A stretch of 64,000 nt of DNA from an uncultured Gammaproteobacteria bacterium (GTDB taxonomy: Bacteria > Patescibacteriota > Patescibacteriia > Magasanikbacterales > UBA922), in NCBI GenBank assembly GCA_964522435.1, contig CAZFUL010000001.1, positions 117,075 through 181,074 of the forward strand, given 5' to 3'. Below the pieces are notes generated by a model that worked only from the letters and a program-made list of their open reading frames with translations, was not told the origin of the DNA and ran no database searches. Every line of letters begins with the position of its first letter. Positions within the stretch are counted from its first letter, which is position 1. Both the position numbers and the translations under genes were made by a program. This document shows, one piece after another, positions 1 through 64,000 of the stretch.

Positions 1-996
1 TTTCATGTTATTTATAAAACAGATGAAGATGCGGGACGAGAATATGAACTCTCTCATGTCTTAATTGCAAAACACACAGAAGCAGATATTTTACCTCCCT
101 ATAGCGCGTGGAAAACAACAGGGCTATCAGGAAAACAATTAGAACGCGCAGAAGTAGTAACAGATCCAACAACAGGTATGTTACATATTTCTTTACGCTT
201 TGATAAAGAAGGGGCACAACTGTTTGAAGATCTTACGAGAAATAATATTGGTCAGCCTATTGCTATCTTTTTAGACGGCAGCATTATTTCTCAACCAACC
301 GTACAGCAAGCAATTAGTGGTGGAGAAGCGGTAATTACCGGAACCTTTACCTTGCCAGAAGCAAAATTATTGGCGCAACGCTTAAATACGGGTGCCCTTC
401 CTATTCCTATTGAATTAGTCTCACAGCATACGGTAGGGGCAACGCTTGGTGCACTGTCACTCTCAAAGAGCGTACAAGCCGGTATTATTGGTATTGTGAT
501 ATTGATGCTCTTTATGGTGGCATATTATCGCTTACCAGGGGTACTTTCTGTAATTTCCTTACTATTATATATAGCCTTGACATTAGCTATATTTAAGTTT
601 ATTGGTGTTACCTTAACCTTGGCTGGTATTGCGGGATTGATTTTGTCTGTGGGAATGGCGATTGATGCCAATGTATTAATTTTTGAACGTCTCAAAGAAG
701 AACTACGCGCAGGAAAAAATCTTCGCATTGCTTCAGAAGAAGGATTTGTGCGTGCATGGACCTCTATTCGTGATGGAAATGTCTCTACCTTAATTACTTG
801 TGCCATTTTGATTTGGTTTGGTACTAGTTTTGTGCAAGGATTTGCCTTAACGCTTGCTATTGGTATTTGTGTGAGTATGTTTTGTGCGATTACGGTTACC
901 CGTGCATTATTACGTTTTATTATTCCTTGGTTTCCTCGATATGGAAACGCATTATTCTTAGGTGCTCGAAAAGAAGTACCAACCCAAACCGAATAA
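1..996 (+). CDS. secD: Protein translocase subunit SecD, C-terminal portion (5' end lies upstream of window start; frame 1 is open from nt 1)
   Basis: Open frame from position 1 with no upstream stop. C-terminal SecD/SecF-type 6-TM domain (LAGIAGLILSVGMAIDANVLIFERLKEE). Immediately followed by secF. Confidence 0.85.
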   Translation, partial: FHVIYKTDEDAGREYELSHVLIAKHTEADILPPYSAWKTTGLSGKQLERAEVVTDPTTGMLHISLRFDKEGAQLFEDLTRNNIGQPIAIFLDGSIISQPTVQQAISGGEAVITGTFTLPEAKLLAQRLNTGALPIPIELVSQHTVGATLGALSLSKSVQAGIIGIVILMLFMVAYYRLPGVLSVISLLLYIALTLAIFKFIGVTLTLAGIAGLILSVGMAIDANVLIFERLKEELRAGKNLRIASEEGFVRAWTSIRDGNVSTLITCAILIWFGTSFVQGFALTLAIGICVSMFCAITVTRALLRFIIPWFPRYGNALFLGARKEVPTQTE

Positions 997-999
997 TAT

Positions 1000-1923
1000 A
1001 TGATCGATATTATCAAATATAAACATATTCCTTTTATTTTTTCCGCAGTACTATTTCTTACGAGTGTTGTGTTGTTGATTACCATCGGGTTAAAACCGGG
1101 GATTGATTTTACCGGGGGAACTCTTATGGAATTAGATTTTTCTGAGTCACGACCTGATTTAGCGCAAATGCAAGAGGTGTTAGATGCGCAAGAATTGGGC
1201 ACGGTGCTTGTGCAGCCAGTAGATAGCACTGGCTATATTATAAAAATGGCGTATTTGAATGAAGACCAACACCAGCAAGTATTGAATGCGATTCGTACGA
1301 ACTTTCAACAAGGCGAAGAACGTATTTTAGAAAAACGGTTAGAAACCGTCGGGCCGTCTATTAGTAATGAATTAACGGAACGAGCAACAAAAACAGGGGT
1401 CGTCGTCGTGCTCGCCATTGTTATCTATGTTGCCTATGCCTTTCGTAAGGTCACCCAACCGATATCATCATGGAAATTTGGGGTAACAGCAATTATTGCG
1501 TTGTTGCATGATGTGCTTATTACCATGGGGGTGTTTGTGCTCTTGGGTAAATATGCCGGTGTCGAGGTAGATATTCCGTTTATTGTTGCGCTTCTTACTA
1601 TTTTAGGCTATTCCGTCAATGATACGATTGTCGTGTTTGATCGTATTCGCGAAAAATTATTGTTACGTGGTGGACAAGGCTTTGCGGATACGATTAACAA
1701 AAGTATTCACGAAACAATTCCTCGTTCTATTAATACCTCCGGGACAACCGTATTAGTATTGCTTGCCTTATTCTTATTTGGTGGAGAAAGTATTCGTTAT
1801 TTTGCCTTGGCATTAATTATTGGTATTGGATTTGGAACCTATTCATCTATATTCTTGGCAAGTCCGCTGTTACTGGTGTGGCATACGTTGGATGAAAAAT
1901 TTCGTAAAACAAAAAAAGCCTAA
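1000..1923 (+). CDS. secF: Protein translocase subunit SecF
   Basis: N-terminal TM followed by GIDFTGGT motif and a C-terminal SecD/F membrane domain. Start lies 4 nt after the secD stop. Confidence 0.9.
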   Translation: MIDIIKYKHIPFIFSAVLFLTSVVLLITIGLKPGIDFTGGTLMELDFSESRPDLAQMQEVLDAQELGTVLVQPVDSTGYIIKMAYLNEDQHQQVLNAIRTNFQQGEERILEKRLETVGPSISNELTERATKTGVVVVLAIVIYVAYAFRKVTQPISSWKFGVTAIIALLHDVLITMGVFVLLGKYAGVEVDIPFIVALLTILGYSVNDTIVVFDRIREKLLLRGGQGFADTINKSIHETIPRSINTSGTTVLVLLALFLFGGESIRYFALALIIGIGFGTYSSIFLASPLLLVWHTLDEKFRKTKKA

Positions 1924-1926
1924 GCA

Positions 1927-1960
1927 ATAAAAAACCCGAGCTTTCGGGTTTTTTTATTTT
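1927..1960 (+). terminator. Rho-independent terminator after secF
   Basis: aacccga-gctt-tcgggtt hairpin followed by a T-run. Confidence 0.6.
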
Positions 1961-2062
1961 TTGCTATACTTGCTTTATCTATACAGAAAATGATCGACCA
2001 TTCCTAACAAGAGTACATGAGGAATTGGCTCGATACTTAACTATCGTTGTAATACTCTTTGT

Positions 2063-2224
2063 ATGAATGATAAAACCTTACGCCATCTTATTGCAGGTCT
2101 TGTCACCGCCGCGGGCATTGTTATTTACCTTCAAGGCTATGTCTCTGGGGCGCGCGGTTGGTGGTTGACTATTGTTACCTTAATCGGGGTTTATCTTATT
2201 GTGTATAAATTAGTTGAAGCCTAA
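2063..2224 (+). CDS. Small hydrophobic protein (53 aa, about 2 TM)
   Basis: ATG-initiated ORF MNDKTLRHLIAGLVTAAGIVIYLQGYVSGARGWWLTIVTLIGVYLIVYKLVEA. It is below the 60-aa cutoff of the ORF track. It lies in the intergenic gap between secF and the next gene. Confidence 0.3.
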   Translation: MNDKTLRHLIAGLVTAAGIVIYLQGYVSGARGWWLTIVTLIGVYLIVYKLVEA

Positions 2225-2239
2225 TAACGGCATGTTGGT

Positions 2240-3610
2240 ATGCAAATTGGTCCGGTGTTTATTGATATGTCCTATCTGCAAGGTCTTTTGGATCGTGGCT
2301 TGTTTGGTATATTAGGCGAATTATTTATTCTTGGAGGATTTTTACTCTTTGTTTGGGTGTGTTTCTTTTTTGCTTTATCCTATTATCAAGAATATCGAGA
2401 AAATAAATTTACTGCAGATTGGCGATGGGTGGTATTAGCCGTAGACATTCCTCCGTTAAATGTACAAACACCCAAAGCCATTGAACAAATGTTTGCGCAC
2501 TTGGCGGGGGCATTTGATAAACCTGGAATAAAAGATAAGTTTCGTGGGGGCTATAAACAGCGCTGGTTTAGTTTTGAAATTATTAGTATCGAAGGCTATA
2601 TTCAATTTGTGATTCGCACAGAGGCTGCGTTTCAAAAATTGGTAGAAGCGGCATTATATGCCCAGTATCCTGATGCCGAAATTACAGAAGTAGAAGATTA
2701 TGTACAAGGATTACCAGATACCTTTCCAGATAAAACCTATGACATGTGGGCAGCTGACTTTGGTTTAGCCGAAAACGATGCCTTTCCTATCCGCAGTTAT
2801 CATGATTTTGAACATAGTATTTCTAAAGATACGGTGTTAAAAGACCCCATGGGAGCATTTTTAGAAAGTTTTAGCCATATTGGTCCAGGAGAACAAATGT
2901 GGTTTCAGATTATGATTGAGCCAATTGATAATGGCTGGAAAGATAAAGCAATTAAAAAAATTAAAGAACTTATTGGAGAAAAAGAAAAAGCAAAAACCAG
3001 TCCGCTTCAAAAATTATTAGATGTGCCTATTCAGACCGTTGGCTTATTAAGTGATCAGATTTACGGCGCTGTGGAGCGTGGTGGGGCAAAAGAAGAAAAA
3101 GGAGATAAAAATGAATTGCGCTATCTTACCCCAGGACAAAGTAAATTAGTAGAAGCCATGGAACAAAAAATTTCCATGATCGGGTTTAAAACAAAAATTC
3201 GCGGCGTGTATATTGCGCGTAAAGAAGTCTTTAAGCCAGAACGTGGCGTGCCTGCCCTTATTGGGGCAATGAATCAGTTTAATATTCCTACCTCCAATTC
3301 AATTGTGCCAAAATCAGGTGCGTCAAGTAATGAAAAAAAGACCCTGTTTATGATGGCCTATAAAAAGCGAAAATTAAAAATTGGTGCAAATCCATTTGTC
3401 TTGAATGTGGAAGAATTAGCAACCATTTGGCATTTCCCCATGTCTCATGTAAAAACGCCTATGGTGCAAAAAGTGGAAACCAAACAATCAGAGCCTCCTA
3501 TTGGTTTACCTATTGAGCGTGTTGATGCCCCAATTATTGCGGAAAAAAAGAAAAAAACAGAAAGTAGCACCGATGCCTTTGGCTACTCAAGTGATATGCA
3601 TTTTGGATAG
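2240..3610 (+). CDS. Hypothetical membrane-anchored protein (N-terminal TM helices, large soluble domain)
   Basis: 456-aa ORF with host-like AT-rich codon usage. No family recognised from sequence alone. Confidence 0.6.
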   Translation: MQIGPVFIDMSYLQGLLDRGLFGILGELFILGGFLLFVWVCFFFALSYYQEYRENKFTADWRWVVLAVDIPPLNVQTPKAIEQMFAHLAGAFDKPGIKDKFRGGYKQRWFSFEIISIEGYIQFVIRTEAAFQKLVEAALYAQYPDAEITEVEDYVQGLPDTFPDKTYDMWAADFGLAENDAFPIRSYHDFEHSISKDTVLKDPMGAFLESFSHIGPGEQMWFQIMIEPIDNGWKDKAIKKIKELIGEKEKAKTSPLQKLLDVPIQTVGLLSDQIYGAVERGGAKEEKGDKNELRYLTPGQSKLVEAMEQKISMIGFKTKIRGVYIARKEVFKPERGVPALIGAMNQFNIPTSNSIVPKSGASSNEKKTLFMMAYKKRKLKIGANPFVLNVEELATIWHFPMSHVKTPMVQKVETKQSEPPIGLPIERVDAPIIAEKKKKTESSTDAFGYSSDMHFG

Positions 3611-3616
3611 TCAATA

Positions 3617-3695
3617 AAAAAAACCGTTCCACTCTCCCTCGAAAATACTCGTATAGATAAAGTACTTTCGGTGGCGTTGGAACGGTTTTTTTGTT
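3617..3695 (+). terminator. Composite hairpin terminator (long stem aaccgttcca...ggaacggtt followed by T-run)
   Basis: Inverted repeat enclosing an inner hairpin, followed by tttttttg. Confidence 0.45.
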
Positions 3696-3722
3696 CACTG
3701 CCCCCGTTGTTTTTGTCGTCGG

Positions 3723-3908
3723 TCACTTGCGGCGTTTGGGCATCGTGTTTAAGGCAAATGCGCCAGAAATCACGAATAACGTGAGAGAAATATAGGCAAT
3801 CCACTCGGCCAGCCGAGGGAAGCCCAGGCCTTTGGTCGGCAGTGACAGCCAGACCGTAGCGAAGGAAAGCGCAAATGCTTTTGCGCTGATTCTGTTGATA
3901 GTTTCCAT
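3723..3908 (-). CDS. Small 2-TM membrane protein (61 aa) encoded in a G+C-rich islet
   Basis: Strong SD ggagga 6 nt upstream of the ATG on the minus strand. Local GC is about 50% against about 35% in the flanks. Hydrophobic profile with a basic C-terminus (MPKRRK). Confidence 0.45.
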   Translation of the reverse strand: METINRISAKAFALSFATVWLSLPTKGLGFPRLAEWIAYISLTLFVISGAFALNTMPKRRK

Positions 3909-4013
3909 CGATATCCTCCATCCTGTTGGGGGTGTAGGGCTATGCTAATAGCTCTTTTGCTTCTTGTCAACTGCTTGATTTTTTCCTCATGTTTCGCTAG
4001 TATCAATGCTATT

Positions 4014-4988
4014 ATGTGGGTAAACAATATTTTAAAACAAAAAAAACATATTCTTGCCTTGTCACCTATGGCAGACATGACGGATTCTTCGTTTTGCCAA
4101 ATGGTACGCCAAATTGGGGGAGCGGATGTCGTATTTAGAGAAATGGTAAGTAGCGAAGCCATTGTCCGAGAAAATGCCAAAACAATTGGCATGACTGATT
4201 TTGTGGAAGCGGAGCGTCCTATTGTGCAGCAAATTTTTGGCTCTGATCCACTCATTATGGCAAAAGCCGCTGAGATTGTGATGCAGCATGCCGCGCCAGA
4301 GGGGATTGATTTAAACATGGGTTGTCCGGTATATAAAATTACGAGCAATTTTAATGGTTGTGCTTTGATGAAAGATCCAGAACGGGCTGCCGCAATTATT
4401 AAAGAAATTAAACAAGCCATTGGTGATACGCCAGTTTCGGTAAAAATTCGTTTAGGGTGGAGCGATCCAGATGATTTTAAAAAATTTATCCCGGTTATAG
4501 AACAAGCGGGTGCAAGCTTAATTACCGTGCATGGCCGCACCAAAGCGCAAGGCTATAGTGGTAAAAGTGATTGGCAACGGATTGCACAAGCAAAAAAAAT
4601 TGCCACTGTGCCGTTATTAGCGAATGGCGATATTCATGAATGGCATCAGGTTACTGAGGCGCTTGATATTACGGGAGCTGATGGGGTACTCATTGCACGA
4701 GGTGCCTTGGGGAATCCTTGGTTTTTTCAACAATATCTCAAACAAGAGGGGAGTATTTCATTAGAAGAAAGAAAACGAGTGGTACTTGCCCATGCGCAGT
4801 TGCATGTACAACAATATGGAGAGCGAGGCATGGTAACCTTTCGTAAACATTTGGCCTGGTATTTTAAAACAAGTAAAATCGGATTTGAAATTCCAGGTAT
4901 TAAAGAATGGCGGATGAGAGCGATGCAGGTGGAGACCTTGGTAGAATTGCAAGGCTTGTTGCAAGAGCTCGTAGGCGAATCACTATAG
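4014..4988 (+). CDS. dus: tRNA-dihydrouridine synthase (Dus family)
   Basis: LSPMADMTD motif (LAPMAGxTD), FMN-binding TIM-barrel motifs and NMGCP. The real start is probably ATG 4014 or 4068 rather than 3942. Confidence 0.85.
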   Translation: MWVNNILKQKKHILALSPMADMTDSSFCQMVRQIGGADVVFREMVSSEAIVRENAKTIGMTDFVEAERPIVQQIFGSDPLIMAKAAEIVMQHAAPEGIDLNMGCPVYKITSNFNGCALMKDPERAAAIIKEIKQAIGDTPVSVKIRLGWSDPDDFKKFIPVIEQAGASLITVHGRTKAQGYSGKSDWQRIAQAKKIATVPLLANGDIHEWHQVTEALDITGADGVLIARGALGNPWFFQQYLKQEGSISLEERKRVVLAHAQLHVQQYGERGMVTFRKHLAWYFKTSKIGFEIPGIKEWRMRAMQVETLVELQGLLQELVGESL

Positions 4989-5051
4989 GGGGTTCTCTAC
5001 TTTATTAGTCTTTTTTTACTTATTTTAGCAAAATTTAATAATATATATCCC

Positions 5052-5079
5052 AAAAGCCTCTTGACAAAAGGCTTTTTTT
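5052..5079 (+). terminator. Hairpin aaaagcc(11 nt)ggctttt plus T-run after dus
   Basis: Seen in sequence. It overlaps the promoter below. Confidence 0.5.
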
Positions 5080-5089
5080 GTGCTATTAT
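5061..5089 (+). promoter_or_regulatory. Sigma70-like promoter TTGACA-17-TATTAT
   Basis: Perfect -35 TTGACA (5061-5066), 17-nt spacer and -10 TATTAT (5084-5089). It reads into GC-rich islet B and the ORF at 5790. Confidence 0.55.
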
Positions 5090-5255
5090 GTTTCGTTATC
5101 GTCGTATTTCATAACAGCAGCTATTGCCTGTTATTATGAAAACCGACGAGTCGTGTGTTACGACTTACGGTCCAGCGGCATTCCTGCCGCGAGCTGCTAT
5201 AACTGACCCAAGCAGTGTAAATAAATGGGTCCCCGTGGCATGAAGGAGAATACCC

Positions 5256-5516
5256 ATGCCCAATCCCGGTGAAACCCCCAGCACCCCTGCCACCACCTCC
5301 ATGGTGGCGCCCGTCCAGCCGGCCGCCGAGGTGCAGCCGGATCTGGCGTCTGTCGCCCCGGCCGAAGAGCCCCCCACCGTCACGGCGGTGGCCTCTGATA
5401 CCGACGGTAACGGGCTCACCGACCGCGTCGTCATGACCGGGGGGGGGATCATCCCCCTGGGAATCGCGGGAGGGGGGTCCCGTCCCGATCGTCCCCGGAT
5501 GCGCGGTAGCAACTAG
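5256..5516 (+). CDS. Possible small Pro/Ala/Gly-rich protein in a very GC-rich islet (uncertain coding)
   Basis: AAGGAG lies 8 nt upstream of the ATG. The region is over 70% GC and has long ORFs in several frames, so the coding call is weak. Confidence 0.2.
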   Translation: MPNPGETPSTPATTSMVAPVQPAAEVQPDLASVAPAEEPPTVTAVASDTDGNGLTDRVVMTGGGIIPLGIAGGGSRPDRPRMRGSN

Positions 5517-5789
5517 CCCCTCGGCGGGACCTCTTTATATGTACGCGTTCTGCGTATAAAGAGTTCATCTTCTGAACGCAGCACCTGGCCGGTCGCGCTT
5601 TTATAAGCGACCCTGCACAAGCGCTTGACTGTCATCCTCTGACATTCGCGCGACCGGCCCCACAAAAAAGTACATCAATAGTGGTGTGCTTTTTTGTTTT
5701 TATGAGGAATACACTGATATGTAACCAAATTGAATTAAAGGAAAAATAATGATAGTCTAACAAATGAAATTGTATTTAATCGTATTATT

Positions 5790-7181
5790 ATGTTTGCAGA
5801 GTTTAGACCAGAATATTTTTCTATTACAGATATTCATCAATTACCTGCTCAGGAACAGCAACGTCATATTGAATATTATTTAGAAACGAATATACGAGAA
5901 CTTATTCAATCTCGAGGAATACTTTCTGATGAAAGTTATGTGTTTTTAATGGATAGCTTAATGGAAAGGGGGGTATTGGATGCGGTTTTCCGTGATGGAG
6001 AAGATGCTCTGAATCCTCGAGATATACAATATTTAAGTCGATCTGAAAAAGGAAAAGAACTGCTCTTACATTTTTTTTCTAAGATTATGGTGTTGTTTAC
6101 TCCTGAACAATTAATTGATCTGTTAAAACAACAACAAGCCGATGAACAACTTATAGGAACTATTATTGAAAAAGTTCGTTCTCTTGAAAAGAGAAATGAG
6201 TTGGTTCAAGAAGTCTATACAGAATTTTCTAGGGAACCACAGACAGATATATTGGGAATAATAGTCAGCCTATACGAAAAAGGGATATTAACGGCTCGTC
6301 CTATATTTTGGGAAGAACATTCAGAAGATTTATTGCGGTTTAGTGTTCGTACGGGGAAGTCTTTTTCATTAACCTCTTTAGGTTATGTGTATGATACAAG
6401 CCAAAATCGTGAAAGACTTATTGCGGAAATACAAACAGAAAAGACCATTGCTAAAATTGTTATTAATAATGAAGCCGTTTCTGTATTGGAAGTTCTATTT
6501 ATTGCTCCTATAGATCAACAAGATGTCCCTCTTTCGACGGGGAATAATTTTGAAAATCCTAAGGCAGAGTTATATACAAAAGATAGCCCGGAACCAGGAT
6601 CTTCTTTTTGTGTTGGAGGAGCAAATACGTCAGAAGACATAAACAGTTTAGAGAAAATTAACAGTATTGCTATTGATGAAATCGAACGAGTAATGAAATC
6701 ACGAGGTGATCTTGATATCCAAGCGGGAGATTTAAAATTTGCTATTGCTGATAGTGGGTATCTTGGTGCTGAAGATAGCCTTAGGGAAACATTATTAGCT
6801 GATAATGAAACAGTTCAAACATTAGGGACAAATCATCAAACATTAGCTGTAGATTTATTTATTTTTCAGCGCTTAGCATATTTACTTCCTTCTGGTGAAT
6901 CAAAATCTCATATTGATTGTGTGTATGCTGGTGTTCCACTTCGTATTGATTGTAAACTAAGAACGCCAAGTCCTATTGATTCCCCTTTTGGAGATGAGAC
7001 TAGAGGACGTCAAGATATTATTGTAACAAACAAGAAAACAGGAAAATCAATATTTTTTTCTGAGCTACATCCATATATGATGTATCGATATGGGTTTTAT
7101 GAAGGAAAAGGTTGTTCCTATCGTTTAAATCCTAAAGATGTATTCGAGTTATTAAAAACCGATTTAGAAGAAAAAAAATAG
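5790..7181 (+). CDS. Hypothetical protein (463 aa), no recognisable domain
   Basis: Long ATG ORF with host-like composition. No family motifs recognised. Confidence 0.6.
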   Translation: MFAEFRPEYFSITDIHQLPAQEQQRHIEYYLETNIRELIQSRGILSDESYVFLMDSLMERGVLDAVFRDGEDALNPRDIQYLSRSEKGKELLLHFFSKIMVLFTPEQLIDLLKQQQADEQLIGTIIEKVRSLEKRNELVQEVYTEFSREPQTDILGIIVSLYEKGILTARPIFWEEHSEDLLRFSVRTGKSFSLTSLGYVYDTSQNRERLIAEIQTEKTIAKIVINNEAVSVLEVLFIAPIDQQDVPLSTGNNFENPKAELYTKDSPEPGSSFCVGGANTSEDINSLEKINSIAIDEIERVMKSRGDLDIQAGDLKFAIADSGYLGAEDSLRETLLADNETVQTLGTNHQTLAVDLFIFQRLAYLLPSGESKSHIDCVYAGVPLRIDCKLRTPSPIDSPFGDETRGRQDIIVTNKKTGKSIFFSELHPYMMYRYGFYEGKGCSYRLNPKDVFELLKTDLEEKK

Positions 7182-7234
7182 ATATATAGACTGTGTTGAA
7201 TAAGCGCTGAGTATATGCTAGGCTACCCCTAGCT

Positions 7235-9031
7235 ATGACCGATACAGAACGTATTAAAGAGGCAATGGATATCGTCGGCTTTATTGGTGAATATGTGCCC
7301 TTAAAATCTTCTGGCATCCACCATAAAGGGCGCTGTCCATTTCATTCTGAAAAATCACCCTCATTTATGGTAAGCCGAGAGCGAAATTCTTGGCATTGTT
7401 TTGGTTGTAATAAAGGGGGCGATATTTTTAGCTTTGTCCAAGAAATTGAAGGCATGGAATTTGTTGAGGCCTTAACGTTTTTAGCAAATCGTGCAGGTAT
7501 TGAATTAACCGGTAAACGAGCTACGGGAGAAGGTGGCACACAAAAAAATAGATTAAAAGAGATCATGACTGATGCGAGCAAATTTTATCATCATATTTTA
7601 GTCAACATGTCAGCAGCAAAAGCGGCAAGAGACTATGTAGCAACACGCGGCGTGAGTGACCAAAGTATTGTTGACTGGCGCATAGGGTTTGTGCCAGATC
7701 AATGGGATTTACTCACCAAATATTTATTAAAAAAAGGACATGCGATTGATGACCTTGTTGCCGCGGGGCTTACTATTAAACGGGATAATGCCAATCCGCA
7801 AAATTATAAAGGATTTTATGATCGTTTTCGTGGACGCATTATGTTTCCTATTAACGACGTCCATGGATATACCGTTGGTTTTACTGGACGAGTGCTTGTG
7901 GAAACAGAAAAAAGTGGGGGAAAGTATGTAAATACGCCTCAAACACTGTTATATGATAAATCACTGGTAGTATTTGGTTTGGATAAAGCAAAAAAAGTCA
8001 TTAAAGAAAAAAATGTGGCGGTTATTGTAGAAGGACAAATGGATGTGATAGCTTGCCACCAAGCAGGAATGAAGAACGTCGTGGCAAGTAGTGGCACGGC
8101 GCTTACAGAACAGCAGGTAGGCTTATTAAAACGCTATAGTGATAACATGGCTATGGCCTTTGATATGGATGCGGCGGGTCAACGAGCTGCAAAGCGGGGG
8201 ATTGATATTGCCATTGAACAAGGCTGTAGTGTGCGAGTGATTCGTATTCCTGATGGAAAAGGAAAAGATGCGGATGAGTGTATTCAAAAAAACAAAGAGG
8301 TATGGTTTGCCTCGGTGGAGAATGCACAAGATATTATGCAATGGTATTTGGATAAAGCGCTGAGCAAGGTAACCAATATTCATGATCCAAAACAAAAGCA
8401 GCTATTGGCAAATGAATTACTTCCAGATATTGCCCGGATTCCCTTTGCCGTAGAACAAGATCATTGGCTACAACGAGTGGCGCAATTGTTGCAGGTAGAG
8501 GTAGCGGTGTTACGAGAAGACATGAAACGGTATCCGGTAAAACCAGCGCCACAAACAGCCCCACAACAACCAGAGACGCCGCAACCCAAGGCGGCTGTTA
8601 CGGCGGTAAAAAAACCAGTCGCGCTCTCTCGTAAAGAACAATTGCAAGAACGTCTGTATATGTTGTTATTACGATTCACGGATTTACCTCAGATAGATAC
8701 CTTTTTTTCGTATCATAAGGCGCTTGAACAGGGGGCGTATAGCGCTCTTTACGAATATATAAAAAGCAGGTATACTCTTGGGAGTGCCAGTAGCGCTTTT
8801 GTAGGAGATATGCCTCTTTCGTTAGAGGTGCTTTTACTTAAAGCAGATGCTGAATTTGGTCATTTAATGCAAGACCAAGCGAGTATCGAGGCGAAAGGCT
8901 TATTAGAGGCTATTTACAACGAATGGAAAAAAGAACGACGCCAATTTCTTGAACGAGAAATTCAGCAAGCAGAACAGCAGGGCAACAGTGCCCAATTGGC
9001 CGCATTACTTCAAGAAGTACAACAATTATAA
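7235..9031 (+). CDS. dnaG: DNA primase DnaG
   Basis: CHC2 zinc finger ([13 protein letters not shown]...[11 protein letters not shown]) and a Toprim region ([11 protein letters not shown]). Followed by rpoD. Confidence 0.9.
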
Positions 9032-9051
9032 TTTATATTTTTTTTCGGCAC

Positions 9052-10428
9052 ATGCCAGCAAAAAAAAATACAACCAAACGAACTGCCGCGGTGAAAACCG
9101 TTGCAACCAAAAAACGTGGAGTGAAACCCACTGCACGCAATACATCTCATAGTAAGCCTGTTGTTAAAAAGACAACGGCTTCAACAAAAAAAGCTCCTGC
9201 AAAACGCAGTATCATCGTTACCAAAACAAAAAAACCTGTCAGTAAAAAGCCGTCGCCTGATCTGCGACCAACAAATAGTCCTAGTAGAAAAGTACCACTC
9301 GAACCGGTGCTTCCTGTTGTTGAACCAACAGACGAAGCTGTGCGTATCCTGGTGCATAAAGGAAGAGGCAGAGGATTTTTAACAGAAAAAGAAGTAATCG
9401 CATTGTTTGATCGCTTAGAACAATATGTCTTTATTTACGAAGGATTTTTAGATTTACTTGATAAAAATAATATTGCGATTGTGGAAACCCCTGGCGGAGG
9501 GGGAGGATTACTCGGTCACTCAAAAGATCGTGCCGCCTTGTTATCTCATATTCAAGGCAAACAACCAGATGAAGAACGAGGGACATTTGACTTAGGAAAA
9601 ATATCTCAAGATTCTATTCAGATGTACTTGCGTGAAATTGGAAAAATTCCGTTGCTTTCTGCAGAAGATGAAGTGTCATTGGCAAAGAGAAAAGAGCGAG
9701 GAGACAAAATTGCAGAGCAACGCATGATTGAAGCAAATTTGCGCTTGGTGGTCTCTATTGCGAAAAAATTTGTGGGCAAACAACTCACCTTACTTGATTT
9801 GATTCAAGAAGGAAACATTGGGTTGTTTCGTGCGGTAAAAAAATTCGATTATCGTAAAGGATATAAATTTTCCACCTATGCCACGTGGTGGATTCGTCAA
9901 GCCATTACTCGTGCACTTGCAGATCAATCTCGTACCATTCGTATTCCGGTGCACATGGTAGAAACCATTAATCGCTTTAAACAAGTACAACGACGTTTAT
10001 TGCAAGATTTAGGGCGTGATCCAACACCAGAAGAATTGGCTGCGGAAATGGGTGAAGAATTGGTGAAAGTAAAACAAATTATCAAAATTTCTCAAGATAC
10101 GATTTCTTTAGAAACCTCTGTCGGCGATGATGATGACGATGATTCTCCGTTATCTGACTTTATTGAAGACGTAAAGAATGCGAGCCCTTCTCATGTGGCT
10201 GGGGTTGAACTCTTAAAAGAATATATTGATGAAGCCATTTCTCAATTATCTCCTCGAGAACAAAAGATTTTGGAAATGCGCTTTGGGTTGAAAGATGGGG
10301 TAACGCATACCTTGGAAGAAGTAGGAAAAGAATTTGATGTGACACGTGAACGTATCCGTCAAATTGAAGCAAAAGCTTTGGAAAAAATAAAAAACTTTGA
10401 TGTAATCCAAAAGTTGCAGGATTACTAA
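9052..10428 (+). CDS. rpoD: RNA polymerase sigma-70 factor RpoD with a Lys/Ala/Pro-rich N-terminal extension
   Basis: Regions 2-4 motifs ([40 protein letters not shown]; region 4 [22 protein letters not shown]). N-terminal ~90 aa resembles histone H1. Confidence 0.9.
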
Positions 10429-10446
10429 GAGATGTATATAAAAATC

Positions 10447-10482
10447 CGATAGTTCCTCTATCGGATTTTTTTTGTGTATGAT
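10447..10482 (+). terminator. Rho-independent terminator after rpoD
   Basis: atccgatag-ttcct-ctatcggat hairpin plus T8. Confidence 0.55.
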
Positions 10483-10517
10483 ATAATTAGCATAGTTTTT
10501 AACCGAAACATATCCCT

Positions 10518-11648
10518 ATGGGATTATTTCAAAAACAAGAGGGCTATTTAGGAATTGATATTGGTGCGCAAGGCATGAAGCTTGTTGAGTTACGAAAAAC
10601 AAAAAGTCGTCCACAATTGTGGACCTATGCCCTGTTGCATCATCCGATAGATATTCATGAATTAGCTCCTGCTGGGGCTAGTATGGTGCCTCCTGCCGAT
10701 GGGGCGTTTATGTCTGAAGGACAGAAGCAACCGGTATCGCCCATAACTGCAGATGATCCCCGCATTGATGAATACGCGCAGTTGCTGAAAGAATTGGTAA
10801 AAAAATCTCAGGCAACCAGTCGGCGGGCAACGGCCAGTTTACCGGTTTCACAAGTGTTTCATGCGGTGATTACCTTGCCGACGGTCGATCTAAAAGAATT
10901 AGATCATCATGTACGCGCAAAAGTAAAAAAAATGTTGCCGCAATCTATTGATGATATGCAGGTGGTGCACCAGTTGATTCCGAATAAAGAAGAAGATAAA
11001 AAACCAAAATTTATGCGGGTCCTCGTGACTGCCGCACCCAAACCCTTAGTCTCCTTTTATAGCGCGATCTTTCAAAAAGCAGGCTTACAATTAGAAGAGC
11101 TTGAAACAGAAGCCTTTGCTCTCGAGCGATCGTTGGTAGGACATGATCAGTCCACCATTATGCTCGTGGATATTGGTGCAGAGCGGACAAACTTTTTTGT
11201 GGTAGACCAAGGCTTACCCATTACGCATAGAAGTATTGCGCTTGGGGGAGATGCGATTGATAAAGAATTAAGTGCGCGCTTGGGAATTGATATTGCGCTC
11301 GTGAATCAAATGAAAATAGATTTGTCTCGTTCACCCAAAACGGGAAATAGTGCCGCAGTATTTACGAATCTGTTTGACCCTATTGTAAAAGAGATAGAAT
11401 ATAGTGTGGATTTGTTTATTCACCAAACAGGAAATGAAGGAAAACGCTTAGAAAAAATTATTCTAACCGGTGGCGCCGCCTTATTTCCCCCAATTATTGA
11501 TGTGATCCGCCAATCCTTTTCTGTGAATGTCTTTATTGGCGATCCTTGGGCCCGGGTCGTGTATCAACCTGGCTTACGGCAGGTACTTGACGATATCGGT
11601 GCCCGTATGGCGGTAAGTATTGGCCTTGCAATGAGAAATATAGTATAA
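10518..11648 (+). CDS. pilM: Type IV pilus assembly ATPase-like protein PilM (actin-like fold)
   Basis: N-terminal LGIDIG...KLVEL actin/HSP70-like phosphate-1 motif. Lies in a pilin/PilD neighbourhood. Confidence 0.7.
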   Translation: MGLFQKQEGYLGIDIGAQGMKLVELRKTKSRPQLWTYALLHHPIDIHELAPAGASMVPPADGAFMSEGQKQPVSPITADDPRIDEYAQLLKELVKKSQATSRRATASLPVSQVFHAVITLPTVDLKELDHHVRAKVKKMLPQSIDDMQVVHQLIPNKEEDKKPKFMRVLVTAAPKPLVSFYSAIFQKAGLQLEELETEAFALERSLVGHDQSTIMLVDIGAERTNFFVVDQGLPITHRSIALGGDAIDKELSARLGIDIALVNQMKIDLSRSPKTGNSAAVFTNLFDPIVKEIEYSVDLFIHQTGNEGKRLEKIILTGGAALFPPIIDVIRQSFSVNVFIGDPWARVVYQPGLRQVLDDIGARMAVSIGLAMRNIV

Positions 11649-11689
11649 TAGTAATATACCTTTTACGTTAACATTATCTTTATCTACCT

Positions 11690-12070
11690 ATGGCAAAAAA
11701 GAACTATTCCGTCCTTCTTGTCGAAGATGACAGTTTTCTTGCGAATATCTACAAAACAAAGTTTGAAATGGAGGGATTTAAAGTAACTGTTGCCGGCAAC
11801 GGGGAGTTAGGATTAAAAGAAGCAAAGAAAAAAATACCAGATGTGATATTACTGGATATTTTGTTACCCAAAATGGATGGGTTTACGGTATTGGAACATT
11901 TGAAAGAAGATACAGAACTCAAAGCAGTCCCGGTTATTTTGTTAACCAACTTAGGACAAAAAGATGATGTGGATAAAGGATTAAAACTTGGTGCGGCAGA
12001 TTATTTGATTAAGGCACACTTTAAACCATCTGAAACGGTTGAGAAGGTGATGAAAGTGTTGGAGGGTTAA
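11690..12070 (+). CDS. Stand-alone response regulator receiver (CheY-like)
   Basis: VLLVEDD, phospho-acceptor D in ILLDILLP, and the conserved T and K (LIKAHF...KP). Confidence 0.8.
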   Translation: MAKKNYSVLLVEDDSFLANIYKTKFEMEGFKVTVAGNGELGLKEAKKKIPDVILLDILLPKMDGFTVLEHLKEDTELKAVPVILLTNLGQKDDVDKGLKLGAADYLIKAHFKPSETVEKVMKVLEG

Positions 12071-12124
12071 TAATTGAATCGTTATTATGACGAAATTTTT
12101 GAAAAGAGAGGGGGTGACAGAGAT

Positions 12125-12556
12125 ATGAATAAAAAAGGATTTACCTTGATTGAATTATTGGTTGTTATCGCAATCATTGGTCTTTTGTCTACTCTGGCGG
12201 TTGTTGCGCTTGGTAGTGCTCGTGAAAAAGCACGCGACTCAAAACGCTTAGCAGACTTAAAACAAGTACAAACCGCGTTGGAATTGTACTATACCGATAA
12301 TAATGAATACCCAATCGTGGCTGCTCCTGGAGAAGATCTAGGAACAGGAAATTACGCTTGTTTGAATAATGCTGGGTTTGCAGCAACAGGTTGTGCAAGT
12401 CCATACATGGGACAAGTTCCAGTAGGACCACTTCCAGCTGAAGTATACGTCTATACTTCTCCAACCGGAACATCATACACCATTGATGCTACTCTAGAAG
12501 GAGACGTAAATGGGTTAACGGACGATATTCAAGCAACACCATCTGGTATTCAATAG
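12125..12556 (+). CDS. Type IV pilin-like protein (prepilin N-terminal methylation motif)
   Basis: [18 protein letters not shown] class III signal motif. SD-like ggggtga upstream of ATG 12125. Confidence 0.75.
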
Positions 12557-12568
12557 TCTATCGTTATA

Positions 12569-12601
12569 AAAAGACCTGAGCCCATTGCTCGGGTTTTTTT
12601 T
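12569..12601 (+). terminator. Hairpin plus T-run after the pilin gene
   Basis: cctgagcccattgctcggg followed by ttttttttt. Confidence 0.5.
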
Positions 12602-12638
12602 ATTGTTCATTCTGACAAGTTTTGCTATACTACACGCT

Positions 12639-15466
<2,828 letters not shown>

Positions 15467-15475
15467 AGATACTCA

Positions 15476-15600
15476 GTTCTGTCACTCCGAGCGAAAGGAG
15501 GCATTAGCCGACTGAAGTCGAGGAGTTTAGGATATTAGTACTGATGATATAAAGTTCCTTAACCTCTCGACTCCCTACGGTCGCTCGAGGTGACACATGA
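15476..15600. other. Long imperfect palindrome / structured element between ligA and gatC
   Basis: gtcactccgagcga...tcgctcgaggtgac and gtcgaggag...cctctcgac nested inverted repeats. Locally more GC-rich than the flanks. Confidence 0.4.
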
Positions 15601-15644
15601 TGGGTCTTTTCTTCTAGAAATTTTTTTGCTACACTAGCCCTACT

Positions 15645-15950
15645 ATGAAACTGCAAAAAAGTGATGTAGAACATATTGCGCTTCTTGCGAGAATCGCCTT
15701 AACCGAAGAAGAAAAAGAACGCTATACCGAAGAATTATCCGGTATTTTTGGCTATGTTGAGCTGTTGAATGAAGTAGATATTTCTGCGGTAGAAGAAACA
15801 TCACAAGTAACCGGATTACAAGACCTTACCCGCGAGGATATTGCCCTGCCTCAAGATGAGGAAACAACCAAAAAATTGATTGCTGCATTTCCGCAACGCT
15901 TTGGCGTGTTTTTGCAAGTGCCCGGAGTATTTACTGAGCCGGAAGAATAA
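15645..15950 (+). CDS. gatC: Asp/Glu-tRNA amidotransferase subunit C
   Basis: About 100 aa with characteristic LxxVExIAxLARIxLTEEE N-terminus. Directly precedes gatA. Confidence 0.8.
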   Translation: MKLQKSDVEHIALLARIALTEEEKERYTEELSGIFGYVELLNEVDISAVEETSQVTGLQDLTREDIALPQDEETTKKLIAAFPQRFGVFLQVPGVFTEPEE

Positions 15951-15953
15951 TAT

Positions 15954-17393
15954 TTGTTTATGTCACTAAATACCTTAAGCGTTACAGAAGCCTGTATTGG
16001 CTTACGAAAAAAAGAATTTTCCGCGGTAGAATTAACCGAGGCCTGTTTAGATAGAATTGATGCGCGTAATGACCATATTAATGCCTTTATTAGTGTTAAT
16101 AAAGAGCAGGCGCTTGAACAAGCCCGTGAAGCAGATACACAATTAGCACAAGGCACGGCACCCATATTGGCTGGGATTCCGTTTTCGGTAAAAGATGCTA
16201 TTTGTACCAAAGATATTCGTTCCACTGGTTCTGCAAAGATATTAGATAATTATGTTCCACCCTTTGATGCAACGGTGATTGAACGTTTGTGTACAGAAGG
16301 TGGTATTGTGATTGGAAAAACAAATTGCGATAGTTTTGGCCATGGCGCGAGTAATGAAAATTCTATGTATGGCCCGGTGCGAAATCCGCATGATGAAAGC
16401 AAAGTGTCCGGAGGATCAAGTGGTGGTTCTGCGGCGTCTGTTGCCGATGATCAATGTTTGTTTTCTGTTGCAGAAGATACGGGTGGCTCTATTCGTCAGC
16501 CAGCAGCGTTTTGTGGTATTGCTGGGTTACGCCCAAGTTATGGACGCAACTCTCGCTACGGTATTATGCCTATGGCAAGTTCTCTTGATACGGTTGGCCC
16601 CATGGCAAAAAGCGTCGAAGATATTGCGCTCTTAATGGAAATTATGGCAGGGCAAGATCCCTATGATCTTACCTCTGTGCCAGATGCGGTCCCTGCGTAT
16701 CGTGAACTCATTCAACAATCGCTTAAGGGCTTAACCGTCGGGATTCCAGAAGAATATTTTTCACTCGAGGGCATGGATGAGGAATCTCGTCGTATGGTAG
16801 AAGAGGCGATACAGCAATTTACTGAGCTCGGTTGTACGCTTAAACGAGTATCCTTGCCACATACCAAATACGCTATTCCTACCTATTATATTGTGGTTCC
16901 CTGTGAAGACAGTTCTAATTTGGCGCGCATTGATGGTATTCGCTATGGGGTGCAAGAAAAACACGAACGCTTGGTAGATATGTATCGCTATTCTCGTGAT
17001 CGCGGATTTCCCCCAGAAGTAAAACGCCGTATTATGATTGGCACCTATGCTTTATCTGCGGGCTACTATGATGCGTATTATCGGAAAGCACAAAAAGTGC
17101 GCACGCTTATTAAACAAGATTTTGAACAAGTGTTTGCCAACGAAGTGGATGTGTTAGTAACACCAACATCACCTTATCCTGCGTTTGGCATTGGAGAAAA
17201 AGCAAATGATCCCTTAGCAATGTACTTGGCAGATGTGTTTGTGAGTCCTGCGTCTTTGGCCGGAGTGCCCGCATTATCTGTTCCGGTAGGTAAAACGGCT
17301 GCAGGATTACCGGTGGGTATGCAAATTATTGGACCCCGACTTTCTGAAGGGCTTGTGTTACGCGTGGGACACCAATATTCAATGAACAACTAG
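15954..17393 (+). CDS. gatA: Glutamyl-tRNA(Gln) amidotransferase subunit A (amidase signature)
   Basis: GGSSGGSAA amidase signature and a K...S...S catalytic context. Confidence 0.9.
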   Translation: MFMSLNTLSVTEACIGLRKKEFSAVELTEACLDRIDARNDHINAFISVNKEQALEQAREADTQLAQGTAPILAGIPFSVKDAICTKDIRSTGSAKILDNYVPPFDATVIERLCTEGGIVIGKTNCDSFGHGASNENSMYGPVRNPHDESKVSGGSSGGSAASVADDQCLFSVAEDTGGSIRQPAAFCGIAGLRPSYGRNSRYGIMPMASSLDTVGPMAKSVEDIALLMEIMAGQDPYDLTSVPDAVPAYRELIQQSLKGLTVGIPEEYFSLEGMDEESRRMVEEAIQQFTELGCTLKRVSLPHTKYAIPTYYIVVPCEDSSNLARIDGIRYGVQEKHERLVDMYRYSRDRGFPPEVKRRIMIGTYALSAGYYDAYYRKAQKVRTLIKQDFEQVFANEVDVLVTPTSPYPAFGIGEKANDPLAMYLADVFVSPASLAGVPALSVPVGKTAAGLPVGMQIIGPRLSEGLVLRVGHQYSMNN

Positions 17394-17445
17394 CAATTAA
17401 CAATGAACAATTCTTTAAAATTTTTGTTAATTGCTAATTGTTAAA
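17392..17445. promoter_or_regulatory. Perfect 12-bp inverted repeat agcaattaacaa / ttgttaattgct spanning the gatA stop and the LOG start
   Basis: Seen in sequence. AT-rich TTAATTG-type repeats lie between the arms. Confidence 0.3.
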
Positions 17446-18782
17446 TGTTAATTGTCTCTATGGATAAACAATATAGCTTTGGATTAAATGAAACAGGCAA
17501 CTACCGCGAACCGTGGCAGATTTTTCGTATCATGTCTGAATTTGTGGAAGGTTACCAATTTTTAAGCACGCTCAAAAAAGAAGTGACCATATTAGGATCT
17601 GCGCGCTTTTTACCTCATCAAGAATATTACAAAGTTGCGCAAGAGTTAGGCGCACTGCTCGGAAAATCTGGCTATAACACGCTTACTGGTGGCGGACCAG
17701 GGATTATGGAAGCAGCAAACCGTGGTGCGTTTGAAGTAGGGGGAGAATCTATTGGCTTAAATATCGAACTCCCGCTTGAACAAAAACTCAGTCCTTATGT
17801 AAAAAAGTCTGTATCGTTTTCGTACTTTTTTACTCGCAAAGTCATGTTAACTTCACCCGCACATAGTTTTGTGTTTTTTCCCGGAGGCTTTGGGACCTTA
17901 GACGAATTTTTTGAAGTAGTCGACCACATGGATATTGGCAAAATGAGTGAAGTGCCCGTTATTTTGGTAGGAAAAGAATATTGGGAACCCTTGGTTGCCT
18001 TTTTAGAAGATCGCTGTTGTGCGCATGGAACAACCTCGCATACCCGTATTCAATCATGGAAAATCGTTGAAACGGCAGAAGAAGCCTTTGCCCTTATTCA
18101 AGAACATGGAAAAGAAGCAAATAATTGCGAGCTTTCTCCCGCGCGCTTTCATAGTGGAGAATATGATGTGGATTGGAAAGTATTCCGCATTATGGCAGAA
18201 CTGGTGCAAGGCTTTGAGTTTTTAACCGGATTAGTAGAAGACGTCACCGTGCTTGGGACAAAATCCATGGAGCCAACAAATCCTTTTTACGAACAGGCGT
18301 ATCAATTAGGTCGTTCTTTAGGCGAAAATGGCTATGCCGTGGTTACCGGAGGAGCAACGGGCGTTGCCGAAGCAGCAAACAAAGGAGCCATGGCGGTCGG
18401 TGGAGAATCCATTGGGATTGGTATGGAAGTAGAAGGGGAGAATCGCTTAAACGAATTTGTGAATCGTTCTATTACCTTTAAATTTCCCTTTACCCGTAAA
18501 CTTATTGTCACGGCGCCATCCAAAGCCTTTGTCTTTTTTCCTGGTGGATTTGGTACCTTGCATCAACTGTTTGAAGTATTAACCTTAATACAAACCGGCA
18601 AAATGCCTCGCGTGCCAATTATTTTATTTGGAGAAACCTATTGGCAAGGGGTTGATGACTTTATTCGCAATGTGTTGTCTGAACGCTTGCAAACCATTAA
18701 TGTAGAAGATACCAAACTCTATACTATTGTTGATTCTGTAGAAGACAGCCTTACCCTTATTAATGATTTTCGGGGGAAATAA
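17445..18782 (+). CDS. Tandem LOG-family (TIGR00730 / Rossmann-fold nucleotide-binding) protein
   Basis: Two copies of GGGPGIMEAANRGA and PGGFGTL(D/H)E motifs. 445 aa. Confidence 0.75.
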   Translation: MLIVSMDKQYSFGLNETGNYREPWQIFRIMSEFVEGYQFLSTLKKEVTILGSARFLPHQEYYKVAQELGALLGKSGYNTLTGGGPGIMEAANRGAFEVGGESIGLNIELPLEQKLSPYVKKSVSFSYFFTRKVMLTSPAHSFVFFPGGFGTLDEFFEVVDHMDIGKMSEVPVILVGKEYWEPLVAFLEDRCCAHGTTSHTRIQSWKIVETAEEAFALIQEHGKEANNCELSPARFHSGEYDVDWKVFRIMAELVQGFEFLTGLVEDVTVLGTKSMEPTNPFYEQAYQLGRSLGENGYAVVTGGATGVAEAANKGAMAVGGESIGIGMEVEGENRLNEFVNRSITFKFPFTRKLIVTAPSKAFVFFPGGFGTLHQLFEVLTLIQTGKMPRVPIILFGETYWQGVDDFIRNVLSERLQTINVEDTKLYTIVDSVEDSLTLINDFRGK

Positions 18783-18785
18783 TAT

Positions 18786-18876
18786 TGGCGGAAGGTGAGG
18801 GATTCGAACCCTCGATACCCTTTCAGGTATACCACCTTTCCAAGGTGGCGCACTCGACCAACTATGCGAACCTTCC
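18786..18876 (-). tRNA. tRNA-Ser (anticodon GGA), class II with long variable arm, CCA encoded
   Basis: Manual cloverleaf: acceptor GGAAGGT/ACCTTCC, D-stem GCA/TGC, anticodon stem CCACC/GGTGG with loop TTGGAAA, variable arm ATACC-TGAAA-GGGTAT, T-arm GAGGG-TTCGAAT-CCCTC. Confidence 0.85.
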
Positions 18877-19241
18877 GTAAGTGTGACTAAGACTATCACA
18901 AAAAGGGAGCAAAATCAACTCCAAGACAGCTGCTTTTAGGCGGTGATTTTTATTGTTGAAGAATAGGGGAGAATTTGGTAGGATGGGGGAAGGTATATTC
19001 CCTCGCAAAAGCCGTCGAGTTAGTATTCGGAGCTACTGTGTAGTCGTTAAAATGTATAATGATTTCGTATAAGAATGAGTTATCTGAAATATTCCTTTTC
19101 TTTTCCGACGATAGTCGGTTGTTTTAAAAATTTTCAAATTTCTTTTTCCAATGGGGGGTTCCTATTGGAAAAATTATTTTATAGGGGAATAAAGAGGTGT
19201 CCCTCCGTATAATCGGCGGGACGATTATCTAAAATATAAAC

Positions 19242-20048
19242 ATGATTCCACCAAACTATAAAAGCTACTTTGAAATAAACCACTCTAATATTGAACGAGT
19301 GCAAATCTTTTTAAGTAGCAAATATATTTTCACTATCGGGATTTACAAAAAGGAAATGGGATTTTACATTGATTTTCCTAAATTTAACAAGTCAAACACG
19401 ACAGTTGCAAAATATATATTGCCCAAAGGACAAAGCTATATTGAAAAACTTGATCCCACGGCAACCGAACAAAAAAATATTTGTCCGAAATTAAGTTTTC
19501 ATGAATCAGGCTGGGTACTACTATCCAAGAGCGGATTTTTCTTTGATAAAACAATATCTCGCCAAAAAACCAATGATTCAATATTTAAAAATGATGGTAC
19601 GCACGTATTTACCATATCATTGCAAAATCCTAATTTTCTTCCCGACGAACCTCCTGCGATGAAAACACGCACCCGTGATATTGCATTACCGTCTTCTCCA
19701 CTTCCTAATGCAATCAAATTCGTAGGAAATTTATGGAAAAAGAGTGATCTTCAAGAAAGTTTTAAAGAATTTGGAATGCTAAAAAATGAAACTGAGTATC
19801 CCATAATATGGCCACGCAACGATGGAAGTAATTTGGGTGATATTGTGTTCATATTAAAATTTTGCCACTTAGTAGATTCAGAACCACTTTATTTGAGTGT
19901 CCGATGTATGATTATTCCAATTATGGATAAAGAATATTCAAAAGGAACTTTATTGACGTTGATGAGTGGCTTCATTTTTGGTGATGTGATCAATACTGAA
20001 AAAGAGACTGATTTCATCAGTTTTATTGCAAAAAGAGAACGAAATTGA
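19242..20048 (+). CDS. Hypothetical protein (268 aa), first gene of the defence island
   Basis: ATG ORF with no recognisable motif. Lies between tRNA-Ser and the HTH/methyltransferase genes. Confidence 0.5.
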   Translation: MIPPNYKSYFEINHSNIERVQIFLSSKYIFTIGIYKKEMGFYIDFPKFNKSNTTVAKYILPKGQSYIEKLDPTATEQKNICPKLSFHESGWVLLSKSGFFFDKTISRQKTNDSIFKNDGTHVFTISLQNPNFLPDEPPAMKTRTRDIALPSSPLPNAIKFVGNLWKKSDLQESFKEFGMLKNETEYPIIWPRNDGSNLGDIVFILKFCHLVDSEPLYLSVRCMIIPIMDKEYSKGTLLTLMSGFIFGDVINTEKETDFISFIAKRERN

Positions 20049-20100
20049 CATAAAGTAGGCAGAAGAGTAACCTACATTAAAACATATACATTATATTGGT

Positions 20101-20310
20101 ATGCCAAATACAAAAAATACTATTGCAAAAAACATTAAACGTTTGCGAACTGAACAGCAATTATCGCAGGATCGTTTATCAAAATTAGCCGACCTTTCTT
20201 TGAATACGATTGTTACTGTTGAAAGTGGTGCGAATGAAAATCCCACAATCGATACACTAGTAAAAATTGCATCTGCTTTCGGTGTTGGTGTAGATGATTT
20301 AATGAAATGA
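20101..20310 (+). CDS. XRE-family HTH transcriptional regulator (69 aa), possibly a controller for the adjacent R-M genes
   Basis: HTH_3 pattern IKRLRTEQQLSQDRLSKLADLSLNTIVTVESG. Stop is 2 nt before the next ORF. Confidence 0.75.
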   Translation: MPNTKNTIAKNIKRLRTEQQLSQDRLSKLADLSLNTIVTVESGANENPTIDTLVKIASAFGVGVDDLMK

Positions 20311-20311
20311 T

Positions 20312-20980
20312 ATGGCCAACCAGATCATTTCAAAAAAACGTGTCACAGATCATGGTGAAGTGTTTACTTCTGAGCGAGAAGTGAATGCTATGCTGGATCT
20401 TGTAAAACAGGAAACAGAACGTATAGAATCTCGTTTTCTGGAACCTGCGTGTGGTACAGGTAATTTTTTGGATCCAATTCTTAGAAGAAAACTAGAAGTT
20501 ATAAGTAAGCGATATAAAAAAAGTCAGTTGGAATTTGAAAGAAACGGTGTCGTTACGATTGGGAGTATTTACGGTGTCGATATTTTACATGACAATGTCG
20601 TAGAGTGTAGAAACAGGTTGTTTGGTATCTTTGATTCTTGCTATACTGAATTGTATAAGAAAAAATGCACAGATGAATATCGTCGTGTTATACGTTTTAT
20701 TTTGGAGAGAAATATTTTACTTGGAGATGCACTAACACTCAAGACAGTGGGAAGTAAATCAGAGCCAATCGTATTTTCTGAGTGGTCTCTTGTGAGAGGG
20801 AGTGATATCAAACGTAGAGATTATGCCTTTGCTGAATTGATTCCAAATCAATCAAAAGAAAGTACATTATTTACTACAACACAAGTGTCCGATACAGGCT
20901 CTCCTGTATTTATACCAGAACCAAAAACTGAATTTCCTTTGACGCATTTTCTAAAATTACCGTATGAGACTACCCACTAA
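20312..20980 (+). CDS. N6-adenine methyltransferase N-terminal module only (motif X GEVFTS and motif I EPACGTGNFL, no NPPY): truncated paralog or accessory subunit
   Basis: Motifs read from the translation. Overlaps the full methyltransferase by 17 nt. Confidence 0.5.
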   Translation: MANQIISKKRVTDHGEVFTSEREVNAMLDLVKQETERIESRFLEPACGTGNFLDPILRRKLEVISKRYKKSQLEFERNGVVTIGSIYGVDILHDNVVECRNRLFGIFDSCYTELYKKKCTDEYRRVIRFILERNILLGDALTLKTVGSKSEPIVFSEWSLVRGSDIKRRDYAFAELIPNQSKESTLFTTTQVSDTGSPVFIPEPKTEFPLTHFLKLPYETTH

Positions 20981-22469
20981 CTACAATCCAGACGTACTCA
21001 CATGTTTGGCGAACTTGAGTAACGACGAGGTATTTACACCTCCTAGTTTGGTCAATGAGATTCTCGATCTTTTACCAAAAAAAATTTGGAAAAATAAACA
21101 TGCTAAATTTCTTGATCCTGTGACTAAAACAGGCGTATTTCTCAGAGAAATAGCAGCTCGATTGATTGATGGTCTTGAAAAAGAGATACCAGACAGACAA
21201 GAACGAATCAATCATATCTATACCAATCAGCTCTACGGTATTGCAATTACAGAACTCACTGCACTGCTTGCACGACGAAGTGTGTACTGCTCCAAAATAG
21301 CAAACGGAAAATACTCTATCTGTACGGAATTTACAGACGAACAAGGAAATATCCGTTTCAACAGGGTAGAGCATGAGTGGCAAGGAGAAAAATGTCGATA
21401 CTGTGGAGCAAGTAAATCAGAATATGATAGAGAAGATGCACTCGAAACACACGCCTATGAGTTTATTCATACCGATGATCCAAATAACTTGTATAACAAT
21501 ATGAAATTTGATGTCATCATTGGAAATCCACCGTATCAATTGAGTGACGCTGGACACGGTAGAAGTGCAAGTCCTATCTATCATAAGTTTATTGAGCAAG
21601 CGAAAAAGATGAATCCAAGGTATTTGACGATGATTATTCCTGCTCGTTGGTTTGCTGGTGGAAAAGGGCTTGATGAATTTCGTTCTGAAATGCTCGGTGA
21701 TAAGCGTATCCGAAGAATGGTAGACTTTGAAAATTCAAATGATGTATTTTCTGGTGTTGATATTGCTGGTGGTATTTGTTATTTCCTTTGGGATAGGGAT
21801 AATACGGGACTGTGTGAAGTAACTAATTTTATCAATGGTAAAGTAGAAAGTTCTTTGCGATATCTTGATGAGTTTCCAATTTTTATCCGTCATAGTAACG
21901 CAATTCCGATTATCAAAAAAGTGCTTGCAAAAAAAGAAAATGGTGGTAAGAATTTGAGTTCTGTGGTTTCTTCTCGAAAACCATTTGGTCTCCCCACAAA
22001 CTATCCACCAAAAAATTCTGGTGTACCTTGTTGGTTTATCCAAAAAATAGGTCTTAAATACGCAAGTAAAAAAGACGTTATCGATGATGTGGGGTTGTTG
22101 GATAAATGGAAATTGTTAATTCCTCCTGCTCCTATTGCTGGACAAACTGATTTTTCTAAACCAGTAGGCTTTTATTATGATGGAAATGTAAAAATAGCGA
22201 AACCGGGTGAGTGTTGTACTGAATCTTTTATTGTGGGTGGTGCTTTTGATACTAAAAAAGAAGTAGAATCGTTCAAAACATATTTGTTTACAAAAATTGT
22301 TCGATTTTTACTTTTACAAACAGTTGTATCCCAACATGTCACTAAAGATAAATTTATTTTTATACCAGATATCGGCAAATATGAGGGTGTTTTTACAGAT
22401 GAAATGTTATGTAAGCGATGGGGTATAACAAAAGACGAATGGAAGTTTATTGATTCACGCATTAAATAG
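20964..22469 (+). CDS. N6-adenine DNA methyltransferase, gamma-class, Eco57I-like
   Basis: Motif X EVFTPPSLVNEILDLL, motif I FLDPVTKTGVFL and motif IV NPPY (VIIGNPPYQ). C-terminal Eco57I-like region. Confidence 0.8.
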   Translation: MRLPTNYNPDVLTCLANLSNDEVFTPPSLVNEILDLLPKKIWKNKHAKFLDPVTKTGVFLREIAARLIDGLEKEIPDRQERINHIYTNQLYGIAITELTALLARRSVYCSKIANGKYSICTEFTDEQGNIRFNRVEHEWQGEKCRYCGASKSEYDREDALETHAYEFIHTDDPNNLYNNMKFDVIIGNPPYQLSDAGHGRSASPIYHKFIEQAKKMNPRYLTMIIPARWFAGGKGLDEFRSEMLGDKRIRRMVDFENSNDVFSGVDIAGGICYFLWDRDNTGLCEVTNFINGKVESSLRYLDEFPIFIRHSNAIPIIKKVLAKKENGGKNLSSVVSSRKPFGLPTNYPPKNSGVPCWFIQKIGLKYASKKDVIDDVGLLDKWKLLIPPAPIAGQTDFSKPVGFYYDGNVKIAKPGECCTESFIVGGAFDTKKEVESFKTYLFTKIVRFLLLQTVVSQHVTKDKFIFIPDIGKYEGVFTDEMLCKRWGITKDEWKFIDSRIK

Positions 22470-22477
22470 TTTTTTGT

Positions 22478-24994
22478 ATGATCAATCAAACTTTTTTCCC
22501 GCTTCGTCCAGAAGCTAAACCAACAATATATGTGTACAGATTCAAAGGTGTTAATACGCATGAAGGTCTTCTGAAAATTGGATATACTACGAGAAATGCT
22601 AAAGATCGTATCGCTGAACAGCTCACTACGAGTCGCCTTGAGCATGAAATTATTCTTGAAGAATCGGCGATGAGAAATGATGGTACTGCGTTTAGTGATC
22701 ACGATGTACATAGATATTTACGAAAAAACAATATTGAGCATGTAAATGGTGAGTGGTTCCGCTGTACGCTCAAAGATGTGAAATCTGCACTTGTAGCTAT
22801 TAAGTCCGGTGCCTTGAATGTAGAAAATAGAACACAGACTTTTGGTCTTCGCCCAGAACAAGAAAAGGCTATAGAAAAAACAATTACCTATTTCAAAAAT
22901 GTTAAAAAAGAAGGTGATAATAAAACACCACACTTCTTGTGGAATGCAAAAATGCGTTTTGGGAAAACATTTACTTCGTACCAGCTTGCAAAGAAAATGA
23001 ATTGGAAACGAGTACTCGTACTCACATTTAAGCCAGCAGTACAAAATGCGTGGGAAGAGGATCTCAAATCCCATGTTGATTTTGAAGGGTGGCAGTTTAT
23101 CTCACCAAATAGTCTCTCATACGAAGACGCTGATAAAGATAAACCACTTATTTGTTTTGGTTCATTTCAAGATTATCTGGGAAGAAACAAAAGTACAGGT
23201 GGTATTAAAACCAAAAATGAATGGGTACACACAACAAATTGGGACTGTGTCATCCTCGACGAGTACCACTATGGAGCGTGGAGAGAAAACGCAAAAGACT
23301 TGTTTGAGGCTGAAGAAAAACGTGTACAGCAAGATGAAGAGGGGGAAGGGCTTGAGTACTTTAGTGAAAGTGAAATGCCTATTACTACGGGGGCGTATCT
23401 GTATCTGTCGGGTACACCGTTCCGTGCGATTGCATCTGGTGAATTTATCGAAGAGCAAATTTTTAACTGGACATATTCAGATGAACAGCGTGCCAAAGAG
23501 CTGTGGCAAGGGGAGAATAACCCCTACGCATCACTACCTCGCATGGTGATGATGACCTATCAATTGCCCGATACTATTCGTGAAATTGCAATGGGTGGAG
23601 AGTTCAACGAGTTTGATCTCAACCTCTTTTTTTCAGCAGATGGGAAAGAAGAGCAAGCTCGCTTTACCTATGAAGATGAAGTTCAGAAATGGCTTGATCT
23701 GATTCGTGGGTCGTTTCAAGAGACAACAATTGATAACTTGAAACTTGGTGCAAAAAAACCACCACTTCCATTTTCTCATGCTCCGTTGCTGAGTGTATTG
23801 ACTCACACATTTTGGTTTTTACCGAGTGTGTCCTCTTGTTATGCGATGAAGAATCTACTCCAATCGAGACAAAACAAATTTTATAATGACTATAAAATCA
23901 TAGTAGCCGCAGGTAACAAAGCAGGGCTTGGTGCAGATGCACTCGAGCCTGTAGTCAAGGCGATGACACCTCCGCTTGAAACAAAAACAATTACACTCTC
24001 ATGTGGAAAATTAACGACGGGTGTTTCGGTAAAACCATGGACGGGTATTTTTATGTTGCGAAATTCTTCTAGTCCTGAAACATATTTTCAAGCCGCTTTT
24101 CGTGTACAGACACCATGGACGATCAAAAATCCAGACGGTAAGTCTCCTGATGAAGAAATGATACTCAAAAATGAGTGCTATGTGTTCGATTTTGCACCTG
24201 ATCGCGCGCTCCGACAGATTGCTGATTATAGTTGCCGTTTGAGTGTAGGGGACAAGAACCCAGAACAGAAAGTAGCAGAGTTTATCCATTTTTTGCCCGT
24301 TCTTGCGTATGATGGGAGTGCGATGAAACAGATTGATGCGGCTGGTATCTTGGATATGGCGATGAGTGGAACGACAGCGACACTGCTCGCTCGTCGTTGG
24401 GAAAGTGCCCTACTTGTAAACGTCGACAACTATACACTCAAACGCTTGATGGACAATGAAGATGCGATGAACGCCTTGATGAATATCGAGGGATTCCGCA
24501 GTCTCAATGCTGATATTGAAACGATTATCAACAAGTCAGAGGCTGTCGAAAAAACAAAAAAAGAAGCAAATGATAGAGAACTCACCAAAAAAGAAAAACA
24601 AGAACTCTCTGAGCAAGAAAAAGAGTATAAGATCGTGCGTAAACAGATTCAAGAGAAACTCATCAAGTTTGCTACTCGTGTGCCTGTTTTCATGTATCTG
24701 ACAGATTATCGTGAGAGAACTCTCAAAGATGTGATCACCCAATTGGAGCCTGGACTATTCAAAAAGGTCACTGGTTTAAGTGTGAAAGACTTTGAACTGC
24801 TAGTAAGTCTCAATGTGTTCAATAGTGCCCTCATGAACGATGCTGTATATAAATTTAAGCGATACGAAGACGCTAGTCTTAGTTATGCTGGTATCAGTAA
24901 GCACGAAGGAGAAAGTATTGGTCTGTACGACACTGTGATTCAACGAAGTGAGTTTGATCAGGTGTTTGAGAATACGGTAAAGTTGCAAACGTAA
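22478..24994 (+). CDS. T5orf172 (GIY-YIG-like) domain fused to ResIII / SF2 DEAH helicase (838 aa): putative restriction/translocase subunit
   Basis: N-terminus IYVYRF...GLLKIGYTTRNAKDRIAEQL...GEWF (T5orf172 hallmarks). LRPEQEKAI with Walker A FGKTFTS and motif II ILDEYHYGA. About 400-aa C-terminal region of unknown function. Confidence 0.75.
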   Translation: MINQTFFPLRPEAKPTIYVYRFKGVNTHEGLLKIGYTTRNAKDRIAEQLTTSRLEHEIILEESAMRNDGTAFSDHDVHRYLRKNNIEHVNGEWFRCTLKDVKSALVAIKSGALNVENRTQTFGLRPEQEKAIEKTITYFKNVKKEGDNKTPHFLWNAKMRFGKTFTSYQLAKKMNWKRVLVLTFKPAVQNAWEEDLKSHVDFEGWQFISPNSLSYEDADKDKPLICFGSFQDYLGRNKSTGGIKTKNEWVHTTNWDCVILDEYHYGAWRENAKDLFEAEEKRVQQDEEGEGLEYFSESEMPITTGAYLYLSGTPFRAIASGEFIEEQIFNWTYSDEQRAKELWQGENNPYASLPRMVMMTYQLPDTIREIAMGGEFNEFDLNLFFSADGKEEQARFTYEDEVQKWLDLIRGSFQETTIDNLKLGAKKPPLPFSHAPLLSVLTHTFWFLPSVSSCYAMKNLLQSRQNKFYNDYKIIVAAGNKAGLGADALEPVVKAMTPPLETKTITLSCGKLTTGVSVKPWTGIFMLRNSSSPETYFQAAFRVQTPWTIKNPDGKSPDEEMILKNECYVFDFAPDRALRQIADYSCRLSVGDKNPEQKVAEFIHFLPVLAYDGSAMKQIDAAGILDMAMSGTTATLLARRWESALLVNVDNYTLKRLMDNEDAMNALMNIEGFRSLNADIETIINKSEAVEKTKKEANDRELTKKEKQELSEQEKEYKIVRKQIQEKLIKFATRVPVFMYLTDYRERTLKDVITQLEPGLFKKVTGLSVKDFELLVSLNVFNSALMNDAVYKFKRYEDASLSYAGISKHEGESIGLYDTVIQRSEFDQVFENTVKLQT

Positions 24995-25259
24995 TACTTT
25001 GTAGAATATTTTGAAATAATCCATATTAGAGAAGCTTAAAGACATAACCGATGGTACAGAAAAAAGGGATTTAAGTGAATTACATGAGACTATCAAGCCA
25101 AAGTTCCCCAGCTATATCCCTTGGATGATGGCAGCCATTTTAACTGCTGTAATTTTTTGTATAATTTTCTTAATCTATTATTGCAACAAGTAAAATTTTC
25201 ATTACATCCGACAACAGAGACTTTGTTGTTCAATTTATTAAAATAAAGGATAAAAAATC

Positions 25260-25640
25260 TTAGCCTTTCTTGAAATCGTTTCTTCCGACAATAAGTGAAA
25301 TCAATATTGCTGCAGATAATATGAGTCGATACCATACTGTGGTGCCTACTTGTGACAGATCGAGTAGGTGTGTTACTAACCCAAGGCTTACAAGTATTAA
25401 ACCAAGTGTATAAGCCCAATGTTTTGCTTTGAGCAAAAAACAGCCGATCAAAATACCTATAACGGCGGATATAATGTTGATGATTTGGGTCAACTCATTC
25501 GCCGTAGCTTGGAGACTTTCTGGTTCTATGGATGAGGGAGAACTTGTTAGATTTGTGAACGTGACAATCAAATTAATCAATCCTGCTATCATGAAGAGGC
25601 CTGCAGCAACTTTGATAGGGGAGGAAAGAGTATTACTCAT
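25260..25640 (-). CDS. Hypothetical small polytopic membrane protein (126 aa)
   Basis: Hydrophobic segments. ATG ORF on the minus strand between the helicase gene and the mrr cassette. Confidence 0.5.
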   Translation of the reverse strand: MSNTLSSPIKVAAGLFMIAGLINLIVTFTNLTSSPSSIEPESLQATANELTQIINIISAVIGILIGCFLLKAKHWAYTLGLILVSLGLVTHLLDLSQVGTTVWYRLILSAAILISLIVGRNDFKKG

Positions 25641-25676
25641 ATGGGTATAGTTACTATCTGCATTTTTTATATATAA

Positions 25677-25765
25677 ATCATAGCAAATATAGTACGAAAC
25701 ACAAACCTTTGCTATACTTTTTTTAGTATATCCTAGTATTATGCCCCCCTCAATTCCCTACACCC
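25677..25765. repeat. Direct repeat copy 1 (about 89 bp) flanking the mrr cassette
   Basis: Near-identical to 26748-26838 with 1-2 mismatches. Contains the palindromic tatac-T8-gtata element and the first codons (MPPSIPYTL) of a truncated copy of the YgjP-like gene. Confidence 0.8.
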
Positions 25766-26653
25766 TTAAGTTTCTTCAAAAAAGTCTTCGTCTATTTCTT
25801 TTACTTCGTATTTATTTTTAACTTGTAACCCCACTCCATATTCGTGCATTAAATCAACAAGTTTTTTGCCGTCAATGAGTATTATCGAATGATGTGCCTC
25901 TCTTGCTTTGTGTATGGCAGATTCATCGAAAGAAGAAGTCGTGACAAAAACTCCTTTACTTGTATCTCCGCTCATTGCTCCTATAAAATTACGAATCTCT
26001 TTTTCTCTTATTTTATTTTCATTATAACGCTTAGCTTGGATATATATTTTTGCTAGGCCTAATTTGTCTTCGTTAATAATACCATCTATTCCTCCATCAC
26101 CACTTTTCGAAGTTTCGATAAAATCTCCGTAGCCCATCTTATTTAATAGTAGCAAAACAACTTTTTCAAAATAATAAGGGTCTATTTCTTTAAGTCTTTC
26201 GAGAAGCTCATTTTTGACTTGCTTTTCAATAGCACTAAATCCCGAGTCAATCATATCTTGCGGAGAAGCATTTTCATCTTCCAAATCTATTTCAGAATCT
26301 TTTTCTTCTTTTTTTGCTTCCCTATGCGCTTGAAAATCAGGATCGTTAATTAAATCTGATAATGTTAAATTTCCACTCTTTACAACTTTTAAACCTTTTT
26401 CCGATATTTTTACCATCGCTCTTTCTGGTTGTTCAATCATTTTTGCCTGTTTGAGATATGCTTTTCCCCAGCCAATTCTATTTAATATTAGAATGTCTCC
26501 ACTCTTCGTCTTTTTTTCTAATAATTCTTCGCTCAAATTTGAATAATATTCATCCCGAACACGCTTTCGTAATTCGTTGTAATGTAAAATTTGACCATCG
26601 CTCAGTACGTTTAATATTGGTATAAATGTTTCGTGATATTTTGGTAGATCCAT
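25766..26653 (-). CDS. mrr: Mrr-family restriction endonuclease (type IV, modification-dependent)
   Basis: N-terminal winged-helix Mrr_N and C-terminal Mrr_cat motifs GDGGIDGI...IQAKRY. 295 aa. Confidence 0.8.
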   Translation of the reverse strand: MDLPKYHETFIPILNVLSDGQILHYNELRKRVRDEYYSNLSEELLEKKTKSGDILILNRIGWGKAYLKQAKMIEQPERAMVKISEKGLKVVKSGNLTLSDLINDPDFQAHREAKKEEKDSEIDLEDENASPQDMIDSGFSAIEKQVKNELLERLKEIDPYYFEKVVLLLLNKMGYGDFIETSKSGDGGIDGIINEDKLGLAKIYIQAKRYNENKIREKEIRNFIGAMSGDTSKGVFVTTSSFDESAIHKAREAHHSIILIDGKKLVDLMHEYGVGLQVKNKYEVKEIDEDFFEET

Positions 26654-26747
26654 ATTTTTGAGTTAATTTATCAATATTTTGCTTTTTTAAAAAATTTTTA
26701 TCATAAAAAAAGCGTATTTAATATAACTTACTTTTACCCAACCTTAT

Positions 26748-26838
26748 AAATCATAGCAAATATAGTACGAAACACAAACCTTTGCTATACTTTTTTTAGT
26801 ATATCCTAGTATTATGCCCCCCTTAATTCCCTACACCC
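26748..26838. repeat. Direct repeat copy 2, carrying the promoter and start of the YgjP-like gene
   Basis: See copy 1. The ATG of ORF 26814 lies inside the repeat. Confidence 0.8.
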
Positions 26839-27374
26839 TGAAAAAAAACGCTAAGGCTAAGTACCTGCGTATTGTTATTAATAGGGATGCCACTGTTTCT
26901 GTGGTGGCGCCAACACGGGTGAGCATGAAAGAAATAGAACAATTTATTGCAGATAAAACACTGTGGATACAAAAGCACGTGAGAGCGTTTCAAAAAAAGA
27001 AAGAAGCCGTAACCCCCGTACTTCCTGTAGGGTTTTCTCGTACAGACTACCATTCCTGCGTGGCACGAGCCAGAAAATTAGTAAAAGATCGCTTGGCACA
27101 TTTTAATGCTATCTATCAATGTCATTTTGCTCGGGTGAGTATAAAAAAACAAAGCACGGTGTGGGGGAGTTGCTCGGCAAAAAAGAATTTGAATTTTAAT
27201 TATAAAATAGTCTTATTACCCCCACATTTAGCGGATTATATTATTGTGCATGAACTCTGTCATTTGAAAGAAATGAACCATGGCAAACAATTTTGGTTGT
27301 TGGTAGCAAAAACAATACCCGAACATAAACAATATAGAAAAGAATTAGTGGCCTATGAAAGATATTTTTCTTAA
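26814..27374 (+). CDS. DUF45 / YgjP-like metal-dependent hydrolase (HExxH)
   Basis: HELCHLKEMNH zinc-binding motif near the C-terminus. 186 aa. Confidence 0.7.
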   Translation: MPPLIPYTLKKNAKAKYLRIVINRDATVSVVAPTRVSMKEIEQFIADKTLWIQKHVRAFQKKKEAVTPVLPVGFSRTDYHSCVARARKLVKDRLAHFNAIYQCHFARVSIKKQSTVWGSCSAKKNLNFNYKIVLLPPHLADYIIVHELCHLKEMNHGKQFWLLVAKTIPEHKQYRKELVAYERYFS

Positions 27375-27383
27375 TCTGTTTTT

Positions 27384-28127
27384 ATGACCATGCAACTGTT
27401 GGGTGTCTTTTTTGTTGGCCTCGCCGCGAGTTTTTTAAGCGGTATTGCGGGAGGTGGCGCTGGGCTTATTACCATTCCCTTATTAATATTTTTAGGAATT
27501 GATCCAAAAATTACCGCAGCAACAACTACCTTTGGGGGATTAGGATTGGGGATAGGCGCGTTGTTTCGCTTTCGTAAGGAAAAAAATTTACGAAAACAAT
27601 ATAGTAAACCTTTCACTCTTATTTCTATATTTGCCGGATTGTGTGGACCCTTTATATTATTTTTCTTAGAGAGTAGTTGGGTAAAAATCGTTGTGGGTTC
27701 TATTATATTACTTATTGTTCCTTTGTTTTTGTTAAAGAAAAAGATTGGAACAGAACAAAAAGAAACAAGTCAAAGAAAAAAAATTATTGGCTATCTCTTG
27801 TATGCGTTGCTGTTAACCTTGCAAGTGGCCTTTGGCTCTGGGATTGGCATTGCTATCATTTTTGTCTTGGTGGCATTTTTTGGGCTTACCTTAATAGAAA
27901 CAAGTGCAACATTACGGTTACCACAACTGGTTTCTTCTTTTATCTCTCTGTTTTTATATGGCTATCAAGGATTATTAGATTATCGTTATGGAATAGTGCT
28001 TATGCTTGCGATGATTTTGGGAGGGTATCTGGGTTCTCATGTGGCAATAAAAGCGGGTAATGCGGTTATTCGCTGGGTTTTTGCTGCTATGGCAGCGATC
28101 CTCGCGGTAATCTTGTTGATTCAATAA
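27384..28127 (+). CDS. TauE/SafE (TSUP) family membrane transporter
   Basis: GIAGGGAGLITIPLLIFLG repeat motif. Polytopic. Confidence 0.75.
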   Translation: MTMQLLGVFFVGLAASFLSGIAGGGAGLITIPLLIFLGIDPKITAATTTFGGLGLGIGALFRFRKEKNLRKQYSKPFTLISIFAGLCGPFILFFLESSWVKIVVGSIILLIVPLFLLKKKIGTEQKETSQRKKIIGYLLYALLLTLQVAFGSGIGIAIIFVLVAFFGLTLIETSATLRLPQLVSSFISLFLYGYQGLLDYRYGIVLMLAMILGGYLGSHVAIKAGNAVIRWVFAAMAAILAVILLIQ

Positions 28128-28131
28128 AACA

Positions 28132-28164
28132 AAAACCCTATACCGTTCTGGTACAGGGTTTTTG
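28132..28164 (+). terminator. Rho-independent terminator (ccctgtacc.../ggtacaggg + T-run)
   Basis: aaaaaccctataccgttctggtacagggttttt. Confidence 0.55.
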
Positions 28165-28238
28165 AATTGCTCCGACGGGGGTGGGGAACTGCCGAAGCAA
28201 TTCATCCGCGTCGTCGGGGCGGAACTCCTTGTTTGTCG

Positions 28239-28760
28239 TCAGGGGGTCCCTGTATTGTACGGGTCAAGGAAGATGAACCGTTCTTCTTTGGGATAGTACC
28301 CTGGGTATACCGTCCAGACCGTGAAGTGCCATTGCTGGTTGCGCTCTTTGCGCATCCGAACTTTCATGGTGAGTTGGGTAGTTTTTGGAGCCAGGATGAG
28401 CTCCTTGGGGAGGACGGGAATCCCGGATGACGGCCTTCTCAGCTGCTGTTGCAAGTATGGCTGGGTGGGGACACGGGTCACCCAGCCAATATGGCGGGGA
28501 AGACTCAGGGTGATCGAATGATCTTCTTTACCCCGTTCAATTGCGCTGCGCAGGGCCGCGCCCAAGTGTGCAGCAACCTCTTGGTCATCGACGCAGGCTT
28601 GCAGGTTTGGCCAGGCAGAAATATTTCCGGCCAGTGGAGCGCCTGCCAGACGGAAATGGTCAGTTTGTACCTGGACTATGGTCTCGTGGGGAAAGATGAC
28701 CTTGACCACCGGTGCGCCGTCCGGTCCCATAGGAAGGATCAGATATTTGGCGAAAAGCAT
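28239..28760 (-). CDS. Hypothetical protein (173 aa) in GC-rich islet C
   Basis: RBS aaggaa upstream of the ATG on the minus strand. GC about 55%. The + strand ORFs here are shadow ORFs. Confidence 0.45.
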   Translation of the reverse strand: MLFAKYLILPMGPDGAPVVKVIFPHETIVQVQTDHFRLAGAPLAGNISAWPNLQACVDDQEVAAHLGAALRSAIERGKEDHSITLSLPRHIGWVTRVPTQPYLQQQLRRPSSGIPVLPKELILAPKTTQLTMKVRMRKERNQQWHFTVWTVYPGYYPKEERFIFLDPYNTGTP

Positions 28761-28772
28761 GAACGTTTCCTT

Positions 28773-29375
28773 TCAGTTGTTGTGTTTTTTGTTCATGTGG
28801 CGAATTGCGATTGCCACACTGCCGTTGCCCATCACCCCGATGAGGATGGGGTGTACGAGGGATACCAGTTGTTGCTCTGGCTGCCAGTGGATGACCAGGT
28901 TCGTAGTCATGATCATATACGACACCACCGCAATGTACCAGGGCAAGATGTTTTCTTTGTTGCCTTTGAGTACACCGAGGACGGTGGGAATGAACGATAG
29001 CACATATACTGCTTGAAGCAGCAAGTTGGCCATTACATCATCACCGCTGGTACGCCAGTAGTAGACAATGACGCCGGCGATTGCCAGAATCATCCATTCT
29101 GTTGGCCCGATTTTGCTAAAGCGCTTGTTGAACGCTGCGTAGCCAAGGATCAAAAGCGATCCGAGGCATGCTGCGCCAGTTGCTGCCCAGCGGCTCAGGT
29201 CACCATCTACCACTTTGAAATAGGTGACTGAGTTGACCACATTGACGCTGCCCCAAATTGCCCAGGTTGCGGCGTTTGGGGTGATATTGCCCTTGATCAC
29301 GTAGTACAGGTACATGCTGAGCAAGAGTAGCACACCCGACATTGAAATGAGTGAAAGAATATCAATGAGCGCCAT
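28773..29375 (-). CDS. Hypothetical polytopic membrane protein (about 200 aa) in GC-rich islet C
   Basis: RBS aaggag 6 nt upstream of the internal ATG (MALIDIL...). The longer ORF to 29429 was rejected as an upstream extension. Confidence 0.45.
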   Translation of the reverse strand: MALIDILSLISMSGVLLLLSMYLYYVIKGNITPNAATWAIWGSVNVVNSVTYFKVVDGDLSRWAATGAACLGSLLILGYAAFNKRFSKIGPTEWMILAIAGVIVYYWRTSGDDVMANLLLQAVYVLSFIPTVLGVLKGNKENILPWYIAVVSYMIMTTNLVIHWQPEQQLVSLVHPILIGVMGNGSVAIAIRHMNKKHNN

Positions 29376-29427
29376 TGCAGGCTCCTTTGTCTGACGTTTT
29401 TCTTGGCAGAGACTAGAATAGAACATC

Positions 29428-30288
29428 ATGATTTTAATCAGTTGTCAATATAGCGTATGTATGGGAAAATATTCGTATATGCGTGATACCACACACAACA
29501 GAGCATGGGTACGAAACATCGGTATTGTCTGTTTTATTTTTATCCAATTCTTGGGAATTGCCATTAATCTTATAAAGCAGCAAGATTGTTATAAACAAGA
29601 GCAGTCCATAGAGCAACAGTTTTCCAGCAGGCAAGAAGGAGATGTTCGTGTATTAAAAGAAGATATGCTCAATCATTTTGATTGTGGCATGTCGTTTGGC
29701 GTGCCTGCGCCTATTGTCTATGTCAAAGATGATACAGGCAGTGTTGGGGTATTGCCTCAAAGTATTGTGTTTAATATTGTGCTCTATGCTGCCGTTTTTT
29801 TTGCGGTTATGCGTGGGTATGCCTTGTTCAAACAACAGCGCTATACGCGTGTAGGTGTGGAAAGCATATTGTGTATTGTGGGATTGTTTATTGCTGCTAT
29901 ATTATTGCAATTATCGTTTCGGTATAGTGGGCTTATGTATACCGGAGGGCCTGTAATACGATTTCCTTCGTTGATACCATCAACACAGTCGTTTGTGGAT
30001 ATAGGGGCTGAGTATGTGTTTTATGTTCTTACTATGCTTGCCGCAGGATTTTTTTCTGTATATACCTGGTATGGTTATGCGGCAATTATTTTTTTATATC
30101 TTGTATTATTTGGAATCGTTGTATACCGGATACAAAAAATATATATACCACTCTCATATAAAAAATTGTTGACCTGGGGAATTGTTGGATTTATTTTTTT
30201 CTATCTTTTTATGTCGTATAGTGCGTTTATTACGCAAGGGGTGGTTGATCTGAATTGTTTACATAACAATAGTGGTTGTGACGGCTAG
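29428..30288 (+). CDS. Hypothetical polytopic membrane protein
   Basis: ATG ORF with multiple hydrophobic segments. Start uncertain. Confidence 0.5.
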   Translation: MILISCQYSVCMGKYSYMRDTTHNRAWVRNIGIVCFIFIQFLGIAINLIKQQDCYKQEQSIEQQFSSRQEGDVRVLKEDMLNHFDCGMSFGVPAPIVYVKDDTGSVGVLPQSIVFNIVLYAAVFFAVMRGYALFKQQRYTRVGVESILCIVGLFIAAILLQLSFRYSGLMYTGGPVIRFPSLIPSTQSFVDIGAEYVFYVLTMLAAGFFSVYTWYGYAAIIFLYLVLFGIVVYRIQKIYIPLSYKKLLTWGIVGFIFFYLFMSYSAFITQGVVDLNCLHNNSGCDG

Positions 30289-30369
30289 TATGAGGTGTAA
30301 CTCGACACAAAAGAAATAACGGGGTTTGTCAACAACGGTGGTTCATGATAGTGTTATCTATATAGTAGT

Positions 30370-30756
30370 ATGTTTTCTATGAATAATACCCAATGGCAAC
30401 CGCTTACCCCAGAAGAAGAAAACGTTATTGTACACAAAGGTACCGAACGTCCCTTTACTGGTAAATACACCGATCATCAAGAAGAAGGGGGCTATGTGTG
30501 TAAACGCTGCCGTACCTTGTTATATCGCTCTGAAGATAAATTTCAATCGCACTGTGGCTGGCCGAGTTTTGATAGCGAAGTTCCTGGATCAGTAAAACGT
30601 ATTGTGGACGCGGATGGCATTCGCACCGAAATTGTTTGTGCAAATTGTGATGCGCATTTAGGACATGTATTTAGTGGTGAAGGCTATACGGCAAAAAATA
30701 TTCGCCATTGTGTGAATTCTATTTCCATGGATTTTGTTCCGAAAAAAGATTTGTAA
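30370..30756 (+). CDS. msrB: Peptide methionine sulfoxide reductase MsrB
   Basis: GTERPFTGKY, CxxC...CxxC zinc site, GWPSF and HLGHVF motifs. Confidence 0.85.
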   Translation: MFSMNNTQWQPLTPEEENVIVHKGTERPFTGKYTDHQEEGGYVCKRCRTLLYRSEDKFQSHCGWPSFDSEVPGSVKRIVDADGIRTEIVCANCDAHLGHVFSGEGYTAKNIRHCVNSISMDFVPKKDL

Positions 30757-30773
30757 TAGTAATCCGTATATAT

Positions 30774-31073
30774 ATGTTTAAAGAATTTGCGTCATTTATT
30801 AAAGAATATAATATCGTTGGACTTGCGATGGCCTTTATTATGGGCGCGGCAAGTAATTCCTTGGTAAAGTCATTGGTGGATAACATGATTATGCCTTTGG
30901 TAAACCCGCTTATTTCTGGAGGCAATTGGAAAGAGGGACTCCTGAGCATTGGGCCATTTCAGTTTGGGGTGGGCGCATTTTTTTCTGAATTATTACACTT
31001 TTTTATTTTGGCGCTGGTGGTGTTTATTATTGCCAAAAAGATTTTAAAAGAAGAAACCGTGACAAAAAAATAA
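30774..31073 (+). CDS. mscL: Large-conductance mechanosensitive channel MscL
   Basis: N-terminal MFKEFASFIK...NIVGLAMAFIMGAA and a second TM. About 100 aa. Confidence 0.75.
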   Translation: MFKEFASFIKEYNIVGLAMAFIMGAASNSLVKSLVDNMIMPLVNPLISGGNWKEGLLSIGPFQFGVGAFFSELLHFFILALVVFIIAKKILKEETVTKK

Positions 31074-31135
31074 TGCGATTTTCCTATTTTTTTATTTTTT
31101 TCTTGATTTTTTAGAGAAGGAACGTATACTACCTA

Positions 31136-31702
31136 GTGTTCTTATTCTCCTATTCATGTATGTCAACATCAATTCCACCATTGGTACAAAAAATAGGGAA
31201 CTGGGTATCTGCTATTCTTCTTGGTAATACGAGAGAATTTATTGCACGCATTGATGAGCGTACCCTCCACATGTTGCATGATATCGCTGAAATGAAAAAA
31301 GATATGAATGTGGTGAAACAAAAAGTAGATGAAATGAGCCCAACGGTAGAAATTTTATGGAAAAATAAAATTGCCCCAAGTAATTCTCCGCGTCAGTTAA
31401 ATGAACAGGGGCAGATTATTTTACAACAAAGTGGCATTAAAGAAATTGTTGATAGTAAAAAGACAGAATTATTTAATCGGGTCAAAGCACTAGAACCCAA
31501 AAATGCCTATGATGCTGAAAAAGAAATAGAAAAAGTGATGAATCAATTATTAGAGTATTATCCGGAATTGGTTGATACGATTAAAGATGGGGCATTTCGT
31601 ACGGGAGAAGATATTATTACCGTGCTGTATGTTGGCTCGATATATCTGCGTAATTTAATTTTTGCTGACTTAGGTTTTTCTATGGTTGATTCGGAAAAAT
31701 AA
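31136..31702 (+). CDS. Hypothetical protein
   Basis: GTG at 31136 in the ORF track. A more likely ATG start is at 31160. A TTGATT-15-TATACT promoter-like element lies upstream at 31104-31130. Confidence 0.5.
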   Translation: MFLFSYSCMSTSIPPLVQKIGNWVSAILLGNTREFIARIDERTLHMLHDIAEMKKDMNVVKQKVDEMSPTVEILWKNKIAPSNSPRQLNEQGQIILQQSGIKEIVDSKKTELFNRVKALEPKNAYDAEKEIEKVMNQLLEYYPELVDTIKDGAFRTGEDIITVLYVGSIYLRNLIFADLGFSMVDSEK

Positions 31703-31785
31703 TTATTTATACACAAGACAAGGTTTGACAAACATCTATTTAGGGCGTAGGGTAGAAACATCGTATGAAAAGATACTCAGTAAAT

Positions 31786-31876
31786 AATCATCGTCGTTAC
31801 AGCGACCTCGGATAACTTCCGCTAGGAATTGTTATCATTGAGGTCGCAGCAATCCCGCTATAATCGGGATTTTTTA
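31786..31876 (+). ncRNA. Candidate small structured RNA, unit 1 of a tandem paralogous pair (conserved 5' box, long hairpin, intrinsic terminator)
   Basis: aatcatcgtcgt box, then hairpin gacctcggataac...gttatcattgaggtc, then atcccg-ctataa-tcgggat plus T6. Confidence 0.4.
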
Positions 31877-31916
31877 TTTATTTATGAATAAGTGATATAT
31901 GAATTGTTTTGTGTGT

Positions 31917-32010
31917 AATCATCGTCGTCGCGTGGACCTCCGATAACATTCGTTAGGTATTGTTATCGTTGAGGTCCGCTATATCGCCACATTGGGCGAT
32001 ATTTTTTTTC
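31917..32010 (+). ncRNA. Candidate small structured RNA, unit 2 (structure conserved with sequence changes)
   Basis: aatcatcgtcgt box, then hairpin ggacctccgataac...gttatcgttgaggtcc, then atatcgcc-cacatt-gggcgatat plus T8. Confidence 0.4.
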
Positions 32011-32134
32011 CGTACATTATGGGAAGAGAAGGACAGACGATAGCAATATCTGATAGTAGCCTCTTCTCATAATCAGTAGCAATGCTGTTGCTGAACGTGG
32101 GAAGAGTAACGCTGTTGTATAGGAGGACGTTGTC

Positions 32135-32950
32135 ATGGCACCATACTTTTCTTGGCTGGTAGCGTCTGGAGTTATTGAACGAACAATGCCCGATGGAGGG
32201 GTGGTTCATGTTTCCACCTTGCCTGACGCAGCGGTGGCAGCTGCGGGCTGGTGGGGGACGGAAAATCTGCGTCCCGAGTATTGCTTGAGCGGCGGCTGCT
32301 TGTTTGATGCGCGTTGGCAGCTGCAGTTTCCTGCACAAAACAAAGGACACCAAGGCGCTGTTCGTACCTTGTCCTTGCCGCGTGAGCGCGATGATGCGTA
32401 TGCGCGTTTGAAGAAAGGACAAACGCCACTTGCCCTGCACCTGCCGAAAGGGCCTGGCGTGTATCAGCAGACGCTCATTCGCTGGCAAGCAGCGGTGTTT
32501 CGTCGCTTGCAGCCCACACAGATTCTGTACCATCTTCCGACCGATGAATATCGTGTCTACATTCAAGAGATGGAACAACATCTGGGCTATGCCGTTCCTG
32601 CTGCCTACACACAGCTTGACCAGCTCGCTGTCTCTATTCGTGCGCTTATGGTGCGGGAGTTTGGGGCTGCTCTCATGGCACGTGTTCGCTTCGTGCGTCC
32701 TATGCACACGCATGGAGTGAAAGATACGACACAGTCCTACCTGCATCCCTACTTGTTTCCGGAGTTGTATGGGATCACTCCTGCCAATACCGTTGGTGTG
32801 GAAGATCTTGTTGAACTCCGTCTTGCCTACGAAGCATGGCGCATGCGCGGACACCAGATTTCGGTGTACGCAGCTGCCCTTGCCCTGCCTCCTCCCTACG
32901 CAGATAAAACGCTGCGGCCTGGGGAATTCACGACCGTTGAGCTGATGTGA
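32135..32950 (+). CDS. Hypothetical protein (271 aa) in GC-rich islet D, strong SD
   Basis: taggagga lies 8 nt upstream of the ATG. GC is well above the flanks. The antisense ORF 31979-32854 is judged a shadow. Confidence 0.5.
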   Translation: MAPYFSWLVASGVIERTMPDGGVVHVSTLPDAAVAAAGWWGTENLRPEYCLSGGCLFDARWQLQFPAQNKGHQGAVRTLSLPRERDDAYARLKKGQTPLALHLPKGPGVYQQTLIRWQAAVFRRLQPTQILYHLPTDEYRVYIQEMEQHLGYAVPAAYTQLDQLAVSIRALMVREFGAALMARVRFVRPMHTHGVKDTTQSYLHPYLFPELYGITPANTVGVEDLVELRLAYEAWRMRGHQISVYAAALALPPPYADKTLRPGEFTTVELM

Positions 32951-33011
32951 TATACACCTCAGCTCCGGTCACCATCCCATAAATAGTTATTTTTTATTAT
33001 ACTATATCCAT

Positions 33012-34004
33012 ATGTTCTATCTCTCAAAAAAAAATCTTAATGCATTACGCATCGGGAGTTTATGTTGTGCGACGGGTGGTGGTTTATCGTATCGTGATCA
33101 TGGAAAAGCCTTTGATGCTGCGTTATCAAAAAAATCAAAGATTCTCTGTAAAGAAATAGCCGAATTTCACGCAACTGACTATCTTGCGTCTATCTATGGT
33201 GTTGGAGATCCATCACAAGTAAAAGGAGATTTTGTTTCTGTGATTAAGACAGGAGTAAAAAAGTATACACAACTCACTGGGATTACACCGAAAGGAATTA
33301 TTCCTGGAGAAATTGGTGCGGAAGGCTTAGCATTTCAGGCTGCTAGCTATCTTAATTTGCCAGTCGTTGATTCTGATTTAGTTGGTGGAAGGGCTGCTCC
33401 AGAAATTCAAATGGATGTATTTTCTGTGTACGATCTTCCACTTACTCCATTATTAGCGGTGAGTATGAATGGAAAAGAGTTATTTCTCAACGGTGCATTT
33501 GGCGCAAAAGAAATTGAAGGATTGATTCGTTTATTTTTTAAAAATAATGGCAGTAATGGATTACTTATTGGTTATCCTATACAAGCCAAACAGTATCAAC
33601 AATATGGAATGAGTGGAACGATTTCTCGGGCAATTGCTATTGGCGACTGTTTGTTAAAAAAGGATTTGCCGGGAGTATTAGAACATACTCAAGGAAAGAT
33701 TCTTGGTGAAGAAACAATAGACGCCGTCTCGCTCTCTAGTCAGGACGGATTTTTGCAAGGATGGCTTTCTCTTGGTGATATGAGTGTCTTGGTAAAAAAT
33801 GAATATATTCTGGTAAAGAAAAAAAATAAGATGCTTTGCCAGGCACCAGAGAATATTATGCTACTTGATAAAGACTTGTTTCCGATTCACAGCACACAGG
33901 TACAACAATATGCAGGAAAAAAAGTATCTGTGTTCGTTATTCCTGGACAAGGATATTGGAAAGTACAACGAGCAAAAAAATTATGGGATTCAGCAAAAAA
34001 ATAA
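33012..34004 (+). CDS. DUF917-family protein (hydantoinase-like fold)
   Basis: Glycine-rich ATGGGLSY plus overall family resemblance. Moderate confidence. Confidence 0.55.
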   Translation: MFYLSKKNLNALRIGSLCCATGGGLSYRDHGKAFDAALSKKSKILCKEIAEFHATDYLASIYGVGDPSQVKGDFVSVIKTGVKKYTQLTGITPKGIIPGEIGAEGLAFQAASYLNLPVVDSDLVGGRAAPEIQMDVFSVYDLPLTPLLAVSMNGKELFLNGAFGAKEIEGLIRLFFKNNGSNGLLIGYPIQAKQYQQYGMSGTISRAIAIGDCLLKKDLPGVLEHTQGKILGEETIDAVSLSSQDGFLQGWLSLGDMSVLVKNEYILVKKKNKMLCQAPENIMLLDKDLFPIHSTQVQQYAGKKVSVFVIPGQGYWKVQRAKKLWDSAKK

Positions 34005-34221
34005 CGTAGGTAGCCAAATATTTGTCGAAATGAACAAGCCCACTGCATTCTTCCCGTAGAATGAGTGGGCTTTTTTGTTTTTGGAAAGGTTATCCACAAA
34101 GTGGAGAACAACTACTTGCTCGGGGAAGATAAGTGGTATAAAATGGATATATGTGGGGAGAAGTGGGGAAAAAATAAGTAACGTGCTTGTCTACTTAACC
34201 CCCAATCTTGTTCAAACCACT

Positions 34222-34653
34222 ATGTTTATCGGTGAGTACAGCCACAATTTAGATGATAAAGGCCGTTTAGCTGTCCCAAAAAAATTTCGTACCAAATTAG
34301 CAAAAGGTGCGGTAATTACCCGGGGGCTCGATGACTGTCTTTTTCTCTACACCAAAGAAGAGTGGAAAGTGTTGGCAGAAAAATTAGCCAATCTTCCTTT
34401 TTCGCAGGCAAATGCCCGCGCCTTTGCGCGTCTTATGCTTGCTGGTGCTATGGATGTCGTGCTTGATAAACAAGGGAGAATTGTTATCCCTGATTATTTA
34501 CGCACCTACGCTGATTTGACAAAAGAAATTATCGTGGCAGGTTTGTACAACCGCCTCGAAGTGTGGAATCAGCAAAAATGGCGTGAATACACCACAAAAA
34601 GTGAAGCAAATAAAAATGATATTGCAGAACAACTTGGGGCACTTGGCATTTAA
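34222..34653 (+). CDS. mraZ: Transcriptional regulator MraZ
   Basis: MFIGEYSHNLDDKGRLAVPKKFR and a second DxxGR repeat (LDKQGRIVIP). Start at ATG 34222. Confidence 0.85.
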   Translation: MFIGEYSHNLDDKGRLAVPKKFRTKLAKGAVITRGLDDCLFLYTKEEWKVLAEKLANLPFSQANARAFARLMLAGAMDVVLDKQGRIVIPDYLRTYADLTKEIIVAGLYNRLEVWNQQKWREYTTKSEANKNDIAEQLGALGI

Positions 34654-34677
34654 TTCGCACTGATTATCCTCTTTGCT

Positions 34678-35577
34678 ATGAGACATACCCCGGTTCTTCT
34701 TCAAGAAACCTTAGACGCGCTTCATCTTTCTGTAGGAAATATTGTTGTTGATTGTACGCTCGGAGACGCAGGACATACGGAAAAAATAGTGGAACAACTT
34801 GGCCCCGAAGGAAAAGTCCTTGGGATTGATGTTGATCCAGAAGCAATACTTCGGGCAAAACATTTTTTGCATGAGTACGGCGACCGAGTGATTTTTATAC
34901 GAAAGAGCTTTTCGCATTTGAGCGAGATTTTGAAAGAACAGAACATTGCTGGGGTGCATGCCATTTTGATGGATTTAGGCTGGTCAACACCGCAATTTGA
35001 AGAACGAGGACGAGGCTTTAGTTTTTTGAAACCAGAAGAACCCCTTGATATGCGGTTGTCCGCAGATACCGGAATAACGGCGGCGGAACTCTTGGCCACG
35101 GTATCAGAAGAACAACTTGCCTATGTATTGCGAGTCTATGGAGAAGAACCATTAGCCAAAGAAATTGCTGGGGTGGTTATACAAAAACGACAGGATGGTC
35201 CAATAGAGAAGGTAGCCGATTTTGTAGAATGTGTGTTACTTGCCTATAGAAAAAAGCTTAAAACAGATAAAGAAGTCCCGTGGATTGGGGGATTACATCC
35301 GGCAACCAAATCATTTCAGGCACTGCGGATTGCGGTAAATAATGAACTTGATGTATTAGAAGAAAGTCTTCCGCAAGCCATTGATGCCTTACTGCCTGGT
35401 GGAAGATTGGCCGTGATTTCCTTTCATTCACTGGAAGATCGGGTAGTAAAACATTTTTTTAAATCACAAAAAAACATTCGCTTTATTCATAAAAAACCTC
35501 TTGTGTGTGGAGATGAAGAATATCGTTCAAATCCACGGGCGCGTTCTGCAAAATTACGCGTCGTAGAAAAAATATGA
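34678..35577 (+). CDS. rsmH: 16S rRNA (cytosine1402-N4)-methyltransferase RsmH (MraW)
   Basis: HTPVLLQE...VDCTLGDAGH N-terminus. About 300 aa. Follows mraZ. Confidence 0.9.
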   Translation: MRHTPVLLQETLDALHLSVGNIVVDCTLGDAGHTEKIVEQLGPEGKVLGIDVDPEAILRAKHFLHEYGDRVIFIRKSFSHLSEILKEQNIAGVHAILMDLGWSTPQFEERGRGFSFLKPEEPLDMRLSADTGITAAELLATVSEEQLAYVLRVYGEEPLAKEIAGVVIQKRQDGPIEKVADFVECVLLAYRKKLKTDKEVPWIGGLHPATKSFQALRIAVNNELDVLEESLPQAIDALLPGGRLAVISFHSLEDRVVKHFFKSQKNIRFIHKKPLVCGDEEYRSNPRARSAKLRVVEKI

Positions 35578-35912
35578 TCAGACACAATAAACAAACCATT
35601 CGTGAAAAAAGAAATGCGGTAAAGCAGCTATTTATTAGTACTGGATTTCGGGTTGGATTACTGGTGTGTGCGGTGGTGTTATTGGTGTTAGATGTGGTGC
35701 AGGTAAGTGCCATTTCTACGAAAGGCTATGACATTAGTGATTATCAACGACAGATACAAGAATTAGAACGAGAACATGAACGCATTCAACTAGAAATTGC
35801 CAAACATCGCTCTATGAAAAGTATTGAAGAGCGAATAAAAAGATTGCAGTTAGTAGATGCAGAACAGCCACAGTTTACTCGGCTCACGGACACTGCGGTC
35901 GCACGTCGATAA
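35574..35912 (+). CDS. ftsL: Cell division protein FtsL-like (single TM plus coiled coil)
   Basis: Position after rsmH. One TM (VGLLVCAVVLLVL) and a coiled-coil tail. Confidence 0.55.
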   Translation: MIRHNKQTIREKRNAVKQLFISTGFRVGLLVCAVVLLVLDVVQVSAISTKGYDISDYQRQIQELEREHERIQLEIAKHRSMKSIEERIKRLQLVDAEQPQFTRLTDTAVARR

Positions 35913-35986
35913 GAAAAAAAGAATCTCCTGTTATTGGGAGATTTTTTGTTTTATGGTACACTACGAGAAGTGTTATATAAAACAGG

Positions 35987-36361
35987 TTGTATCATATGTT
36001 TCTTCTCATTGCCCAACGCATTCTTCTCGATATTGTTTGGGATATTGTGTATTTTCCTATCTGGTGGTATAGCGCCGGGGCTAAAAAAATATTGCTCGGC
36101 TGCTTTCGCATGATTGCCGAGTATAATAGAAGTCTTGCCCCAGGATTGTGGTTGAAAAACATCTTTGTTCCCATGTACGGTCAATATGATTGGCAGGGGA
36201 GATTGATGAGTTTTTTTATGCGTCTCGTGAATATTATTGGACGCAGTATTGCGTTACTTATTTGTACGAGTATTATCCTCGCATTATTTTTTGTGTGGCT
36301 CGCCTTTCCACTTATCTTATCGTATGTTCTTGTTTCGTCATTGTTGATTCTATTTGTGTAA
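35987..36361 (+). CDS. Small hypothetical membrane protein
   Basis: ATG ORF with 3 hydrophobic segments. Confidence 0.4.
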   Translation: MYHMFLLIAQRILLDIVWDIVYFPIWWYSAGAKKILLGCFRMIAEYNRSLAPGLWLKNIFVPMYGQYDWQGRLMSFFMRLVNIIGRSIALLICTSIILALFFVWLAFPLILSYVLVSSLLILFV

Positions 36362-39035
36362 TATGGGGGCATCATTATTTGATACAATTAAACCATTTTC
36401 ATTGACCACTGATCCCACAAGTAAAGGGAAAAAGAACCCCAGGATAGGACATGTGTTGCGGGATACCTTTTATTATATTGCAGACCCCTTAAGCGTCTAT
36501 CGTATTCGGTTAGCACAAGCCAGAAAGTATGTACGCATATTTCAGATTGCCGGTGCTTGTTTGTTTGCGGGCATGTTTTTGTTGTTTGCGGTGATGAATA
36601 TTCTTTCTGTCGATATAGACGATCTATTGCGTTCTGCGTTTTGGCAACAATCAGGCAATAGTGTGCCTTTGTATATTTGTCTAAGTTTGTTATTTGCGGC
36701 CTTTGCGTTATATAAACGCATGCGTCCGGTATATACCTCTGCCTTGGTTGAAAGTAAGAGCTATACCCAAACAAAAAAACATAAGTCCACTGCGTTAAGA
36801 ATAGATGTTTGGCAAACCCTCGATGAAGAATCAAAACAGCATATTGAACGCGGGTTTTTATTGCTTCGTAAACAAGGCAAAGCACATATGAGTGCGGTTG
36901 ATGTTCTTTCTGCTTTACTTACTGTTCCTCGCATCAGTACCTTATTTGTTCGCTTAGGGGTGAGTGTGAGCATGATACAAGCAAAATTAGCGCCGCTAGT
37001 ATCTGTTGAACAAGCAAAAGAAGATGATTTGTATCAAATTACCTTTCATGCCTATGAACAAGCGCGAGCATCTCGTTTGCAGTATGTTGGCGCATCTGAA
37101 TTTGTGTTGGCGGCTATTTTGCATTCAGAACATATACAAGAAGTATTATATGATTTGAATATTGATAAAGAAAAATTGTTGCATGTGATTGGTTGGGTAC
37201 GATTAAAAGAACGGCTTCGTCAACAATACACTACCTTTCGTAAAGCAGCGGCGACACGCAATAAATATGGTTTAGATAGAGCCATGACCGCTGTCGCAAC
37301 ACCATATTTAAATAGTTTTAGTCAGGATCTTACGATGGCTGCGGTCTTAGGTCATTTGGAACCTTGCGTCTCACGAGAAAAAGAATTGGAAGAAATCTGT
37401 CGTATTGTTGAAAGTGGCCGACAGAGTATTTTATTAGTTGGGGATCATGGAGTAGGAAAATTAAGTATTATTCAAGGACTGGTGGAGCGCATGATTGAAG
37501 ATGATGTGCCTGATCGGATTAAAGATAAACGCTTGGTGCAATTATCTACCTCTGCCTTATTAGCAGGAACAACGGTGAGTGGGGCGCAAGAACGCTTATT
37601 ACATATTGTGAATGAAATACGTCGTGCAGGGAACATTATTTTATTTATCAACAACATTCATGATCTCCTCGCAACAAGTGGCGCCAGTGAAGGCTTAGAT
37701 GTCTCAGAAACCTTGGCAGATGTTATTGGTTCTGGCGACGTACTCGTTATTGCCACCACGACGCCAGAAGGGTATAGTCATGCAATTATGCATTCAGAAA
37801 TTGGGAATGTCATGGTACAGGTGCATATAGAAGAAATGAACGAAGGGCAAACGATTGATGTGTTACAAGCAAAAGCAGGGTTATTTGAATATAAACAAAA
37901 AGTATTTTATTTTTATGATGCCCTTGCGACGGCGGCATCCTTGGCAGGCCGTTTTTTGCATGAACAACGCTTACCAGAAAGTGCTATTGAGCTTATGAGT
38001 GAAGCCGCGAGTTATGTTCATAGCCAACAAGGGGATAATGCTTTTGTGACAAAAAATGACGTTGCGCATATTATTTCGCAAAAAACAGGTATTTTGGCAA
38101 CGAGTATTACAGAAAATGAATCTGCAAAATTACTGCGGTTAGAAGAGGCCATGCATGAACGGGTCATTGGCCAACATGAAGCGGTGGTTGTTGTGGCAAA
38201 TGCCTTGCGTCGCGCGCGGGCAGAAGTTCGCTCAACAAAGCGGCCTATTGCAAACTTTTTATTTTTAGGGTCAACTGGTGTAGGTAAAACTGAATTAGCC
38301 AAAACAATTGCAGAAGTATATTTTGGGGGAGAGCAACGCATGATTCGGGTGGATATGAGTGAATATCAAGAAAGCAGTAGTATGTATCGCTTAATTGGTC
38401 AGCCTGGGCAACAGGGGACAGGATTGTTAACGGAAGCCGTACGCCAACAACCATTTTCATTGGTCCTGTTAGATGAAATGGAAAAAGCGGATCCAAAAAT
38501 ACTCGATTTATTTTTGCAAGTATTTGACGATGGTCGTTTAACTGATAGTATGGGACGAGTGATTGATTTTACGAATAGTATTATTATTGCTACCTCAAAC
38601 GCTGGAACGAGTTTTGTGCAAGATGCGATCCGACAAGGTATGAGTGTGGCACAGATGCAAGAGCAACTATTGCGAAGCGAATTAAAAAAATATTTTCGTC
38701 CTGAATTTTTAAACCGCTTTGATAGTATTGTTGTCTTTCATCCTTTGGAAAAAGACGATATTAAAAAAATTGCGCGACTTATGCTTAACCGTGTGGCGAA
38801 AGATTTGGAACAAAAAGGAGTTATGTTCCAAGTAACGGACCCTGGCTTAGATGCCTTGGCTGCTGTTGGCTATGATCCAGAATTTGGTGCACGCCCCATG
38901 CGACGAGCGATTCAAGAGTTGGTTGAAAATAAATTGGCTGATTTGCTATTATCTGGAAAAGTGCAGCGTCGGGATGTGATTATTTTTGAAGGAGAAAACA
39001 ATTTACGCGTAGAAAGGGGAGTAGGAATTAGATAA
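36354..39035 (+). CDS. ClpC/ClpB-like AAA+ ATPase with N-terminal membrane anchor. First AAA module has a degenerate Walker A
   Basis: D2 has the canonical GSTGVGKTELAKTIA and a sensor region. D1 reads GDHGVGKLS instead of GxPGVGKT. N-terminal about 150 aa has 2-3 TM segments. Confidence 0.8.
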   Translation: MCNMGASLFDTIKPFSLTTDPTSKGKKNPRIGHVLRDTFYYIADPLSVYRIRLAQARKYVRIFQIAGACLFAGMFLLFAVMNILSVDIDDLLRSAFWQQSGNSVPLYICLSLLFAAFALYKRMRPVYTSALVESKSYTQTKKHKSTALRIDVWQTLDEESKQHIERGFLLLRKQGKAHMSAVDVLSALLTVPRISTLFVRLGVSVSMIQAKLAPLVSVEQAKEDDLYQITFHAYEQARASRLQYVGASEFVLAAILHSEHIQEVLYDLNIDKEKLLHVIGWVRLKERLRQQYTTFRKAAATRNKYGLDRAMTAVATPYLNSFSQDLTMAAVLGHLEPCVSREKELEEICRIVESGRQSILLVGDHGVGKLSIIQGLVERMIEDDVPDRIKDKRLVQLSTSALLAGTTVSGAQERLLHIVNEIRRAGNIILFINNIHDLLATSGASEGLDVSETLADVIGSGDVLVIATTTPEGYSHAIMHSEIGNVMVQVHIEEMNEGQTIDVLQAKAGLFEYKQKVFYFYDALATAASLAGRFLHEQRLPESAIELMSEAASYVHSQQGDNAFVTKNDVAHIISQKTGILATSITENESAKLLRLEEAMHERVIGQHEAVVVVANALRRARAEVRSTKRPIANFLFLGSTGVGKTELAKTIAEVYFGGEQRMIRVDMSEYQESSSMYRLIGQPGQQGTGLLTEAVRQQPFSLVLLDEMEKADPKILDLFLQVFDDGRLTDSMGRVIDFTNSIIIATSNAGTSFVQDAIRQGMSVAQMQEQLLRSELKKYFRPEFLNRFDSIVVFHPLEKDDIKKIARLMLNRVAKDLEQKGVMFQVTDPGLDALAAVGYDPEFGARPMRRAIQELVENKLADLLLSGKVQRRDVIIFEGENNLRVERGVGIR

Positions 39036-39064
39036 TCGTGATATGACGTCTGACCAGTGAGCCT

Positions 39065-40120
39065 ATGCTGTGGTTTTACTTTATTACAACCATATTGATC
39101 AGTTTTTTTCTCACCCCGCTCGTGATTTTTATTATGAGACGAACGGGTATTATTGACCGTGCAAAAAAAGAGAAAAGAAAAATTCACAAAAAGCATATTC
39201 CCCTTGGGGGAGGCATTGTTATTTTTGTCTCCTTTTTTGTTGCCCTTGCCTTGGCTGTGTTTGCCTTTGGTGATGTCGGCACAGATATTAGTAAAAAAAC
39301 CTTACTTGGTGTTGCGCTCGGCGGATTAGTTATTATTATTGGCGGGCTTCTGGATGATGCGTACACCTTACGACCAAGATATCAAATTATTTTTCCTGTA
39401 CTGGCCAGTAGTATTGCGATTCTTTCTGGTATTGGCATAGAAAGCATCTCGCACCCCACTGGGGGAATCATCCACTTAACCGGGATTACTATTTCCGTAA
39501 GTGGCCTAGGAAAATTTTTAGTCTTGGCTGATTTACTCGTCTTTTTTTGGCTTATGGGCTTAATGATGAGTACCAAATTTTTAGATGGGTTAGACGGCCT
39601 TGTTTCTGGTATTGCGGCCATTGGCGGCATTGTTATCTTTTTTGTCAGCAGGCAAGCACAATGGTTTCAACCAGAAGTGGGGTTAGTTTCCTTGCTATTT
39701 GCGGCGGCCTGTATTGGCTTTCTTGTATGGAATTTTCATCCAGCAAAAATATTTTTAGGAGAAGGAGGCAGTGTGTTTACTGGCTATATGCTTGGGGTGC
39801 TTGCGCTTATTTCGGGCAGTAAAATAGCCACCACCTTATTAGTGATGGGATTTCCTATGTTAGATCTCTGTCGCGTGATTATCATGCGGTTACTCAAAAA
39901 AAGACCCGTTTTTGTTGGAGATCAAGAGCATTTGCATTTTCGTTTGATTCATTCTGGCTTAAGTCAACGGCAAGCAGTCCTTTTGTTATATAGTATTTCA
40001 TTACTCTTTGGTCTGAGTGTCTTATTTTTGCAGCAGCATCAACAAGTGGTTGCCTTGGGGCTGTTGGGAGTTACCATGCTGTTGCTGTCATTGTTTTTAG
40101 TCAAAAATCAACCATCATAG
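39065..40120 (+). CDS. Glycosyltransferase family 4, polyprenyl-phosphate sugar-1-phosphate transferase (MraY/WecA type)
   Basis: LDDAYTL and DGLDGL motifs. About 10 TM. Cell-division gene neighbourhood. Confidence 0.75.
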   Translation: MLWFYFITTILISFFLTPLVIFIMRRTGIIDRAKKEKRKIHKKHIPLGGGIVIFVSFFVALALAVFAFGDVGTDISKKTLLGVALGGLVIIIGGLLDDAYTLRPRYQIIFPVLASSIAILSGIGIESISHPTGGIIHLTGITISVSGLGKFLVLADLLVFFWLMGLMMSTKFLDGLDGLVSGIAAIGGIVIFFVSRQAQWFQPEVGLVSLLFAAACIGFLVWNFHPAKIFLGEGGSVFTGYMLGVLALISGSKIATTLLVMGFPMLDLCRVIIMRLLKKRPVFVGDQEHLHFRLIHSGLSQRQAVLLLYSISLLFGLSVLFLQQHQQVVALGLLGVTMLLLSLFLVKNQPS

Positions 40121-40124
40121 GCCT

Positions 40125-40607
40125 ATGTTTGTTGGAAAAAAAGAAGGATCAAAAAAAGGACATATCCTATTTGGCGTAGTGTTTATTATTGGCTTATTAT
40201 TGAGTGTTTGGTGGCAACACACGTGGCCAGAAGAGCGTATTATCGTCGCCCAACAAGAACTTACCCTGTTGGTTGCGAAAACCCCTTGGCATTGGCAACG
40301 GGGCTTAGGAAAGCGAGAAAGTCTTCCGGATGGAATAGACGGGATGTTGTTTGTCTTTCCTTTTTCGGATAGACATGGCTTTGTGATGAGAAATATGGAG
40401 TTTCCTCTAGATATTCTCTGGATTGATAATAGTATTATTGTCGATATTGCCCCATCTGTTCCCACAGAGCCAGGGATAGCCGAAGAGCGCTTAACCGTGT
40501 ATCGCCCTCGTCAGGAGGCACAATTAGTTATCGAACTGCCTGCTGGCTGGGTAGAAAAGCATGGGGTAGCCATTGGGGATAGGATAGCGCTTCCTCCACG
40601 TCCCTGA
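40125..40607 (+). CDS. DUF192-family protein
   Basis: MLFVFPF...FVMRNMEFPLDILWID motif pattern. Confidence 0.65.
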   Translation: MFVGKKEGSKKGHILFGVVFIIGLLLSVWWQHTWPEERIIVAQQELTLLVAKTPWHWQRGLGKRESLPDGIDGMLFVFPFSDRHGFVMRNMEFPLDILWIDNSIIVDIAPSVPTEPGIAEERLTVYRPRQEAQLVIELPAGWVEKHGVAIGDRIALPPRP

Positions 40608-40671
40608 TATTGACATTTTTTTCAGGGTGGTCTATACTAAGCCCACGTTATTATATAACAAGTCATATTCT

Positions 40672-40983
40672 ATGTTTGCCGTTATTGAAAGTGGTTCAAA
40701 ACAATACTTAGTTCAAACCGGTGCTCTTCTAAAAATTGAAAAATTAGACGGAGATGTTGGTGCTGAAGTCGTGTTTGATAAAGTGTTACTTCTTGCAAAA
40801 GATGATGGAAGTGATGTTCAAATCGGCACACCCTATCTTGATGGTGTGAGCATTGCTGCAACCGTAGAAGAACAGTCAAGATCAAAAAAGATTCGTGTAG
40901 TCAAATTTAAACGAAAAGTACGCTACAAACGTGTCCATGGACACCGCCAAGCCGTGAGTAAAGTAAGTATCAAAAAAGTATAA
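40672..40983 (+). CDS. rplU: 50S ribosomal protein L21
   Basis: MFAVIESGSKQY N-terminus. 104 aa. Start ATG at 40672. Confidence 0.9.
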   Translation: MFAVIESGSKQYLVQTGALLKIEKLDGDVGAEVVFDKVLLLAKDDGSDVQIGTPYLDGVSIAATVEEQSRSKKIRVVKFKRKVRYKRVHGHRQAVSKVSIKKV

Positions 40984-40987
40984 CGAA

Positions 40988-41024
40988 AAAACCCCCGACT
41001 CAATCGGGGTTTTTTATTTTTCTA
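40988..41024 (+). terminator. Rho-independent terminator after rplU
   Basis: cccccgactcaatcgggg plus T-run. Confidence 0.65.
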
Positions 41025-41039
41025 TATGGTGCTATGATA

Positions 41040-41330
41040 CGGGCAACGTCTGGTGCGGGTGAAGAAACACCCGATTGGATGCGGTTATTGTTTCTTGTTC
41101 CTAACGCTCAAGAAACAATAGGAGAGTCCTTTGACTCTTGAGAGGGGGGGGTAACCTCACTCTCCCGAGTATCAGTGCGCTGCACTGGATCAGACGCCAG
41201 GGGGCTGAATCATAAACAGAGAAACGTTTTTTCCTCACTTCACACGCACAAAACGTACACCCTGCGGGGAATACTGCATGAAGTCAGAAGGAATAACGAT
41301 TCACTGGAGTGGTTCAGCTCCCGCTCCAAT
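41040..41330. other. GC-rich non-coding structured region (islet E) between convergent rplU and recR: candidate ncRNA
   Basis: No convincing ORF. Several stable hairpins (aagaaaca...tgtttctt; ctcaaga...gagtc-cttt-gactc...tgag; cagtgc-gct-gcactg). GC is well above the flanks. Confidence 0.3.
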
Positions 41331-41334
41331 TCCC

Positions 41335-41928
41335 TTATCTTCTGTTTTCAAATGCGCTTTGTAAGGTAATATCATCGGCGTACTGCACGTCAGAGCCCAT
41401 CGGCAGTCCACGGGCAAGGCGAGTTACCTTTATCTGGGGTGAACCCTGTTTTATTTTTCCACTAATATATATCATCGTGCTTTCTCCTTGCATGTCAGGA
41501 TTTAAGGCAAGGATAACTTCTCTTATTGTTTCTTTTTGTAAACGATCAAACAATTCAGGCAGTTTTAATTGCGCTTGTTGTTGTTCATCTGTGGTATCAA
41601 TGGTACCGCGTAATATATGGTAGAGACCTCTATAGGCCTTTGTTTTTTCAATAGCTTCTCGATCTTGGGGAGTAGCAACGACGCAGAGTATATCTTGCCC
41701 TCTGGTTTGATCACGGCATACCTCGCAAGGGGAGCTGTCTGAAAAGGTATAACAGCGTTCACAACTTTTAATCGTGTCCATGACTTGCTTTAAAGCAACT
41801 AACAGTTCTCCTACATCTTTTTTCCCTCTATGAAGGAGTGAAAAAACAAAACGCTCTGCTGTACGAGGACCAACTCCAGGCAGGCGTTTGAGTGCTTGGA
41901 TGAGTTGTCGGATTGGTTGAGCGTACAT
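41335..41928 (-). CDS. recR: Recombination protein RecR
   Basis: LIQALKRLPGVGPRTAERF HhH, a C4 zinc finger (CERC...CEVC) and a Toprim. ATG at 41928 is preferred over the GTG at 42003. Confidence 0.85.
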   Translation of the reverse strand: MYAQPIRQLIQALKRLPGVGPRTAERFVFSLLHRGKKDVGELLVALKQVMDTIKSCERCYTFSDSSPCEVCRDQTRGQDILCVVATPQDREAIEKTKAYRGLYHILRGTIDTTDEQQQAQLKLPELFDRLQKETIREVILALNPDMQGESTMIYISGKIKQGSPQIKVTRLARGLPMGSDVQYADDITLQSAFENRR

Positions 41929-41971
41929 ACAGAGCGTGAAAGGGCGGAGAGATTGTAGGACTGATTCCGGG

Positions 41972-42274
41972 TTATGATAATCCTGGAATGTTTGGAAGGC
42001 CACCCATTTCTTTGAGTTTCATTGCCATGACCCGTTGCATTTTTTTACTTGCGTCTTCATGAGCGCTTTTAATTGCTTCTTGGAGTTGTTCTTTTTTATT
42101 TGGGCTGAGCATCTCATCATCAATTGCTAAACCTACCATAGCCATGTTTCCGTCCATGGTCATAACCACTTTATCACCGGCAGCTTTTACAGTAATTGTT
42201 TCTCCTGCCAATTTTTCTTGAAGTTCTTTCGCTTGTTTACGAATGTCTTGAAATTGTTTTAGTTTGTTAAACAT
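41972..42274 (-). CDS. ybaB: Nucleoid-associated protein YbaB/EbfC
   Basis: About 100 aa with characteristic MxxLxxxAxxLQxxL...GGLP pattern. Lies upstream of recR. Confidence 0.85.
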   Translation of the reverse strand: MFNKLKQFQDIRKQAKELQEKLAGETITVKAAGDKVVMTMDGNMAMVGLAIDDEMLSPNKKEQLQEAIKSAHEDASKKMQRVMAMKLKEMGGLPNIPGLS

Positions 42275-42355
42275 ATTCAGAATAATAATTAAATGATAGT
42301 TGTGTTTCCATCAGCATACTATAGCGAAAAAGCGTTGCTCTTTCAAGAGGGGGCG

Positions 42356-43798
42356 CTATGGCAACGGCCCACCACTGTACATACCCGGACTACTTGGTTG
42401 TGTTGGTCCTGGGTCTCCGCTACTTGCACCTATATGCATATCAACGTTTTTAAAGCTGGTGCGGGCACCATCAAAAAATAATTTCACCATGCCCGTTGGC
42501 CCGTTACGGTGCTTCGCAATATGCACCTCGGCAATATGGCGTTCGTCGGGGGGGATATCTTCTAGTTGATAATTTCGATCAACGGCTTTTCTATATAAAA
42601 ATAGTACCACATCCGCATCTTGCTCAATACTTCCAGAATCGCGTAAATGAGATAGTTTTGGGATTGCTGGTTTTGTTTGTTCTACTGCACGTGAGAGCTG
42701 CGAAAGCGCAATAACAGGAATATTGAGTTCGCGGGCAATTCCTTTTAAATGTCGACTCATCTCCGCGACTTCTTGCACCCGATTTTCTGTTTGTTTGGTG
42801 CTATGTGGGGTCATGAGCTGTAAATAATCAATAATAATCATGCCTAAGCCATGTTCTGCTTGTAAGCGTCGTGCTTTTGCACGAATTTGCATCACCGTGT
42901 TTCCGGGATGATCATCAATATAAATTGGTGCATCAGAGAGTACTCCCATCGCGCGCCCAATACGGGGAAAATCATCACTATCAGGATGATCAGATAAGTT
43001 TCCTGTGCGCATTTTCCATAAATCAACACCTGCTTCTGCACAAAGCATTTTATCTACCAATTGTTCTTTGCTCATTTCAAGCGAAAAAACGCCTACTGGG
43101 ACATTTCCTTTAATCGCTGCGTTACGCGCAATATCCAAACAAAATGATGTTTTTCCTACAGAAGGACGTGCTGCCAAAATAATTAAGTCAGAGTTTTGAA
43201 ATCCCGCAAGGACATTATCTAAATCACGAAAGCCACTTGGCACGCCACGCAATTTTCCCTTATCACGATGCAGTTCATCAATACGCTCAAACGCGCTATG
43301 CAGGACGGATTGAATGGAACTAAAATTACTTTGTAAATGTTTTTGGGTAATGGAGTACAGTTGTTGTTGTGCTTGATCTAATATATCTTCAACCACTTCG
43401 GCATCTTCTTTATAGCCTAATTCGGTAATGCGTTCTGCTGCAGCCAACAGTTTTCGATGGATAGATTTTTTTGAAACAATTTTTGCATATTCTTCGATAT
43501 GCGTGGCTGTGGGAACAACATTTGATAAACGAACCACATAGCTATGACCACCGGCTTGATCTAATAAATTTTTTTCTTTTAAGCGGTTGCTTAGGGTTAA
43601 GACATCAATCGGTTCATTGCGCCCATATAAATCAAGCATGGTCGCATAAATATCTTTATGACTATGTTGATAAAAATCTTCTGGACTCATTGAGTCTACA
43701 ATTTTTATCATGGACTCTTTATCCAGCAAAATAGAGCCTAACAAGGACATTTCTGCATCGATATTTTGAGGAGGAATTTTACCAAGAATGTTGTTCAT
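42356..43798 (-). CDS. dnaB: Replicative DNA helicase DnaB
   Basis: N-terminal PPQNIDAEMSLLGSILLD, Walker A ARPSVGKTSF and RecA-like C-terminal domain. 480 aa with no intein. Confidence 0.9.
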   Translation of the reverse strand: MNNILGKIPPQNIDAEMSLLGSILLDKESMIKIVDSMSPEDFYQHSHKDIYATMLDLYGRNEPIDVLTLSNRLKEKNLLDQAGGHSYVVRLSNVVPTATHIEEYAKIVSKKSIHRKLLAAAERITELGYKEDAEVVEDILDQAQQQLYSITQKHLQSNFSSIQSVLHSAFERIDELHRDKGKLRGVPSGFRDLDNVLAGFQNSDLIILAARPSVGKTSFCLDIARNAAIKGNVPVGVFSLEMSKEQLVDKMLCAEAGVDLWKMRTGNLSDHPDSDDFPRIGRAMGVLSDAPIYIDDHPGNTVMQIRAKARRLQAEHGLGMIIIDYLQLMTPHSTKQTENRVQEVAEMSRHLKGIARELNIPVIALSQLSRAVEQTKPAIPKLSHLRDSGSIEQDADVVLFLYRKAVDRNYQLEDIPPDERHIAEVHIAKHRNGPTGMVKLFFDGARTSFKNVDMHIGASSGDPGPTQPSSPGMYSGGPLP

Positions 43799-44032
43799 AT
43801 CGATGGAGAGGATGCTAAATAGTAGAGCTATGATATCCTAGAGCCGATTCTTTTTCAACAGGTCTTTGGTTAAACTCTGTTAAGAAGAGTGTGCAAAAGC
43901 TGTGGATTAATAGGTAATTATCACTTCTCAGCATACAAGCACGAAAGCAACTCGCTTCGGGTGCCAAGATGCACCCTGCGCTGCGACTGCTTTCTTTGCT
44001 TATATGCTGTAGAAGGATATTCGTGATACCGA

Positions 44033-44061
44033 TTGAAAAAAATACCGAACTCTTCTATACT
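44033..44061 (+). promoter_or_regulatory. Sigma70-like promoter TTGAAA-17-TATACT; the GT4 ATG is only 8 nt after the -10 (near-leaderless)
   Basis: Seen in sequence. Confidence 0.5.
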
Positions 44062-44069
44062 CGCTGCAT

Positions 44070-45305
44070 ATGATACCCAATACAGAAGCGTCATCAGATA
44101 CACAAACACAGCCACTGAGCGTGTGCGTTATTAATAATATCTATCCACCCTTTCATCGTGGGGGAGCCGAACAGGTGGTGGTAAAAACCGTCGAAGGGCT
44201 TATTGCTGCCGGCCATCGAGTTATCCTTATCACGAGCACCCCAGAGGAGGAACATGTTGAAACACAGGGGAGACTTACGATCTATCGTATTCATCCAAAA
44301 AATGTGTATTTTTATACACAAGCAGAGCACTATCATCCACTCGTTCGGTTGCTTTGGCATGTGGTGAATGTGTTTCACCTATCGGTTGCGTCAACAATAC
44401 AAGGTATTTTACAAAAAGAACAACCCACTATTGTGCATACGCATAATTTAATGGGACTGAGTTTTTTTATTCCTCGCATGATTCGCCGCTTGGGGATAGC
44501 CCATGTGCATACGGTGCACGACGTGCAGTTGGTAGAACCCAGTGGGATTATTTTAAAAGAAAAAGAACATACCTGGCGCTACACCGGATGGCATAGTCGT
44601 ATATACACCGCCCTTGTTCGCGGATTATTTGGATCTCCGCATGTGGTTATTTCTCCATCAAAATTTTTATTAAAGTTGTATCAAGAACGAGGATTTTTTT
44701 CGCACTCTCGTACGGTTTTGGTACGCAATCCACTCACGTTTCAATCTGTGTTGCCCCCACAAAGCCGCTCACATACAAAAGAAGTGAAGTATATTTATGT
44801 GGGGCAAATAGAATCGCATAAAGGAATTACCTTGTTAATTGACGCGTTTATGCGTATCAATAATCCGCATATTCGTTTACATGTGGTAGGAAATGGATCA
44901 CTCCTTGCGGAGATTAAAAAACAGAGTGCGCCAGATTCTCGTATTACGGTCTATGGTCGATTAGAACGAGAGTCATTAGCTGCCTTATTTATGCGTATGG
45001 ATATGACGATTGTTCCCTCACTCTGCTATGAAAATTCTCCAACCGTTATTTTTGAAAGTTTTTCTTTTGGCATTCCTGTGTTAGCAAGTAATGTAGAAGG
45101 AATCGCCGAGTTAATTGAAGAAGGAAACAATGGCATGACCTTTCAGCCAGGAAACAGTGCCTCGCTCGAAGAAAAAATGCTGTGGTCTATTGAACACCGG
45201 TCAGAGATTGCTGCTATGGGAAAAAACACGCAACGGTTTTTACGCGAGATTACCAAAGAAGAATATCTTACGGAACTGTTGGCGCTGTATCGCGGCTGTA
45301 TATAA
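44070..45305 (+). CDS. Glycosyltransferase, GT4 family
   Basis: N-terminal PPFHRGGAEQVV and C-terminal GT1/4 E-x7-E region. Confidence 0.8.
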   Translation: MIPNTEASSDTQTQPLSVCVINNIYPPFHRGGAEQVVVKTVEGLIAAGHRVILITSTPEEEHVETQGRLTIYRIHPKNVYFYTQAEHYHPLVRLLWHVVNVFHLSVASTIQGILQKEQPTIVHTHNLMGLSFFIPRMIRRLGIAHVHTVHDVQLVEPSGIILKEKEHTWRYTGWHSRIYTALVRGLFGSPHVVISPSKFLLKLYQERGFFSHSRTVLVRNPLTFQSVLPPQSRSHTKEVKYIYVGQIESHKGITLLIDAFMRINNPHIRLHVVGNGSLLAEIKKQSAPDSRITVYGRLERESLAALFMRMDMTIVPSLCYENSPTVIFESFSFGIPVLASNVEGIAELIEEGNNGMTFQPGNSASLEEKMLWSIEHRSEIAAMGKNTQRFLREITKEEYLTELLALYRGCI

Positions 45306-47379
45306 AAATGTGTATGTGATCATTGTTGAGCGATACCCATTCATCCGCACTTTCTTTTGCCTTCGCAACAATAGTTGTATAGTTATCCCAAAAACTACTC
45401 ATCACAAAATAGCCGGTATCTGCGCCAGTAAGTGCAAGCGCGTCTTGCATATCAGAACGTTGTTGTCCTTCATACACGAGTTTATTGTAGTAGCCGTATA
45501 ACGGGCCCCCAGTTGGAATAGCATAATAAAACAGTTCGCCTTGTTCGGTCATAAAATGTTTGGCAAAGCTATATTTACTGAGCGCGGCAATACTCGTGAG
45601 TGAGTTTGCCAAGACAATATAATTATCATCAGTGCCTTGCTTGTTATGAATCCATTCAACTGCGGTGATGTCGTTATTGGTTACATTATAGCCAGGGAAA
45701 AACACTTTGGGATTTCGTTGGGGGTAAGAAAAATATAAAGAGACTGTTAATACTACCCCAATCCCTATAGCAGCTGCAACACGAATAAACAGCTGTTTGG
45801 TAAGCCCTGCAAAGCGTGTCTGGATCTGTTTTATTATCACAAATATACCGACACAACTGAGGGGCAGTAAAAATAACACGCTTGCCCACAAGAGCCGAAG
45901 GGGATAGTTATCTTGTTCTGCTGCAGCAACATTAGGGAAAAATAACCAGGTACGTAAAAACCAGGCAGCAATTACAAAAGTCACAAAGCCTATCCAAAAA
46001 AAGAGCGGAGAAGTTTTTATTTTTTTGCTATAACTGCCTACTATCGCCAAAAGAATAATAAAAAGAGGAATAACCCGTTGATATTGATACAGCATATCAA
46101 ACAGAGGAGTACTTGTTTGTGCATACCAATAGGGTCTATCAAATAGTGATAAAAAGAGATCAGTTTTCGTAAAGGGATTGATGAGTGCTGGGAATCCAAA
46201 GCCACCTAAATAATTATTGAAAGAAAACATGGCGCTTGGCAAAAGAGAGACGATACCACCATACAGCGCAATAAGTACGGCCGTAGGAAGTTTTTTTGTC
46301 TGATAAAGATACCAGGTGATAGAAAATAATAGGAGCGGGAGTCCTAACAAGGGGTGCATGACGAGCGCAACAACAGAGAGCGCAAGAGGAATGGCAATAG
46401 GCAGTCGTTGTTGTGCATAGGCAAACAGAGAACATATGGTGAGGACACACAACAGCAACACCAGATTATGTGGCGTGGTGAGGTTTAAGGTAATAAAATA
46501 CAAAAAGGGAACACTGTAGCTGCATACCGCTGCGAGCCAGTCTGGCAGCGTCTGTTTAAGTGCATACATGATCGTTCTGGGGAGCAATAAACACGAGGCA
46601 ATAGGCACGAGCCAGGTATCCAGAATAAATACCGGCAGTTGGGTGAGGAGCGCAAAAAACGCAATTAGACTATATTGTCCAATATAGTAGGGTGTTTTTG
46701 GTTCAATAACACCATGCTGTACGATCCATTCTTCTGTGGCGCGGTGAATAAATCCATCAAAGCCAAATCCATACACATACAGAATTGCAGCAATGCTATA
46801 CCAGATAAACAGGTACAGACTAATAATGCTGCTTTGTTGTAAGGCGTTTTTTGCATAATACGAAGACAGCATACTTGCGGCAATGCCAAGGGCAAAGAGC
46901 ATAAAAAACCACGCCTCCAGTGTTTGCCAGGGAGAAACAAGGAGCCCGGTGGTACGATTCATAATGAGGGTACTCATGAGTATCACGGCAATGAGAACCG
47001 AGAGGCTCGTTGAGAGAATATATTGTGTAGAGAATGAGTTGCGTGAGACAGGGAGGTGAGAAAGGGGAGCAGGTTTTTTGGGATAGAAATAGATACTCAA
47101 TAGTAATAGCATGATGATACTCACACTGTGCGTGGTGATCCCAACCACATAGTAGCTAAGGGTGCTGAGAATAATAAGAATACTCCCGGCACAAAGGATA
47201 CCCCAATAGTGGCGGAATTCTGTGATCGTATGGGGCAATAGTGTTCCAATATGTTTTCCAAGCAACACAAAAAATATAGCTAGCAGGGGAATGCCGACGA
47301 GGGGTATTTGGAACCACCATAAATTTATGAGGAGGCCGAGTGTTGTCGCGATACTAATAAACAGGTGTTTTGTATTCAT
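45268..47379 (-). CDS. Large polytopic membrane protein (about 700 aa, 15+ TM), possible glycosyl/ligase-type transferase partner of the GT4
   Basis: Continuous hydrophobic profile with a C-terminal soluble domain. Exact start not resolved. Confidence 0.55.
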   Translation of the reverse strand: MNTKHLFISIATTLGLLINLWWFQIPLVGIPLLAIFFVLLGKHIGTLLPHTITEFRHYWGILCAGSILIILSTLSYYVVGITTHSVSIIMLLLLSIYFYPKKPAPLSHLPVSRNSFSTQYILSTSLSVLIAVILMSTLIMNRTTGLLVSPWQTLEAWFFMLFALGIAASMLSSYYAKNALQQSSIISLYLFIWYSIAAILYVYGFGFDGFIHRATEEWIVQHGVIEPKTPYYIGQYSLIAFFALLTQLPVFILDTWLVPIASCLLLPRTIMYALKQTLPDWLAAVCSYSVPFLYFITLNLTTPHNLVLLLCVLTICSLFAYAQQRLPIAIPLALSVVALVMHPLLGLPLLLFSITWYLYQTKKLPTAVLIALYGGIVSLLPSAMFSFNNYLGGFGFPALINPFTKTDLFLSLFDRPYWYAQTSTPLFDMLYQYQRVIPLFIILLAIVGSYSKKIKTSPLFFWIGFVTFVIAAWFLRTWLFFPNVAAAEQDNYPLRLLWASVLFLLPLSCVGIFVIIKQIQTRFAGLTKQLFIRVAAAIGIGVVLTVSLYFSYPQRNPKVFFPGYNVTNNDITAVEWIHNKQGTDDNYIVLANSLTSIAALSKYSFAKHFMTEQGELFYYAIPTGGPLYGYYNKLVYEGQQRSDMQDALALTGADTGYFVMSSFWDNYTTIVAKAKESADEWVSLNNDHIHIFIYSRDTAPTVP

Positions 47380-47511
47380 AGATCGTATTTTAGCGAAGAT
47401 TTATGGTTATATCAACTGAGAGAATAGATAAAACAGAGTTAGCTATACACAGTTGAAGCAATAATTATAATACGGTATACTGATAAAATATCATTTATTT
47501 ATGTACTCGTT

Positions 47512-47865
47512 ATGCAAGATATTCAAGCTATTTTTCATCGCATTGAAGAGAATAAAGCAAAAATGAAAGATTTAAAAAATGTTCTCAAAGATGCGCTTTC
47601 TAATAATCAATCGTATGTTGAAGCGAGTGATGTCGCAAAAAATGCCACAGAAAAAAAGAAAAGTATTAAAAAAGAAATTGAAAGTGGTATCAGCGATGTC
47701 ATGATGAAATTACAAGATTTAAAAATTGATATGGATTCTGATTTGGAATTATTGAGTGATGCCGCTATGACCATGATTACCCAAGGACAAAGTGTGTCAC
47801 TGTCAGATAAATACGAAAATGAATATGAGCCCGTGTTTAAAGTGAATTTTAAAAAAATAACTTAG
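47512..47865 (+). CDS. Hypothetical coiled-coil protein
   Basis: ATG ORF, charged and alpha-helical in composition. Confidence 0.45.
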   Translation: MQDIQAIFHRIEENKAKMKDLKNVLKDALSNNQSYVEASDVAKNATEKKKSIKKEIESGISDVMMKLQDLKIDMDSDLELLSDAAMTMITQGQSVSLSDKYENEYEPVFKVNFKKIT

Positions 47866-47942
47866 GTTTTCTGAAGGTGCTCATTTTTATTGCGTAACTA
47901 CGTTCATTCAGCTAACTAAGAAGATTCTTTAATGAAATATAT

Positions 47943-48173
47943 ATGTCAGTAACTGTTTACTCCACTCCATCTTGTCCTTTTTGCCACAAAGCAAAAGACT
48001 ATTTAACAGAAAAAGGAATTGCGTTTGAAGATGTGAATGTTGCCGAAGACGAAGTTCGTGCGCATGAAATGATTGAAAAATCCGGGCAAATGGGTGTCCC
48101 TGTGTTGGACATCAACGGCAAGATTATTGTTGGCTACGATGTGCCAAAAATTGATGCGGCACTTTCTGCATAA
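47943..48173 (+). CDS. Glutaredoxin-like protein (NrdH/Grx, CPFC active site)
   Basis: VYSTPSCPFCHKAK...GVPVL fold motifs. 76 aa. Confidence 0.8.
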   Translation: MSVTVYSTPSCPFCHKAKDYLTEKGIAFEDVNVAEDEVRAHEMIEKSGQMGVPVLDINGKIIVGYDVPKIDAALSA

Positions 48174-48255
48174 CAACTATTTATTTATCTAAAGAAAAAA
48201 TCCACTGTAACAGGTGGTTTTTTTATACCTACCCTGTGATATACTTATTAAACAT

Positions 48256-48876
48256 ATGAAATATATTCCCTCCACTATTATTTTTATTTTTTTATGTTGC
48301 CTTCCCAGTAGTACATTGGCGCATCCAGGTAGAACAGATGGATCAGGTTGTCATACTTGTCGTACAAATTGTAGCGATTGGGGTTTAGATACAGGTGAGT
48401 ATCATTGTCACAATGCAAAAGCGCTTCCTCAACCAGAGGAGCCGGTTACGAGTCATTACGGAGAACAGGGAACAGGCTATACCACTCCTGTGGCGGAACA
48501 TACCCCCGTAGCAGAAGTGGTTGTACCTTCTGTTAATCCTGTTGTAAAAGAATTAGAAAGAGAGCCTGTGAGTACTATCGAGCGTCAAGAAGTGTCAAAA
48601 GATCCTATTGTTTCGGTATCACCAACAAAGAAGGTAACAGATGAAATAAAAGAAGAATTGCTTGTTCCACTCCCTGCTGTTGAAAAAAAACAGATTCCGA
48701 AACAACCACAAAATGAAGGAGCTATTCCTCCAACTTCTTCTGTAAATATTATTTCTGACCTGAGCAGACCCCACAGACAAGAAGAAAAAAAACTTGAGAC
48801 AACTGTACCCGTAAAAAAAGAAAAAGCACCTCGTTGGGTATTGCGTTTTTTGAAGTTTATTATTACCCGAACGTAG
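48256..48876 (+). CDS. Secreted YHYH-motif protein
   Basis: Signal peptide, then GEYHCHN (YHYH family) and a Cys-rich N-terminal region. Start at ATG 48256. Confidence 0.55.
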   Translation: MKYIPSTIIFIFLCCLPSSTLAHPGRTDGSGCHTCRTNCSDWGLDTGEYHCHNAKALPQPEEPVTSHYGEQGTGYTTPVAEHTPVAEVVVPSVNPVVKELEREPVSTIERQEVSKDPIVSVSPTKKVTDEIKEELLVPLPAVEKKQIPKQPQNEGAIPPTSSVNIISDLSRPHRQEEKKLETTVPVKKEKAPRWVLRFLKFIITRT

Positions 48877-48895
48877 TAAAAAATATAAAGAAATA

Positions 48896-48925
48896 AAAAT
48901 TCCACATGCTGTGGAATTTTTTATA
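48896..48925 (+). terminator. Rho-independent terminator (attccaca-tgct-gtggaat + T-run)
   Basis: Seen in sequence. Confidence 0.6.
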
Positions 48926-49070
48926 TTGTGAACCTAAGAATAATTGATTGGAATTATAGTCTATGAAGAATTGAAGCAATGGAAAAAACTAAGAGAATCT
49001 TATTGACATAATTATCATTTTATGATATTGATCTCTGATCAATCAAATTTCTACCAGAGGAGGTACTCCT

Positions 49071-49463
49071 GTGCTGAATAAAATCCTGCTCATTGAAGAC
49101 GACATCGAGACAGGGATCTTGATCCGGGGGGGGCTGCAGGGCGTAGAGGATGAAAACTGGGAACCCCTGTATGACGTGTTCTACGCAACCAACCTGAACG
49201 ATGCACGGTTGCGGCTCGACAAAGGGGACATCGACCTCTTGATATCCGACACCTGCGTCGATAGCAAGAACCGGCCTGATGCCCACGTGCTGATCGAGGA
49301 GGTACGGCAACGCTACCCCAATATGCCGATTCTCGGAATGTCTAGTTCTGACTTCTACCGAGATATCATGTTGGAGGCGGGATGCAACCGCTTCTACACC
49401 AAATCACCCCGTGACCTGCAGTTCGCAGGGCTGCTGGAATTAGTGCAGGAGCTTCTGCCTTGA
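49071..49463 (+). CDS. Stand-alone CheY-like receiver domain protein, GTG start, in GC-rich islet F
   Basis: gaggagg lies 7 nt before the GTG. ILLIEDD, phospho-acceptor D in DLLISD, and T/K positions are conserved. GC is about 55% against AT-rich flanks. Confidence 0.6.
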   Translation: MLNKILLIEDDIETGILIRGGLQGVEDENWEPLYDVFYATNLNDARLRLDKGDIDLLISDTCVDSKNRPDAHVLIEEVRQRYPNMPILGMSSSDFYRDIMLEAGCNRFYTKSPRDLQFAGLLELVQELLP

Positions 49464-49564
49464 CGTAGCGACCCTCCATTTGTGAAGACTCAAAGGCAAG
49501 CGCGAGTATAAACGCTTCCAATCCCCATCCTAAAATTATTTTGAAAAAAAGTAGTTTGAGGATA

Positions 49565-49598
49565 AAAAATCACCGTTAAAACGGTGGTTTTTTATTTC
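49565..49598 (+). terminator. Bidirectional rho-independent terminator (caccgtt-aaaa-cggtg flanked by A- and T-runs)
   Basis: Seen in sequence. Confidence 0.6.
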
Positions 49599-49632
49599 TG
49601 TGACCCCGGTGGGGAATCTCACTGCTCGTGAC
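49599..49632 (-). pseudogene. Degenerate partial copy of the tRNA-Lys 3' end (variable loop, T-arm, acceptor 3' strand)
   Basis: tgtgaccccggtggggaatctcactgctcgtgacca versus the intact gtgaccccggtggggatcgaacccacgacca. About 30 nt of homology with a 7-nt insertion and substitutions. Confidence 0.45.
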
Positions 49633-49787
49633 CAGCTAAAGCGCTGGTCACTGCGCTTTGAGAAACCTTCGGGTTTCTCAATACTCATCCTCCGCAAGTA
49701 AGGGGGCGCTGCCCCCTTACCATCCCCCAATTCGATCCCCCTCGACCCAAAAATAAAACCCCCACATAAGTGGAGGTTTTATTTTAG

Positions 49788-49860
49788 TGACCCCGGTGGG
49801 GATCGAACCCACGACCATTGGCTTAAAAGGCCACTGCTCTACCGGCTGAGCTACAGGGTC
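49788..49860 (-). tRNA. tRNA-Lys (anticodon UUU); CCA not encoded
   Basis: Manual cloverleaf: acceptor GACCCTG/CGGGGTC, D-arm GCTC-AGCCGGTA-GAGC, anticodon loop CTTTTAA, T-arm GTGGG-TTCGATC-CCCAC. Confidence 0.85.
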
Positions 49861-49930
49861 ATTATTTTATAGAGAAATAATCGTTGACTATGATATACTA
49901 TAGCCTGAAAAAAGTCAATAATATTTTTCT

Positions 49931-52567
49931 ATGGATATTCACGCAATGAGTATAGCACAAACAGTGGCGCAATATAAGACCCATGAGACAAAAGGCTTAA
50001 AAACCGCTGAGGCACAAAAACGGCAAGCCTTGGGGAAAAATATATTGCCACAAACGCAAGCAAAAGCAAATCGGATGCGCATTTTTTTACATCAATGGAA
50101 AAGTCCATTGATTATTATTTTATTAGTCGCCGCAACGATTAGTGGTATTTTGGGTGAAACCGTCGATATGGTAATTATTTATGTCACCGCATTAGTAAAT
50201 GCCATTATTGGATTTTTTCAAGAATATAAAGCCAATGCTGCGTTAGAGCGCTTGCAACATTTTGTTTCATTTTATTCATTTTGTTTACGAGATGGAAAAA
50301 AACAGCGGGTATCGAGTGATGAATTGGTTTGTGGAGACATTGTCTTTTTAGAAGCAGGGGATTATGTTCCTGCTGACGGACGCTTACTTATTGCGAATGA
50401 ATTATCCATAAATGAAGCAGCGCTTACCGGAGAATCGCAGCCCGTGCTAAAAAAAACGGCTATTTGTGATGCTGCACTGCCCTTGGCGGAAAGAATAAAT
50501 ATGGTATTTAAAGGAACGGCTGTAATAAACGGGTCTGGGCAATTTATTGTGACGCAGATTGGTATTGATACGCAATTAGGAAACATTGCCATGCTGGTAA
50601 AAGAAACAAAAGATGAATTGACTCCCTTACAAAAACAATTAGAATTGGTGGCAAAAAAATTGAGTATCATTATCATTATATTAGCGCTGAGTATTTTTAT
50701 TATTGGTTTGTTATTTGGCAAAGATCAATACACGGCGTTTGAATTATTTGAAACCGCAATCGCTGTGGCTGTTGCGGCAATTCCTGAAGGATTAGTTATT
50801 TCATTAACCGTTATTCTCGCTATTGGTATGCAGTTTATTTTAAAACGGCATGCCCTGGTGCGTCGTCTGGTTGCCGCAGAAACCTTAGGATCGGTGAGTG
50901 TTATTTGTACAGATAAGACAGGCACCTTAACAGAAGGAAATATGTCTGTGGTGCAAATGTACACGGCTGAGGGAATGATAGAAGGAATTGCATTAAAACA
51001 ATTGAGCGATATGTCTGATGCCCGATTGGCCTTAGATATTGGGGCATTATGTAACAATGCAATAGAACATACGAAAGAGGGCAAGACCGTCTATTTAGGT
51101 GATACCACAGAGACTGCCTTACTCGCCGCTGCGCATCGTGCAGGTATTAACAAACAGGCATTGGAAAAAGACATGCCTCGTTTGCAAGAGTTGCCCTTTT
51201 CGAGTGAACGCAAATACATGGCAACGCTGCATCGGTTTGGAAAAGGAAAACGCCTATTAGTAAAAGGCGCACCAGAAATTATGTTGGATGCGTCAGCGTT
51301 GTATATAGACAGCGGGAAACAAAAAAAATTATCTGCAAAACAACGAACATTCTTTTTATCACAAGCAGCAGGCGCAGCTGCCGCAGGTTATCGTACCCTT
51401 GCGTTATGTTATAAAGAGAGTGAAAGTAACAAGGTACAACAGAGCGATATTGATGCACTTGTATTTGTTGGCTTGGTGGCGATTGCAGATCCGGTAAGAA
51501 GTGATGTAAAAGAAATGTTGGGTCTGGCACAGCAAGCGGGTATTCGCGTTATTATGATGACGGGGGACCATGCTGATACCGCAAAAGCGATTGCAAAACA
51601 ATTAGGATTATTTGATGCAGAGAGTAACCAGCAGGTCTGTGAAGGAAAAGAGTTAGATACCTTAACGACCGCACAACTGAAAAAAACCTTGTCGCAGGTA
51701 ACGGTATTTGCCCGTGTTGCTCCAGAACACAAAATACGCTTAGTACAACTCTTGCAACAACAAGGAGAAGTGGTTGCGATGACCGGAGACGGCGTAAATG
51801 ATGCCCCTGCTATTAAAGCGGCGGATATTGGTATTGCGGTTGGGTCTGGAACAGACGTAGCAAAAGAAACAGCAGATATGGTGTTGTTGAATGATAGTTT
51901 TTCTACCATTGTTGCTGCGATTCAAGAAGGCAGAAATATTTATCAAAATATAAAAAAAATAGTGTTGTATTTATTGTCGAGTAGCTTTGCGGAAGTGGTG
52001 ATGATTACGGGCAGTATTTTAGCAGGCTTGCCAGTGGCTGCATTACCTGCACAAATTTTGTGGGTAAATGTGCTGCAAGATTCTTTTCCTACCATGGCGC
52101 TGGCCTTTGACCGTTCTGATAAAGATGCGATGAGTGATCCGCCACGAAAAAAAGATGAACCGCTTATTGATAAAGACATGAAAATCATGATATTGTTAAA
52201 GAGTATTCTTTCAAATATTGCGCTTTTTTGTATCTTTGTCTACATCTTAAAAAGCACAGAAGATGTTGCATTGGCACGAACCATGGTGTTTGTGGGTTTT
52301 GCGGTCGATGCGTTGTTTTACATCTTTTCTATTCGCAGTTTGCGACATTCTGTGTGGCAAATTAATCCCTTTGGAAATAGATATTTACTGGCGGCCATTG
52401 CCTTTGGGTGGATTATGCTGGTCGCGGCTATTTATGTAGCGCCATTACAATTTTTTCTCCATACTGTGCCGCTCAGTCTTACCCACTGGGGAATGATGAT
52501 TGCCTTTGGTATATTTAACCTCTGTATTATGGAGGCAATGAAACGACTCTTTTTTATAAAAAAATAA
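49931..52567 (+). CDS. P-type cation-transporting ATPase (type IIA-like)
   Basis: DKTGTLT phosphorylation site, TGES, MTGDGVNDAPA hinge and 10 TM. 878 aa. Confidence 0.9.
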   Translation: MDIHAMSIAQTVAQYKTHETKGLKTAEAQKRQALGKNILPQTQAKANRMRIFLHQWKSPLIIILLVAATISGILGETVDMVIIYVTALVNAIIGFFQEYKANAALERLQHFVSFYSFCLRDGKKQRVSSDELVCGDIVFLEAGDYVPADGRLLIANELSINEAALTGESQPVLKKTAICDAALPLAERINMVFKGTAVINGSGQFIVTQIGIDTQLGNIAMLVKETKDELTPLQKQLELVAKKLSIIIIILALSIFIIGLLFGKDQYTAFELFETAIAVAVAAIPEGLVISLTVILAIGMQFILKRHALVRRLVAAETLGSVSVICTDKTGTLTEGNMSVVQMYTAEGMIEGIALKQLSDMSDARLALDIGALCNNAIEHTKEGKTVYLGDTTETALLAAAHRAGINKQALEKDMPRLQELPFSSERKYMATLHRFGKGKRLLVKGAPEIMLDASALYIDSGKQKKLSAKQRTFFLSQAAGAAAAGYRTLALCYKESESNKVQQSDIDALVFVGLVAIADPVRSDVKEMLGLAQQAGIRVIMMTGDHADTAKAIAKQLGLFDAESNQQVCEGKELDTLTTAQLKKTLSQVTVFARVAPEHKIRLVQLLQQQGEVVAMTGDGVNDAPAIKAADIGIAVGSGTDVAKETADMVLLNDSFSTIVAAIQEGRNIYQNIKKIVLYLLSSSFAEVVMITGSILAGLPVAALPAQILWVNVLQDSFPTMALAFDRSDKDAMSDPPRKKDEPLIDKDMKIMILLKSILSNIALFCIFVYILKSTEDVALARTMVFVGFAVDALFYIFSIRSLRHSVWQINPFGNRYLLAAIAFGWIMLVAAIYVAPLQFFLHTVPLSLTHWGMMIAFGIFNLCIMEAMKRLFFIKK

Positions 52568-52595
52568 TAGGCTATTCACCGTAATCACTATATCT

Positions 52596-53177
52596 ATGCC
52601 TCTCGATAAAAAATATCTGAATCAACTCCGAAATACCTTGCATGATCAAGCGCTAATGCGCCGAGAAATTATTAAGCAAGGTGGGGATGCGTTACACCAT
52701 GCAAAGCGCGCAATTTTTGCCTTGCATCGCGATCAGCTTGGTGAGGCAAAAAAGAAACTCGATGAGGCACTCAGTTTATTGAAACAATTATCCAAGCGGT
52801 ATGGGAAACAGCCAGAGATGCATACGGAAGGATCATATAAAGCAGCACTCGAAGAATATGTGGAAGCAGTATTGCTGTACCAATTTGTAGAAAAAAGAAG
52901 CGTGGGAAAAATTACCTCCATTGCCGTGCCGACCGATGTGTATTTGGCAGGGTTGTCTGATGTGCCCGGAGAATTATATCGCTACGCTATTCGCGCAGCA
53001 ACCGCAGGGGATACAAAAACGGTACAGGATTGTGAGGCTATGTCGAGTGATATATTAGCGGAACTTATTGAATTTGATGTGACCAAATATCTTCGCACCA
53101 AATTTGATCAAGCAAAAGCCGCCCATCAAAAATTAGAAATTGTCTTATACGAATTAGCGATTCGCGATAAAAAATAA
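52596..53177 (+). CDS. Translin-family-like protein (tentative)
   Basis: Overall helical pattern resembling archaeal/bacterial translin. Based on recall only. Confidence 0.4.
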   Translation: MPLDKKYLNQLRNTLHDQALMRREIIKQGGDALHHAKRAIFALHRDQLGEAKKKLDEALSLLKQLSKRYGKQPEMHTEGSYKAALEEYVEAVLLYQFVEKRSVGKITSIAVPTDVYLAGLSDVPGELYRYAIRAATAGDTKTVQDCEAMSSDILAELIEFDVTKYLRTKFDQAKAAHQKLEIVLYELAIRDKK

Positions 53178-53271
53178 AACAGCACCCGTTGACGGGTACT
53201 GTATAATTGACTAGGATAATCGGGTCGGTGGCGCAGGCCTCCAGACCCGCGCCGATTTCGTTTGTTTCTCC

Positions 53272-53493
53272 TTATCGATCGCGATGCTCTCGAGTGTTTT
53301 TGCTCACTCGTTGCATCAGTCGTTGCCATGTTTTGACAACCCAGCCGCGCTCGCGCTTGTGCAGATATTTGTTCTGCCGGCGATTGCAGTGTTTGCATTG
53401 GAACGTTGCGTAGACGCCTTCTCCTTTCATGAAGCGATCCCGATAGACCATTGTCTTTCGACAACATTTCGGTCCTTGGGGTAACCGTCCCAT
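53272..53493 (-). CDS. Small basic zinc-ribbon protein (74 aa) in GC-rich islet G
   Basis: ggagaaagg SD upstream of the ATG (minus strand). CC...CxxC pattern (PKCC...CKHC). Highly basic. Confidence 0.35.
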   Translation of the reverse strand: MGRLPQGPKCCRKTMVYRDRFMKGEGVYATFQCKHCNRRQNKYLHKRERGWVVKTWQRLMQRVSKNTREHRDR

Positions 53494-53575
53494 CACGTAG
53501 GCCTTTCTCCCGCATAGGGGGTGTGTGGGTGCCGATAGTATAGCGAAGTATATTGTCTTGTCAATTGTTTTGCGT

Positions 53576-54934
53576 ATGAAATCATATATAAAAAAAATTC
53601 TTCCTAAGTCTGTGCGTAACCTCAAGCATTTGTTTTATGCCTGGTATGGTGCGCAGGTGTATCATCATCCCTCAGAGGAATTGTTTGTGATTGGGGTAAC
53701 CGGAACCAGTGGCAAATCAAGTACGATTGCATTTTTGCGTCAGGTGCTGGAGTCTGCCGGATTTCGCGTGGGGTCATTATCCACCGTGGATTTTGTTATT
53801 GCCGGAGAGCAAAAAATGAATGATCAAAAAATGACCATGCTCGGAAAAATGAAAATACAACAGTATTTGCGAGAAATGGTAGATGCGCAGTGTGATATTG
53901 CGATTATTGAAACGACCTCAGAAGGTCGGGTGCAGCATCGGCATCGTTTTATTAATTATGACATGATGCTCTTAACGAATTTATATCCAGAGCATATTGA
54001 ATCCCATGGCAGTTTTGAAAAATATCGTCAAGCAAAAGTAGATATATTTCGTGCAGTGGCAACTGCTCGACGAAAAAAGAGTGCTCGTTTTAAAACATTG
54101 GCAGCACTCAATCAACGTTCAGAAATTTTTATTAAAAAAACTGCCATTGTGAACGGGGATAGTGACGACCGTGCATTCTTTTTATTAGATACCTTTGATG
54201 AACGCTATACCTTTGGTAAAGAAAAACAGAACACTCAACACACGATTCATCTTAGGGCGAGTGATCGCGAGCTCAGTAAACAAGGCCTGCGCTTTAGCGT
54301 TGACGGGCATGCGTTTGTTGCACCCATACTTGGTGAATATAACATCATGAATATTCTTTCTGTTATTGCGACCTGCCGCGCACTTGGATTAGATTGGAAA
54401 AGCATTATCGCAGGCGTTGCACAGGTGCAGGGTGTGCCCGGGCGTTTAGAATTTATTCCTGAAGCAAAAAAACAGGGCGTTGATGTTATTGTTGATTATG
54501 CGTTTGAACCAGTTGCAATAAAAGCCTTATATAAAATGGTGCGCTTATACAAACCAACACGTATTATTCATGTGTTTGGCTCAACGGGCGGAGGGCGCGA
54601 TGTTTCTCGTCGTACGACAGTGGGAGAATATGTCGGAAAAAAAGCAGATATTTGTATTGTGACGGATGAAGACCCTTACGATGATAATCCAGAAACGATT
54701 ATTGCTGATGTGATGTCTGCCGTAGTATCTGCAGGAAAAGAAGAAGGGAAAAATGCTTTTCGCTTTTTGGATCGTGGCAAAGCAATTCAGGCAGCCATTG
54801 ATATGGCACAAAAAGGAGATATGATCCTTGTGACAGGAAAGGGCAGTGAACAAGCCATGGTCGTAAAAGGAAAACTGATTCCGTGGGATGATAGAGAAGC
54901 AGTACGACGTGCCTTGGCACAAAAAAAGAAATAA
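53576..54934 (+). CDS. Mur ligase family protein
   Basis: VIGVTGTSGKSST P-loop, Mur ligase middle and C-terminal domains. Start at ATG 53576. Confidence 0.75.
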   Translation: MKSYIKKILPKSVRNLKHLFYAWYGAQVYHHPSEELFVIGVTGTSGKSSTIAFLRQVLESAGFRVGSLSTVDFVIAGEQKMNDQKMTMLGKMKIQQYLREMVDAQCDIAIIETTSEGRVQHRHRFINYDMMLLTNLYPEHIESHGSFEKYRQAKVDIFRAVATARRKKSARFKTLAALNQRSEIFIKKTAIVNGDSDDRAFFLLDTFDERYTFGKEKQNTQHTIHLRASDRELSKQGLRFSVDGHAFVAPILGEYNIMNILSVIATCRALGLDWKSIIAGVAQVQGVPGRLEFIPEAKKQGVDVIVDYAFEPVAIKALYKMVRLYKPTRIIHVFGSTGGGRDVSRRTTVGEYVGKKADICIVTDEDPYDDNPETIIADVMSAVVSAGKEEGKNAFRFLDRGKAIQAAIDMAQKGDMILVTGKGSEQAMVVKGKLIPWDDREAVRRALAQKKK

Positions 54935-54995
54935 ATAACATGGCAGCAGCCTCTTCTCGCCGTTTTATATTAAATTTGCTATACTCGAGCGTAGT

Positions 54996-55415
54996 ATGAC
55001 TATGCGAAACCAAGACAATCCTTTTCGGCGTTTTTTTGCATCACGCTTATTTTTGATTATATTGTTTATTGTGATTGCGCTTATTGCCATGAGTTATACG
55101 CGTGCGTATTATCAACATTATAAAATTCAAAAAGAAATTGCATCCCTAAAACAAGAAATTGGCTTGTTAGAAAAAAAGAAGTTGGAGTCTATCAGTATTT
55201 TAGAATATGTACAGAGCGATACCTTTGTAGAAGAAAAAGCACGGACCGAATTACATAAGAAAAAACCAGGGGAACAAGTGCTCTTTATAGAATCAGAAGA
55301 GATAGATATTTCAGAAAAAGAGACGAGCCTATCCGCAGAAAACAGTAGACAAGATATGCCAAACCCAGTAAAATGGTGGTATTACTTTACTCATTCAACT
55401 CCTCAAGAGGAATAA
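54996..55415 (+). CDS. Septum formation initiator FtsB/DivIC-like
   Basis: Single TM followed by a coiled coil (KIQKEIASLKQEIGLLEKK). Confidence 0.55.
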   Translation: MTMRNQDNPFRRFFASRLFLIILFIVIALIAMSYTRAYYQHYKIQKEIASLKQEIGLLEKKKLESISILEYVQSDTFVEEKARTELHKKKPGEQVLFIESEEIDISEKETSLSAENSRQDMPNPVKWWYYFTHSTPQEE

Positions 55416-55425
55416 TTTATATTGT

Positions 55426-56487
55426 ATGGAAGAAACACCTATGCAAACGTCTATGAAAGAATCAGCAATGCCTGCTCATGATCAGACGTCAGAGACTACA
55501 CCCAAAAAAAATATGCTACCACTCGTAGCAGGACTAGCGATTGTGCTTGTGTTATTTGGTATTGGCGCCTATGCCGTAACCCGTATGCAAGTAGCGCGTC
55601 TTTCTGAAAGCCCTCTGGTGCTCACTGCGGCCCGATTGTTTCATATTCCTGCGGTAAAGGTGAATGGCGATGCTATATTGTATAGTGATTATGTTGATGA
55701 TAAAAAAACACTCGCTTATTTTTACGGTCAACAACCAGAAGCACAAGTAAACCCTTCAACCGATGAGGATATTTCTGACATGGCGATTAGCCGGTTAATT
55801 GCCACAACCGTTATTACGGATTTTGCAAAAAAATGGAATGTAGAGGTAACAAAAGAGGATATTCAAGATAAAAAAGATATTTTGATTACCAATATTGGGA
55901 GTGAAGAAGCTGCAGAACAAGAAGTAATGGCAAATTATGGATGGAGTTTAAATATGTATATTGATCGCGTGGTTGTGCCTCTTATTCGTGAAGAAAAAAT
56001 AAAAGCCTATTTTGAAACACAACAAGTAGAGGGTGCTGACGCGTTTGGACAAGAAGAAGTGCATGCGCGACATATTTTATTCCGCGTTGAAGAAGAGAGT
56101 GAAGATGCAACCGTAAAACAAGCTGCAACAGATGTGTTAACGAGAATTAAAAATGGAGAAGACTTTGCAACCCTAGCAAAAGAATTTGGCAGTGATGGCA
56201 CTGCAGAAGTGGGTGGCGACTTAGGCTGGTTTGGCCGTGGCGTAATGGTACCAGAGTTTGAAGTAGGCGTATTTGCGCTTAACCCTGGGCAAGTAGGGGA
56301 TGAATTAGTGAAAACAGATTTTGGCTATCACATTGTTCAAGTAGATGAAAAACGCCAAGGAAAAAACTTTATTGCTTTTATGGATGAACAGTTTAATACC
56401 GCGGATATTGATTTCCTTATCCCTATCCATAACCCATTTGAAGAAGCCGCAATGATGCAAATAGAAGAAGGGGAAATGCAACAATAA
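55426..56487 (+). CDS. Parvulin-type peptidyl-prolyl cis-trans isomerase (PrsA/SurA-like), membrane anchored
   Basis: PpiC domain HARHILF...GGDLGWF...GYHIVQV. Confidence 0.75.
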   Translation: MEETPMQTSMKESAMPAHDQTSETTPKKNMLPLVAGLAIVLVLFGIGAYAVTRMQVARLSESPLVLTAARLFHIPAVKVNGDAILYSDYVDDKKTLAYFYGQQPEAQVNPSTDEDISDMAISRLIATTVITDFAKKWNVEVTKEDIQDKKDILITNIGSEEAAEQEVMANYGWSLNMYIDRVVVPLIREEKIKAYFETQQVEGADAFGQEEVHARHILFRVEEESEDATVKQAATDVLTRIKNGEDFATLAKEFGSDGTAEVGGDLGWFGRGVMVPEFEVGVFALNPGQVGDELVKTDFGYHIVQVDEKRQGKNFIAFMDEQFNTADIDFLIPIHNPFEEAAMMQIEEGEMQQ

Positions 56488-56559
56488 ATTGTTTGACAGC
56501 AGAAACAAGAAAAGGTACGCTTATATGCGCGAAAGCGCTGTATTCGTACCTTTTTTTAT

Positions 56560-56632
56560 GCCCGCGTAGCTCAATTGGCAGAGCGACGGTATCGTAAACC
56601 GTAGGTTACCAGTTCGATTCTGGTCGTGGGCT
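56560..56632 (+). tRNA. tRNA-Thr (anticodon CGU)
   Basis: Manual cloverleaf: acceptor GCCCGCG/CGTGGGC, D-arm GCTC-AATTGGCA-GAGC, anticodon stem ACGGT/ACCGT with loop ATCGTAA, T-arm ACCAG-TTCGATT-CTGGT. Preceded by a gcgc-gaaa-gcgc hairpin and T7 terminator. Confidence 0.85.
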
Positions 56633-56679
56633 CAGAAATGACAATTAACGATGAGCATTTAACAATTAACAAAATATAT

Positions 56680-57267
56680 ATGAATGCAGAGCGGTTGAAA
56701 AGTATTATTGCGTTTATGGATGTAACAGAACGCATGAAAATTATTTATCGCACCGTAAAAGTGTCTACCCTGGATAGGGGAGAAAGTGATGCAGAACATT
56801 CCTGGCATTTGGCATTGTTGCTTATGTTACTTGAAAAAGAATTACCTGCAGAAATTAATATCCTAAAATTATACAAAATGTTGTTGATCCATGATTTGGT
56901 AGAAGTATATGCTGGAGATACGTCTGTTTATGATACCGTAGGACGGCTCGATAAGGCAGAACGTGAAGCCAAAGCCGCTGAAACATTGTTTAGTCAACTT
57001 CCCTCTGACCTAAAAGAAGAATTTTTTGCCTTGTTTCATGAATTTGAAGCACGAGAAACGCTTGAAGCAAACATAGCAAAAGCCTTGGATAAATTGCACC
57101 CACTTATGCAAAATTTATCTTCTGAGGGGACAGATTATTTGGAATTTTCTGCGACTTATGAAGATGAAAAGCAGAGAATAAAACCATATGTTGACTTTCA
57201 TCCTACGTTAGCGCAAATGGCCACTGTCTTACTCGATGAAGCAAAAAGTCGGGGGTACATAGAATAA
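56680..57267 (+). CDS. HD-domain phosphohydrolase (YfbR-like)
   Basis: HSWHLALL...LIHDLVEVYAGD HD motif. Confidence 0.7.
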   Translation: MNAERLKSIIAFMDVTERMKIIYRTVKVSTLDRGESDAEHSWHLALLLMLLEKELPAEINILKLYKMLLIHDLVEVYAGDTSVYDTVGRLDKAEREAKAAETLFSQLPSDLKEEFFALFHEFEARETLEANIAKALDKLHPLMQNLSSEGTDYLEFSATYEDEKQRIKPYVDFHPTLAQMATVLLDEAKSRGYIE

Positions 57268-57270
57268 CAT

Positions 57271-58098
57271 ATGATGACAAATATTCTCAAAAGAACTGAC
57301 CCTGCTTGGCTTGATAAACAATATGCTAGTCCTTCTAATTTAGAAGATCGTGTGGCACTACATCGCGTTTGTGGGAGTGATGCGGGTAAGTGGTATGAGT
57401 GGGTATTTGATCAAATGAAACAGGTCATACCTCCTACTGAAAAAAGTAGGCTCTTAGAAATAGGTGGGGGAAGTGGAAATATCTGGATACAAAATCATCA
57501 TCTTATTCCACCAAATTGGGAAATTTTTTTTACGGACAGATCAGAGGGCATGGTGACTGCTGCCAGTGCAGCACTGTCTCAGAATGCGCAGTTTCATTTT
57601 TCTGTGTTAGATGCAAGTCAGGTATTTCCGTTTGTAAGTGGCTCGTTTGATATTGTTGTCGCCAATCACGTGCTCTATCATATTGAGAAATTAGATGAGT
57701 GTTTGGGTGAAATACGACGAGTATTAACGGATGCTGGTGTGCTCTTTGCGACTTGTACTGGCAAGCAGCATATGCAGCAGTTATATGAATGGTTGCATGA
57801 ATTTGAACCTTCTGTTCCTGCGTTTGTATCTCGACATATGAATATGCAAGATGGAAAAGCAATATTAGAAAAATATGCCACATCAGTCGATGTGATTATG
57901 CCGGCTAGTCAACTCACCATTACAGAAGAGCATATTCCTTTATTAGTACGCTACGCATACTCTATTGATGAGGTAAAACAGCATGTTGGGGAAGAAAATA
58001 AAAGACAACTCCATGATTTTTTCATACAAAAATTACAGGAACAGCAAGGAACATTAGTCATTCCCAAAGAAGAGGGACTGTTTATCGCAAAAAAATAA
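57271..58098 (+). CDS. Class I SAM-dependent methyltransferase
   Basis: Motif I LLEIGGGSGNIW and post-I/II VVANHVLYHI. Confidence 0.75.
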   Translation: MMTNILKRTDPAWLDKQYASPSNLEDRVALHRVCGSDAGKWYEWVFDQMKQVIPPTEKSRLLEIGGGSGNIWIQNHHLIPPNWEIFFTDRSEGMVTAASAALSQNAQFHFSVLDASQVFPFVSGSFDIVVANHVLYHIEKLDECLGEIRRVLTDAGVLFATCTGKQHMQQLYEWLHEFEPSVPAFVSRHMNMQDGKAILEKYATSVDVIMPASQLTITEEHIPLLVRYAYSIDEVKQHVGEENKRQLHDFFIQKLQEQQGTLVIPKEEGLFIAKK

Positions 58099-58100
58099 AT

Positions 58101-58661
58101 ATGACACAAAAAAAAGAGCAAATACTTTTGTCAGAGGGGGTATTAAAAAATTTTGGTGTTGATATTTCTTTATGGGGAAAAGAATCTGGGAATAAAACAA
58201 TTATTGATTTACAAAAAGAAATAGATCAGGGTGAAAGTGTACTTATAGAAGAACAAGGCCGGCTCATTAGAAAAGTTGCGGGTATTCAGGCTGACGTATA
58301 TTATGAAGAATTTCCAAAAAAAAAATTACGTCTGATTGAGGAAAAACAAGTATTTCTTAATGGTGAGGAAAGAAAAAGATCATTTGTGCGTTCTATAGGA
58401 GAAAAGATGAAAACCAAAGAACAACCTCATGAGGCACTTATAAGAGGGTTGCAAGAAGAATTGGGAGTAATGGGGGCAATAAATTATGTTCAAAAAGATC
58501 TATTGGTTGAAACAAAATACTCTCAAAGTTATGTTGGGTTATTATCTGAGTTTACCACCTATATATTTTCTGTGTTTTTAACAAAAGATCAGTTTAAACA
58601 AGATGGGTATATTGAAATCGGGGATAATTGCACTACCTATTTTGTTTGGATAGAAGAATAA
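58101..58661 (+). CDS. Nudix-like hydrolase (divergent Nudix box)
   Basis: GEKMKTKEQPHEALIRGLQEELGV approximates GX5EX7REUXEEXGU with substitutions. Confidence 0.4.
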   Translation: MTQKKEQILLSEGVLKNFGVDISLWGKESGNKTIIDLQKEIDQGESVLIEEQGRLIRKVAGIQADVYYEEFPKKKLRLIEEKQVFLNGEERKRSFVRSIGEKMKTKEQPHEALIRGLQEELGVMGAINYVQKDLLVETKYSQSYVGLLSEFTTYIFSVFLTKDQFKQDGYIEIGDNCTTYFVWIEE

Positions 58662-58664
58662 TGT

Positions 58665-59528
58665 ATGTTTATGGAAATAAATAATAATATACATATATTT
58701 GCACAAAAAAAGAATTGGATGTTTGTTGGGGAGGGGCTTGATAATCTGGTCTATACCAATAGCAAAAAAGAGCTTGTATTTCGTGTACCAAAAAAAGAAG
58801 ATACTCAAGAGGCAATCAAAAAAGAAGCTGTTGTTTTACCTCGTTTAGCGGGTAACGTGAAGAATATACATATTCCCATACCAACGATATTCGATAGCGA
58901 AGAAATTTGGTATGCGTCATATCCGTTTGTCAAAGGAGTATGTCTGGATACGGTCAAAGATGTCGCACGACGACAAAACGCATTTGAACAACTAGGCGTT
59001 GCTTTAGCTGAATTACATACACAGGATGTGTCTTTATTTTCAGAAATCACTCGCATCGTTCCTGAAAAAAAATATCACATCGTGCAGGAAAAGGCTGTTC
59101 AGTTGCCAAAGAATGTATTGAATGATGAGCAACGGAGGTATATTCAAGAATTATTTGCAGCATTTTTTTCTTTTATAAAACCACAAACAATTCCTTTAGC
59201 TCTGGTGCATGGGGATATTTCCGAAGAGCATATATATTATAACGAGGCACAACATGTTGTTAGCATTATTGATTGGAGTGATATAACGATGACTGATCCT
59301 GCATATGAATTTTATCATCTGCTGCGCGATGTCTCTGCTAGAGAGCAAGAGTTTTTTATACAAGCTTATAATACGACTGATCCGTTATTTTGGAAACGCG
59401 CAGAGTATTACATGTATTTGGATACAATTGAGGTATTATGTCTGTTTGTAGAGAAACATAATACAGAACAAATTAAACAGTTTATCGCTTGTGTAGATCA
59501 AGATAGCAAGAATTGGAAAGCGATGTAG
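58665..59528 (+). CDS. Aminoglycoside/choline-kinase-like phosphotransferase (APH fold)
   Basis: LVHGDISEEHI...IIDWSD (Brenner HGD...N and DxxD motifs). Confidence 0.7.
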   Translation: MFMEINNNIHIFAQKKNWMFVGEGLDNLVYTNSKKELVFRVPKKEDTQEAIKKEAVVLPRLAGNVKNIHIPIPTIFDSEEIWYASYPFVKGVCLDTVKDVARRQNAFEQLGVALAELHTQDVSLFSEITRIVPEKKYHIVQEKAVQLPKNVLNDEQRRYIQELFAAFFSFIKPQTIPLALVHGDISEEHIYYNEAQHVVSIIDWSDITMTDPAYEFYHLLRDVSAREQEFFIQAYNTTDPLFWKRAEYYMYLDTIEVLCLFVEKHNTEQIKQFIACVDQDSKNWKAM

Positions 59529-59595
59529 CGATTGGTTGTATTGTTTGGGTATCTATTCTATACTACCTCTATCTATTTTTAACGATTTTTATTCT

Positions 59596-60318
59596 ATGAA
59601 AACAATTATTGGTGCAGTTCTTGGCTTTTTTATTGGAGGGATTATTGGCTTTTTGGTTGTATGGGGAGGCGGGTTTGAACAAACTTCAGAAGAAATCGCT
59701 ATCGATAATACCGCGAGTGCTCCCATGCATACGAACGATGACCATGGTGCCATGTCTGGGGCAATGGATGCGATGACCGGATCGTTAGAAGGAAAACAAG
59801 GTGATGATTTTGACCGTGCGTTTATCAATGAAATGATTGTGCATCATGAAGGAGCTGTAGCAATGGCAGAGTTAGCAAAACAATATGCTGGGCATGCTGA
59901 AATAAAAACCCTTGCAGATGCGATTATTGCGGCTCAAACAGCAGAAATCGCTCAAATGCAAGAATGGAGAAAAAATTGGTTTGAACAAAATGCAATGATG
60001 ATGGCAGAGATGCCCGCAGCAAATGCGACCACCGAGGTTATTGCCGTCGGAAGTAAAAACTTTTCTTTCTTTGTAAATGGAAAAGAAAATCCTGATATTA
60101 CCGTAAAAGAAGGCGATATCGTGCGAATTGAGTTTACGAGTGACGGTGGATTTCATGACTTTGTGATTGACGAATTTAGTGCCGCAACAGAAAAAATTCA
60201 AACAGGCGGAAAAAGTACGGTAGAATTTGTTGCAAACAAAAAAGGAAGTTTTGAATATTACTGTAGTGTTGGTTCTCATCGAGAGATGGGGATGAAAGGA
60301 CGCTTTATTGTCGAGTAG
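59596..60318 (+). CDS. DUF305 (ferritin-like) domain fused to a C-terminal cupredoxin (type-1 copper site)
   Basis: HHEGAVAMAE...AEIAQMQEW (DUF305). Then FHDF...YYCSVGSHREMGM (H...C...H...M blue-copper ligands). Confidence 0.65.
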   Translation: MKTIIGAVLGFFIGGIIGFLVVWGGGFEQTSEEIAIDNTASAPMHTNDDHGAMSGAMDAMTGSLEGKQGDDFDRAFINEMIVHHEGAVAMAELAKQYAGHAEIKTLADAIIAAQTAEIAQMQEWRKNWFEQNAMMMAEMPAANATTEVIAVGSKNFSFFVNGKENPDITVKEGDIVRIEFTSDGGFHDFVIDEFSAATEKIQTGGKSTVEFVANKKGSFEYYCSVGSHREMGMKGRFIVE

Positions 60319-60335
60319 TGCCTGAGTCAGTAAGG

Positions 60336-60392
60336 GACGTCATTGAGACCTAGCTCGATGTATCGAGAGCACGCTCAATGACGTTTTTTATT
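60336..60392 (+). terminator. Composite terminator: long stem gacgtcattgag...ctcaatgacgt with inner hairpin, then T6
   Basis: Seen in sequence. Confidence 0.55.
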
Positions 60393-60506
60393 TATGCGTG
60401 TTTCTCTCTGGTTGAGATATTGACTTTTTGTTCTTATTCCTATATACTCGAGGCTCTTGAATGCCTCTTTGAGATGGCTTCCTTTATTTGTTATTAATTT
60501 GTCTGT

Positions 60507-62291
60507 ATGGATATTCGAAATATCGCTATTATTGCCCACGTTGACCACGGAAAAACGACATTAACCGATGCCTTGTTGCGTTTTGCTGGTATGGTTGATG
60601 ACGAACGAAGTATGGATAGTAATGCCTTGGAACAAGAGCGCGGTATTACCATTTATGCAAAAAATACGACGCTTTTTTATAAAGATACCAAAGTAAATAT
60701 TGTGGATACGCCAGGCCATGCGGATTTTGGTTCTGAAGTGGAACGCGTTCTTCGATCAATCGATGCCGTTATTTTAGTGGTAGATGCGCAAGAAGGACCA
60801 ATGCCTCAAACAAAATTTGTGTTGAAAAAAAGTTTAGAATTGGGATTAAAACCACTTGTCGTGTTAAATAAAATAGATAAACCAGCTGCACGTCCAAAAG
60901 AAGTGTACGATGAAGTATTGGAATTATTTATTGACTTGGGTGCTAATGATGATCAATTAAATTTTCCTTATTGTTACGCTATTGGAAAACAAGGTATTGC
61001 AAAAAGAACATTGGATGATGACTCAACAACCGTTGCGCCATTACTCGACATGATTTTAGAACATGTTCCTCAAGCGCCACATAACACTGGCGCGGCATTT
61101 CGTATGCAGCCATTTAATTTGGCATATGATGATTATGTCGGACGCTTAGCGATTGGTCGTATTTATGAAGGAACCGTTCATGTGGGTGACAAAGTGGTGA
61201 TTAAAAAACCAGAAGGAGCAACCCGCCAAGGAAGTATTACCAAATTACAACAATTTAAAGGATTTGATCGTATTGAAGTTACCGAAGCCTCTGCTGGAGA
61301 TATTGTTATGATCGCTGGTATTGCGGATATTGATATTGGAGAAACGATTTGTGAGAATGTTGATCAAGAAGCACTTCCAGCAATTCATGTAGACGAACCG
61401 ACAATTGCGGTGTTCTTTTTAGTAAACAATTCTCCTTTTGCAGGAAAAGAAGGAAAATTTGTGACGAGTCGTCAAATTCGTGAACGCTTAGAAAAAGAAT
61501 TGGAAGTAAATGTGGGATTAAAAGTTGATTTTAGTGAGATTGATCGATTTAAGGTGTATGGACGAGGAGAATTGCATATTGCGATTTTACTTGAACAAAT
61601 GCGCCGAGAAGGCTTTGAATTACAAGTAAGCCAGCCCCAAGTTATTTTGAAAGAAATTGATGGAGTAAAATGTGAACCATTTGAAGAAGTAACCGTGGAT
61701 GTCCCTGATGTTTCTGCTGGTATTGTTATTGAAAAAATGGGAAGACGAAAAGGTACTATGACAAAAATGTCTAATATCCATGGACAAACCCGTATGGTGT
61801 TTGAAATTCCTTCTCGTGGATTATTAGGTTACCGAGGACAATTTATCATGGATACAAAGGGAGAAGGAATTATGGCGAGTCAAGGAATTGGTTTCCGTCC
61901 ATATGTCGGAGAAATTGAAAAACGTGCGGTTGGCTCTATGATTTCTATGGTTCCTGGAAAAGCATTAGGATACTCATTGTATAACCTACAAGATCGTGGT
62001 GTATTGTATATTCCACCAAATACTGAGGTATATGAAGGTATGGTTATTGGAAATACGGCAAAAGGAGAAGATATGGCAGTAAACCCAATTAAAGGAAAAC
62101 AATTAACCAATATGCGGGCGAGTGGGTCTGATGATGCTATTCAGTTAACCCCACCCCTTCTTGTTACTTTAGAGCGAGGAATGGAGATTATGGCAGAGGA
62201 TGAATACCTAGAAATTACCCCAAAAAACATTCGTATCCGAAAGCAATTATTAACAGAAAATGATCGTAAGCGCGCAGGAAGAAAGGCATAA
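60507..62291 (+). CDS. typA: Translational GTPase TypA/BipA
   Basis: [16 protein letters not shown]1, DTPGHADF G3, NKID G4 and EF-G-like domains. 594 aa. Confidence 0.9.
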
Positions 62292-62315
62292 AAGGAAAAG
62301 CATGCACAGGAGGAC

Positions 62316-62344
62316 TTGAATTATATCTCAAAGTGTGCTATTAT
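62316..62344 (+). promoter_or_regulatory. Sigma70-like promoter TTGAAT-17-TATTAT upstream of csp, giving an ~100-nt 5' UTR
   Basis: Seen in sequence. The ORF-track start at 62316 is just the TTG of the -35 box. Confidence 0.5.
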
Positions 62345-62450
62345 ATTGACAATACTTCCACTCATTGGAAGAACAAGTATAGTTTTGGGAATAGTGTCGA
62401 GTATTCTCACAAAGCTAACTATCTTATTTACAGACACAATTTCCCAACCT

Positions 62451-62651
62451 ATGACAGGGACAATCCGACGTTTGATGGATAAAGGATATGGTTTCATTGG
62501 CGTAGATGGCCAAGAAAAAGATATCTTTTTCCATGCAAAAAACTTAGTTGGTGGTGCGCAATTTTCTGACCTCAAAGAAGGTGACATGGTTACTTTCGAG
62601 ATGGAAGACTCTCCACGTGGTCCACAAGCGATCAACGTTGCACGCGCATAA
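62451..62651 (+). CDS. Cold-shock protein (CspA family)
   Basis: MTGTIRRLMDKGYGFIGVDGQEKDIFFH RNP1/RNP2 motifs. 66 aa. Confidence 0.85.
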   Translation: MTGTIRRLMDKGYGFIGVDGQEKDIFFHAKNLVGGAQFSDLKEGDMVTFEMEDSPRGPQAINVARA

Positions 62652-62667
62652 TAGCAACACAAACCAT

Positions 62668-62698
62668 AAAAAAATCCTGATTCGTCAGGATTTTTTAT
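62668..62698 (+). terminator. Rho-independent terminator (atcctga-ttcg-tcaggat + T6)
   Basis: Seen in sequence. Confidence 0.65.
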
Positions 62699-63757
62699 TT
62701 GAAAAAATATCTACTATTCTGTATTATACCTCTATTATTAGTATTCATGAGTATGACACCAGAAGAATGGAAACAGTGGGCAACAGCAGTTGCAGAGAGC
62801 CAAGGATACCGCTTGGGGGATCAACTCTCTGTAGGAACATTTTATAAAAAAGATCATATACGAAATATGATCTATCGTGTGCATACAAAAGATGGGAAAA
62901 GCGCTATATTAAAATTATATGCTGATTTTAAAATTACCGATGAACCCATTGCCATGCAGGCGTTTGAGCAACAAAATAAGAGTACTCGGCTCATAAATAT
63001 TCCCTTAGTTGCGATGCATATTGAGTCACCCAAAAAAGGCTGGTTTATCATGGAAGAACTTCCTTTGGATATTGAAAGATTTGCTTCTCCGTTAAGCGCA
63101 GAGCAAATAGATACATTTGTTCAGGTATATATAGAATATAGAAAATATTTTCCTAAAGAGCCGACAAGAGAATTACGTTTGAGTGAATATTTATCTGCTT
63201 CTGAGTTTCATACGATTCGTATATATTCCTGGTTTCGCTTAGCAAATGAACAAGAAGAAGCAAGAAGACAACAGGGTATACCGCTGTTATTAGCACCTCA
63301 TAGCTTTGTTCCTCTATATGAAAAAGCATTAGCAGCTATCCGTGATGCCTATGCAAATAAACAAATGATCTGGTCACATGGGCATGTGAAACCGCAGGAG
63401 ATTTTGTATTCTCCATCAAAAGATTTGTATTACCTGTTAGATTTTGCGCATACCAAGATGTATCCCGTAGGCTATGAACAAGGATTTATTATTTGGGCGG
63501 ATCTGTTTATGGGAGATTGGAATACCGCTATTCATAATAGCTATGATTCTTGGAGAACTGCTATTTCACGCTGGGAAGAAGTACTTTGTCCGACCTTGAC
63601 TGTTGACGCAAACAGTCCATTTTGGCGGGCAATCGTATTAGAGCGCTGTCTTGGCACCATTCTTGCTGATGTCACCGCCAGTGATCAATTAGCCCGTGAA
63701 TTACAAGAAAAGAAACGAGACTATGTGTTACGGTTGGTAGAAGAATTATTGGCTTAA
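62699..63757 (+). CDS. Kinase-like phosphotransferase (APH/HSK-II-like fold), hypothetical
   Basis: WSHGHVKPQEIL...YLLDFAHT resembles the Brenner and DFG-like motifs. Start may be the ATG at 62747. Confidence 0.45.
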   Translation: MKKYLLFCIIPLLLVFMSMTPEEWKQWATAVAESQGYRLGDQLSVGTFYKKDHIRNMIYRVHTKDGKSAILKLYADFKITDEPIAMQAFEQQNKSTRLINIPLVAMHIESPKKGWFIMEELPLDIERFASPLSAEQIDTFVQVYIEYRKYFPKEPTRELRLSEYLSASEFHTIRIYSWFRLANEQEEARRQQGIPLLLAPHSFVPLYEKALAAIRDAYANKQMIWSHGHVKPQEILYSPSKDLYYLLDFAHTKMYPVGYEQGFIIWADLFMGDWNTAIHNSYDSWRTAISRWEEVLCPTLTVDANSPFWRAIVLERCLGTILADVTASDQLARELQEKKRDYVLRLVEELLA

Positions 63758-64000
63758 TTTGTTCCTTTGTATATACTTAAAAGGAGACCGGTACCAATAG
63801 GAATGATGCTGTGTTGAAATGCGCTGTCTGCATGCATGTTGTTAAGAAATGGTTGCATCTCTTTAGCATGTGAGATAACATTATCACTAATCACGAGTGC
63901 ATGAGGGGATAATTTTCCTTTGAGTGCCTCAACATAGAGAGGATGTTCTTGCTTGGTCGCGTCTAAAAAAACCAAATCAAAGGTATAGGGAAGATCAACA
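63754..64000 (-). CDS. Class I SAM-dependent O-methyltransferase (family 3, CCoAOMT-like), C-terminal part; N-terminus beyond window end
   Basis: VFLDA(T/D)KxxYxxYxE...LVISDNV motif typical of PF01596-type O-methyltransferases. The minus-strand frame stays open to nt 64000. Confidence 0.55.
   Translation of the reverse strand, partial: VDLPYTFDLVFLDATKQEHPLYVEALKGKLSPHALVISDNVISHAKEMQPFLNNMHADSAFQHSIIPIGTGLLLSIYKGTN

Follow-up and report, generated by a model that had tools for sequence, protein, structure and literature searches.

A GC-rich islet with a candidate small membrane-protein gene upstream of dus in a CPR bacterium

Small membrane proteins and comparable genomic islets

Type I toxins such as Hok/Gef, Ldr/Fst, TisB, Ibs, ShoB, ZorO and TxpA are small hydrophobic proteins. 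The generic description used by Fozo et al. (2010, PMC2887945) comprises a length below 70 amino acids, a predicted transmembrane or hydrophobic helix and a C-terminus that is polar or charged. The gene considered here is located on a GC-rich islet (islet A) within a 64-kb stretch of DNA that was analysed as a whole and is called the window below. It encodes a putative 61 amino acid protein, which resembles the type I toxins in being a short hydrophobic peptide with a polar and basic C-terminus and in being encoded alone in an intergenic region, with its own predicted promoter and Shine-Dalgarno (SD) sequence. In contrast to these toxins, the small gene shows no sequence relation to them, no detectable antisense RNA gene and no tandem copies, its leader is short, and two helices are predicted for its product, whereas the toxins usually have one.

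Small regulatory membrane proteins, such as AcrZ, MgtS, KdpF and CydX, are encoded beside their partner complexes or co-regulated with them and are conserved within their clades. The 61 amino acid protein falls into the same size range, has one or more predicted membrane helices, and is encoded by a stand-alone short gene of the kind that is often missed by annotation; unlike these proteins, it is an ORFan without a functional neighbour. Class II holins and pinholins, exemplified by S68 of phage 21, likewise combine small size, two helices and a basic C-terminal tail, but islet A is devoid of a lysis-cassette context and of phage homology, and its first helix is marginal. Horizontally acquired ORFan islets share with islet A an atypical GC content, GC3 and translation signals, the absence from relatives and the location in a variable intergenic spacer. 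Islet A differs from them in its tiny size (one gene, ~280 bp) and in lacking a mobility gene, flanking repeats and an identifiable donor. Judged by these features, islet A is a lineage-specific ORFan small membrane-protein gene on a tiny compositional islet, and as such of a familiar kind. Alone it matters little: the genome of an uncultured CPR bacterium gains one further small membrane protein, an ORFan that had escaped annotation.

The insertion in the spacer upstream of dus

The genes surrounding islet A are, in this order, secD and secF (178-1923), a gene for a 456 amino acid protein (2240-3610), dus (PF01207), a gene for a 463 amino acid protein, and dnaG. The relatives of Dus in GTDB species representatives and JGI metagenomes belong to Candidatus Magasanikbacteria and other Patescibacteria; the nearest relative is 88% identical, and none above 77% was detected in the metagenome scan. 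We assign the host of islet A to Candidatus Magasanikbacteria (Patescibacteria, CPR). The gene order secF, 456 amino acid gene and dus is conserved among the relatives, and the spacer between the latter two genes has a median length of 94 bp in 30 syntenic loci versus 403 bp here. Searching with the 61 amino acid protein by tblastn revealed no match in these 30 loci or in any of 104 related loci. The initial annotation of this DNA had considered that the same islet in related genomes would argue for a native origin; the islet is absent from all 30 syntenic relatives. The gene for the 456 amino acid protein keeps its position across Magasanikbacteria at 50-65% identity; it belongs to no Pfam or NCBIfam family and matches only PHROG 5156 (function unknown, E = 1e-17).

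In the relatives, the spacer consists of a terminator hairpin, followed by a promoter of the pattern CTTGATTTTTT...TAnnAT and by ATGTGG, the start of Dus. Because a terminator hairpin is present at the same place in the relatives, the terminator next to islet A (Table 1) is considered native and not part of the insertion. The inserted segment would extend from this terminator on one side to the -35 box of the dus promoter on the other and includes the GC-rich core. A repeat search found neither direct nor inverted repeats flanking it, and its boundaries are therefore only approximate; as for mobility hallmarks, terminal repeats, an integrase and a target duplication were all lacking at islet A. 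Islet A is real DNA and, on the comparison of spacers, a lineage-specific insertion of ~280 bp in a short conserved spacer.

The promoter and ATGTGG pattern of the relatives, together with Dus alignments that start at residue 25 of the ORF opening at 3942, places the true start of dus at the ATG at 4014 (MWVNN), with a predicted leader of near zero length. A start at 3942, which would give the longest ORF with 24 additional hydrophobic residues, was rejected as an ORF-calling artefact; this extension overlaps the promoter of the small gene. The -35 boxes of the small gene and of dus are arranged back-to-back on opposite strands, 4 bp apart.

Table 1. Features of islet A and its borders, and other GC-rich islets of the window (positions refer to the window)
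Feature	Positions	Strand	Details and basis
Lineage-specific insertion, ~280 bp	3693..3972		Spacer compared with 30 syntenic relatives; 40-bp GC steps
Bidirectional intrinsic terminator	3617..3692		Inverted repeat I1 and folds; 15-bp perfect outer arms AAAAAAACCGTTCCA / TGGAACGGTTTTTTT
CDS of the 61 amino acid ORFan protein METINRISAKAFALSFATVWLSLPTKGLGFPRLAEWIAYISLTLFVISGAFALNTMPKRRK	3723..3908	-	ORF and codon scores; stop codon included
Shine-Dalgarno sequence GGAGGA	3914..3919	-	5 nt upstream of the ATG; read directly
Sigma-70-like promoter of the small gene	3942..3970	-	TTGACA (3970..3965), 17-nt spacer, TAGCAT (3947..3942); 10/12 matches
Native dus promoter	3975..4003	+	TTGATT (3975-3980), 17 nt, TAGTAT (3998-4003); pattern conserved in relatives
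Islet A	3696-3940	-	Gene 3908..3723
Islet B	5087-5709	+	Just downstream of dus; GC up to 0.745 in 200-bp windows
Islet C	28111-29387	-	Genes 28239-28760 (weak AGGA only) and 28773-29429 (no SD at that start)
Islet D	32046-33019	+	Gene 32135-32950; AGGAGGA
Islet E	49021-49541	+	Gene 49071-49463; GAGGAGG, GTG start, weak response-regulator receiver match

The GC content of islet A is 53.5% (0.535) and that of its ORF 0.516, versus a mean of 40.5% (0.405) for the whole window, 0.38 for the upstream 456 amino acid gene and 0.42 for dus. Compared with all 245-bp windows, islet A has a z-score of 2.36 (~2.4), and 2.9% of these windows equal or exceed its GC content. The contrast with the surroundings is moderate, not extreme. 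The initial annotation had described about 240 bp of roughly 50% GC amid surroundings of about 35% GC; the islet is real, but the background was set too low.

A local GC jump and the presence of the islet in no relative would also be expected from an assembly chimera or a contaminant spliced into the contig, which had been an early concern. However, the Logan contig L001 (SRR12762285, 1,102 bp) is identical to window positions 2912-4013 and reproduces both junctions at 100% identity; it comes from a separate assembler, possibly working on the same library as the MAG. A chimera would furthermore require two exact false joins, both flanks being in conserved synteny. Nothing similar to the segment was found in plasmids, phages or the DNA of E. 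coli, and the small gene appears to use the native terminator and adjoins the native dus promoter. These results argue strongly against contig chimerism at this point, and we regard a splicing artefact at islet A as very unlikely indeed.

In other lineages, the same spacer carries unrelated insertions of 864 bp (L011), 766 bp (L020), 559 bp (L091) and 302 bp (L022), and is thus a recurrently variable spot. The insert of L011 (~4990-5990) has a GC content of 0.547 versus 0.472 and includes a plus-strand ORF for a hydrophobic protein of 67 amino acids. The insert of L020 (~5230-6000; GC 0.573 versus 0.48) contains a minus-strand ORF of 173 amino acids with CAE and PCGVC motifs, read directly, which are typical of cytidine deaminases. 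In the two closest relatives, L002 (~4700-4790) and L005 (~5890-5930), the spacer contains short GC-rich palindromes, for example CCTGCCTACCGGCAGGCAGG followed by GATAAT, and these units look like REP-type intergenic repeats.

Coding signals, SD usage and origin of the small gene

The minus-strand ORF of 61 amino acids with a canonical GGAGGA, on which the initial annotation was based, is found as described, and gene starts led by GGAGG are rare within the window. Transcription of the small gene is predicted to start at ~3935, which would give a 5' UTR of ~27 nt. The inner part of the terminator is a 46-nt hairpin, flanked by an A-run and a T-run, and the terminator starts ~30 nt beyond the stop codon of the small gene. 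These flanks would provide a U-tract after the hairpin on both strands, and thus the element can probably end both the plus-strand gene at 2240-3610 and the minus-strand small gene. The window is part of an NCBI contig of 257,606 bp, of which other genes are recorded but not the small ORF; gene calling apparently missed it there. An overlapping ORF of 112 amino acids (3921..3583) was rejected, as it has no SD, reads across the terminator and into the adjacent gene, and obtains a worse codon score.

When the 280-bp insert was shuffled 5,000 times with its dinucleotides preserved, a closed, SD-led ATG ORF of at least 61 codons occurred in 0.14% of the shuffles. For a promoter match of at least 10/12 within the 70 nt preceding any one start, the density of such sites in the window predicts a chance of ~1.8%. 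The product of the two values, with independence assumed, gives a joint chance of the order of 1e-5 for promoter and SD/ORF. Frame 0 of the small ORF also scores highest of the six frames under both codon models used here, one for backbone genes and one for GC-rich genes.

In AT-rich genomes, a GC-rich patch is often an RNA, and islet A could accordingly represent a structured non-coding RNA or a cis-regulatory element rather than a protein gene. The GC enrichment is in line with this possibility, as are a perfect 8-bp hairpin at 3868-3887 and a folding z-score of -5.6 for the minus strand of 3610-3945. However, this z-score is mostly due to the terminator hairpin, and within the small ORF the GC content peaks at the third codon position (0.44, 0.50 and 0.61 for positions 1, 2 and 3), which is a coding signature and not a signature of RNA structure. 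Rfam yielded no match for the islet, whether at the gathering threshold or with E values up to 10; in the window, only three tRNAs reach the gathering score, and nothing meaningful was found at E up to 10 in 3500-6000. The islet is also not a dus leader, because the dus promoter sits downstream of it. An RNA element in place of a protein gene is thus highly improbable.

An SD motif of at least four nucleotides precedes 5 of the 53 long ORFs of the window, and the sole 5-mer is that of a different GC-rich gene. In all related Magasanikbacteria loci, too, SD motifs are scarce, whatever the GC content. The view that most backbone genes lack an SD therefore holds for this window, where 48/53 long ORFs are without even a 4-mer. 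A TAnnnT hexamer, often TATACT, is found 9-16 nt before the ATG at 25 of 49 backbone starts, a count made without a chance baseline. This suggests that the backbone mRNAs are widely leaderless or carry very short leaders. The window provides a clean example of SD-led genes within an SD-poor, apparently leaderless background, and it raises the question of whether the ribosome of an SD-poor genome can still use a canonical SD.

The GC3 of the small ORF is 0.61, compared to 0.19-0.43 for the backbone genes. With a codon model derived from the remaining GC-rich genes of the window, the small ORF gains 9.4 bits (0.154 per codon), which matches the leave-one-out values of 0.11-0.17 bit per codon obtained for those genes themselves, while it scores -8.2 bits under the backbone model. 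The sliding-window GC and codon-usage analyses that had been proposed initially are thus both in agreement with an atypical segment. Composition, SD usage and orientation, which had been taken as signs of foreign DNA, all differ from the backbone, as does GC3, and the islet is missing from relatives. The codon scores and the absence from relatives point to horizontal acquisition from a higher-GC, SD-using source as the most likely origin of islet A. No donor was found among protein representatives or in plasmid, phage and E. coli DNA, and searches with the proteins of the other GC-rich genes returned distant relatives only, without a donor. One of these genes (32135-32950) has homologues with 34-41% identity, one of which is syntenic, being located upstream of the same S-Me-THD gene in L104, a CPR-like contig. 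High GC and an SD alone therefore do not prove an outside origin.

On balance, we favour the explanation that the gene on islet A was imported, stands alone and is expressed, and that it encodes a small protein of the cytoplasmic membrane with an accessory function. A segment of ~280 bp would have entered the spacer between the CPR-specific 456 amino acid gene and dus on a Magasanikbacteria chromosome, coming from a higher-GC, SD-using donor, as may also hold for several other GC-rich SD-led genes of the window. The insert would constitute a self-contained one-gene unit on the minus strand, with its own sigma-70-like promoter, a 27-nt leader containing the SD and an ORF of 61 codons, and it would borrow termination from the bidirectional hairpin of its neighbour. 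The product would most likely form a helical hairpin in the cytoplasmic membrane, its KRRK tail and probably also its N-terminus facing the cytoplasm, and its most likely role would be that of an accessory small membrane protein that binds or perturbs a membrane component.

Alternatively, islet A could be non-functional cargo, i.e. a recent foreign scrap that is useless to the organism and in which the ORF and its signals were left over from the donor or are partly fortuitous. This is consistent with an ORFan of which one copy is known, with an unameliorated GC3 that suggests recent arrival, and with the rare use of SD sequences in the host clade; the unrelated insertions that the same spacer bears elsewhere (L011, L020, L091 and L022) suggest that it tolerates junk. 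Against it stand the frame-specific codon bias and the completeness of the unit, in which promoter, SD, ATG, intact ORF and terminator follow each other in the right order, with the low joint chance given above. We therefore consider useless cargo unlikely, though a serious competitor of the expressed accessory gene.

Four further GC-rich islets are present in the window (Table 1). Islets C, D and E have a GC content of 0.51-0.54, the GC3 of their genes is 0.54-0.64, and their leaders are mostly SD-like; none of their genes obtained a confident family assignment. Islet B, a much stronger GC islet than A, contains a plus-strand ORF (5256-5516) for a protein of 86 amino acids rich in Pro, Ala, Thr and Gly, with a GAAGGAG motif in its leader. 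It is preceded by a near-consensus promoter, TTGACA-17-TATTAT with a TG extension (5061-5089), which would give a leader of ~165 nt, and is followed by several hairpins. The 86 amino acid protein is a singleton without a family match, and neither the backbone model nor the GC-islet model accounts for the codon usage of its gene. In L006, L036 and L037, dnaG directly follows dus, which suggests that islet B and the 463 amino acid gene are lineage-specific as well.

A more far-reaching proposal would be that islets A to E represent at least five orphan or near-orphan SD-led cassettes from a single outside pool, such as the host of an episymbiont or its mobile elements, and that the 61 amino acid peptide acts on membranes as an effector or as a toxin, in the latter case perhaps the first of a type I-like kind in the CPR. 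Codon usage is common to islets A, C, D and E, but B does not fit, and we regard the combined proposal as a long shot. If it were true, the islets would be a molecular trace of the presumed episymbiont's host. The genomes of CPR bacteria are tiny and their hosts unknown, and freshly imported genes with foreign translation signals could reveal what they take up and from whom. The set of cassettes with high GC and SD sequences, in a CPR genome otherwise poor in SDs, is a more interesting thread than islet A alone.

The predicted protein and its possible role

The maxima of Kyte-Doolittle hydropathy over 19 residues are 1.68 for residues 33-55, which passes the threshold, and 1.19 for residues 7-25. 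Two 15-residue windows of the protein contain at least 10 of the residues IVLFCMA, and the first helix passes the looser rule of Fozo et al. AlphaFold2, run with no alignment, predicts helices at residues 2-21 and 31-55 that are connected by the linker PTKGLGFPR (mean pLDDT 72.7). The 61 amino acid protein is thus predicted to adopt a helix-loop-helix structure that ends in a KRRK tail, one of its helices being clearly and the other marginally hydrophobic. The initial description as a protein with two transmembrane segments agrees with the two predicted helices and with the hydropathy of residues 33-55, but is less certain for residues 7-25. The protein ends with NTMPKRRK, and by the positive-inside rule the KRRK sequence at the C-terminus would put this end on the cytoplasmic side. 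The simplest topology would be a hairpin whose two ends are both inside.

In a word-indexed search of 5.8 billion proteins, the 61 amino acid protein matched only itself, and phmmer against 1.84 billion cluster representatives retrieved only the protein itself and P0002. The latter was rejected as a spurious homologue: it is a translated tandem repeat that has KGLGFP in common with the query. The sole other record of the exact protein (Logan, SRR12762285) is identical. No match was found in Pfam (E up to 10), NCBIfam, PHROGs, PADLOC or PDB sequences, no relative was present in IMG/VR contigs, and Foldseek against the PDB returned generic helical hairpins only, which were not significant (E >= 3). 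Comparing the islet by tblastn and blastn with plasmids, phages and E. coli DNA, as the initial annotation had advised, likewise yielded no match and hence neither a homologue nor a donor in these sequences. The protein is accordingly classified as an ORFan, which has no homologue in any search made.

Class II holins are typically small and have two helices and a C-terminal tail that is highly basic, and since all three features are predicted for the 61 amino acid protein, its gene could be what is left of a phage lysis cassette with a holin- or pinholin-like product. However, no endolysin or other phage gene is adjacent, the neighbours being a conserved CPR gene and dus, and PHROGs, IMG/VR contigs and phage genomes contain no match. 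The first helix is furthermore only weakly hydrophobic. A phage lysis remnant is therefore hardly probable.

The initial annotation had also proposed a type I toxin-like peptide. In such a module, a membrane-damaging toxin of 61 amino acids would be encoded by an mRNA that is silenced by its own structure and by an antisense RNA. The length of 61 amino acids, the hydrophobic stretch, the polar and basic C-terminus and the intergenic location agree with the generic descriptors of type I toxins (PMC2887945), which, however, also apply to numerous small membrane proteins that are not toxic. When the predicted mRNA is folded, UCCUUC of codons 15-16 pairs with the SD in both the MFE structure and the ensemble (mean P(unpaired) ~0.07), and a 5' CCCCC pairs with GGGGG just beyond the stop codon. 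Sequestration of the SD is equalled in 17% of codon-order shuffles; it is thus not significant and was not taken as evidence for a toxin. No plus-strand promoter-like site for an antisense RNA, with at least 9/12 matches, is present in 3300-3960, and the plus-strand TAnnnT sites, inspected by eye, lack a usable -35 box; an RNA encoded in trans could still lie elsewhere in the genome, outside the 64-kb window. The 5' UTR of ~27 nt is short, no tandem duplicate or paralogue was found in the window or in the 104 related loci, and there is no match in Pfam at E = 10 or in NCBIfam and PADLOC. We know of no described type I system in this phylum, and a literature search retrieved none for the CPR. 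The proposed likeness thus stands at the generic level of the protein, but not for an antisense promoter, tandem copies or family membership. The toxin reading is unproven, and we consider a complete type I module improbable.

Two minor features of the small ORF concern its internal sequence. The perfect 8-bp hairpin is formed by AGCGCAAA and TTTGCGCT and lies within codons 8-14. The octamer GCAAATGC occurs a second time at a distance of 117 nt (3754-3761), so that the peptide AFAL is found in both predicted helices (residues 11-14 and 50-53); this repeat could be due to an internal duplication or to chance.

Follow-up and report, generated by a model that had tools for sequence, protein, structure and literature searches.

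GC-rich, Shine-Dalgarno-led gene islets in an AT-rich, Shine-Dalgarno-poor chromosome segment of a probable Patescibacteria bacterium

Short GC-rich islets interrupt the 64-kb stretch of DNA analyzed here (hereafter, the window; mean GC 40.5%), and we asked how they arose: as recent insertions from many donors, as products of a mis-assembled or engineered contig, or as genes with their own mode of expression. The window carries the chromosomal markers dnaG, dnaB, recR, rplU, mraZ-rsmH-ftsL, and a Mur ligase gene and has no rRNA gene or rpsU; it is most likely a piece of the chromosome of a Patescibacteria/CPR bacterium. The native neighbors of the islets are housekeeping genes.

Composition and translation start signals

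Recursive entropy segmentation left the whole window undivided, the islets being too small a share of its 64 kb, and a local log-likelihood scan for GC-rich segments was used in its place; the threshold (13.0) was the level below which 95% of the maximum scores from Markov-1 simulations fell. Five segments scored beyond this simulated null: 5143-5663 (GC 63.7%, score 53.1, rising to 77% in its richest 100-nt window), 28169-29340 (GC 54.3%, score 47.8), 32188-32978 (GC 56.5%, score 43.7), 49098-49506 (GC 55.7%, score 20.6), and 53221-53534 (GC 55.4%, score 15.1). The segment at 49598-49860, which holds a tRNA-Lys gene, was borderline (score 12.2). The initial annotation had counted at least seven islets, listing seven, and proposed a GC segmentation as a check; five of the seven stand as significant outliers, but those at 3.7 kb (3669-3872, score 9.2) and 41.0-41.3 kb (41040-41207, score 7.4) fell below significance on composition alone and were no stronger than the usual fluctuations within genes, for example that at 13047-13183 (score 9.9).

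The islets also differed from the backbone in codon usage, with GC3 values of 0.54-0.82 compared to ~0.33 and with Leu CTG at 40% in islets compared to TTA at 35% in the backbone. Islet ORFs showed a three-position GC periodicity, and most islet DNA is protein-coding. High expression was rejected as the cause of the high GC3, since ribosomal protein and NusG genes show backbone GC3. Third-position composition was heterogeneous among the islet ORFs (chi-square p=1.4e-7), with two ORFs driving the heterogeneity and the remaining five being mutually indistinguishable (p=0.32). The earlier suggestion that differing islet GC implies several donors is upheld as far as this heterogeneity goes, but not as one donor per islet, since third-position composition resolves only about three classes. 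For none of the islets did a donor lineage emerge.

Assuming Shine-Dalgarno (SD) pairing in this host, whose 16S 3' tail lies outside the window, we scored a strict SD as a 5-mer of the SD core located 4-12 nt before the start codon, which occurs at 3.9% of random positions. Strict SDs preceded all seven islet ORFs compared to 1/56 backbone genes (Fisher p=1.4e-8), even with any start in the first 30 codons permitted for the latter. Start codons were taken from the ORFs, and NCBI starts agree with them for several proteins, though not for all. Internal backbone genes lacked SDs as well, including those located 4-30 nt behind their predecessor. A TANNNT box was present at -16 to -9 in 23/56 backbone genes compared to 14% of random positions, and this sequence pattern suggests that many backbone genes are leaderless, with a -10 box 6-10 nt ahead of the ATG.

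Predicted start-region energies were lower in the islets (median ~-11 kcal/mol) than in the backbone (-6.5 kcal/mol), both for the interval -20..+40 (p=0.001) and for +1..+60 (p=7e-5), and minus-strand genes were overrepresented, at 4/7 islet ORFs compared to 6/56 backbone genes (p=0.0095). The initial annotation had described SD-led islet genes in a mostly SD-less backbone, often in opposite orientation to their neighbors and with a GTG start; the first of these contrasts proved stronger than it had stated, the orientation bias was confirmed, and the GTG start was confirmed for the ORF at 49071.

Layout of the individual islets

Several islets appear to be self-contained units that comprise a promoter, a 5'UTR with an SD, a short ORF, and a terminator. 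By consensus matches only, promoter-like and terminator-like sites flank the 3.7, 5.2, and 53 kb units, and terminator-like sites lie behind the 28 and 49 kb units. The weak islet 1 (3617..3970, minus strand) has a promoter-like TTGACA-17-TAGCAT at 3970-3942, a 61-aa membrane-type ORF with SD GGAGG at 3908-3723 (GC 0.52, GC3 0.61), and a hairpin with 15-nt arms at 3617-3692; a 112-aa ORF at 3583-3921 was dropped for the SD-led 61-aa ORF. Islet 2 (5061..5697, plus strand), which has the highest GC, runs from a promoter-like TTGACA-17-TATTAT (5061-5089) through a mini-ORF, MFRYRRIS (5088-5114), that overlaps a hairpin at 5099-5149, and an 86-aa Pro/Ala/Thr-rich ORF with SD AAGGAG (5256-5516; GC 0.71, GC3 0.82) to two hairpins (5531-5563 and 5587-5659) and a terminator (5662-5697). 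No Pfam, PHROG, NCBIfam, or Rfam match was found for the 86-aa ORF in the profile libraries searched. Islet 7 (53179..53564, minus strand) has a promoter-like TTGACA-16-TATACT (53564-53537), a leader of ~40 nt that holds GGAGA/AAAGG, a 73-aa Cys-pair (CxxC...CxxC) ORF (53493-53272; GC 0.51), in favor of which a 129-aa frame at 53126-53515 was dropped, and a terminator at 53202-53179. Across the islet ORFs, PHROGs gave no meaningful match and NCBIfam nothing useful.

Islet 3 (28130..29446, minus strand, terminator 28164-28130) is a two-gene unit that encodes a 200-aa 7-TM protein with a PQ-loop/SWEET/KDEL-receptor fold (29375-28773, SD AAGGAG) and, as its second gene, a 173-aa ORF (28760-28239, SD AAGGAA) for which the homologue search found no relative. 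A Pfam search with the 200-aa protein gave no match; its AlphaFold model (pLDDT 91.2) has the 7-TM fold built from two three-helix bundles, and Foldseek matched it to the KDEL receptor and cystinosin with probabilities of 0.99-1.0 and TM-scores of 0.62-0.68. The weak islet 5 (41036..41245, plus strand, ~50-55% GC), located after rplU, is non-coding and has a fold moderately more stable than that of shuffled sequence (z -3.3), making it a candidate small RNA.

Islet 6 (49040..49860) is divided by a bidirectional terminator at 49562-49595. Its plus-strand ORF (49071-49463; GTG start, SD GAGGAGGT, GC3 0.71) encodes a 130-aa stand-alone receiver-like protein that scored 22.2 bits against Pfam PF00072 (cut-off 30.2, E=1.7e-4) and has one distant relative only, metagenomic and 32% identical; a viral contig scan gave no relatives. 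The minus-strand tRNA-Lys(UUU) gene occupies 49787-49860, and a second copy of its 3' end lies 187 bp away, forming 26-nt direct repeats at 49590-49615 and 49777-49802 that each consist of a T-tract and the last 16 nt of the tRNA. The repeats bound a hairpin-rich, gene-free segment of 161 nt (49616-49776) that folds at -72 kcal/mol (z -7.3) and that could represent a decayed scar or else a miniature element. The stretch 49598-49786 is not taken for a tmRNA or tRNA-like gene, since ARAGORN and Rfam found nothing there and an acceptor-stem partner is absent. The initial annotation had proposed a search for short direct repeats at islet boundaries; the tRNA-Lys islet has them, but all other islets do not. 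Integrase, transposase, and target-site duplication were absent at 5/6 coding islets, and no integrase or tyrosine recombinase was found among the proteins scanned, which covered part of the window's ORFs.

fam271 and the recurrence of the mosaic in other Patescibacteria

Islet 4 (31709..32950, plus strand) holds two small HRR-motif ORFs (31765-31815 and 31899-31946), each of which enters a hairpin with a terminator behind it (31851-31871 and 31981-32002). The 271-aa gene fam271 (32135-32950, SD TAGGAGGA, GC 0.556) comes next. Downstream lies a native DUF917/S-Me-THD gene (33012..34004, plus strand; GC 0.375, GC3 0.26), which has no SD and carries a TATACT box 8 nt ahead of its ATG; it served as a conserved synteny anchor and as a compositional control. 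Judging from its AlphaFold model (pLDDT 92.8), fam271 is a real protein. The model has a Rossmann-type class-I aminoacyl-tRNA synthetase (aaRS) catalytic fold and resembles class-I aaRSs and cyclodipeptide synthases (CDPS). In contrast with cyclodipeptide synthases and class-Ic aaRS catalytic domains, to which its sequence identity is 6-10%, fam271 carries an additional beta domain at its N terminus, invariably occurs together with DUF917, and is preceded by small HRR-motif ORFs. Neither Pfam nor NCBIfam gave a match, and no viral relatives were found. A long antisense ORF at 31979-32854 was rejected since homologues and the structure model favor the plus-strand frame and the antisense frame is not conserved in the related Magasanikbacteria locus L004.

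In 11/11 lineages, fam271 lies directly upstream of DUF917, is SD-led, and is GC-richer than DUF917 (sign test p=0.0005), with conserved small leader or precursor peptides ahead of it in every lineage found, so the 32 kb islet does not have a patchy distribution. The fam271 and DUF917 families both relate L004 to L010 and L001 to L006, and four-fold degenerate sites are saturated between the members of each pair. On these sequence comparisons, fam271 proves to be an old resident that co-diverges with DUF917 and not a recent insertion. Because its GC excess and SD have been kept despite saturated synonymous sites, its composition is maintained rather than left over from a recent transfer; it is upheld by selection or by a gene-specific bias. 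The third positions of fam271 are A-poor and G-rich, a strand-asymmetric shift from A to G. The GC excess was only +0.02 in L002, a 27% GC genome, and thus no fixed GC level is required for fam271.

The same mosaic was found at other loci. In L004, backbone genes have a GC3 of 0.25-0.35 and no SD, while fam271 has a GC3 of 0.68 and an SD of -15.8 kcal/mol, and a 407-aa gene reaches a GC3 of 0.87. GC alternates along the L010 cluster (0.52 / 0.41 / 0.58 / 0.60 / 0.39), with SDs only on the GC-rich genes. In the Komeilibacteria genome L015, a gene block that is mostly SD-led has a GC3 of 0.37-0.50 compared to a backbone without SDs at ~0.2, and a homologue of the 200-aa PQ-loop protein lies within this block. 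The aligned PQ-loop family proved so divergent that it could not serve to scan for loci. Across 138 pooled genes, SD-led genes exceeded the median GC3 of their own locus (p=1.4e-5). Between DUF917 and GATase, L004 and L010 hold different, non-homologous GC-rich SD-led genes, and by sequence this variable content has the look of a flexible, horizontally supplied gene class.

These loci bear on the suspicion that the contig was mis-assembled or engineered. The composition shifts are abrupt, the contig is apparently metagenome-derived, and the window's proteins are singletons in the collection, as an assembly chimera, contamination, or an engineered sequence would predict. However, the same backbone resumes 0.3-1.2 kb on at each islet, the islet borders match promoter, SD, and terminator signals, with AT-rich promoter or leader regions ahead of the GC-rich ORFs, and both junctions of the 32 kb islet are matched by conserved synteny and conserved leader peptides in 10 other independently assembled contigs (NCBI, JGI, ENA, Logan). 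Since Patescibacteria contigs that were assembled independently, from unrelated data sets, show this mosaic too, mis-assembly is very unlikely, and we regard an artificial or contaminant origin of any kind as scarcely credible.

Origin of the islets

On balance, we favor, with modest confidence, the explanation that the islets are an SD-dependent class of accessory genes that was mostly acquired horizontally, together with the ancient, actively maintained fam271. Core genes are AT-rich and start without an SD, with leaderless mRNAs suggested for many of them. The islets form a second class of short, mostly self-contained units with GC-rich codon usage, in which a promoter and an SD-bearing 5'UTR precede one small ORF or two and an intrinsic terminator closes the unit. 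A GC-rich mRNA would be more structured at the start codon, barring structure-free, SD-independent entry, and islet mRNAs would therefore depend on SD pairing with 16S rRNA; the need of structured, GC-rich starts for SD pairing could explain why SD and GC-richness travel together, although SD and structure are linked here by correlation alone. Most islets would be cargo from GC-richer, SD-using sources in about three compositional classes, and one islet would adjoin a tRNA-Lys integration scar.

This explanation shares features with several known systems. As in horizontally acquired islets and "atypical" genes, the islets deviate in GC and codon usage, comprise short accessory genes of which several have few or no detectable homologues, vary in content between related genomes, and in one case adjoin a tRNA gene whose 3' end is duplicated. 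Unlike genomic islands, they are tiny (0.3-1.2 kb) and lack mobility genes. Their composition, in contrast with that of known genomic islets, changes one-to-one with the translation-initiation signal, and one ancient member has not drifted to host composition. Phage "morons" are additional genes of deviant composition that bring along a promoter and a terminator (Hendrix/Juhala et al.). The islets resemble them as autonomous promoter-ORF-terminator units that differ in composition from the resident genes around them, but they lie in a chromosome among housekeeping genes and not in a prophage, given that PHROG searches gave no notable matches and viral contig scans were empty. The deviation here is upward, whereas the atypical genes of GeneMarkS-2 are reported to have a lowered GC more often (PMC6028130). 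Pribnow-like boxes ~10 nt ahead of many first-in-operon starts are shared with GeneMarkS-2 group C, where ribosome-binding sites are the expectation for genes that are internal or leadered (PMC6028130), but internal backbone genes are SD-less here. Bacteroidia-type SD-blindness involves a 16S anti-SD that is present but sequestered by bS21/bS18/bS6. In Bacteroidia, translation is SD-blind and rare regulatory genes such as rpsU are SD-led (PMC7797042, PMC9976891, PMC13000453). The window likewise has almost only SD-less genes and a handful with strong canonical SDs, which in a near-SD-less genome implies distinct translational treatment of that handful; it differs in phylum, in that its SD-led genes are accessory or unknown with no rpsU or prfB, and in that many core genes look leaderless rather than having A-rich leaders.

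It is possible, though somewhat unlikely, that all seven islets are independent and fairly recent insertions from several donors whose GC has yet to drift to that of the host. Their atypical codon usage, heterogeneous third positions, and scarcity of homologues would fit such an origin, as would the tRNA-Lys repeat, the variable GC-rich genes at one locus in L004 and L010, and the horizontal transfer and genomic islands reported to be common in Patescibacteria (PMC12455944). Against it stand the synteny and co-divergence of fam271 with DUF917 in 11 lineages, the compositional likeness of five of the seven ORFs, the two islets that are not significant outliers, and the fact that most islets have neither boundary repeats nor mobility genes. 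Thus, the initial annotation's picture of many independent insertions survives insofar as most islets look imported, but it does not extend to fam271 or to every islet. If the composition of fam271 is under selection, the same could hold for other islets, which would weaken the case for horizontal transfer. That all islets are native, forming an SD-dependent expression class whose GC is kept by selection (on mRNA stability or structure, for rare-codon control, or to avoid spurious starts that need no SD) or by a mutational or conversion bias confined to particular genes, would accord with the persistence and A-to-G shift of fam271, the SD-led, GC-richer PQ-loop family in Komeilibacteria, the association of SD presence with GC3 across loci, and the Bacteroidia precedent in which SDs are ignored while rpsU has a strong SD for autoregulation (PMC9976891, PMC13000453). 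We nevertheless consider it improbable, since the fam271 excess nearly vanishes in L002, the 407-aa gene of L004 looks plainly imported, islet content varies between related genomes, and no regulatory motif is common to the islets, the lone candidate being a weak ATCGTCGT link between two leaders. Structured RNA genes, which stand out by GC in AT-rich genomes, would account for the tRNA-Lys gene and the strong fold beside it, the fold of 41036-41245, and the strong hairpins in the 3' part of the 5 kb islet; this reading is very unlikely for the islets as a whole, as Rfam searches at gathering thresholds and, on four islets, at permissive ones returned only tRNAs and terminator-like noise, and most islet DNA is coding, as judged from its GC periodicity, from homologues, and from two proteins with confident structure models.

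Compositional outliers in metagenome-assembled genomes are routinely taken for recent horizontal transfer or contamination. Here, they coincide exactly with a switched translation start, a pattern that several CPR lineages share. Assemblies should keep such islets rather than lose them to contamination filters, and gene callers trained on an SD-less core may mis-start or miss their genes; the SD signal could mark an accessory gene class in CPR genomes. Some Patescibacteria might even combine an AT-rich, SD-independent, largely leaderless core with a GC-rich, SD-dependent class, exemplified by fam271, whose composition is maintained gene by gene and not donor-derived, an idea that we hold to be unlikely; if it were true, the SD/GC signature would reflect a distinct programme of translation or regulation, or else a mutational or conversion process specific to the gene, rather than foreign origin. 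With fam271, a "foreign" composition can last very long, which challenges the dating of transfers by their drift to host composition and points to an unrecognized selective or mutational force. The fam271 locus, with its HRR-motif peptides, aaRS/CDPS-like enzyme, and DUF917, is also a candidate for a new pathway related to peptides, in organisms credited with hardly any biosynthesis.

GC-rich segments and the genes they carry

The window has a mean GC content of 40.5% and contains chromosomal genes of an ordinary kind (dus, dnaG, dnaB, recR, rplU, mraZ-rsmH-ftsL, a Mur ligase, a P-type ATPase, msrB, and three tRNAs). The initial annotation had proposed at least seven GC-rich islets in this AT-rich backbone. 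A local likelihood scan of the window, with the 95th percentile of a Markov-1 null at 13.0, identified five significant GC-rich segments: 5143-5663 (63.7% GC, score 53.1), 28169-29340 (54.3%, 47.8), 32188-32978 (56.5%, 43.7), 49098-49506 (55.7%, 20.6), and 53221-53534 (55.4%, 15.1). A segment at 49598-49860 that includes tRNA-Lys was borderline (12.2), while the islets at 3.7 kb (9.2) and 41 kb (7.4) could not be separated from ordinary fluctuation by composition alone.

After re-reading each islet, we retained seven islet ORFs: a 61-aa membrane-type ORF (3723-3908, minus strand), an 86-aa Pro/Ala/Thr-rich ORF (5256-5516, plus strand), a 173-aa ORF without a match in a homologue search (28239-28760, minus strand), a 200-aa 7-TM protein (28773-29375, minus strand), the 271-aa protein that defines the family fam271 (32135-32950, plus strand), a 130-aa receiver-like ORF with the GTG start noted initially (49071-49463, plus strand), and a 73-aa ORF with two Cys pairs (53272-53493, minus strand). 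Under a strict definition of a Shine-Dalgarno (SD) sequence, which asked for a 5-mer of the core motif located 4-12 nt upstream of the start codon, all seven islet ORFs carried one, compared to 1 of 56 backbone genes (Fisher p = 1.4e-8; random rate 3.9%). This contrast, stronger than originally claimed, was unchanged when any start in the first 30 codons was allowed, and SD duplex energies agreed with the strict counts. Backbone genes lying a few bases after their predecessor, operon-internal ones included, also had no SD.

Many backbone genes have a -10 box 6-10 nt ahead of the ATG, and a TANNNT box, often TATACT, TAAAAT, or TAGAAT, was present at -16 to -9 in 23 of the 56 compared to 14% of random positions. 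A Pribnow-like box this close to the start typifies transcripts that lack a leader (GeneMarkS-2 group C; PMC6028130). The backbone core genes thus appear to be translated independently of an SD and largely from leaderless mRNAs, a style that our literature search did not find documented for CPR.

Consistent with the initial remark that islet genes often oppose their neighbours, 4/7 islet ORFs lie on the minus strand versus 6/56 backbone genes (p = 0.0095). GC3 (GC at third codon positions) was 0.54-0.82 in the islets versus about 0.33 in the backbone, and leucine was encoded by CTG (40%) rather than TTA (4%) in the islets, in contrast with 8% CTG and 35% TTA in the backbone. The start regions of islet ORFs also had a lower median predicted folding energy (about -11 kcal/mol) than those of backbone genes (-6.5 kcal/mol, p = 0.001). 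The 3.7, 5.2, and 53 kb units are bracketed by promoter-like and terminator-like sites, and the 28 and 49 kb units are closed by terminators. The initial observation is thus borne out in its essentials.

Individual islets and repeats in the window

The islets are heterogeneous in composition, as the initial annotation observed in suggesting several donors. However, third-position composition sets apart only fam271 and the 86-aa ORF, with the other five ORFs being homogeneous, so about three classes rather than seven donors are indicated. The 86-aa ORF (GC 0.71) consists of a Pro/Thr-rich N-terminal part, a Gly-flanked hydrophobic stretch, and a basic tail, and it may be what is left of a larger surface protein that came from a high-GC source. 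Upstream of it, a mini-ORF, MFRYRRIS (within 5088-5149), directly follows a near-consensus promoter (5061-5089) and runs into a hairpin with 22-nt arms. The 200-aa protein of the 28 kb islet is a member of a genuine family, of which 1266 representatives were found at E<=1e-3, and has a predicted 7-TM PQ-loop/SWEET/KDEL-receptor fold.

Beside the 49 kb ORF, which encodes a divergent receiver-like protein, 26-nt direct repeats (a T-tract joined to the final 16 nt of tRNA-Lys) surround a 161-nt segment (49616-49776, minus strand). This segment forms three near-perfect GC-rich hairpins and a long-range closing stem (-72 kcal/mol, z -7.3) and matched no Rfam family; together with the tRNA-Lys repeat, it may represent an integration scar or a miniature mobile element. 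Short direct repeats at islet borders were found only here and at none of the other islets. The 41 kb islet (41036-41245, about 50-55% GC) is non-coding, lies between rplU and recR, and had no Rfam match; it is a candidate small RNA. An extended -10-like sequence, TGCTATGAT, lies ahead of it, and its predicted fold is more stable than that of shuffled sequence (z -3.3).

A mirror image of the GC islets is found at 25672-26842, an AT-rich cassette insertion. Here, the window's lowest-GC stretch holds a minus-strand mrr-type restriction endonuclease gene (25766-26653; GC 0.32) that lacks an SD. Direct repeats of 98 nt (25672-25769 and 26745-26842, 98% identical) flank this gene and are a duplication of the promoter and initial nine codons belonging to the ygjP-like gene at 26814. 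Separately, a 35-nt AT-rich inverted repeat (17422-17456/56640-56674, 83% complementary) with TTAATTG/TTAACAA-like units has one copy just ahead of the gene at 17445, with a local partner at 17373-17403, and the other just after tRNA-Thr.

The fam271 locus across CPR lineages

Relatives of fam271, at 29-41% identity, were found only in Patescibacteria/CPR assemblies (Magasanikbacteria, a 'Saccharibacteria' MAG, and Parcubacteria- and Patescibacteria-group MAGs). The window itself therefore probably comes from a CPR bacterium. The family is uncharacterised, with a confident predicted class-I aaRS (TrpRS/TyrRS)/cyclodipeptide-synthase-like fold and an N-terminal beta domain (AlphaFold pLDDT 92.8, pTM 0.89). 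In every locus recovered, comprising the window and the independently assembled contigs L001, L002/L003, L004-L007, L009-L011, L012, L018, and L019, a DUF917/S-Me-THD gene (33012-34004 in the window) lies directly downstream. In 11/11 lineages, the SD of fam271 was strong (-6.6 to -15.8 kcal/mol) while DUF917 lacked one, and the GC content of fam271 exceeded that of DUF917 by 0.02 to 0.19 (sign test p = 0.0005).

Pairwise identities of the two genes concur on two related pairs, L004-L010 (0.49 and 0.59) and L001-L006 (0.68 and 0.73). Since four-fold degenerate sites are saturated in both pairs (27-44% identical) while the GC excess persists, the excess is not the residue of a recent transfer. 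It is instead a gene-specific steady state, and the 32 kb islet is old. Across lineages the excess is asymmetric, with A3 strongly depleted, G3 enriched, and T3 nearly unchanged, unlike the window's other islets, which are C3-rich. Candidate causes are mRNA or codon selection, a bias from A to G on the coding strand, and GC-biased gene conversion (PMC4450053).

One or two small ORFs (15-36 aa) precede fam271 in 8/9 loci and share an [H/F]-R-R-x-W motif (seen in the window, L001, L002, L004, L006, L007, and L010) that is conserved as peptide while its codons vary. The two in the window, MKRYSVNNHRRYSDLG (31765-31815) and MNCFVCNHRRRVDLR (31899-31946), each run into a strong hairpin (z -4.9 and -4.2) and then a terminator. 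These ORFs are candidate attenuator leader peptides (with CGU-CGU Arg codons) or else precursor peptides belonging to some pathway, and either role would account for the long 5' region of fam271 and its need for an SD. The octamer ATCGTCGT (Arg-Arg codons) is common to both leaders and the MFRYRRIS mini-ORF, where three of its four window copies lie. Elsewhere, fam271-DUF917 is followed by genes for GCS2 ligase, GATase, or DIT1/PvcA. The locus may belong to an aminoacyl-tRNA-dependent peptide pathway in CPR.

Origin of the GC-rich genes

The initial annotation considered a mis-assembled or engineered contig as a source of the islets. Their GC-rich sequence, however, starts at or just past the SD and stops at the terminator, with AT-rich promoters and leaders ahead of it, and the same mosaic occurs in contigs that other groups and pipelines produced independently. 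In L004 (Magasanikbacteria, 40% GC backbone), the fam271 homologue's 55-58% GC islet is followed by a DUF917 gene of native composition and then a 63-67% GC islet with a 407-aa gene (GC3 0.87), and SDs are restricted to GC-rich genes. Gene GC along the L010 locus runs 0.32, 0.33, 0.52, 0.41, 0.58, 0.60, 0.39, 0.41, with SDs such as GGAGGGGGAGG preceding the GC-rich genes, while L015 (Komeilibacteria) carries a homologue of the 200-aa protein in a mostly SD-led gene run (GC3 0.37-0.50) within a backbone of GC3 about 0.2 and no SD. When 138 genes from seven loci were pooled, SD-led genes lay above their own locus median GC3 (p = 1.4e-5). Mis-assembly or engineering is thus very unlikely. Near DUF917, L004 8397-9620 and L010 3441-6121 have GC3 of 0.87 and 0.72-0.73 and strong SDs, between AT-rich SD-less genes.

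The proposal that all seven islets are independent, recent insertions does not hold for fam271, in which composition and SD have been maintained over deep time. The related loci L004 and L010 share fam271-DUF917...GATase but differ in the GC-rich genes between, showing that such genes come and go. The whole class could instead be a maintained, specialised expression regime, conceptually resembling the rare genes that carry an SD in SD-blind Bacteroidia (PMC9976891, PMC13000453), although we regard this as rather improbable. Our literature search, whose incomplete coverage makes it weak evidence of novelty, did not find an SD/GC dichotomy described in CPR. Taken together, the islets are a genuine second gene class, GC-rich, putatively SD-dependent, and mostly autonomous, in a chromosome, probably of a CPR bacterium, whose core genes lack an SD and look largely leaderless, and we lean towards a combined model in which most of them are horizontally supplied accessory cargo.

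Follow-up and report, generated by a model that had tools for sequence, protein, structure and literature searches.

GC-rich islands in AT-rich genomes serve as screening markers of structured RNA genes. A GC spike in intergenic-looking low-GC DNA, accompanied by strong hairpins as in such islands, occurs at 5100-5700 of the 64,000-nucleotide stretch of DNA analyzed here, which we will refer to as “the window”. In Patescibacteria, hundreds of genomic islands and transferred genes have been reported, and they are documented as common (PMC12455944). The reading of the islet that we favor, with slightly better than even confidence, is that of an autonomous accessory orphan mini-gene of foreign composition, lying between dusB and dnaG at a variable hotspot.

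Chromosomal setting and base composition

The window is a low-GC bacterial chromosome segment (40.5% GC) with the gene order secD, secF, a conserved hypothetical gene (2240-3610), dusB (3942-4988), the islet, an orphan gene beginning at position 5790 (ORF5790), dnaG (7235-9031), rpoD and pilM. Its own proteins are NCBI singletons. The closest sequences found were L001, an NCBI metagenome contig of 2.8 kb, and L002, a MAG contig labeled Candidatus Magasanikiibacteriota; their dusB shares 81% DNA identity and 87-88% protein identity with that of the window. The organism thereby falls in Magasanikbacteria, within the Parcubacteria group of Patescibacteria/CPR. A DusB scan of metagenomes provided 80 related loci. 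The order secF-hypothetical-dusB-dnaG-rpoD is kept in L004, L025, L026 and L059, with a gap of 60-110 nt between dusB and dnaG, and the two genes are 500 nt apart in L036 and L037. Since dusB lies so close to dnaG in the former group, the islet and ORF5790 together constitute a 2.2-kb insertion (4989-7234), absent from syntenic relatives and composed of two orphans of opposite composition, the GC-rich islet and the AT-rich ORF5790. The downstream neighbor of dusB differs widely among 60 relatives, and this junction is thus regarded as a variable hotspot.

Neither ORF5790 nor the 86-codon ORF of the islet (sm86, see below) has a homologue in any of 82 related loci, and none of sm86, P0001 and ORF5790 had an exact-sequence record in the contig index. 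There is no integrase, transposase or tRNA target at 4989-7234, and no clear target-site duplication was found around the islet, the sole direct-repeat candidate being the 10-nt TATTATGTTT at 5084-5093 and 5786-5795. Comparison of the islet with phage and plasmid sequences (blastn, “distant” mode) gave no match, viral contigs contained no match for the 3' pattern, sm86 or ORF5790, and the searches made identified no donor of the GC-rich DNA. Judged from its composition, the sm86 part most likely stems from a high-GC source, by horizontal acquisition or by a swap.

The islet is by far the strongest GC outlier in the 64 kb: in 261-nt windows it reaches a GC fraction of 0.728, with a mean of 0.405 (sd 0.054) and a maximum of 0.605 elsewhere. 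Its composition deviates from that of the host both in the core (71% vs. 40.5% GC) and in GC3 (0.82 vs. 0.19-0.36 in the neighboring genes). Three-segment maximum-likelihood change points delimit an island at 5143-5663 with 64% GC, between flanks of 29 and 24%, and its right compositional edge is sharp (5660-5665). Other orphan genes with moderately raised GC are present elsewhere in the window. A preliminary description of this DNA had announced 0.6 kb at more than 70% GC, which overstates the extent of the spike: 5100-5700 averages 59.4%, and only the ORF core at 5240-5530, about 0.3 kb, attains 70-71% (200-nt maximum 73%, 100-nt peak 77%), with 48% in the leader and 50% in the 3' block. The same description had considered a foreign insertion into a leader; a foreign or accessory segment is indeed seen, not placed into a leader, ORF5790 being itself part of what was inserted.

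Expression signals and coding potential

An intrinsic terminator, recognized from its inverted repeat and sequence (AAAAGCCT..AGGCTTTT), follows dusB on the plus strand, with a hairpin at 5052-5076 and a T run to 5079. The loop of this hairpin holds the -35 hexamer of a sigma-70-type promoter-like site, TTGACA-17-TATTAT (5061-5089, plus strand), which agrees with the consensus at 11/12 positions and carries a TG before the -10 hexamer (extended -10). It is the best promoter-like site in a region where the scan returned 10 sites against 1.6 expected from shuffles. Transcription would begin at about 5096 and traverse a 5' leader of some 160 nt (5096-5255, 48% GC) with hairpins at 5100-5148, 5149-5165, 5175-5190 and approximately 5195-5240. 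No homologue of the leader was found. Its fold is significantly stable (z = -3.5; 0/200 shuffles as stable) and leaves the Shine-Dalgarno region mostly unpaired; the Shine-Dalgarno sequence itself, AAGGAG (5243-5248), lies at optimal spacing, 7 nt upstream of an ATG at 5256.

This ATG opens sm86, an 86-codon orphan ORF rich in Pro, Ala, Gly and Thr (5256-5516, plus strand). It is the first possible start, and a longer ORF is excluded because of an in-frame TGA at 5241. The GC fractions at the three codon positions are 0.70, 0.62 and 0.82 (periodicity p = 0.017), and the order GC3 > GC1 > GC2 is what one would expect of genes in a high-GC genome; the GC peak and sm86 are nearly coextensive. A start, a ribosome-binding site, an open frame and codon periodicity are thus all present, and sm86 is plausibly translated. 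Its length alone is not significant, 5% of shuffles at 71% GC giving an ORF of at least 86 codons, and it is overlapped by two other ORFs, of 115 codons on the minus strand and 55 codons on the plus strand.

The predicted product is of low complexity (Pro, Ala, Gly, Thr, Val), without signal peptide or complete domain. It matches no family in Pfam, NCBIfam, PHROG or PADLOC, and is a singleton with only a self-match in an index of 5.8 billion proteins. When HMMER was run against 1.84 billion representatives, residues ~34-74 (APAEEPPTVTAVASDTDGNGLTDRVVMTG) matched only repeat proteins, with MucBP-like adhesin repeats and FG-GAP/VCBS-like “GDFNGNGLTD” repeats, at E-values inflated by the 5-20 repeat copies per target. 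This portion includes a DxDGNGLTD loop-like motif, as in calcium-binding loops; the similarity is at the level of the motif, with no Pfam match of sm86 to an FG-GAP/VCBS, MucBP or dockerin/TSP3-like domain at E <= 0.01. A 39-nt imperfect internal duplication, typical of slippage-prone linkers, is also present, and VVMTGGGIIPLGIAGGGSR is a tryptic peptide predicted from the sequence. Because the product is of low complexity and has neither signal peptide, domain nor homologue, sm86 may be a gene fragment or untranslated; a piece captured from a surface-protein gene is as plausible as a translated gene.

Several other identities were considered for sm86 and discarded. The best PDB match (E = 0.13) suggested a fragment of the GroEL apical domain, and pairwise comparison with Escherichia coli GroEL gave E ~0.002-0.009; the similarity vanishes against the same region of Mycobacterium tuberculosis GroEL2. 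Read against the ring-position rule of lasso peptides and the leader rule of double-glycine bacteriocins, the sequence agrees with neither.

ORF5790 (5790-7181, plus strand, 463 aa, GC3 0.19), the AT-rich second part of the insertion, is likewise an orphan. Pfam, NCBIfam, PADLOC, PHROGs and a PDB profile search returned nothing, and its AlphaFold (AF2) model is unusable (pLDDT 36). Sequence comparison reveals upstream of it a promoter-like TTGAAT-17-TAGTCT (5730-5758, plus strand), below the threshold of the promoter scan, whose hexamers resemble the dnaG promoter of the lineage, TTGAAT-17-TAGGCT (7196-7224, plus strand), homologous to its counterpart in L036. From this resemblance we infer that 5730-5758 is the promoter of ORF5790. 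The idea that the islet promoter is the ancestral dnaG promoter was abandoned, as dnaG retains its conserved promoter. Since ORF5790 and dnaG both have promoter or promoter-like sites of their own, neither would need that of the islet. This and the terminator at 5662-5705 favor an independent unit over a leader.

For ORF5790 a single homologue was found (P0007, 35% identity; full-length if an in-frame TAA is read through), on the low-GC contig L083, where its neighbors are a SagB-YcaO fusion, an HExxH protein and a membrane protein. At 1.2-1.7 kb downstream of P0007 lie small GC-rich genes that have promoters and terminators of their own, and further upstream there is a gene that, as read from its translation and without a family match, resembles a type IV coupling protein. 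None of the L083 neighbors, YcaO included, is present in the window. For this reason, and because ORF5790 matches no family, a precursor-plus-enzyme interpretation of sm86 and ORF5790 (RiPP precursor and maturase) is unsupported, the SagB-YcaO fusion occurring in L083 only.

Structured flanks and the dusB neighborhood in relatives

The 190 nt that follow the sm86 stop are strongly structured (z = -6.7). A first plus-strand hairpin with a 13-bp stem and a 7-nt loop (5531-5563) starts 15 nt after the stop codon, and the fold of this block shows a small hairpin at approximately 5563-5577. The inverted repeat and the fold then define a multibranch element (5587-5659), in which a perfect 12-bp stem closes around two small hairpins; its arms, GGCCGGTCGCGC/GCGCGACCGGCC, occupy 5587-5598 and 5648-5659, with 49 nt between them. 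The block ends in an intrinsic terminator of bidirectional appearance (5662-5705) with a 16-bp A/U-rich stem, a 4-nt loop and a U run (hairpin 5662-5697 followed by TTTTTAT), at which the GC island ends abruptly on its right. The whole predicted transcript folds with z = -7.0 (0/20 shuffles as stable) on the plus strand and z = -9.0 on the minus strand; as the latter folds at least as well, structure alone does not tell which strand is transcribed. The excess is limited to the leader and the 3' block, where the nested repeats also lie, outside the core at more than 70% GC; the core, that is the sm86 region, shows no excess structure (z = +0.25).

Most individual signals of the preliminary description were recovered, namely the promoter, the Shine-Dalgarno-led ORF, the hairpin at 5531-5563 and the start of the next ORF at 5790; the location of the -35 hexamer in the dusB terminator loop had been omitted there. 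The long stem, given as 5587-5658 with a 48-nt spacer, does contain a perfect 12-nt repeat, and needs correction to an end at 5659 and a spacer of 49 nt. The strong, partly mutually exclusive inverted repeats are real for the segment as a whole, and belong to the flanks instead of the GC-rich core. On the other hand, the present data support neither of the two regulatory proposals made there. Against a long structured leader of ORF5790 stand the terminator that separates it from that gene and the promoter-like site of the latter, and the GC-rich part, which prompted the idea of a non-coding RNA, has an unremarkable fold and codon periodicity. The Rfam/Infernal scan that it had suggested matched no family in the islet: only three tRNAs passed the gathering thresholds over the whole window, and at E <= 10 over 3400-6000 the best scores were 17-24 bits against thresholds of 35-100, with none in the plus-strand GC core. 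ARAGORN found no tmRNA.

The 3' part of the islet has counterparts in the two closest relatives. Directly after dusB, L001 and L002 contain the reverse complement of window 5583-5703, comprising the terminator hairpin, which abuts dusB there, the long stem and the inner hairpin, which is retained. Their long stem is GCCAGTCGCGC/GCGCGACTGGC, with a compensatory change from G:C to A:T (pair at columns 70/134). A hairpin with a different stem sequence occupies the position equivalent to 5531-5563. In both contigs the module follows a different orphan ORF, convergent with dusB, for which homologues were searched and none found; both contigs break within this ORF. From the three sequences, two of which are independent, a covariance model was made that scored 106-139 bits in the window, L001 and L002 only, the remaining matches in 0.7 Mb of related loci being generic terminators of at most 33 bits. 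The element is single-copy in the window, and an exact-pattern scan recovered only L002 from the genome collection and nothing from the metagenome and viral collections. A conserved RNA structure is thus suggested, though not strongly, by two independent sequences with covariation at one pair. According to these alignments, the module is lineage-native, and between the window and relatives with 81% identical dusB it differs in orientation and in the cargo ORF that it serves.

GC3-rich genes adjoin dusB in other relatives as well, which gives the islet a precedent within the lineage. In L043 and L045-L049, whose DusB protein is 62-64% identical to that of the window, a gene with a GC3 of 0.78-0.90 (host 0.4) lies downstream of dusB and encodes a Cys-rich lipoprotein of 260-320 aa with a lipoprotein signal peptide. 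Of four products scanned, two reach the Pfam cut-off for Dicty_CTDC repeats and one falls just below, with no match for that of L048. On the 5' side these genes have tandem promoters and a conserved structured leader without Rfam match, and on the 3' side a GC-rich perfect stem followed by a bidirectional terminator; in the L043-L049 clade this 3' UTR is 90-97% identical, compared with 81-88% for dusB. GC3-rich genes are also found beside dusB in L017/L029 and L014. The lipoprotein cassettes share with the islet their chromosomal position and the layout of AT-rich promoter, structured leader, GC3-rich ORF, stem and terminator. They differ from it in that their ORFs are long and carry lipoprotein signal peptides, and no homology links the L043-L049 cassettes with the islet in leader, ORF or 3' module, their conserved leader being absent from the window. 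Homology of sm86 with the lipoproteins in particular was rejected, as blastp, blastx and profile searches against six-frame translations all gave E > 0.3.

Alternative readings and comparison with described systems

Under the reading that we favor, a sigma-70 promoter close to consensus, which shares sequence with the dusB terminator, would drive a transcript from about 5096, consisting of a hairpin-rich 160-nt leader followed by an exposed Shine-Dalgarno sequence and the 86-codon ORF. The product would be a short peptide rich in Pro, Ala and Gly, probably disordered, with a single DxDGNG calcium-loop-like motif. Three stem-loop elements and a strong intrinsic terminator would close the unit; they probably stabilize its 3' end, and probably insulate the islet from ORF5790 and dnaG, which would be expressed from their own promoters.

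It is unlikely, albeit worth serious consideration, that the islet is instead a functionless, decaying remnant of a surface-protein gene, a Pro/Thr-rich linker with one DxDGNG repeat that came from a high-GC donor and was stranded in the hotspot, flanked by a promoter and a terminator already resident there. Such an origin would suit a singleton that resembles only single repeat units of giant repeat proteins, has no complete domain, signal peptide or family, and bears an internal 39-nt duplication. Against decay speak an intact frame that starts right after an in-frame stop with a good Shine-Dalgarno sequence, the almost exact coincidence of sm86 with the GC-rich core, a near-consensus promoter and an unameliorated GC3, which suggests recent arrival or maintenance. 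Rather unlikely, too, is a function at the RNA level to which the ORF would be incidental, either as a structured non-coding RNA or long leader, or through the 3' module alone (5583-5705), for example as a 3'-end-derived small RNA or a protein-binding or stabilizing element. The significant structure of leader and 3' block is consistent with this, as are the maintenance of the 3' module with a compensatory change although the upstream ORF was replaced, the higher identity of the analogous 3' UTR than of dusB in L043-L049, and the dubious composition of the orphan sm86. However, no Rfam family matched even at E <= 10, the GC-rich core combines codon periodicity and a Shine-Dalgarno sequence with a lack of excess structure, the covariation amounts to one pair in two independent sequences, no further copies were detected by the covariance model in 0.7 Mb of related loci, and there is no conserved promoter immediately upstream of the 3' module.

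A broader proposal, which we hold to be decidedly unlikely, would see in the dusB flank of Magasanikbacteria an expression site for exchangeable cargo. Lineage-conserved untranslated modules, with promoter and leader on one side and a GC-rich stem-loop and bidirectional terminator on the other, would bracket cargo ORFs swapped by recombination, and selection or biased gene conversion would actively keep the GC3 of this cargo unusually high (0.8-0.9 at a genomic GC of 40%), making it more than a leftover of recent transfer; the islet of the window would be one such cassette with minimal cargo. We consider it improbable that the islet acts as a regulatory leader or attenuator of ORF5790, in which the strong promoter would serve that gene, alternative hairpins and the terminator would gate read-through, and sm86 would be a leader or precursor peptide, an arrangement likened to the hairpins that set precursor/enzyme stoichiometry in peptide-modification operons. 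The islet does immediately precede ORF5790 and is oriented like it, some of its stems are mutually exclusive, and the sole ORF5790 homologue adjoins a SagB-YcaO peptide maturase. Yet ORF5790 has its own promoter-like site, the homologue in L083 has no GC-rich ORF directly upstream, neither YcaO nor any other L083 neighbor is found in the window, and sm86 fits neither lasso nor double-glycine rules; furthermore, the 3' module of L001/L002 stands behind another ORF in the opposite orientation, and therefore belongs to the 3' end of the cargo and not to the 5' end of ORF5790. An assembly chimera, with high-GC reads of another organism joined into a low-GC contig, could account for the extreme GC contrast, the singleton core and the ending of both the L001 and the L002 contig inside the cargo ORF. 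It is very unlikely, because it would require two joins within 0.5 kb returning to the same syntenic chromosome, and because two independent related assemblies have, beside dusB, a homologue of the island's 3' quarter; besides, composition changes gradually across the leader and the 3' block, which carry host-style signals, and sm86 is framed exactly by its Shine-Dalgarno/ATG and its stop codon.

Should the accessory mini-gene reading hold, the islet would add another small orphan to those acquired by streamlined CPR genomes. It would be of use for marking a site beside dusB that is prone to recombination, and would caution against taking every GC spike in an AT-rich genome for an RNA gene. 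Its significance would grow if the conserved 3' module, or the GC3-rich cargo genes that recur beside dusB in several clades, turned out to form a dedicated system of cassette exchange or expression, or if the GC-rich DNA were traced to the host organisms of these episymbionts.

Among described systems, the genomic islets and ORFans of Patescibacteria/CPR (PMC12455944) share with the islet a deviant composition, a hypothetical product, absence from syntenic relatives and a position at a synteny breakpoint. The islet differs from them in its very small size (one 86-codon ORF), in having no mobility genes, tRNA, integrase or identifiable donor, and in its host-like flanking expression signals with a 3' module common to relatives. 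The islands that mark RNA genes are set apart from it by a GC peak that is here no more structured than shuffles, by its coding signature and by the lack of an Rfam family. Integron cassettes with their attC sites are comparable in that a variable ORF is followed by a conserved inverted repeat, imperfect or perfect, of ~70 nt at its 3' end, and in that the same 3' element stands behind different ORFs in relatives. Unlike them, the islet has its own promoter, and its element precedes a terminator and is inverted in relatives; a reading of 5517-5705 revealed no GTTRRRY/RYYYAAC core sites, and neither an integron integrase nor a cassette array was seen in the window. Broadly, then, the islet looks like an ordinary kind of accessory ORFan islet and not like a new RNA or regulatory device, and the pattern of conserved flanks and GC3-rich cargo beside dusB is the only aspect that might be of greater interest.

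Spacer content and contig ends around dusB

The product of the conserved hypothetical gene 5' of dusB (window 2240-3610) is found in most related loci, with 47-65% identity, and matches the phage family phrog_5156 (E = 1e-17). A second GC-elevated islet of the window, with about 53% GC, sits between this gene and dusB. This islet is an SD-led gene, on the minus strand, for a small protein of 61 aa (window 3723-3908), with two hydrophobic, TM-like stretches. In the related metagenome contig L001 the equivalent stretch (660-1322) holds a small membrane protein gene, unrelated to the 61-aa gene; in the MAG contig L002, 94% identical to L001, the spacer comprises 209 nt only (1486-1695). From this comparison, the interval between the two genes is a hotspot of indels as well.

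On the other side of dusB, both relatives' contigs break at the identical base (position 2808 of L001, position 1 of L002), inside the orphan cargo ORF that converges on dusB. These are two independent assemblies, from organisms 6% diverged, and the shared break points to a repeat at this place, to hypervariability among strains or to a coverage dropout.

Promoter-like sites and a direct repeat flanking the islet

Promoter-like sites of the form TTGAAT-17-TAG(T/G)CT are situated upstream of ORF5790, the AT-rich orphan following the islet (window 5730-5758), and upstream of dnaG (7196-7224), the latter being also kept in the related locus L036 (about 11150-11180). Judged from sequence, they may represent a promoter variant typical of the lineage, in which the -10 hexamer is unusual. 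The islet itself is flanked by a 10-nt direct repeat, TATTATGTTT, whose left copy (5084-5093) overlaps the islet -10 hexamer and whose right copy (5786-5795) includes the ORF5790 start codon. The pair may be a trace of microhomology or target duplication, or else may have arisen by chance (p about 0.05, a rough estimate).

GC3-rich lipoprotein genes beside dusB in related CPR contigs

Downstream of dusB, six related loci (L043 and L045-L049) carry a Cys-rich lipoprotein gene with a GC3 of 0.78-0.90 (sites noted in L049: 11270-11565 and 12354-12500). Tandem promoters precede these genes, whose structured leader, roughly 130 nt long, is conserved and has the stem CTAGCTTTGGGAAT/ATTCCCATAGCTAG, with a compensatory change in L043; their 3' UTRs are 90-97% identical, versus 81-88% for dusB. 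The leader had no match in Rfam, and may constitute an undescribed cis-regulatory RNA.

Orphan ORFs of the window

Other GC-elevated stretches of the window (28143-29429, 31979-32978 and 49071-49463; 53-58% GC) contain orphan ORFs with a GC3 of 0.6-0.7, for which Pfam gave no family except a weak receiver-domain match at 49071-49463. Long ORFs overlap on both strands at 32.0-33.0 kb, and either strand is possibly coding.

Neither family nor fold could be assigned to ORF5790 (window 5790-7181). Its single homologue, distant (35% identity) and interrupted by an in-frame TAA, lies in the low-GC Logan contig L083 (5282-6691), where small, GC-rich genes follow 1.2-1.7 kb further downstream. The neighbours of this homologue encode a membrane protein, an HExxH protein and a SagB-YcaO fusion, that is, a thiazole/oxazole peptide maturase.

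Follow-up and report, generated by a model that had tools for sequence, protein, structure and literature searches.

Is the cluster of methyltransferase and nuclease-helicase genes found in the window (the 64,000-nucleotide stretch of contig CAZFUL010000001.1, assembly GCA_964522435.1) a restriction-modification (R-M) system of a new kind, or a copy of one already on record? A preliminary description had favored an unusual new architecture built from five genes. According to our analysis, the system consists of three genes, and these very probably belong to the DrdVI family.

Locus organization and genomic setting

As first described, five co-directional, tightly packed ORFs lie between a tRNA-Ser gene and an Mrr gene; the ORF listing placed all of them on the plus strand and reproduced their coordinates exactly. 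The features of the locus are as follows:

18786-18876, minus strand: tRNA-Ser(GGA)
19242-20048, plus strand: 268-aa ORF, no domain match
20101-20310, plus strand: XRE-family HTH protein, 69 aa (HTH_3)
20312-20980, plus strand: M1, 222 aa, predicted methylase half-domain
20964-22469, plus strand: M2, 501 aa (Eco57I, PF07669)
20964-21788, plus strand: catalytic part of M2, aa 1-275 (PF07669, E 3.6e-42)
21789-22469, plus strand: variable region of M2, aa 276-475, then a more conserved tail, aa 476-501
22478-24994, plus strand: R, 838 aa (T5orf172, MUG113, ResIII)
22505-22822, plus strand: nuclease domain of R (GIY-YIG superfamily, T5orf172/MUG113), aa 10-115
22835-24157, plus strand: SF2 ATPase/translocase core of R, aa ~120-560 (ResIII)
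24158-24994, plus strand: C-terminal region of R, mainly helical, aa 561-838
25766-26653, minus strand: Mrr (Pfam Mrr_N + Mrr_cat, E 6e-35)

From the 268-aa ORF to R, successive genes are joined by a 52-bp gap, a 1-bp gap (the stop codon of the HTH gene lies 1 bp before the start of M1), a 17-bp overlap and an 8-bp gap. The GC content is 0.37 for 18.9-28.1 kb vs. 0.41 in the flanks. The R-M genes share this small low-GC island with the 268-aa ORF and Mrr, to which they are unrelated. Located 5' of the tRNA-Ser gene, the island contains neither an integrase nor a tRNA-derived direct repeat, and no integration scar was identified, since a search for att-like repeats of the tRNA-Ser gene at k=13 found none. 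A Type IV enzyme, Mrr, adjoins the R-M locus.

Affiliation with the DrdVI family

M1, M2, and R are full-length orthologs of the subunits of the DrdVI system from Deinococcus wulumuqiensis NEB 479, which is encoded on plasmid pDrdVI (NZ_CP031164) in the same M1-M2-R order. The identity is 41% over 206 aa between M1 and M1.DrdVI (E 4e-50), 47% over the full length between M2 and M2.DrdVI (E 2e-167), and 56% over 838 aa between R and DrdVI, the product of the pDrdVI helicase gene. The features that define the family were all found: a GIY-YIG-SF2 R subunit, an M2 with the NPPY motif, an M1 devoid of it, and the M1-M2-R order. DrdVI and MaeIV share with the window locus this gene order, an M1 half-methylase of ~215 aa, an Eco57I-type M2 with a C-terminal variable region, and an R subunit in which an N-terminal GIY-YIG domain is fused to an SF2 motor. 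The host differs from theirs and may be a member of the Patescibacteria, a guess from the best-matching named relatives of M1 and the 268-aa ORF. All three ORFs are full length (222/501/838 aa vs. family medians of ~224/504/839), and every catalytic motif is intact. We consider it very highly probable that an intact R-M system of the DrdVI family, with three subunits, is encoded at 20312-24994; for the overall explanation, which includes the working proposed below, we estimate a probability of about 0.85.

In the published characterization of DrdVI, M1 and M2 accompany "a fused translocase and REase" that carries a GIY-YIG domain (PMC4996451), and REBASE classifies DrdVI as Type IIG or "Type IIG-like," with a "split methylase"; a split methylase with an M1 subunit is described for the family (PMC6430315, PMC10113651). 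Cloning of M1-2.DrdVI in E. coli ER2796 resulted in m6A at GCAGCC (PMC6430315). The typed members are two, DrdVI (GCAGCC) and MaeIV from Methanococcus aeolicus (GCACY), both producing m6A, and the reported expression of DrdVI-type methylases is that of M1 and M2 together only. For none of the family members did our search of the accessible literature yield data on cleavage, ATPase activity, or phage restriction, and its open part offered neither biochemistry of cleavage or of the role of M1 nor a structural description. The architecture is already catalogued in REBASE and is thus not new, while its mechanism is unpublished. With full-length DrdVI orthologs and the same gene order in more than 60 loci, the proposal of an unusual new architecture was abandoned. 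The preliminary description had itself named membership in a well-described family with this exact domain order as an outcome that would speak against it; this is largely the case, the family being catalogued rather than mechanistically well described.

Spread and conservation

The M1-M2-R order is kept in 62-64 other loci, with the genes overlapping or near-abutting; some of these loci are archaeal, and the bacterial ones come from many phyla. The R family comprises more than 8000 clusters at 90% identity; at 50% identity, about 1100 clusters of the family have E ≤ 1e-30, and at least 595 matches occur among species-representative genomes, bacterial and archaeal. R is 72-78% identical between phyla, a sign that purifying selection has acted strongly along its entire length. 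There are also relatives in which R and M2 are fused, M1 still being a separate gene; their domain order is nuclease-motor-methylase-TRD (target-recognition domain), as in Type ISP enzymes.

This conservation bears on the possibility that the locus is a decayed or non-restricting relic, with an inactive R and a methylase acting as an orphan or an epigenetic regulator, as has been proposed for dnmA-yeeB-yeeC of B. subtilis. That analogous cluster of methyltransferase, helicase, and T5orf172 genes had no antiphage or anti-transformation effect in B. subtilis (PMC9973331), and the DrdVI-like genes of Bibersteinia trehalosi are fragmented and inactive (PMC4996451). In the window, however, the ORFs are full length against the family and have kept all catalytic residues, and the identity of R across phyla argues for purifying selection; we therefore consider decay improbable.

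The split methyltransferase

M2 is an Eco57I-type gamma-class N6-adenine methyltransferase, with NPPY at aa 188-191. The earlier reading of M2 as a complete methylase of this kind agrees with PF07669 and NPPY, but its motif I is atypical (DPVTKTGVF, aa 51-59), K55 replacing the first G. The GNPPYQ motif, K55, and G57 are invariant in 65/65 sequences. Matches of MmeI_Mtase to the methylase scored 19-20 bits, below the Pfam cut-off of 27 bits. Median identity of M2 to its relatives is 69% in the catalytic part vs. 33% in the variable region, aa 276-475, which is the only hypervariable segment across M1, M2, and R. Identity in this region is bimodal, at 82-85% for three relatives (L053, L065, and L074) and 24-39% for most others. 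Such a pattern suggests that aa 276-475 form the TRD, and the presence of one hypervariable segment would be consistent with one TRD serving the entire system. The window copy differs from DrdVI in this region, with 32% identity, so its target is probably not GCAGCC; because the TRD differs from those of the typed members, counts of GCAGCC and GCACY sites in the window are uninformative.

M1 carries motif X (HGEVFT, aa 14-19) and a canonical motif I (LEPACGTGNF, aa 43-52), but not NPPY, and probably constitutes the AdoMet-binding half-domain of a split N6-adenine methyltransferase. It had been taken for a truncated methyltransferase; the 41% identity to M1.DrdVI shows a conserved full-length subunit rather than a remnant. 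Its homologs form more than 8000 clusters, the best 120 of which are all ~220-230 aa long. Motifs X and I are invariant. In the related loci, 62 full-length M1 copies lie directly 5' of M2, usually with an overlap of 4-29 nt. M1 is also paralogous to the N-terminus of M2 (34% over 77 aa, E 4e-7). The AF2 model of M1 (pLDDT 81) contains three Rossmann strands and a beta-hairpin. Its best Foldseek matches were weak and partial (E ~0.1, TMq 0.33) and fell on the N-terminal parts of gamma methylases, namely the CamA, BsaXI, and LlaGI methyltransferases; these matches would fit a half-domain and say nothing of its function.

The nuclease-motor subunit

The preliminary assignment of R as an N-terminal T5orf172 domain followed by ResIII, with a nuclease other than a C-terminal PD-(D/E)xK, was confirmed: Pfam detected T5orf172 (E 1.2e-8), MUG113 (E 1e-8), and ResIII (E 5.7e-9), and no PD-(D/E)xK-family match in R, its C-terminus included. 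Invariant among 65 homologs are the nuclease residues I17, Y18, Y20, K33, G35, and T37, as well as R44, H78, G91, E92, W93, and N114. The ATPase motifs are Walker A (GKT, 162-164), motif II (DEYH, 261-264), motif III (SGT, 311-313), and motif VI (QAAFRVQ, 538-544). Residues 120-757 of R align to profile positions 154-801 of PADLOC PDLC03626, a fused Type IIG model.

Could DrdVI-type enzymes be classical ATP-independent enzymes of the Type IIG/IIS-like kind, cutting at a fixed offset, with the SF2 domain as a scaffold or regulator? REBASE and the authors place DrdVI under "IIG" (PMC6430315), and the nearest PADLOC model is named REase_MTase_IIG. On the other hand, "Type IIG-like" in Blow et al. 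denotes a single TRD, translocase or not (PMC4752239), and the NEB authors' own term for R is translocase (PMC4996451). Together with the invariance of all ATPase motif residues (GKT, DEYH, SGT, and QxxFRxQ) in 65 homologs from distant phyla, this makes an ATP-independent enzyme unlikely.

No other part of the system is as conserved as the C-terminal region of R, whose median identity across phyla is 84% vs. 52% for the nuclease domain. In the fused R-M2 relatives, the matching region stands between motor and methylase, and its position and conservation suggest that the methylase docks on it or is coupled through it. This region had no Pfam match and no PDB match, and AF2 confidence in it was low. 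Structure prediction of the 838-aa protein, suggested in the preliminary description, was informative for the nuclease domain alone: the model (65 homologs, ~76% identity) is confident at aa 10-115 (pLDDT 83-90) and poor as a whole (pLDDT 51, pTM 0.35). With this poor model, Foldseek retrieved SF2 motors, including Chd1/ALC1, LlaBIII, XPB, and EcoR124I HsdR, at TM ~0.15, which is a generic SF2 signal only. Sequence and profile searches of the PDB with R, M2, M1, and the fused Enterococcus protein gave nothing significant; a match of R to NAP1 was rejected as a spurious coiled-coil.

Neighboring genes

The small protein encoded 5' of M1 had been described as a C-protein-like XRE HTH protein, in agreement with HTH_3 (Pfam, E 1.6e-11) and with the PADLOC HTH_VI and R-M "Control_protein" models (E 4e-11 and 2e-10, respectively). 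Its likely role is that of a local controller (C) protein acting on the operon. A counterpart was found by homology in 1 of 85 related loci, there on the opposite strand. Among the small ORFs sampled 5' of M1 elsewhere, 2 of 10 encode HTH proteins, one locus (L079) having the same HTH_3 arrangement; the HTH protein is an occasional accessory and not a core component. In the region 5' of its gene, promoter-like sites occurred at chance level (21 vs. 22.3 expected), and no C-box, operator, or convincing palindrome was present beyond a 5-bp GTAGG/CCTAC pair seen by eye.

The 268-aa ORF had no match in Pfam, PADLOC, NCBIfam, or PHROGs. Its nine homologs adjoin DpnI, ParB-methylase with recombinase, or Fic/HigB genes. 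The co-directional, close spacing of the genes and the abutment of the HTH stop codon with the M1 start would speak for the five-gene system originally described, with the 268-aa ORF and the HTH protein as integral parts. Against it, the 268-aa ORF has a counterpart in 0 of the 85 related loci, none of its nine homologs lies beside a DrdVI-type module, most loci lack the HTH gene, and pDrdVI carries neither. On the absence at 85 loci and the location of the homologs, the 268-aa ORF was rejected as a component, and a five-gene unit is hardly credible.

Comparison with other restriction-modification systems

The preliminary suggestion of a Type III or Type ISP-like system was reasonable in that a methylase is paired with a motor-nuclease, but the locus belongs to neither type. 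The Type ISP enzymes LlaGI and LlaBIII have the same domain order (nuclease, SF2 motor, coupler, gamma N6-adenine methylase, and TRD), asymmetric sites, and one-strand modification. Their single-chain layout is mirrored by the fused R-M2 relatives, and LlaBIII and the LlaGI methylase were among the fold matches of R and M1, respectively. In contrast to the window system, with its GIY-YIG nuclease and three chains, they have an Mrr/PD-(D/E)xK nuclease in a single chain and no M1, and sequence similarity to the Type ISP structures 4XQK and 5FFJ was undetectable.

Type III systems such as EcoP15I Mod/Res likewise pair a separate methylase with a subunit that unites an SF2 motor and a nuclease and bears ResIII-type motifs; their sites are asymmetric, and methylation of one strand protects them. 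Type III Mod belongs to the beta class of methylases and has its TRD in the middle of the chain, and the nuclease of Res, a PD-(D/E)xK domain, is C-terminal. The window methylase, by contrast, is of the gamma-class Eco57I type (X-I-NPPY, C-terminal variable region) and split in two, and the nuclease of R is an N-terminal GIY-YIG domain; no Type III PADLOC model matched.

The YeeA(DnmA)-YeeB-YeeC or OspHL35III-type systems, predicted as an R-M variant already in 2009 (PMC2731913, PMC4752239, PMC9973331), have the same triad of gamma N6-adenine methylase-TRD, SF2 helicase, and T5orf172/GIY-YIG nuclease. They differ in having a single MmeI-family methylase chain and separate helicase and nuclease proteins, whereas in the window the methylase is Eco57I-type and split, and nuclease and helicase are fused in the 838-aa chain. 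Assignments to MADS, BREX PglX, Hma, and Type I/III were rejected, the matches being weak, sub-threshold methylase-motif ones.

Proposed mechanism

We propose that a site-specific N6-adenine methyltransferase is assembled from M1 and M2 and would mark a short asymmetric site, as shown for the prototypes. Judging from motifs and conservation, M2 would bring the NPPY catalytic center and the variable target-recognition domain, and M1 the canonical AdoMet-binding half-domain. Only one strand of the GCAGCC site contains an adenine, and modification is therefore expected on that strand alone, as in Type III, ISP, and IIL systems. By analogy with Type ISP and Type III enzymes, and from its domain content, R may dock on M1-M2 at an unmodified site and use ATP to travel or communicate along double-stranded DNA. 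Cutting would be performed by a single-site GIY-YIG nuclease, a double-strand break probably requiring two converging complexes; such a requirement would account for the protection of the host by one-strand methylation. The details of cleavage by translocation and collision, drawn from this analogy, have in our estimate an even chance of being correct.

More tentatively, and less probably than not, DrdVI-type systems could represent a mechanistic class of their own, combining a pseudo-methyltransferase M1, a new coupler fold in R, and paired GIY-YIG nickases. M1 may then be indispensable although itself devoid of catalytic activity, serving to complete or activate M2 with its degenerate motif I (K55), the last 270 residues of R, which are hyper-conserved, may form the new coupler fold, and two single-site GIY-YIG nickases, joined by translocation, may make double-strand breaks.

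Conclusion

In the window, a catalogued and highly mobile R-M family is represented by one more intact copy. The names that annotation pipelines give to the parts of such systems are "GIY-YIG nuclease family protein," "DEAD/DEAH box helicase," and "SAM-dependent DNA methyltransferase," and because these labels are generic, readers working from sequence only keep finding DrdVI-type systems "unusual." The family is abundant and its R subunit unusually conserved, yet we found no biochemical or structural description of it in the searchable open literature. The mechanism of one member, including the role of M1, ATP dependence, and the site-orientation rules, would annotate thousands of loci.

Organization of the Locus

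The five co-directional ORFs were present as placed by the preliminary description, and its domain calls (HTH, Eco57I, T5orf172, and ResIII) matched the results of our Pfam search. They comprise a 268-aa ORF, an XRE-type helix-turn-helix gene (HTH), the two methylase genes M1 and M2, and the gene R, and the successive junctions between them are gaps of 52 bp and 1 bp, an overlap of 17 bp, and a gap of 8 bp. The GC content is 0.37 across 18.9–28.1 kb vs. 0.41 in the flanks.

Table. Genes of the locus and its surroundings (window positions).
18786–18876, minus strand: tRNA-Ser(GGA)
19242–20048, co-directional with the next four ORFs: 268-aa ORF
20101–20310, co-directional: HTH, 69 aa; HTH_3, E 1.6e-11 (Pfam)
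20312–20980, co-directional: M1, 222 aa; motif X and a textbook motif I (LEPACGTGNF), without NPPY
20964–22469, co-directional: M2, 501 aa; Eco57I (PF07669), E 3.6e-42; GNPPYQ at aa 187–192
22478–24994, co-directional: R, 838 aa; T5orf172 1.2e-8, MUG113 1e-8, ResIII 5.7e-9 (Pfam)
25766–26653, minus strand: Mrr gene; Mrr_N and Mrr_cat
28239–28760, minus strand: ORF of 173 aa in a GC-rich segment; no Pfam match
28773–29429, minus strand: ORF of 218 aa in the same segment; no Pfam match

Several other elements were seen around these genes. Just upstream of tRNA-Ser lies a gene (17445–18782) for a 445-aa protein with two LOG/SLOG-type domains (Lysine_decarbox, E 5e-59; LDcluster4, E 1e-34). Between tRNA-Ser and the 268-aa ORF, a strong hairpin on the plus strand (19143–19173; 14-bp stem, 3-nt loop) with a T-rich tail looks like an intrinsic terminator. 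A small DUF7144 protein (25260–25640, minus strand; 126 aa, E 2e-6) is encoded between R and Mrr. The GC-rich segment (28130–29500) directly follows the low-GC island; it has a GC content of 0.52 vs. a background of 0.41 and may be a separately acquired piece.

Assignment to the DrdVI Family

A relative of R is encoded on plasmid pDrdVI of Deinococcus wulumuqiensis NEB 479, downstream of genes for a 212-aa “DNA methyltransferase” and a 539-aa “Eco57I ... methylase.” In pairwise comparison with the pDrdVI proteins, M1 was 41% identical (E 4e-50), M2 47% (E 2e-167), and R 56% across the whole 838 aa. Anton et al. (PMC4996451) name M1.DrdVI and M2.DrdVI and describe DrdVI itself, to which they ascribe “a GIY-YIG endonuclease domain,” as “a fused translocase and REase.” Blow et al. 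(2016; PMC4752239) had earlier used the term “Type IIG-like” for such systems, in which endonuclease, methylase, and translocase are variously arranged around one shared recognition module. Every feature of the DrdVI family that can be checked in a sequence was found in the window locus. Based on the orthology to the pDrdVI genes and the published descriptions of DrdVI, we assign the locus, on sequence grounds, to this catalogued family as a new copy.

The profile PDLC03626 of PADLOC (“REase_MTase_IIG,” 1359 positions) aligned with R at positions 154–801 and with M2 at positions 863–1315, and it also matched DrdVI R, DrdVI M2, and a fusion protein from Enterococcus. The definitions of three other classes do not fit the locus: Type ISP enzymes are single chains with an Mrr nuclease, Type III systems combine a beta-class Mod with a Res carrying a C-terminal PD-(D/E)xK, and in systems of the YeeABC/OspHL35III type the helicase and the nuclease are individual proteins alongside an MmeI-family methylase. 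The preliminary description had portrayed the architecture accurately, and the analogy it drew with Type ISP and Type III was sensible. Its claim that the architecture is unusual and unclassified does not hold, since REBASE already lists exactly this arrangement of three genes as a named family, which has thousands of homologs and in which two members have been typed experimentally.

In a word-indexed search with R, all 8000 of 8000 candidates fell below E 1e-5; the search was saturated, so there are at least 8000 relatives, the best 120 of which were 75–80% identical to the window protein. An exhaustive search of representatives at 50% identity gave 4259 relatives at E ≤ 1e-3 and 1146 at E ≤ 1e-30. 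Relatives of R are encoded in at least 595 stretches of species-representative genomes, and the hosts include Bacteroidota, Verrucomicrobiota, Planctomycetota, Cyanobacteria, Chloroflexota, Patescibacteria, Proteobacteria, Thermoplasmata, and Woesearchaeota. Homologs of M1 are as numerous as those of R. Fusions of R with M2 (1300–1460 aa) form a minority of the R relatives; on Enterococcus plasmids, a separate 248-aa M1-like gene is still found upstream of a gene for a 1445-aa ResIII and Eco57I protein.

Extent of the System

The five ORFs had been proposed to form one system. We searched 85 loci with R homologs (80 from species-representative genomes and several more) locally with the window proteins. 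All 85 contain R, the criterion by which they were chosen; M2 was matched in 77 of them and M1 in 68. Nearly all the misses occurred where the available sequence did not extend far enough upstream. Wherever M1 (62 loci) and M2 (64 loci) were present at full length, they preceded R in the order M1-M2-R, and M1 usually overlapped M2 by 4–29 nt. The 268-aa ORF had no match in any of the 85 loci, HTH was matched in a single locus, on the opposite strand, and Mrr weakly in one. Among ten sampled small ORFs directly upstream of M1 elsewhere, two encoded HTH proteins, one of them (locus L079) showing the same HTH_3 arrangement as the window. Because the order M1-M2-R holds while the other genes are absent or nearly absent from the relatives, the functional unit is predicted to comprise three genes, sometimes accompanied by an XRE-type regulator, and both Mrr and the 268-aa ORF are taken as neighbors; the five-gene reading is thus not retained.

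The 268-aa ORF had no match in Pfam, PADLOC, NCBIfam, or PHROGs. Nine homologs (42–86% identical), including one from a Candidatus Magasanikbacteria MAG, were found among 5.8 billion sequences, and we regard it as a real but rare gene. The homologs occupy variable or mobile contexts, adjoining DpnI, a ParB-methylase with a serine recombinase and LexA, or DUF3644, Fic, and HigB; in the neighborhoods examined, none was located beside a DrdVI-type module.

DrdVI-type modules elsewhere sit in defense islands. AbiEi-like and AbiEii genes directly precede M1 in three loci (L001:2538–4249; L002:3760–5747; L003:270–2257), and in an 80%-identical relative, genes for a Shedu-type protein (SduA_C), an AAA_15 and RloB pair, and a Fic protein follow downstream (L090:5001–12283). 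In about 40% of DrdVI-like loci, 0.3–2.8 kb of extra genes are inserted between M2 and R:
YhcG/DUF1016 in L012, L028, and L052
RhuM in L031, L035, and L058
Bro-N in L038 and L040
Type I R-M operons, too, are reported to have DUF1016 and RhuM between their core genes (PMC9881135). A second, tandem Eco57I-type M2 paralog is present in one locus (L084:5608–6999), which hints at dual specificity.

Features of the Subunits

Alignments of 63–82 sequences showed that the lengths of M1, M2, and R in the window are typical of the family. In R, the GIY-YIG-type residues (I17, Y18, Y20, K33, G35, T37, R44, H78, E92, W93, and N114) and the ATPase motifs (Walker A G162-K163-T164, D261-E262-Y263-H264, S311-G312-T313, and Q538..R542..Q544) were invariant among 65 homologs. 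Within R, conservation is lowest in the nuclease domain (median 52%). It is highest, both in R and across the entire system, in the mostly helical C-terminal region (aa 561–820; 24158–24937), which has a median identity of 84% across phyla; this region had no Pfam or PDB match and no confident AF2 assignment. The AF2 model of R was poor except for aa 10–115, and its Foldseek matches to generic SF2 motors, including Chd1/ALC1, LlaBIII, XPB, and EcoR124I HsdR (TM ~0.15), offer weak corroboration of the motor.

HGEVFT and FLEPACGxGNF are invariant in M1, the N-terminus of which is paralogous to that of M2 (34% over 77 aa, E 4e-7). As modeled by AF2 (pLDDT 81), M1 contains three Rossmann strands with helices, followed by a beta-hairpin; the best, albeit weak, structural matches of this model were to CamA, BsaXI, BrxX, and the LlaGI methylase, in their N-terminal parts. 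M2 conserves NPDVLTC..ANLSNDEVFTP, FLDPxTKxGVFLRE, and GNPPYQ. Its motif I (aa 51–59; 21114–21140) reads DPVTKTGVF, with an invariant lysine, K55, at the position that the motif's first glycine normally occupies in gamma-class methylases. M1 keeps the canonical EPACGTGNF, and this difference may be linked to the reason why the methylase is split.

Residues 276–475 of M2 are variable (median identity 33% vs. 69% for aa 1–275), with a bimodal distribution: three loci were 82–85% identical, most 24–39%, and DrdVI 32%. This is the pattern expected of a target-recognition domain, and it implies that the predicted specificity of the window system differs from GCAGCC, the site of DrdVI.

Proposed Mechanism

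As read from the motif, GCAGCC has an adenine on one strand only; modification is therefore one-stranded, a trait shared with Type III, Type ISP, and MmeI-type systems. Methylation of adenine in a short asymmetric site by co-expressed M1 and M2 has been shown for the prototypes only. By analogy, the most plausible mode of action for the window system is that of a Type ISP or Type III enzyme. M2 would provide catalysis and recognition, and M1 may serve as an AdoMet-binding half-domain or as an activating partner surface. R would dock on the methylase via its conserved C-terminal region, as suggested by the position of this region between motor and methylase in fused relatives, and ATP hydrolysis would power translocation or long-range communication. 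The GIY-YIG domain has a single active site and would nick DNA, so a double-strand break would probably need two converging complexes, with the Type ISP collision model as an analog. HTH may delay the expression of R upon entry into a new host, like in controller-protein R-M systems; a search for its operator found none.

The literature searched yielded no data on cleavage, ATPase activity, or phage protection for any system of the DrdVI type. The analogous cluster dnmA-yeeB-yeeC of B. subtilis had no antiphage effect, and such an effect was reported for its homologs in Vibrio crassostreae (PMC9973331). Since the mechanism of the DrdVI family and the role of M1 are unpublished, it is the family, and not the window locus, that remains of interest.
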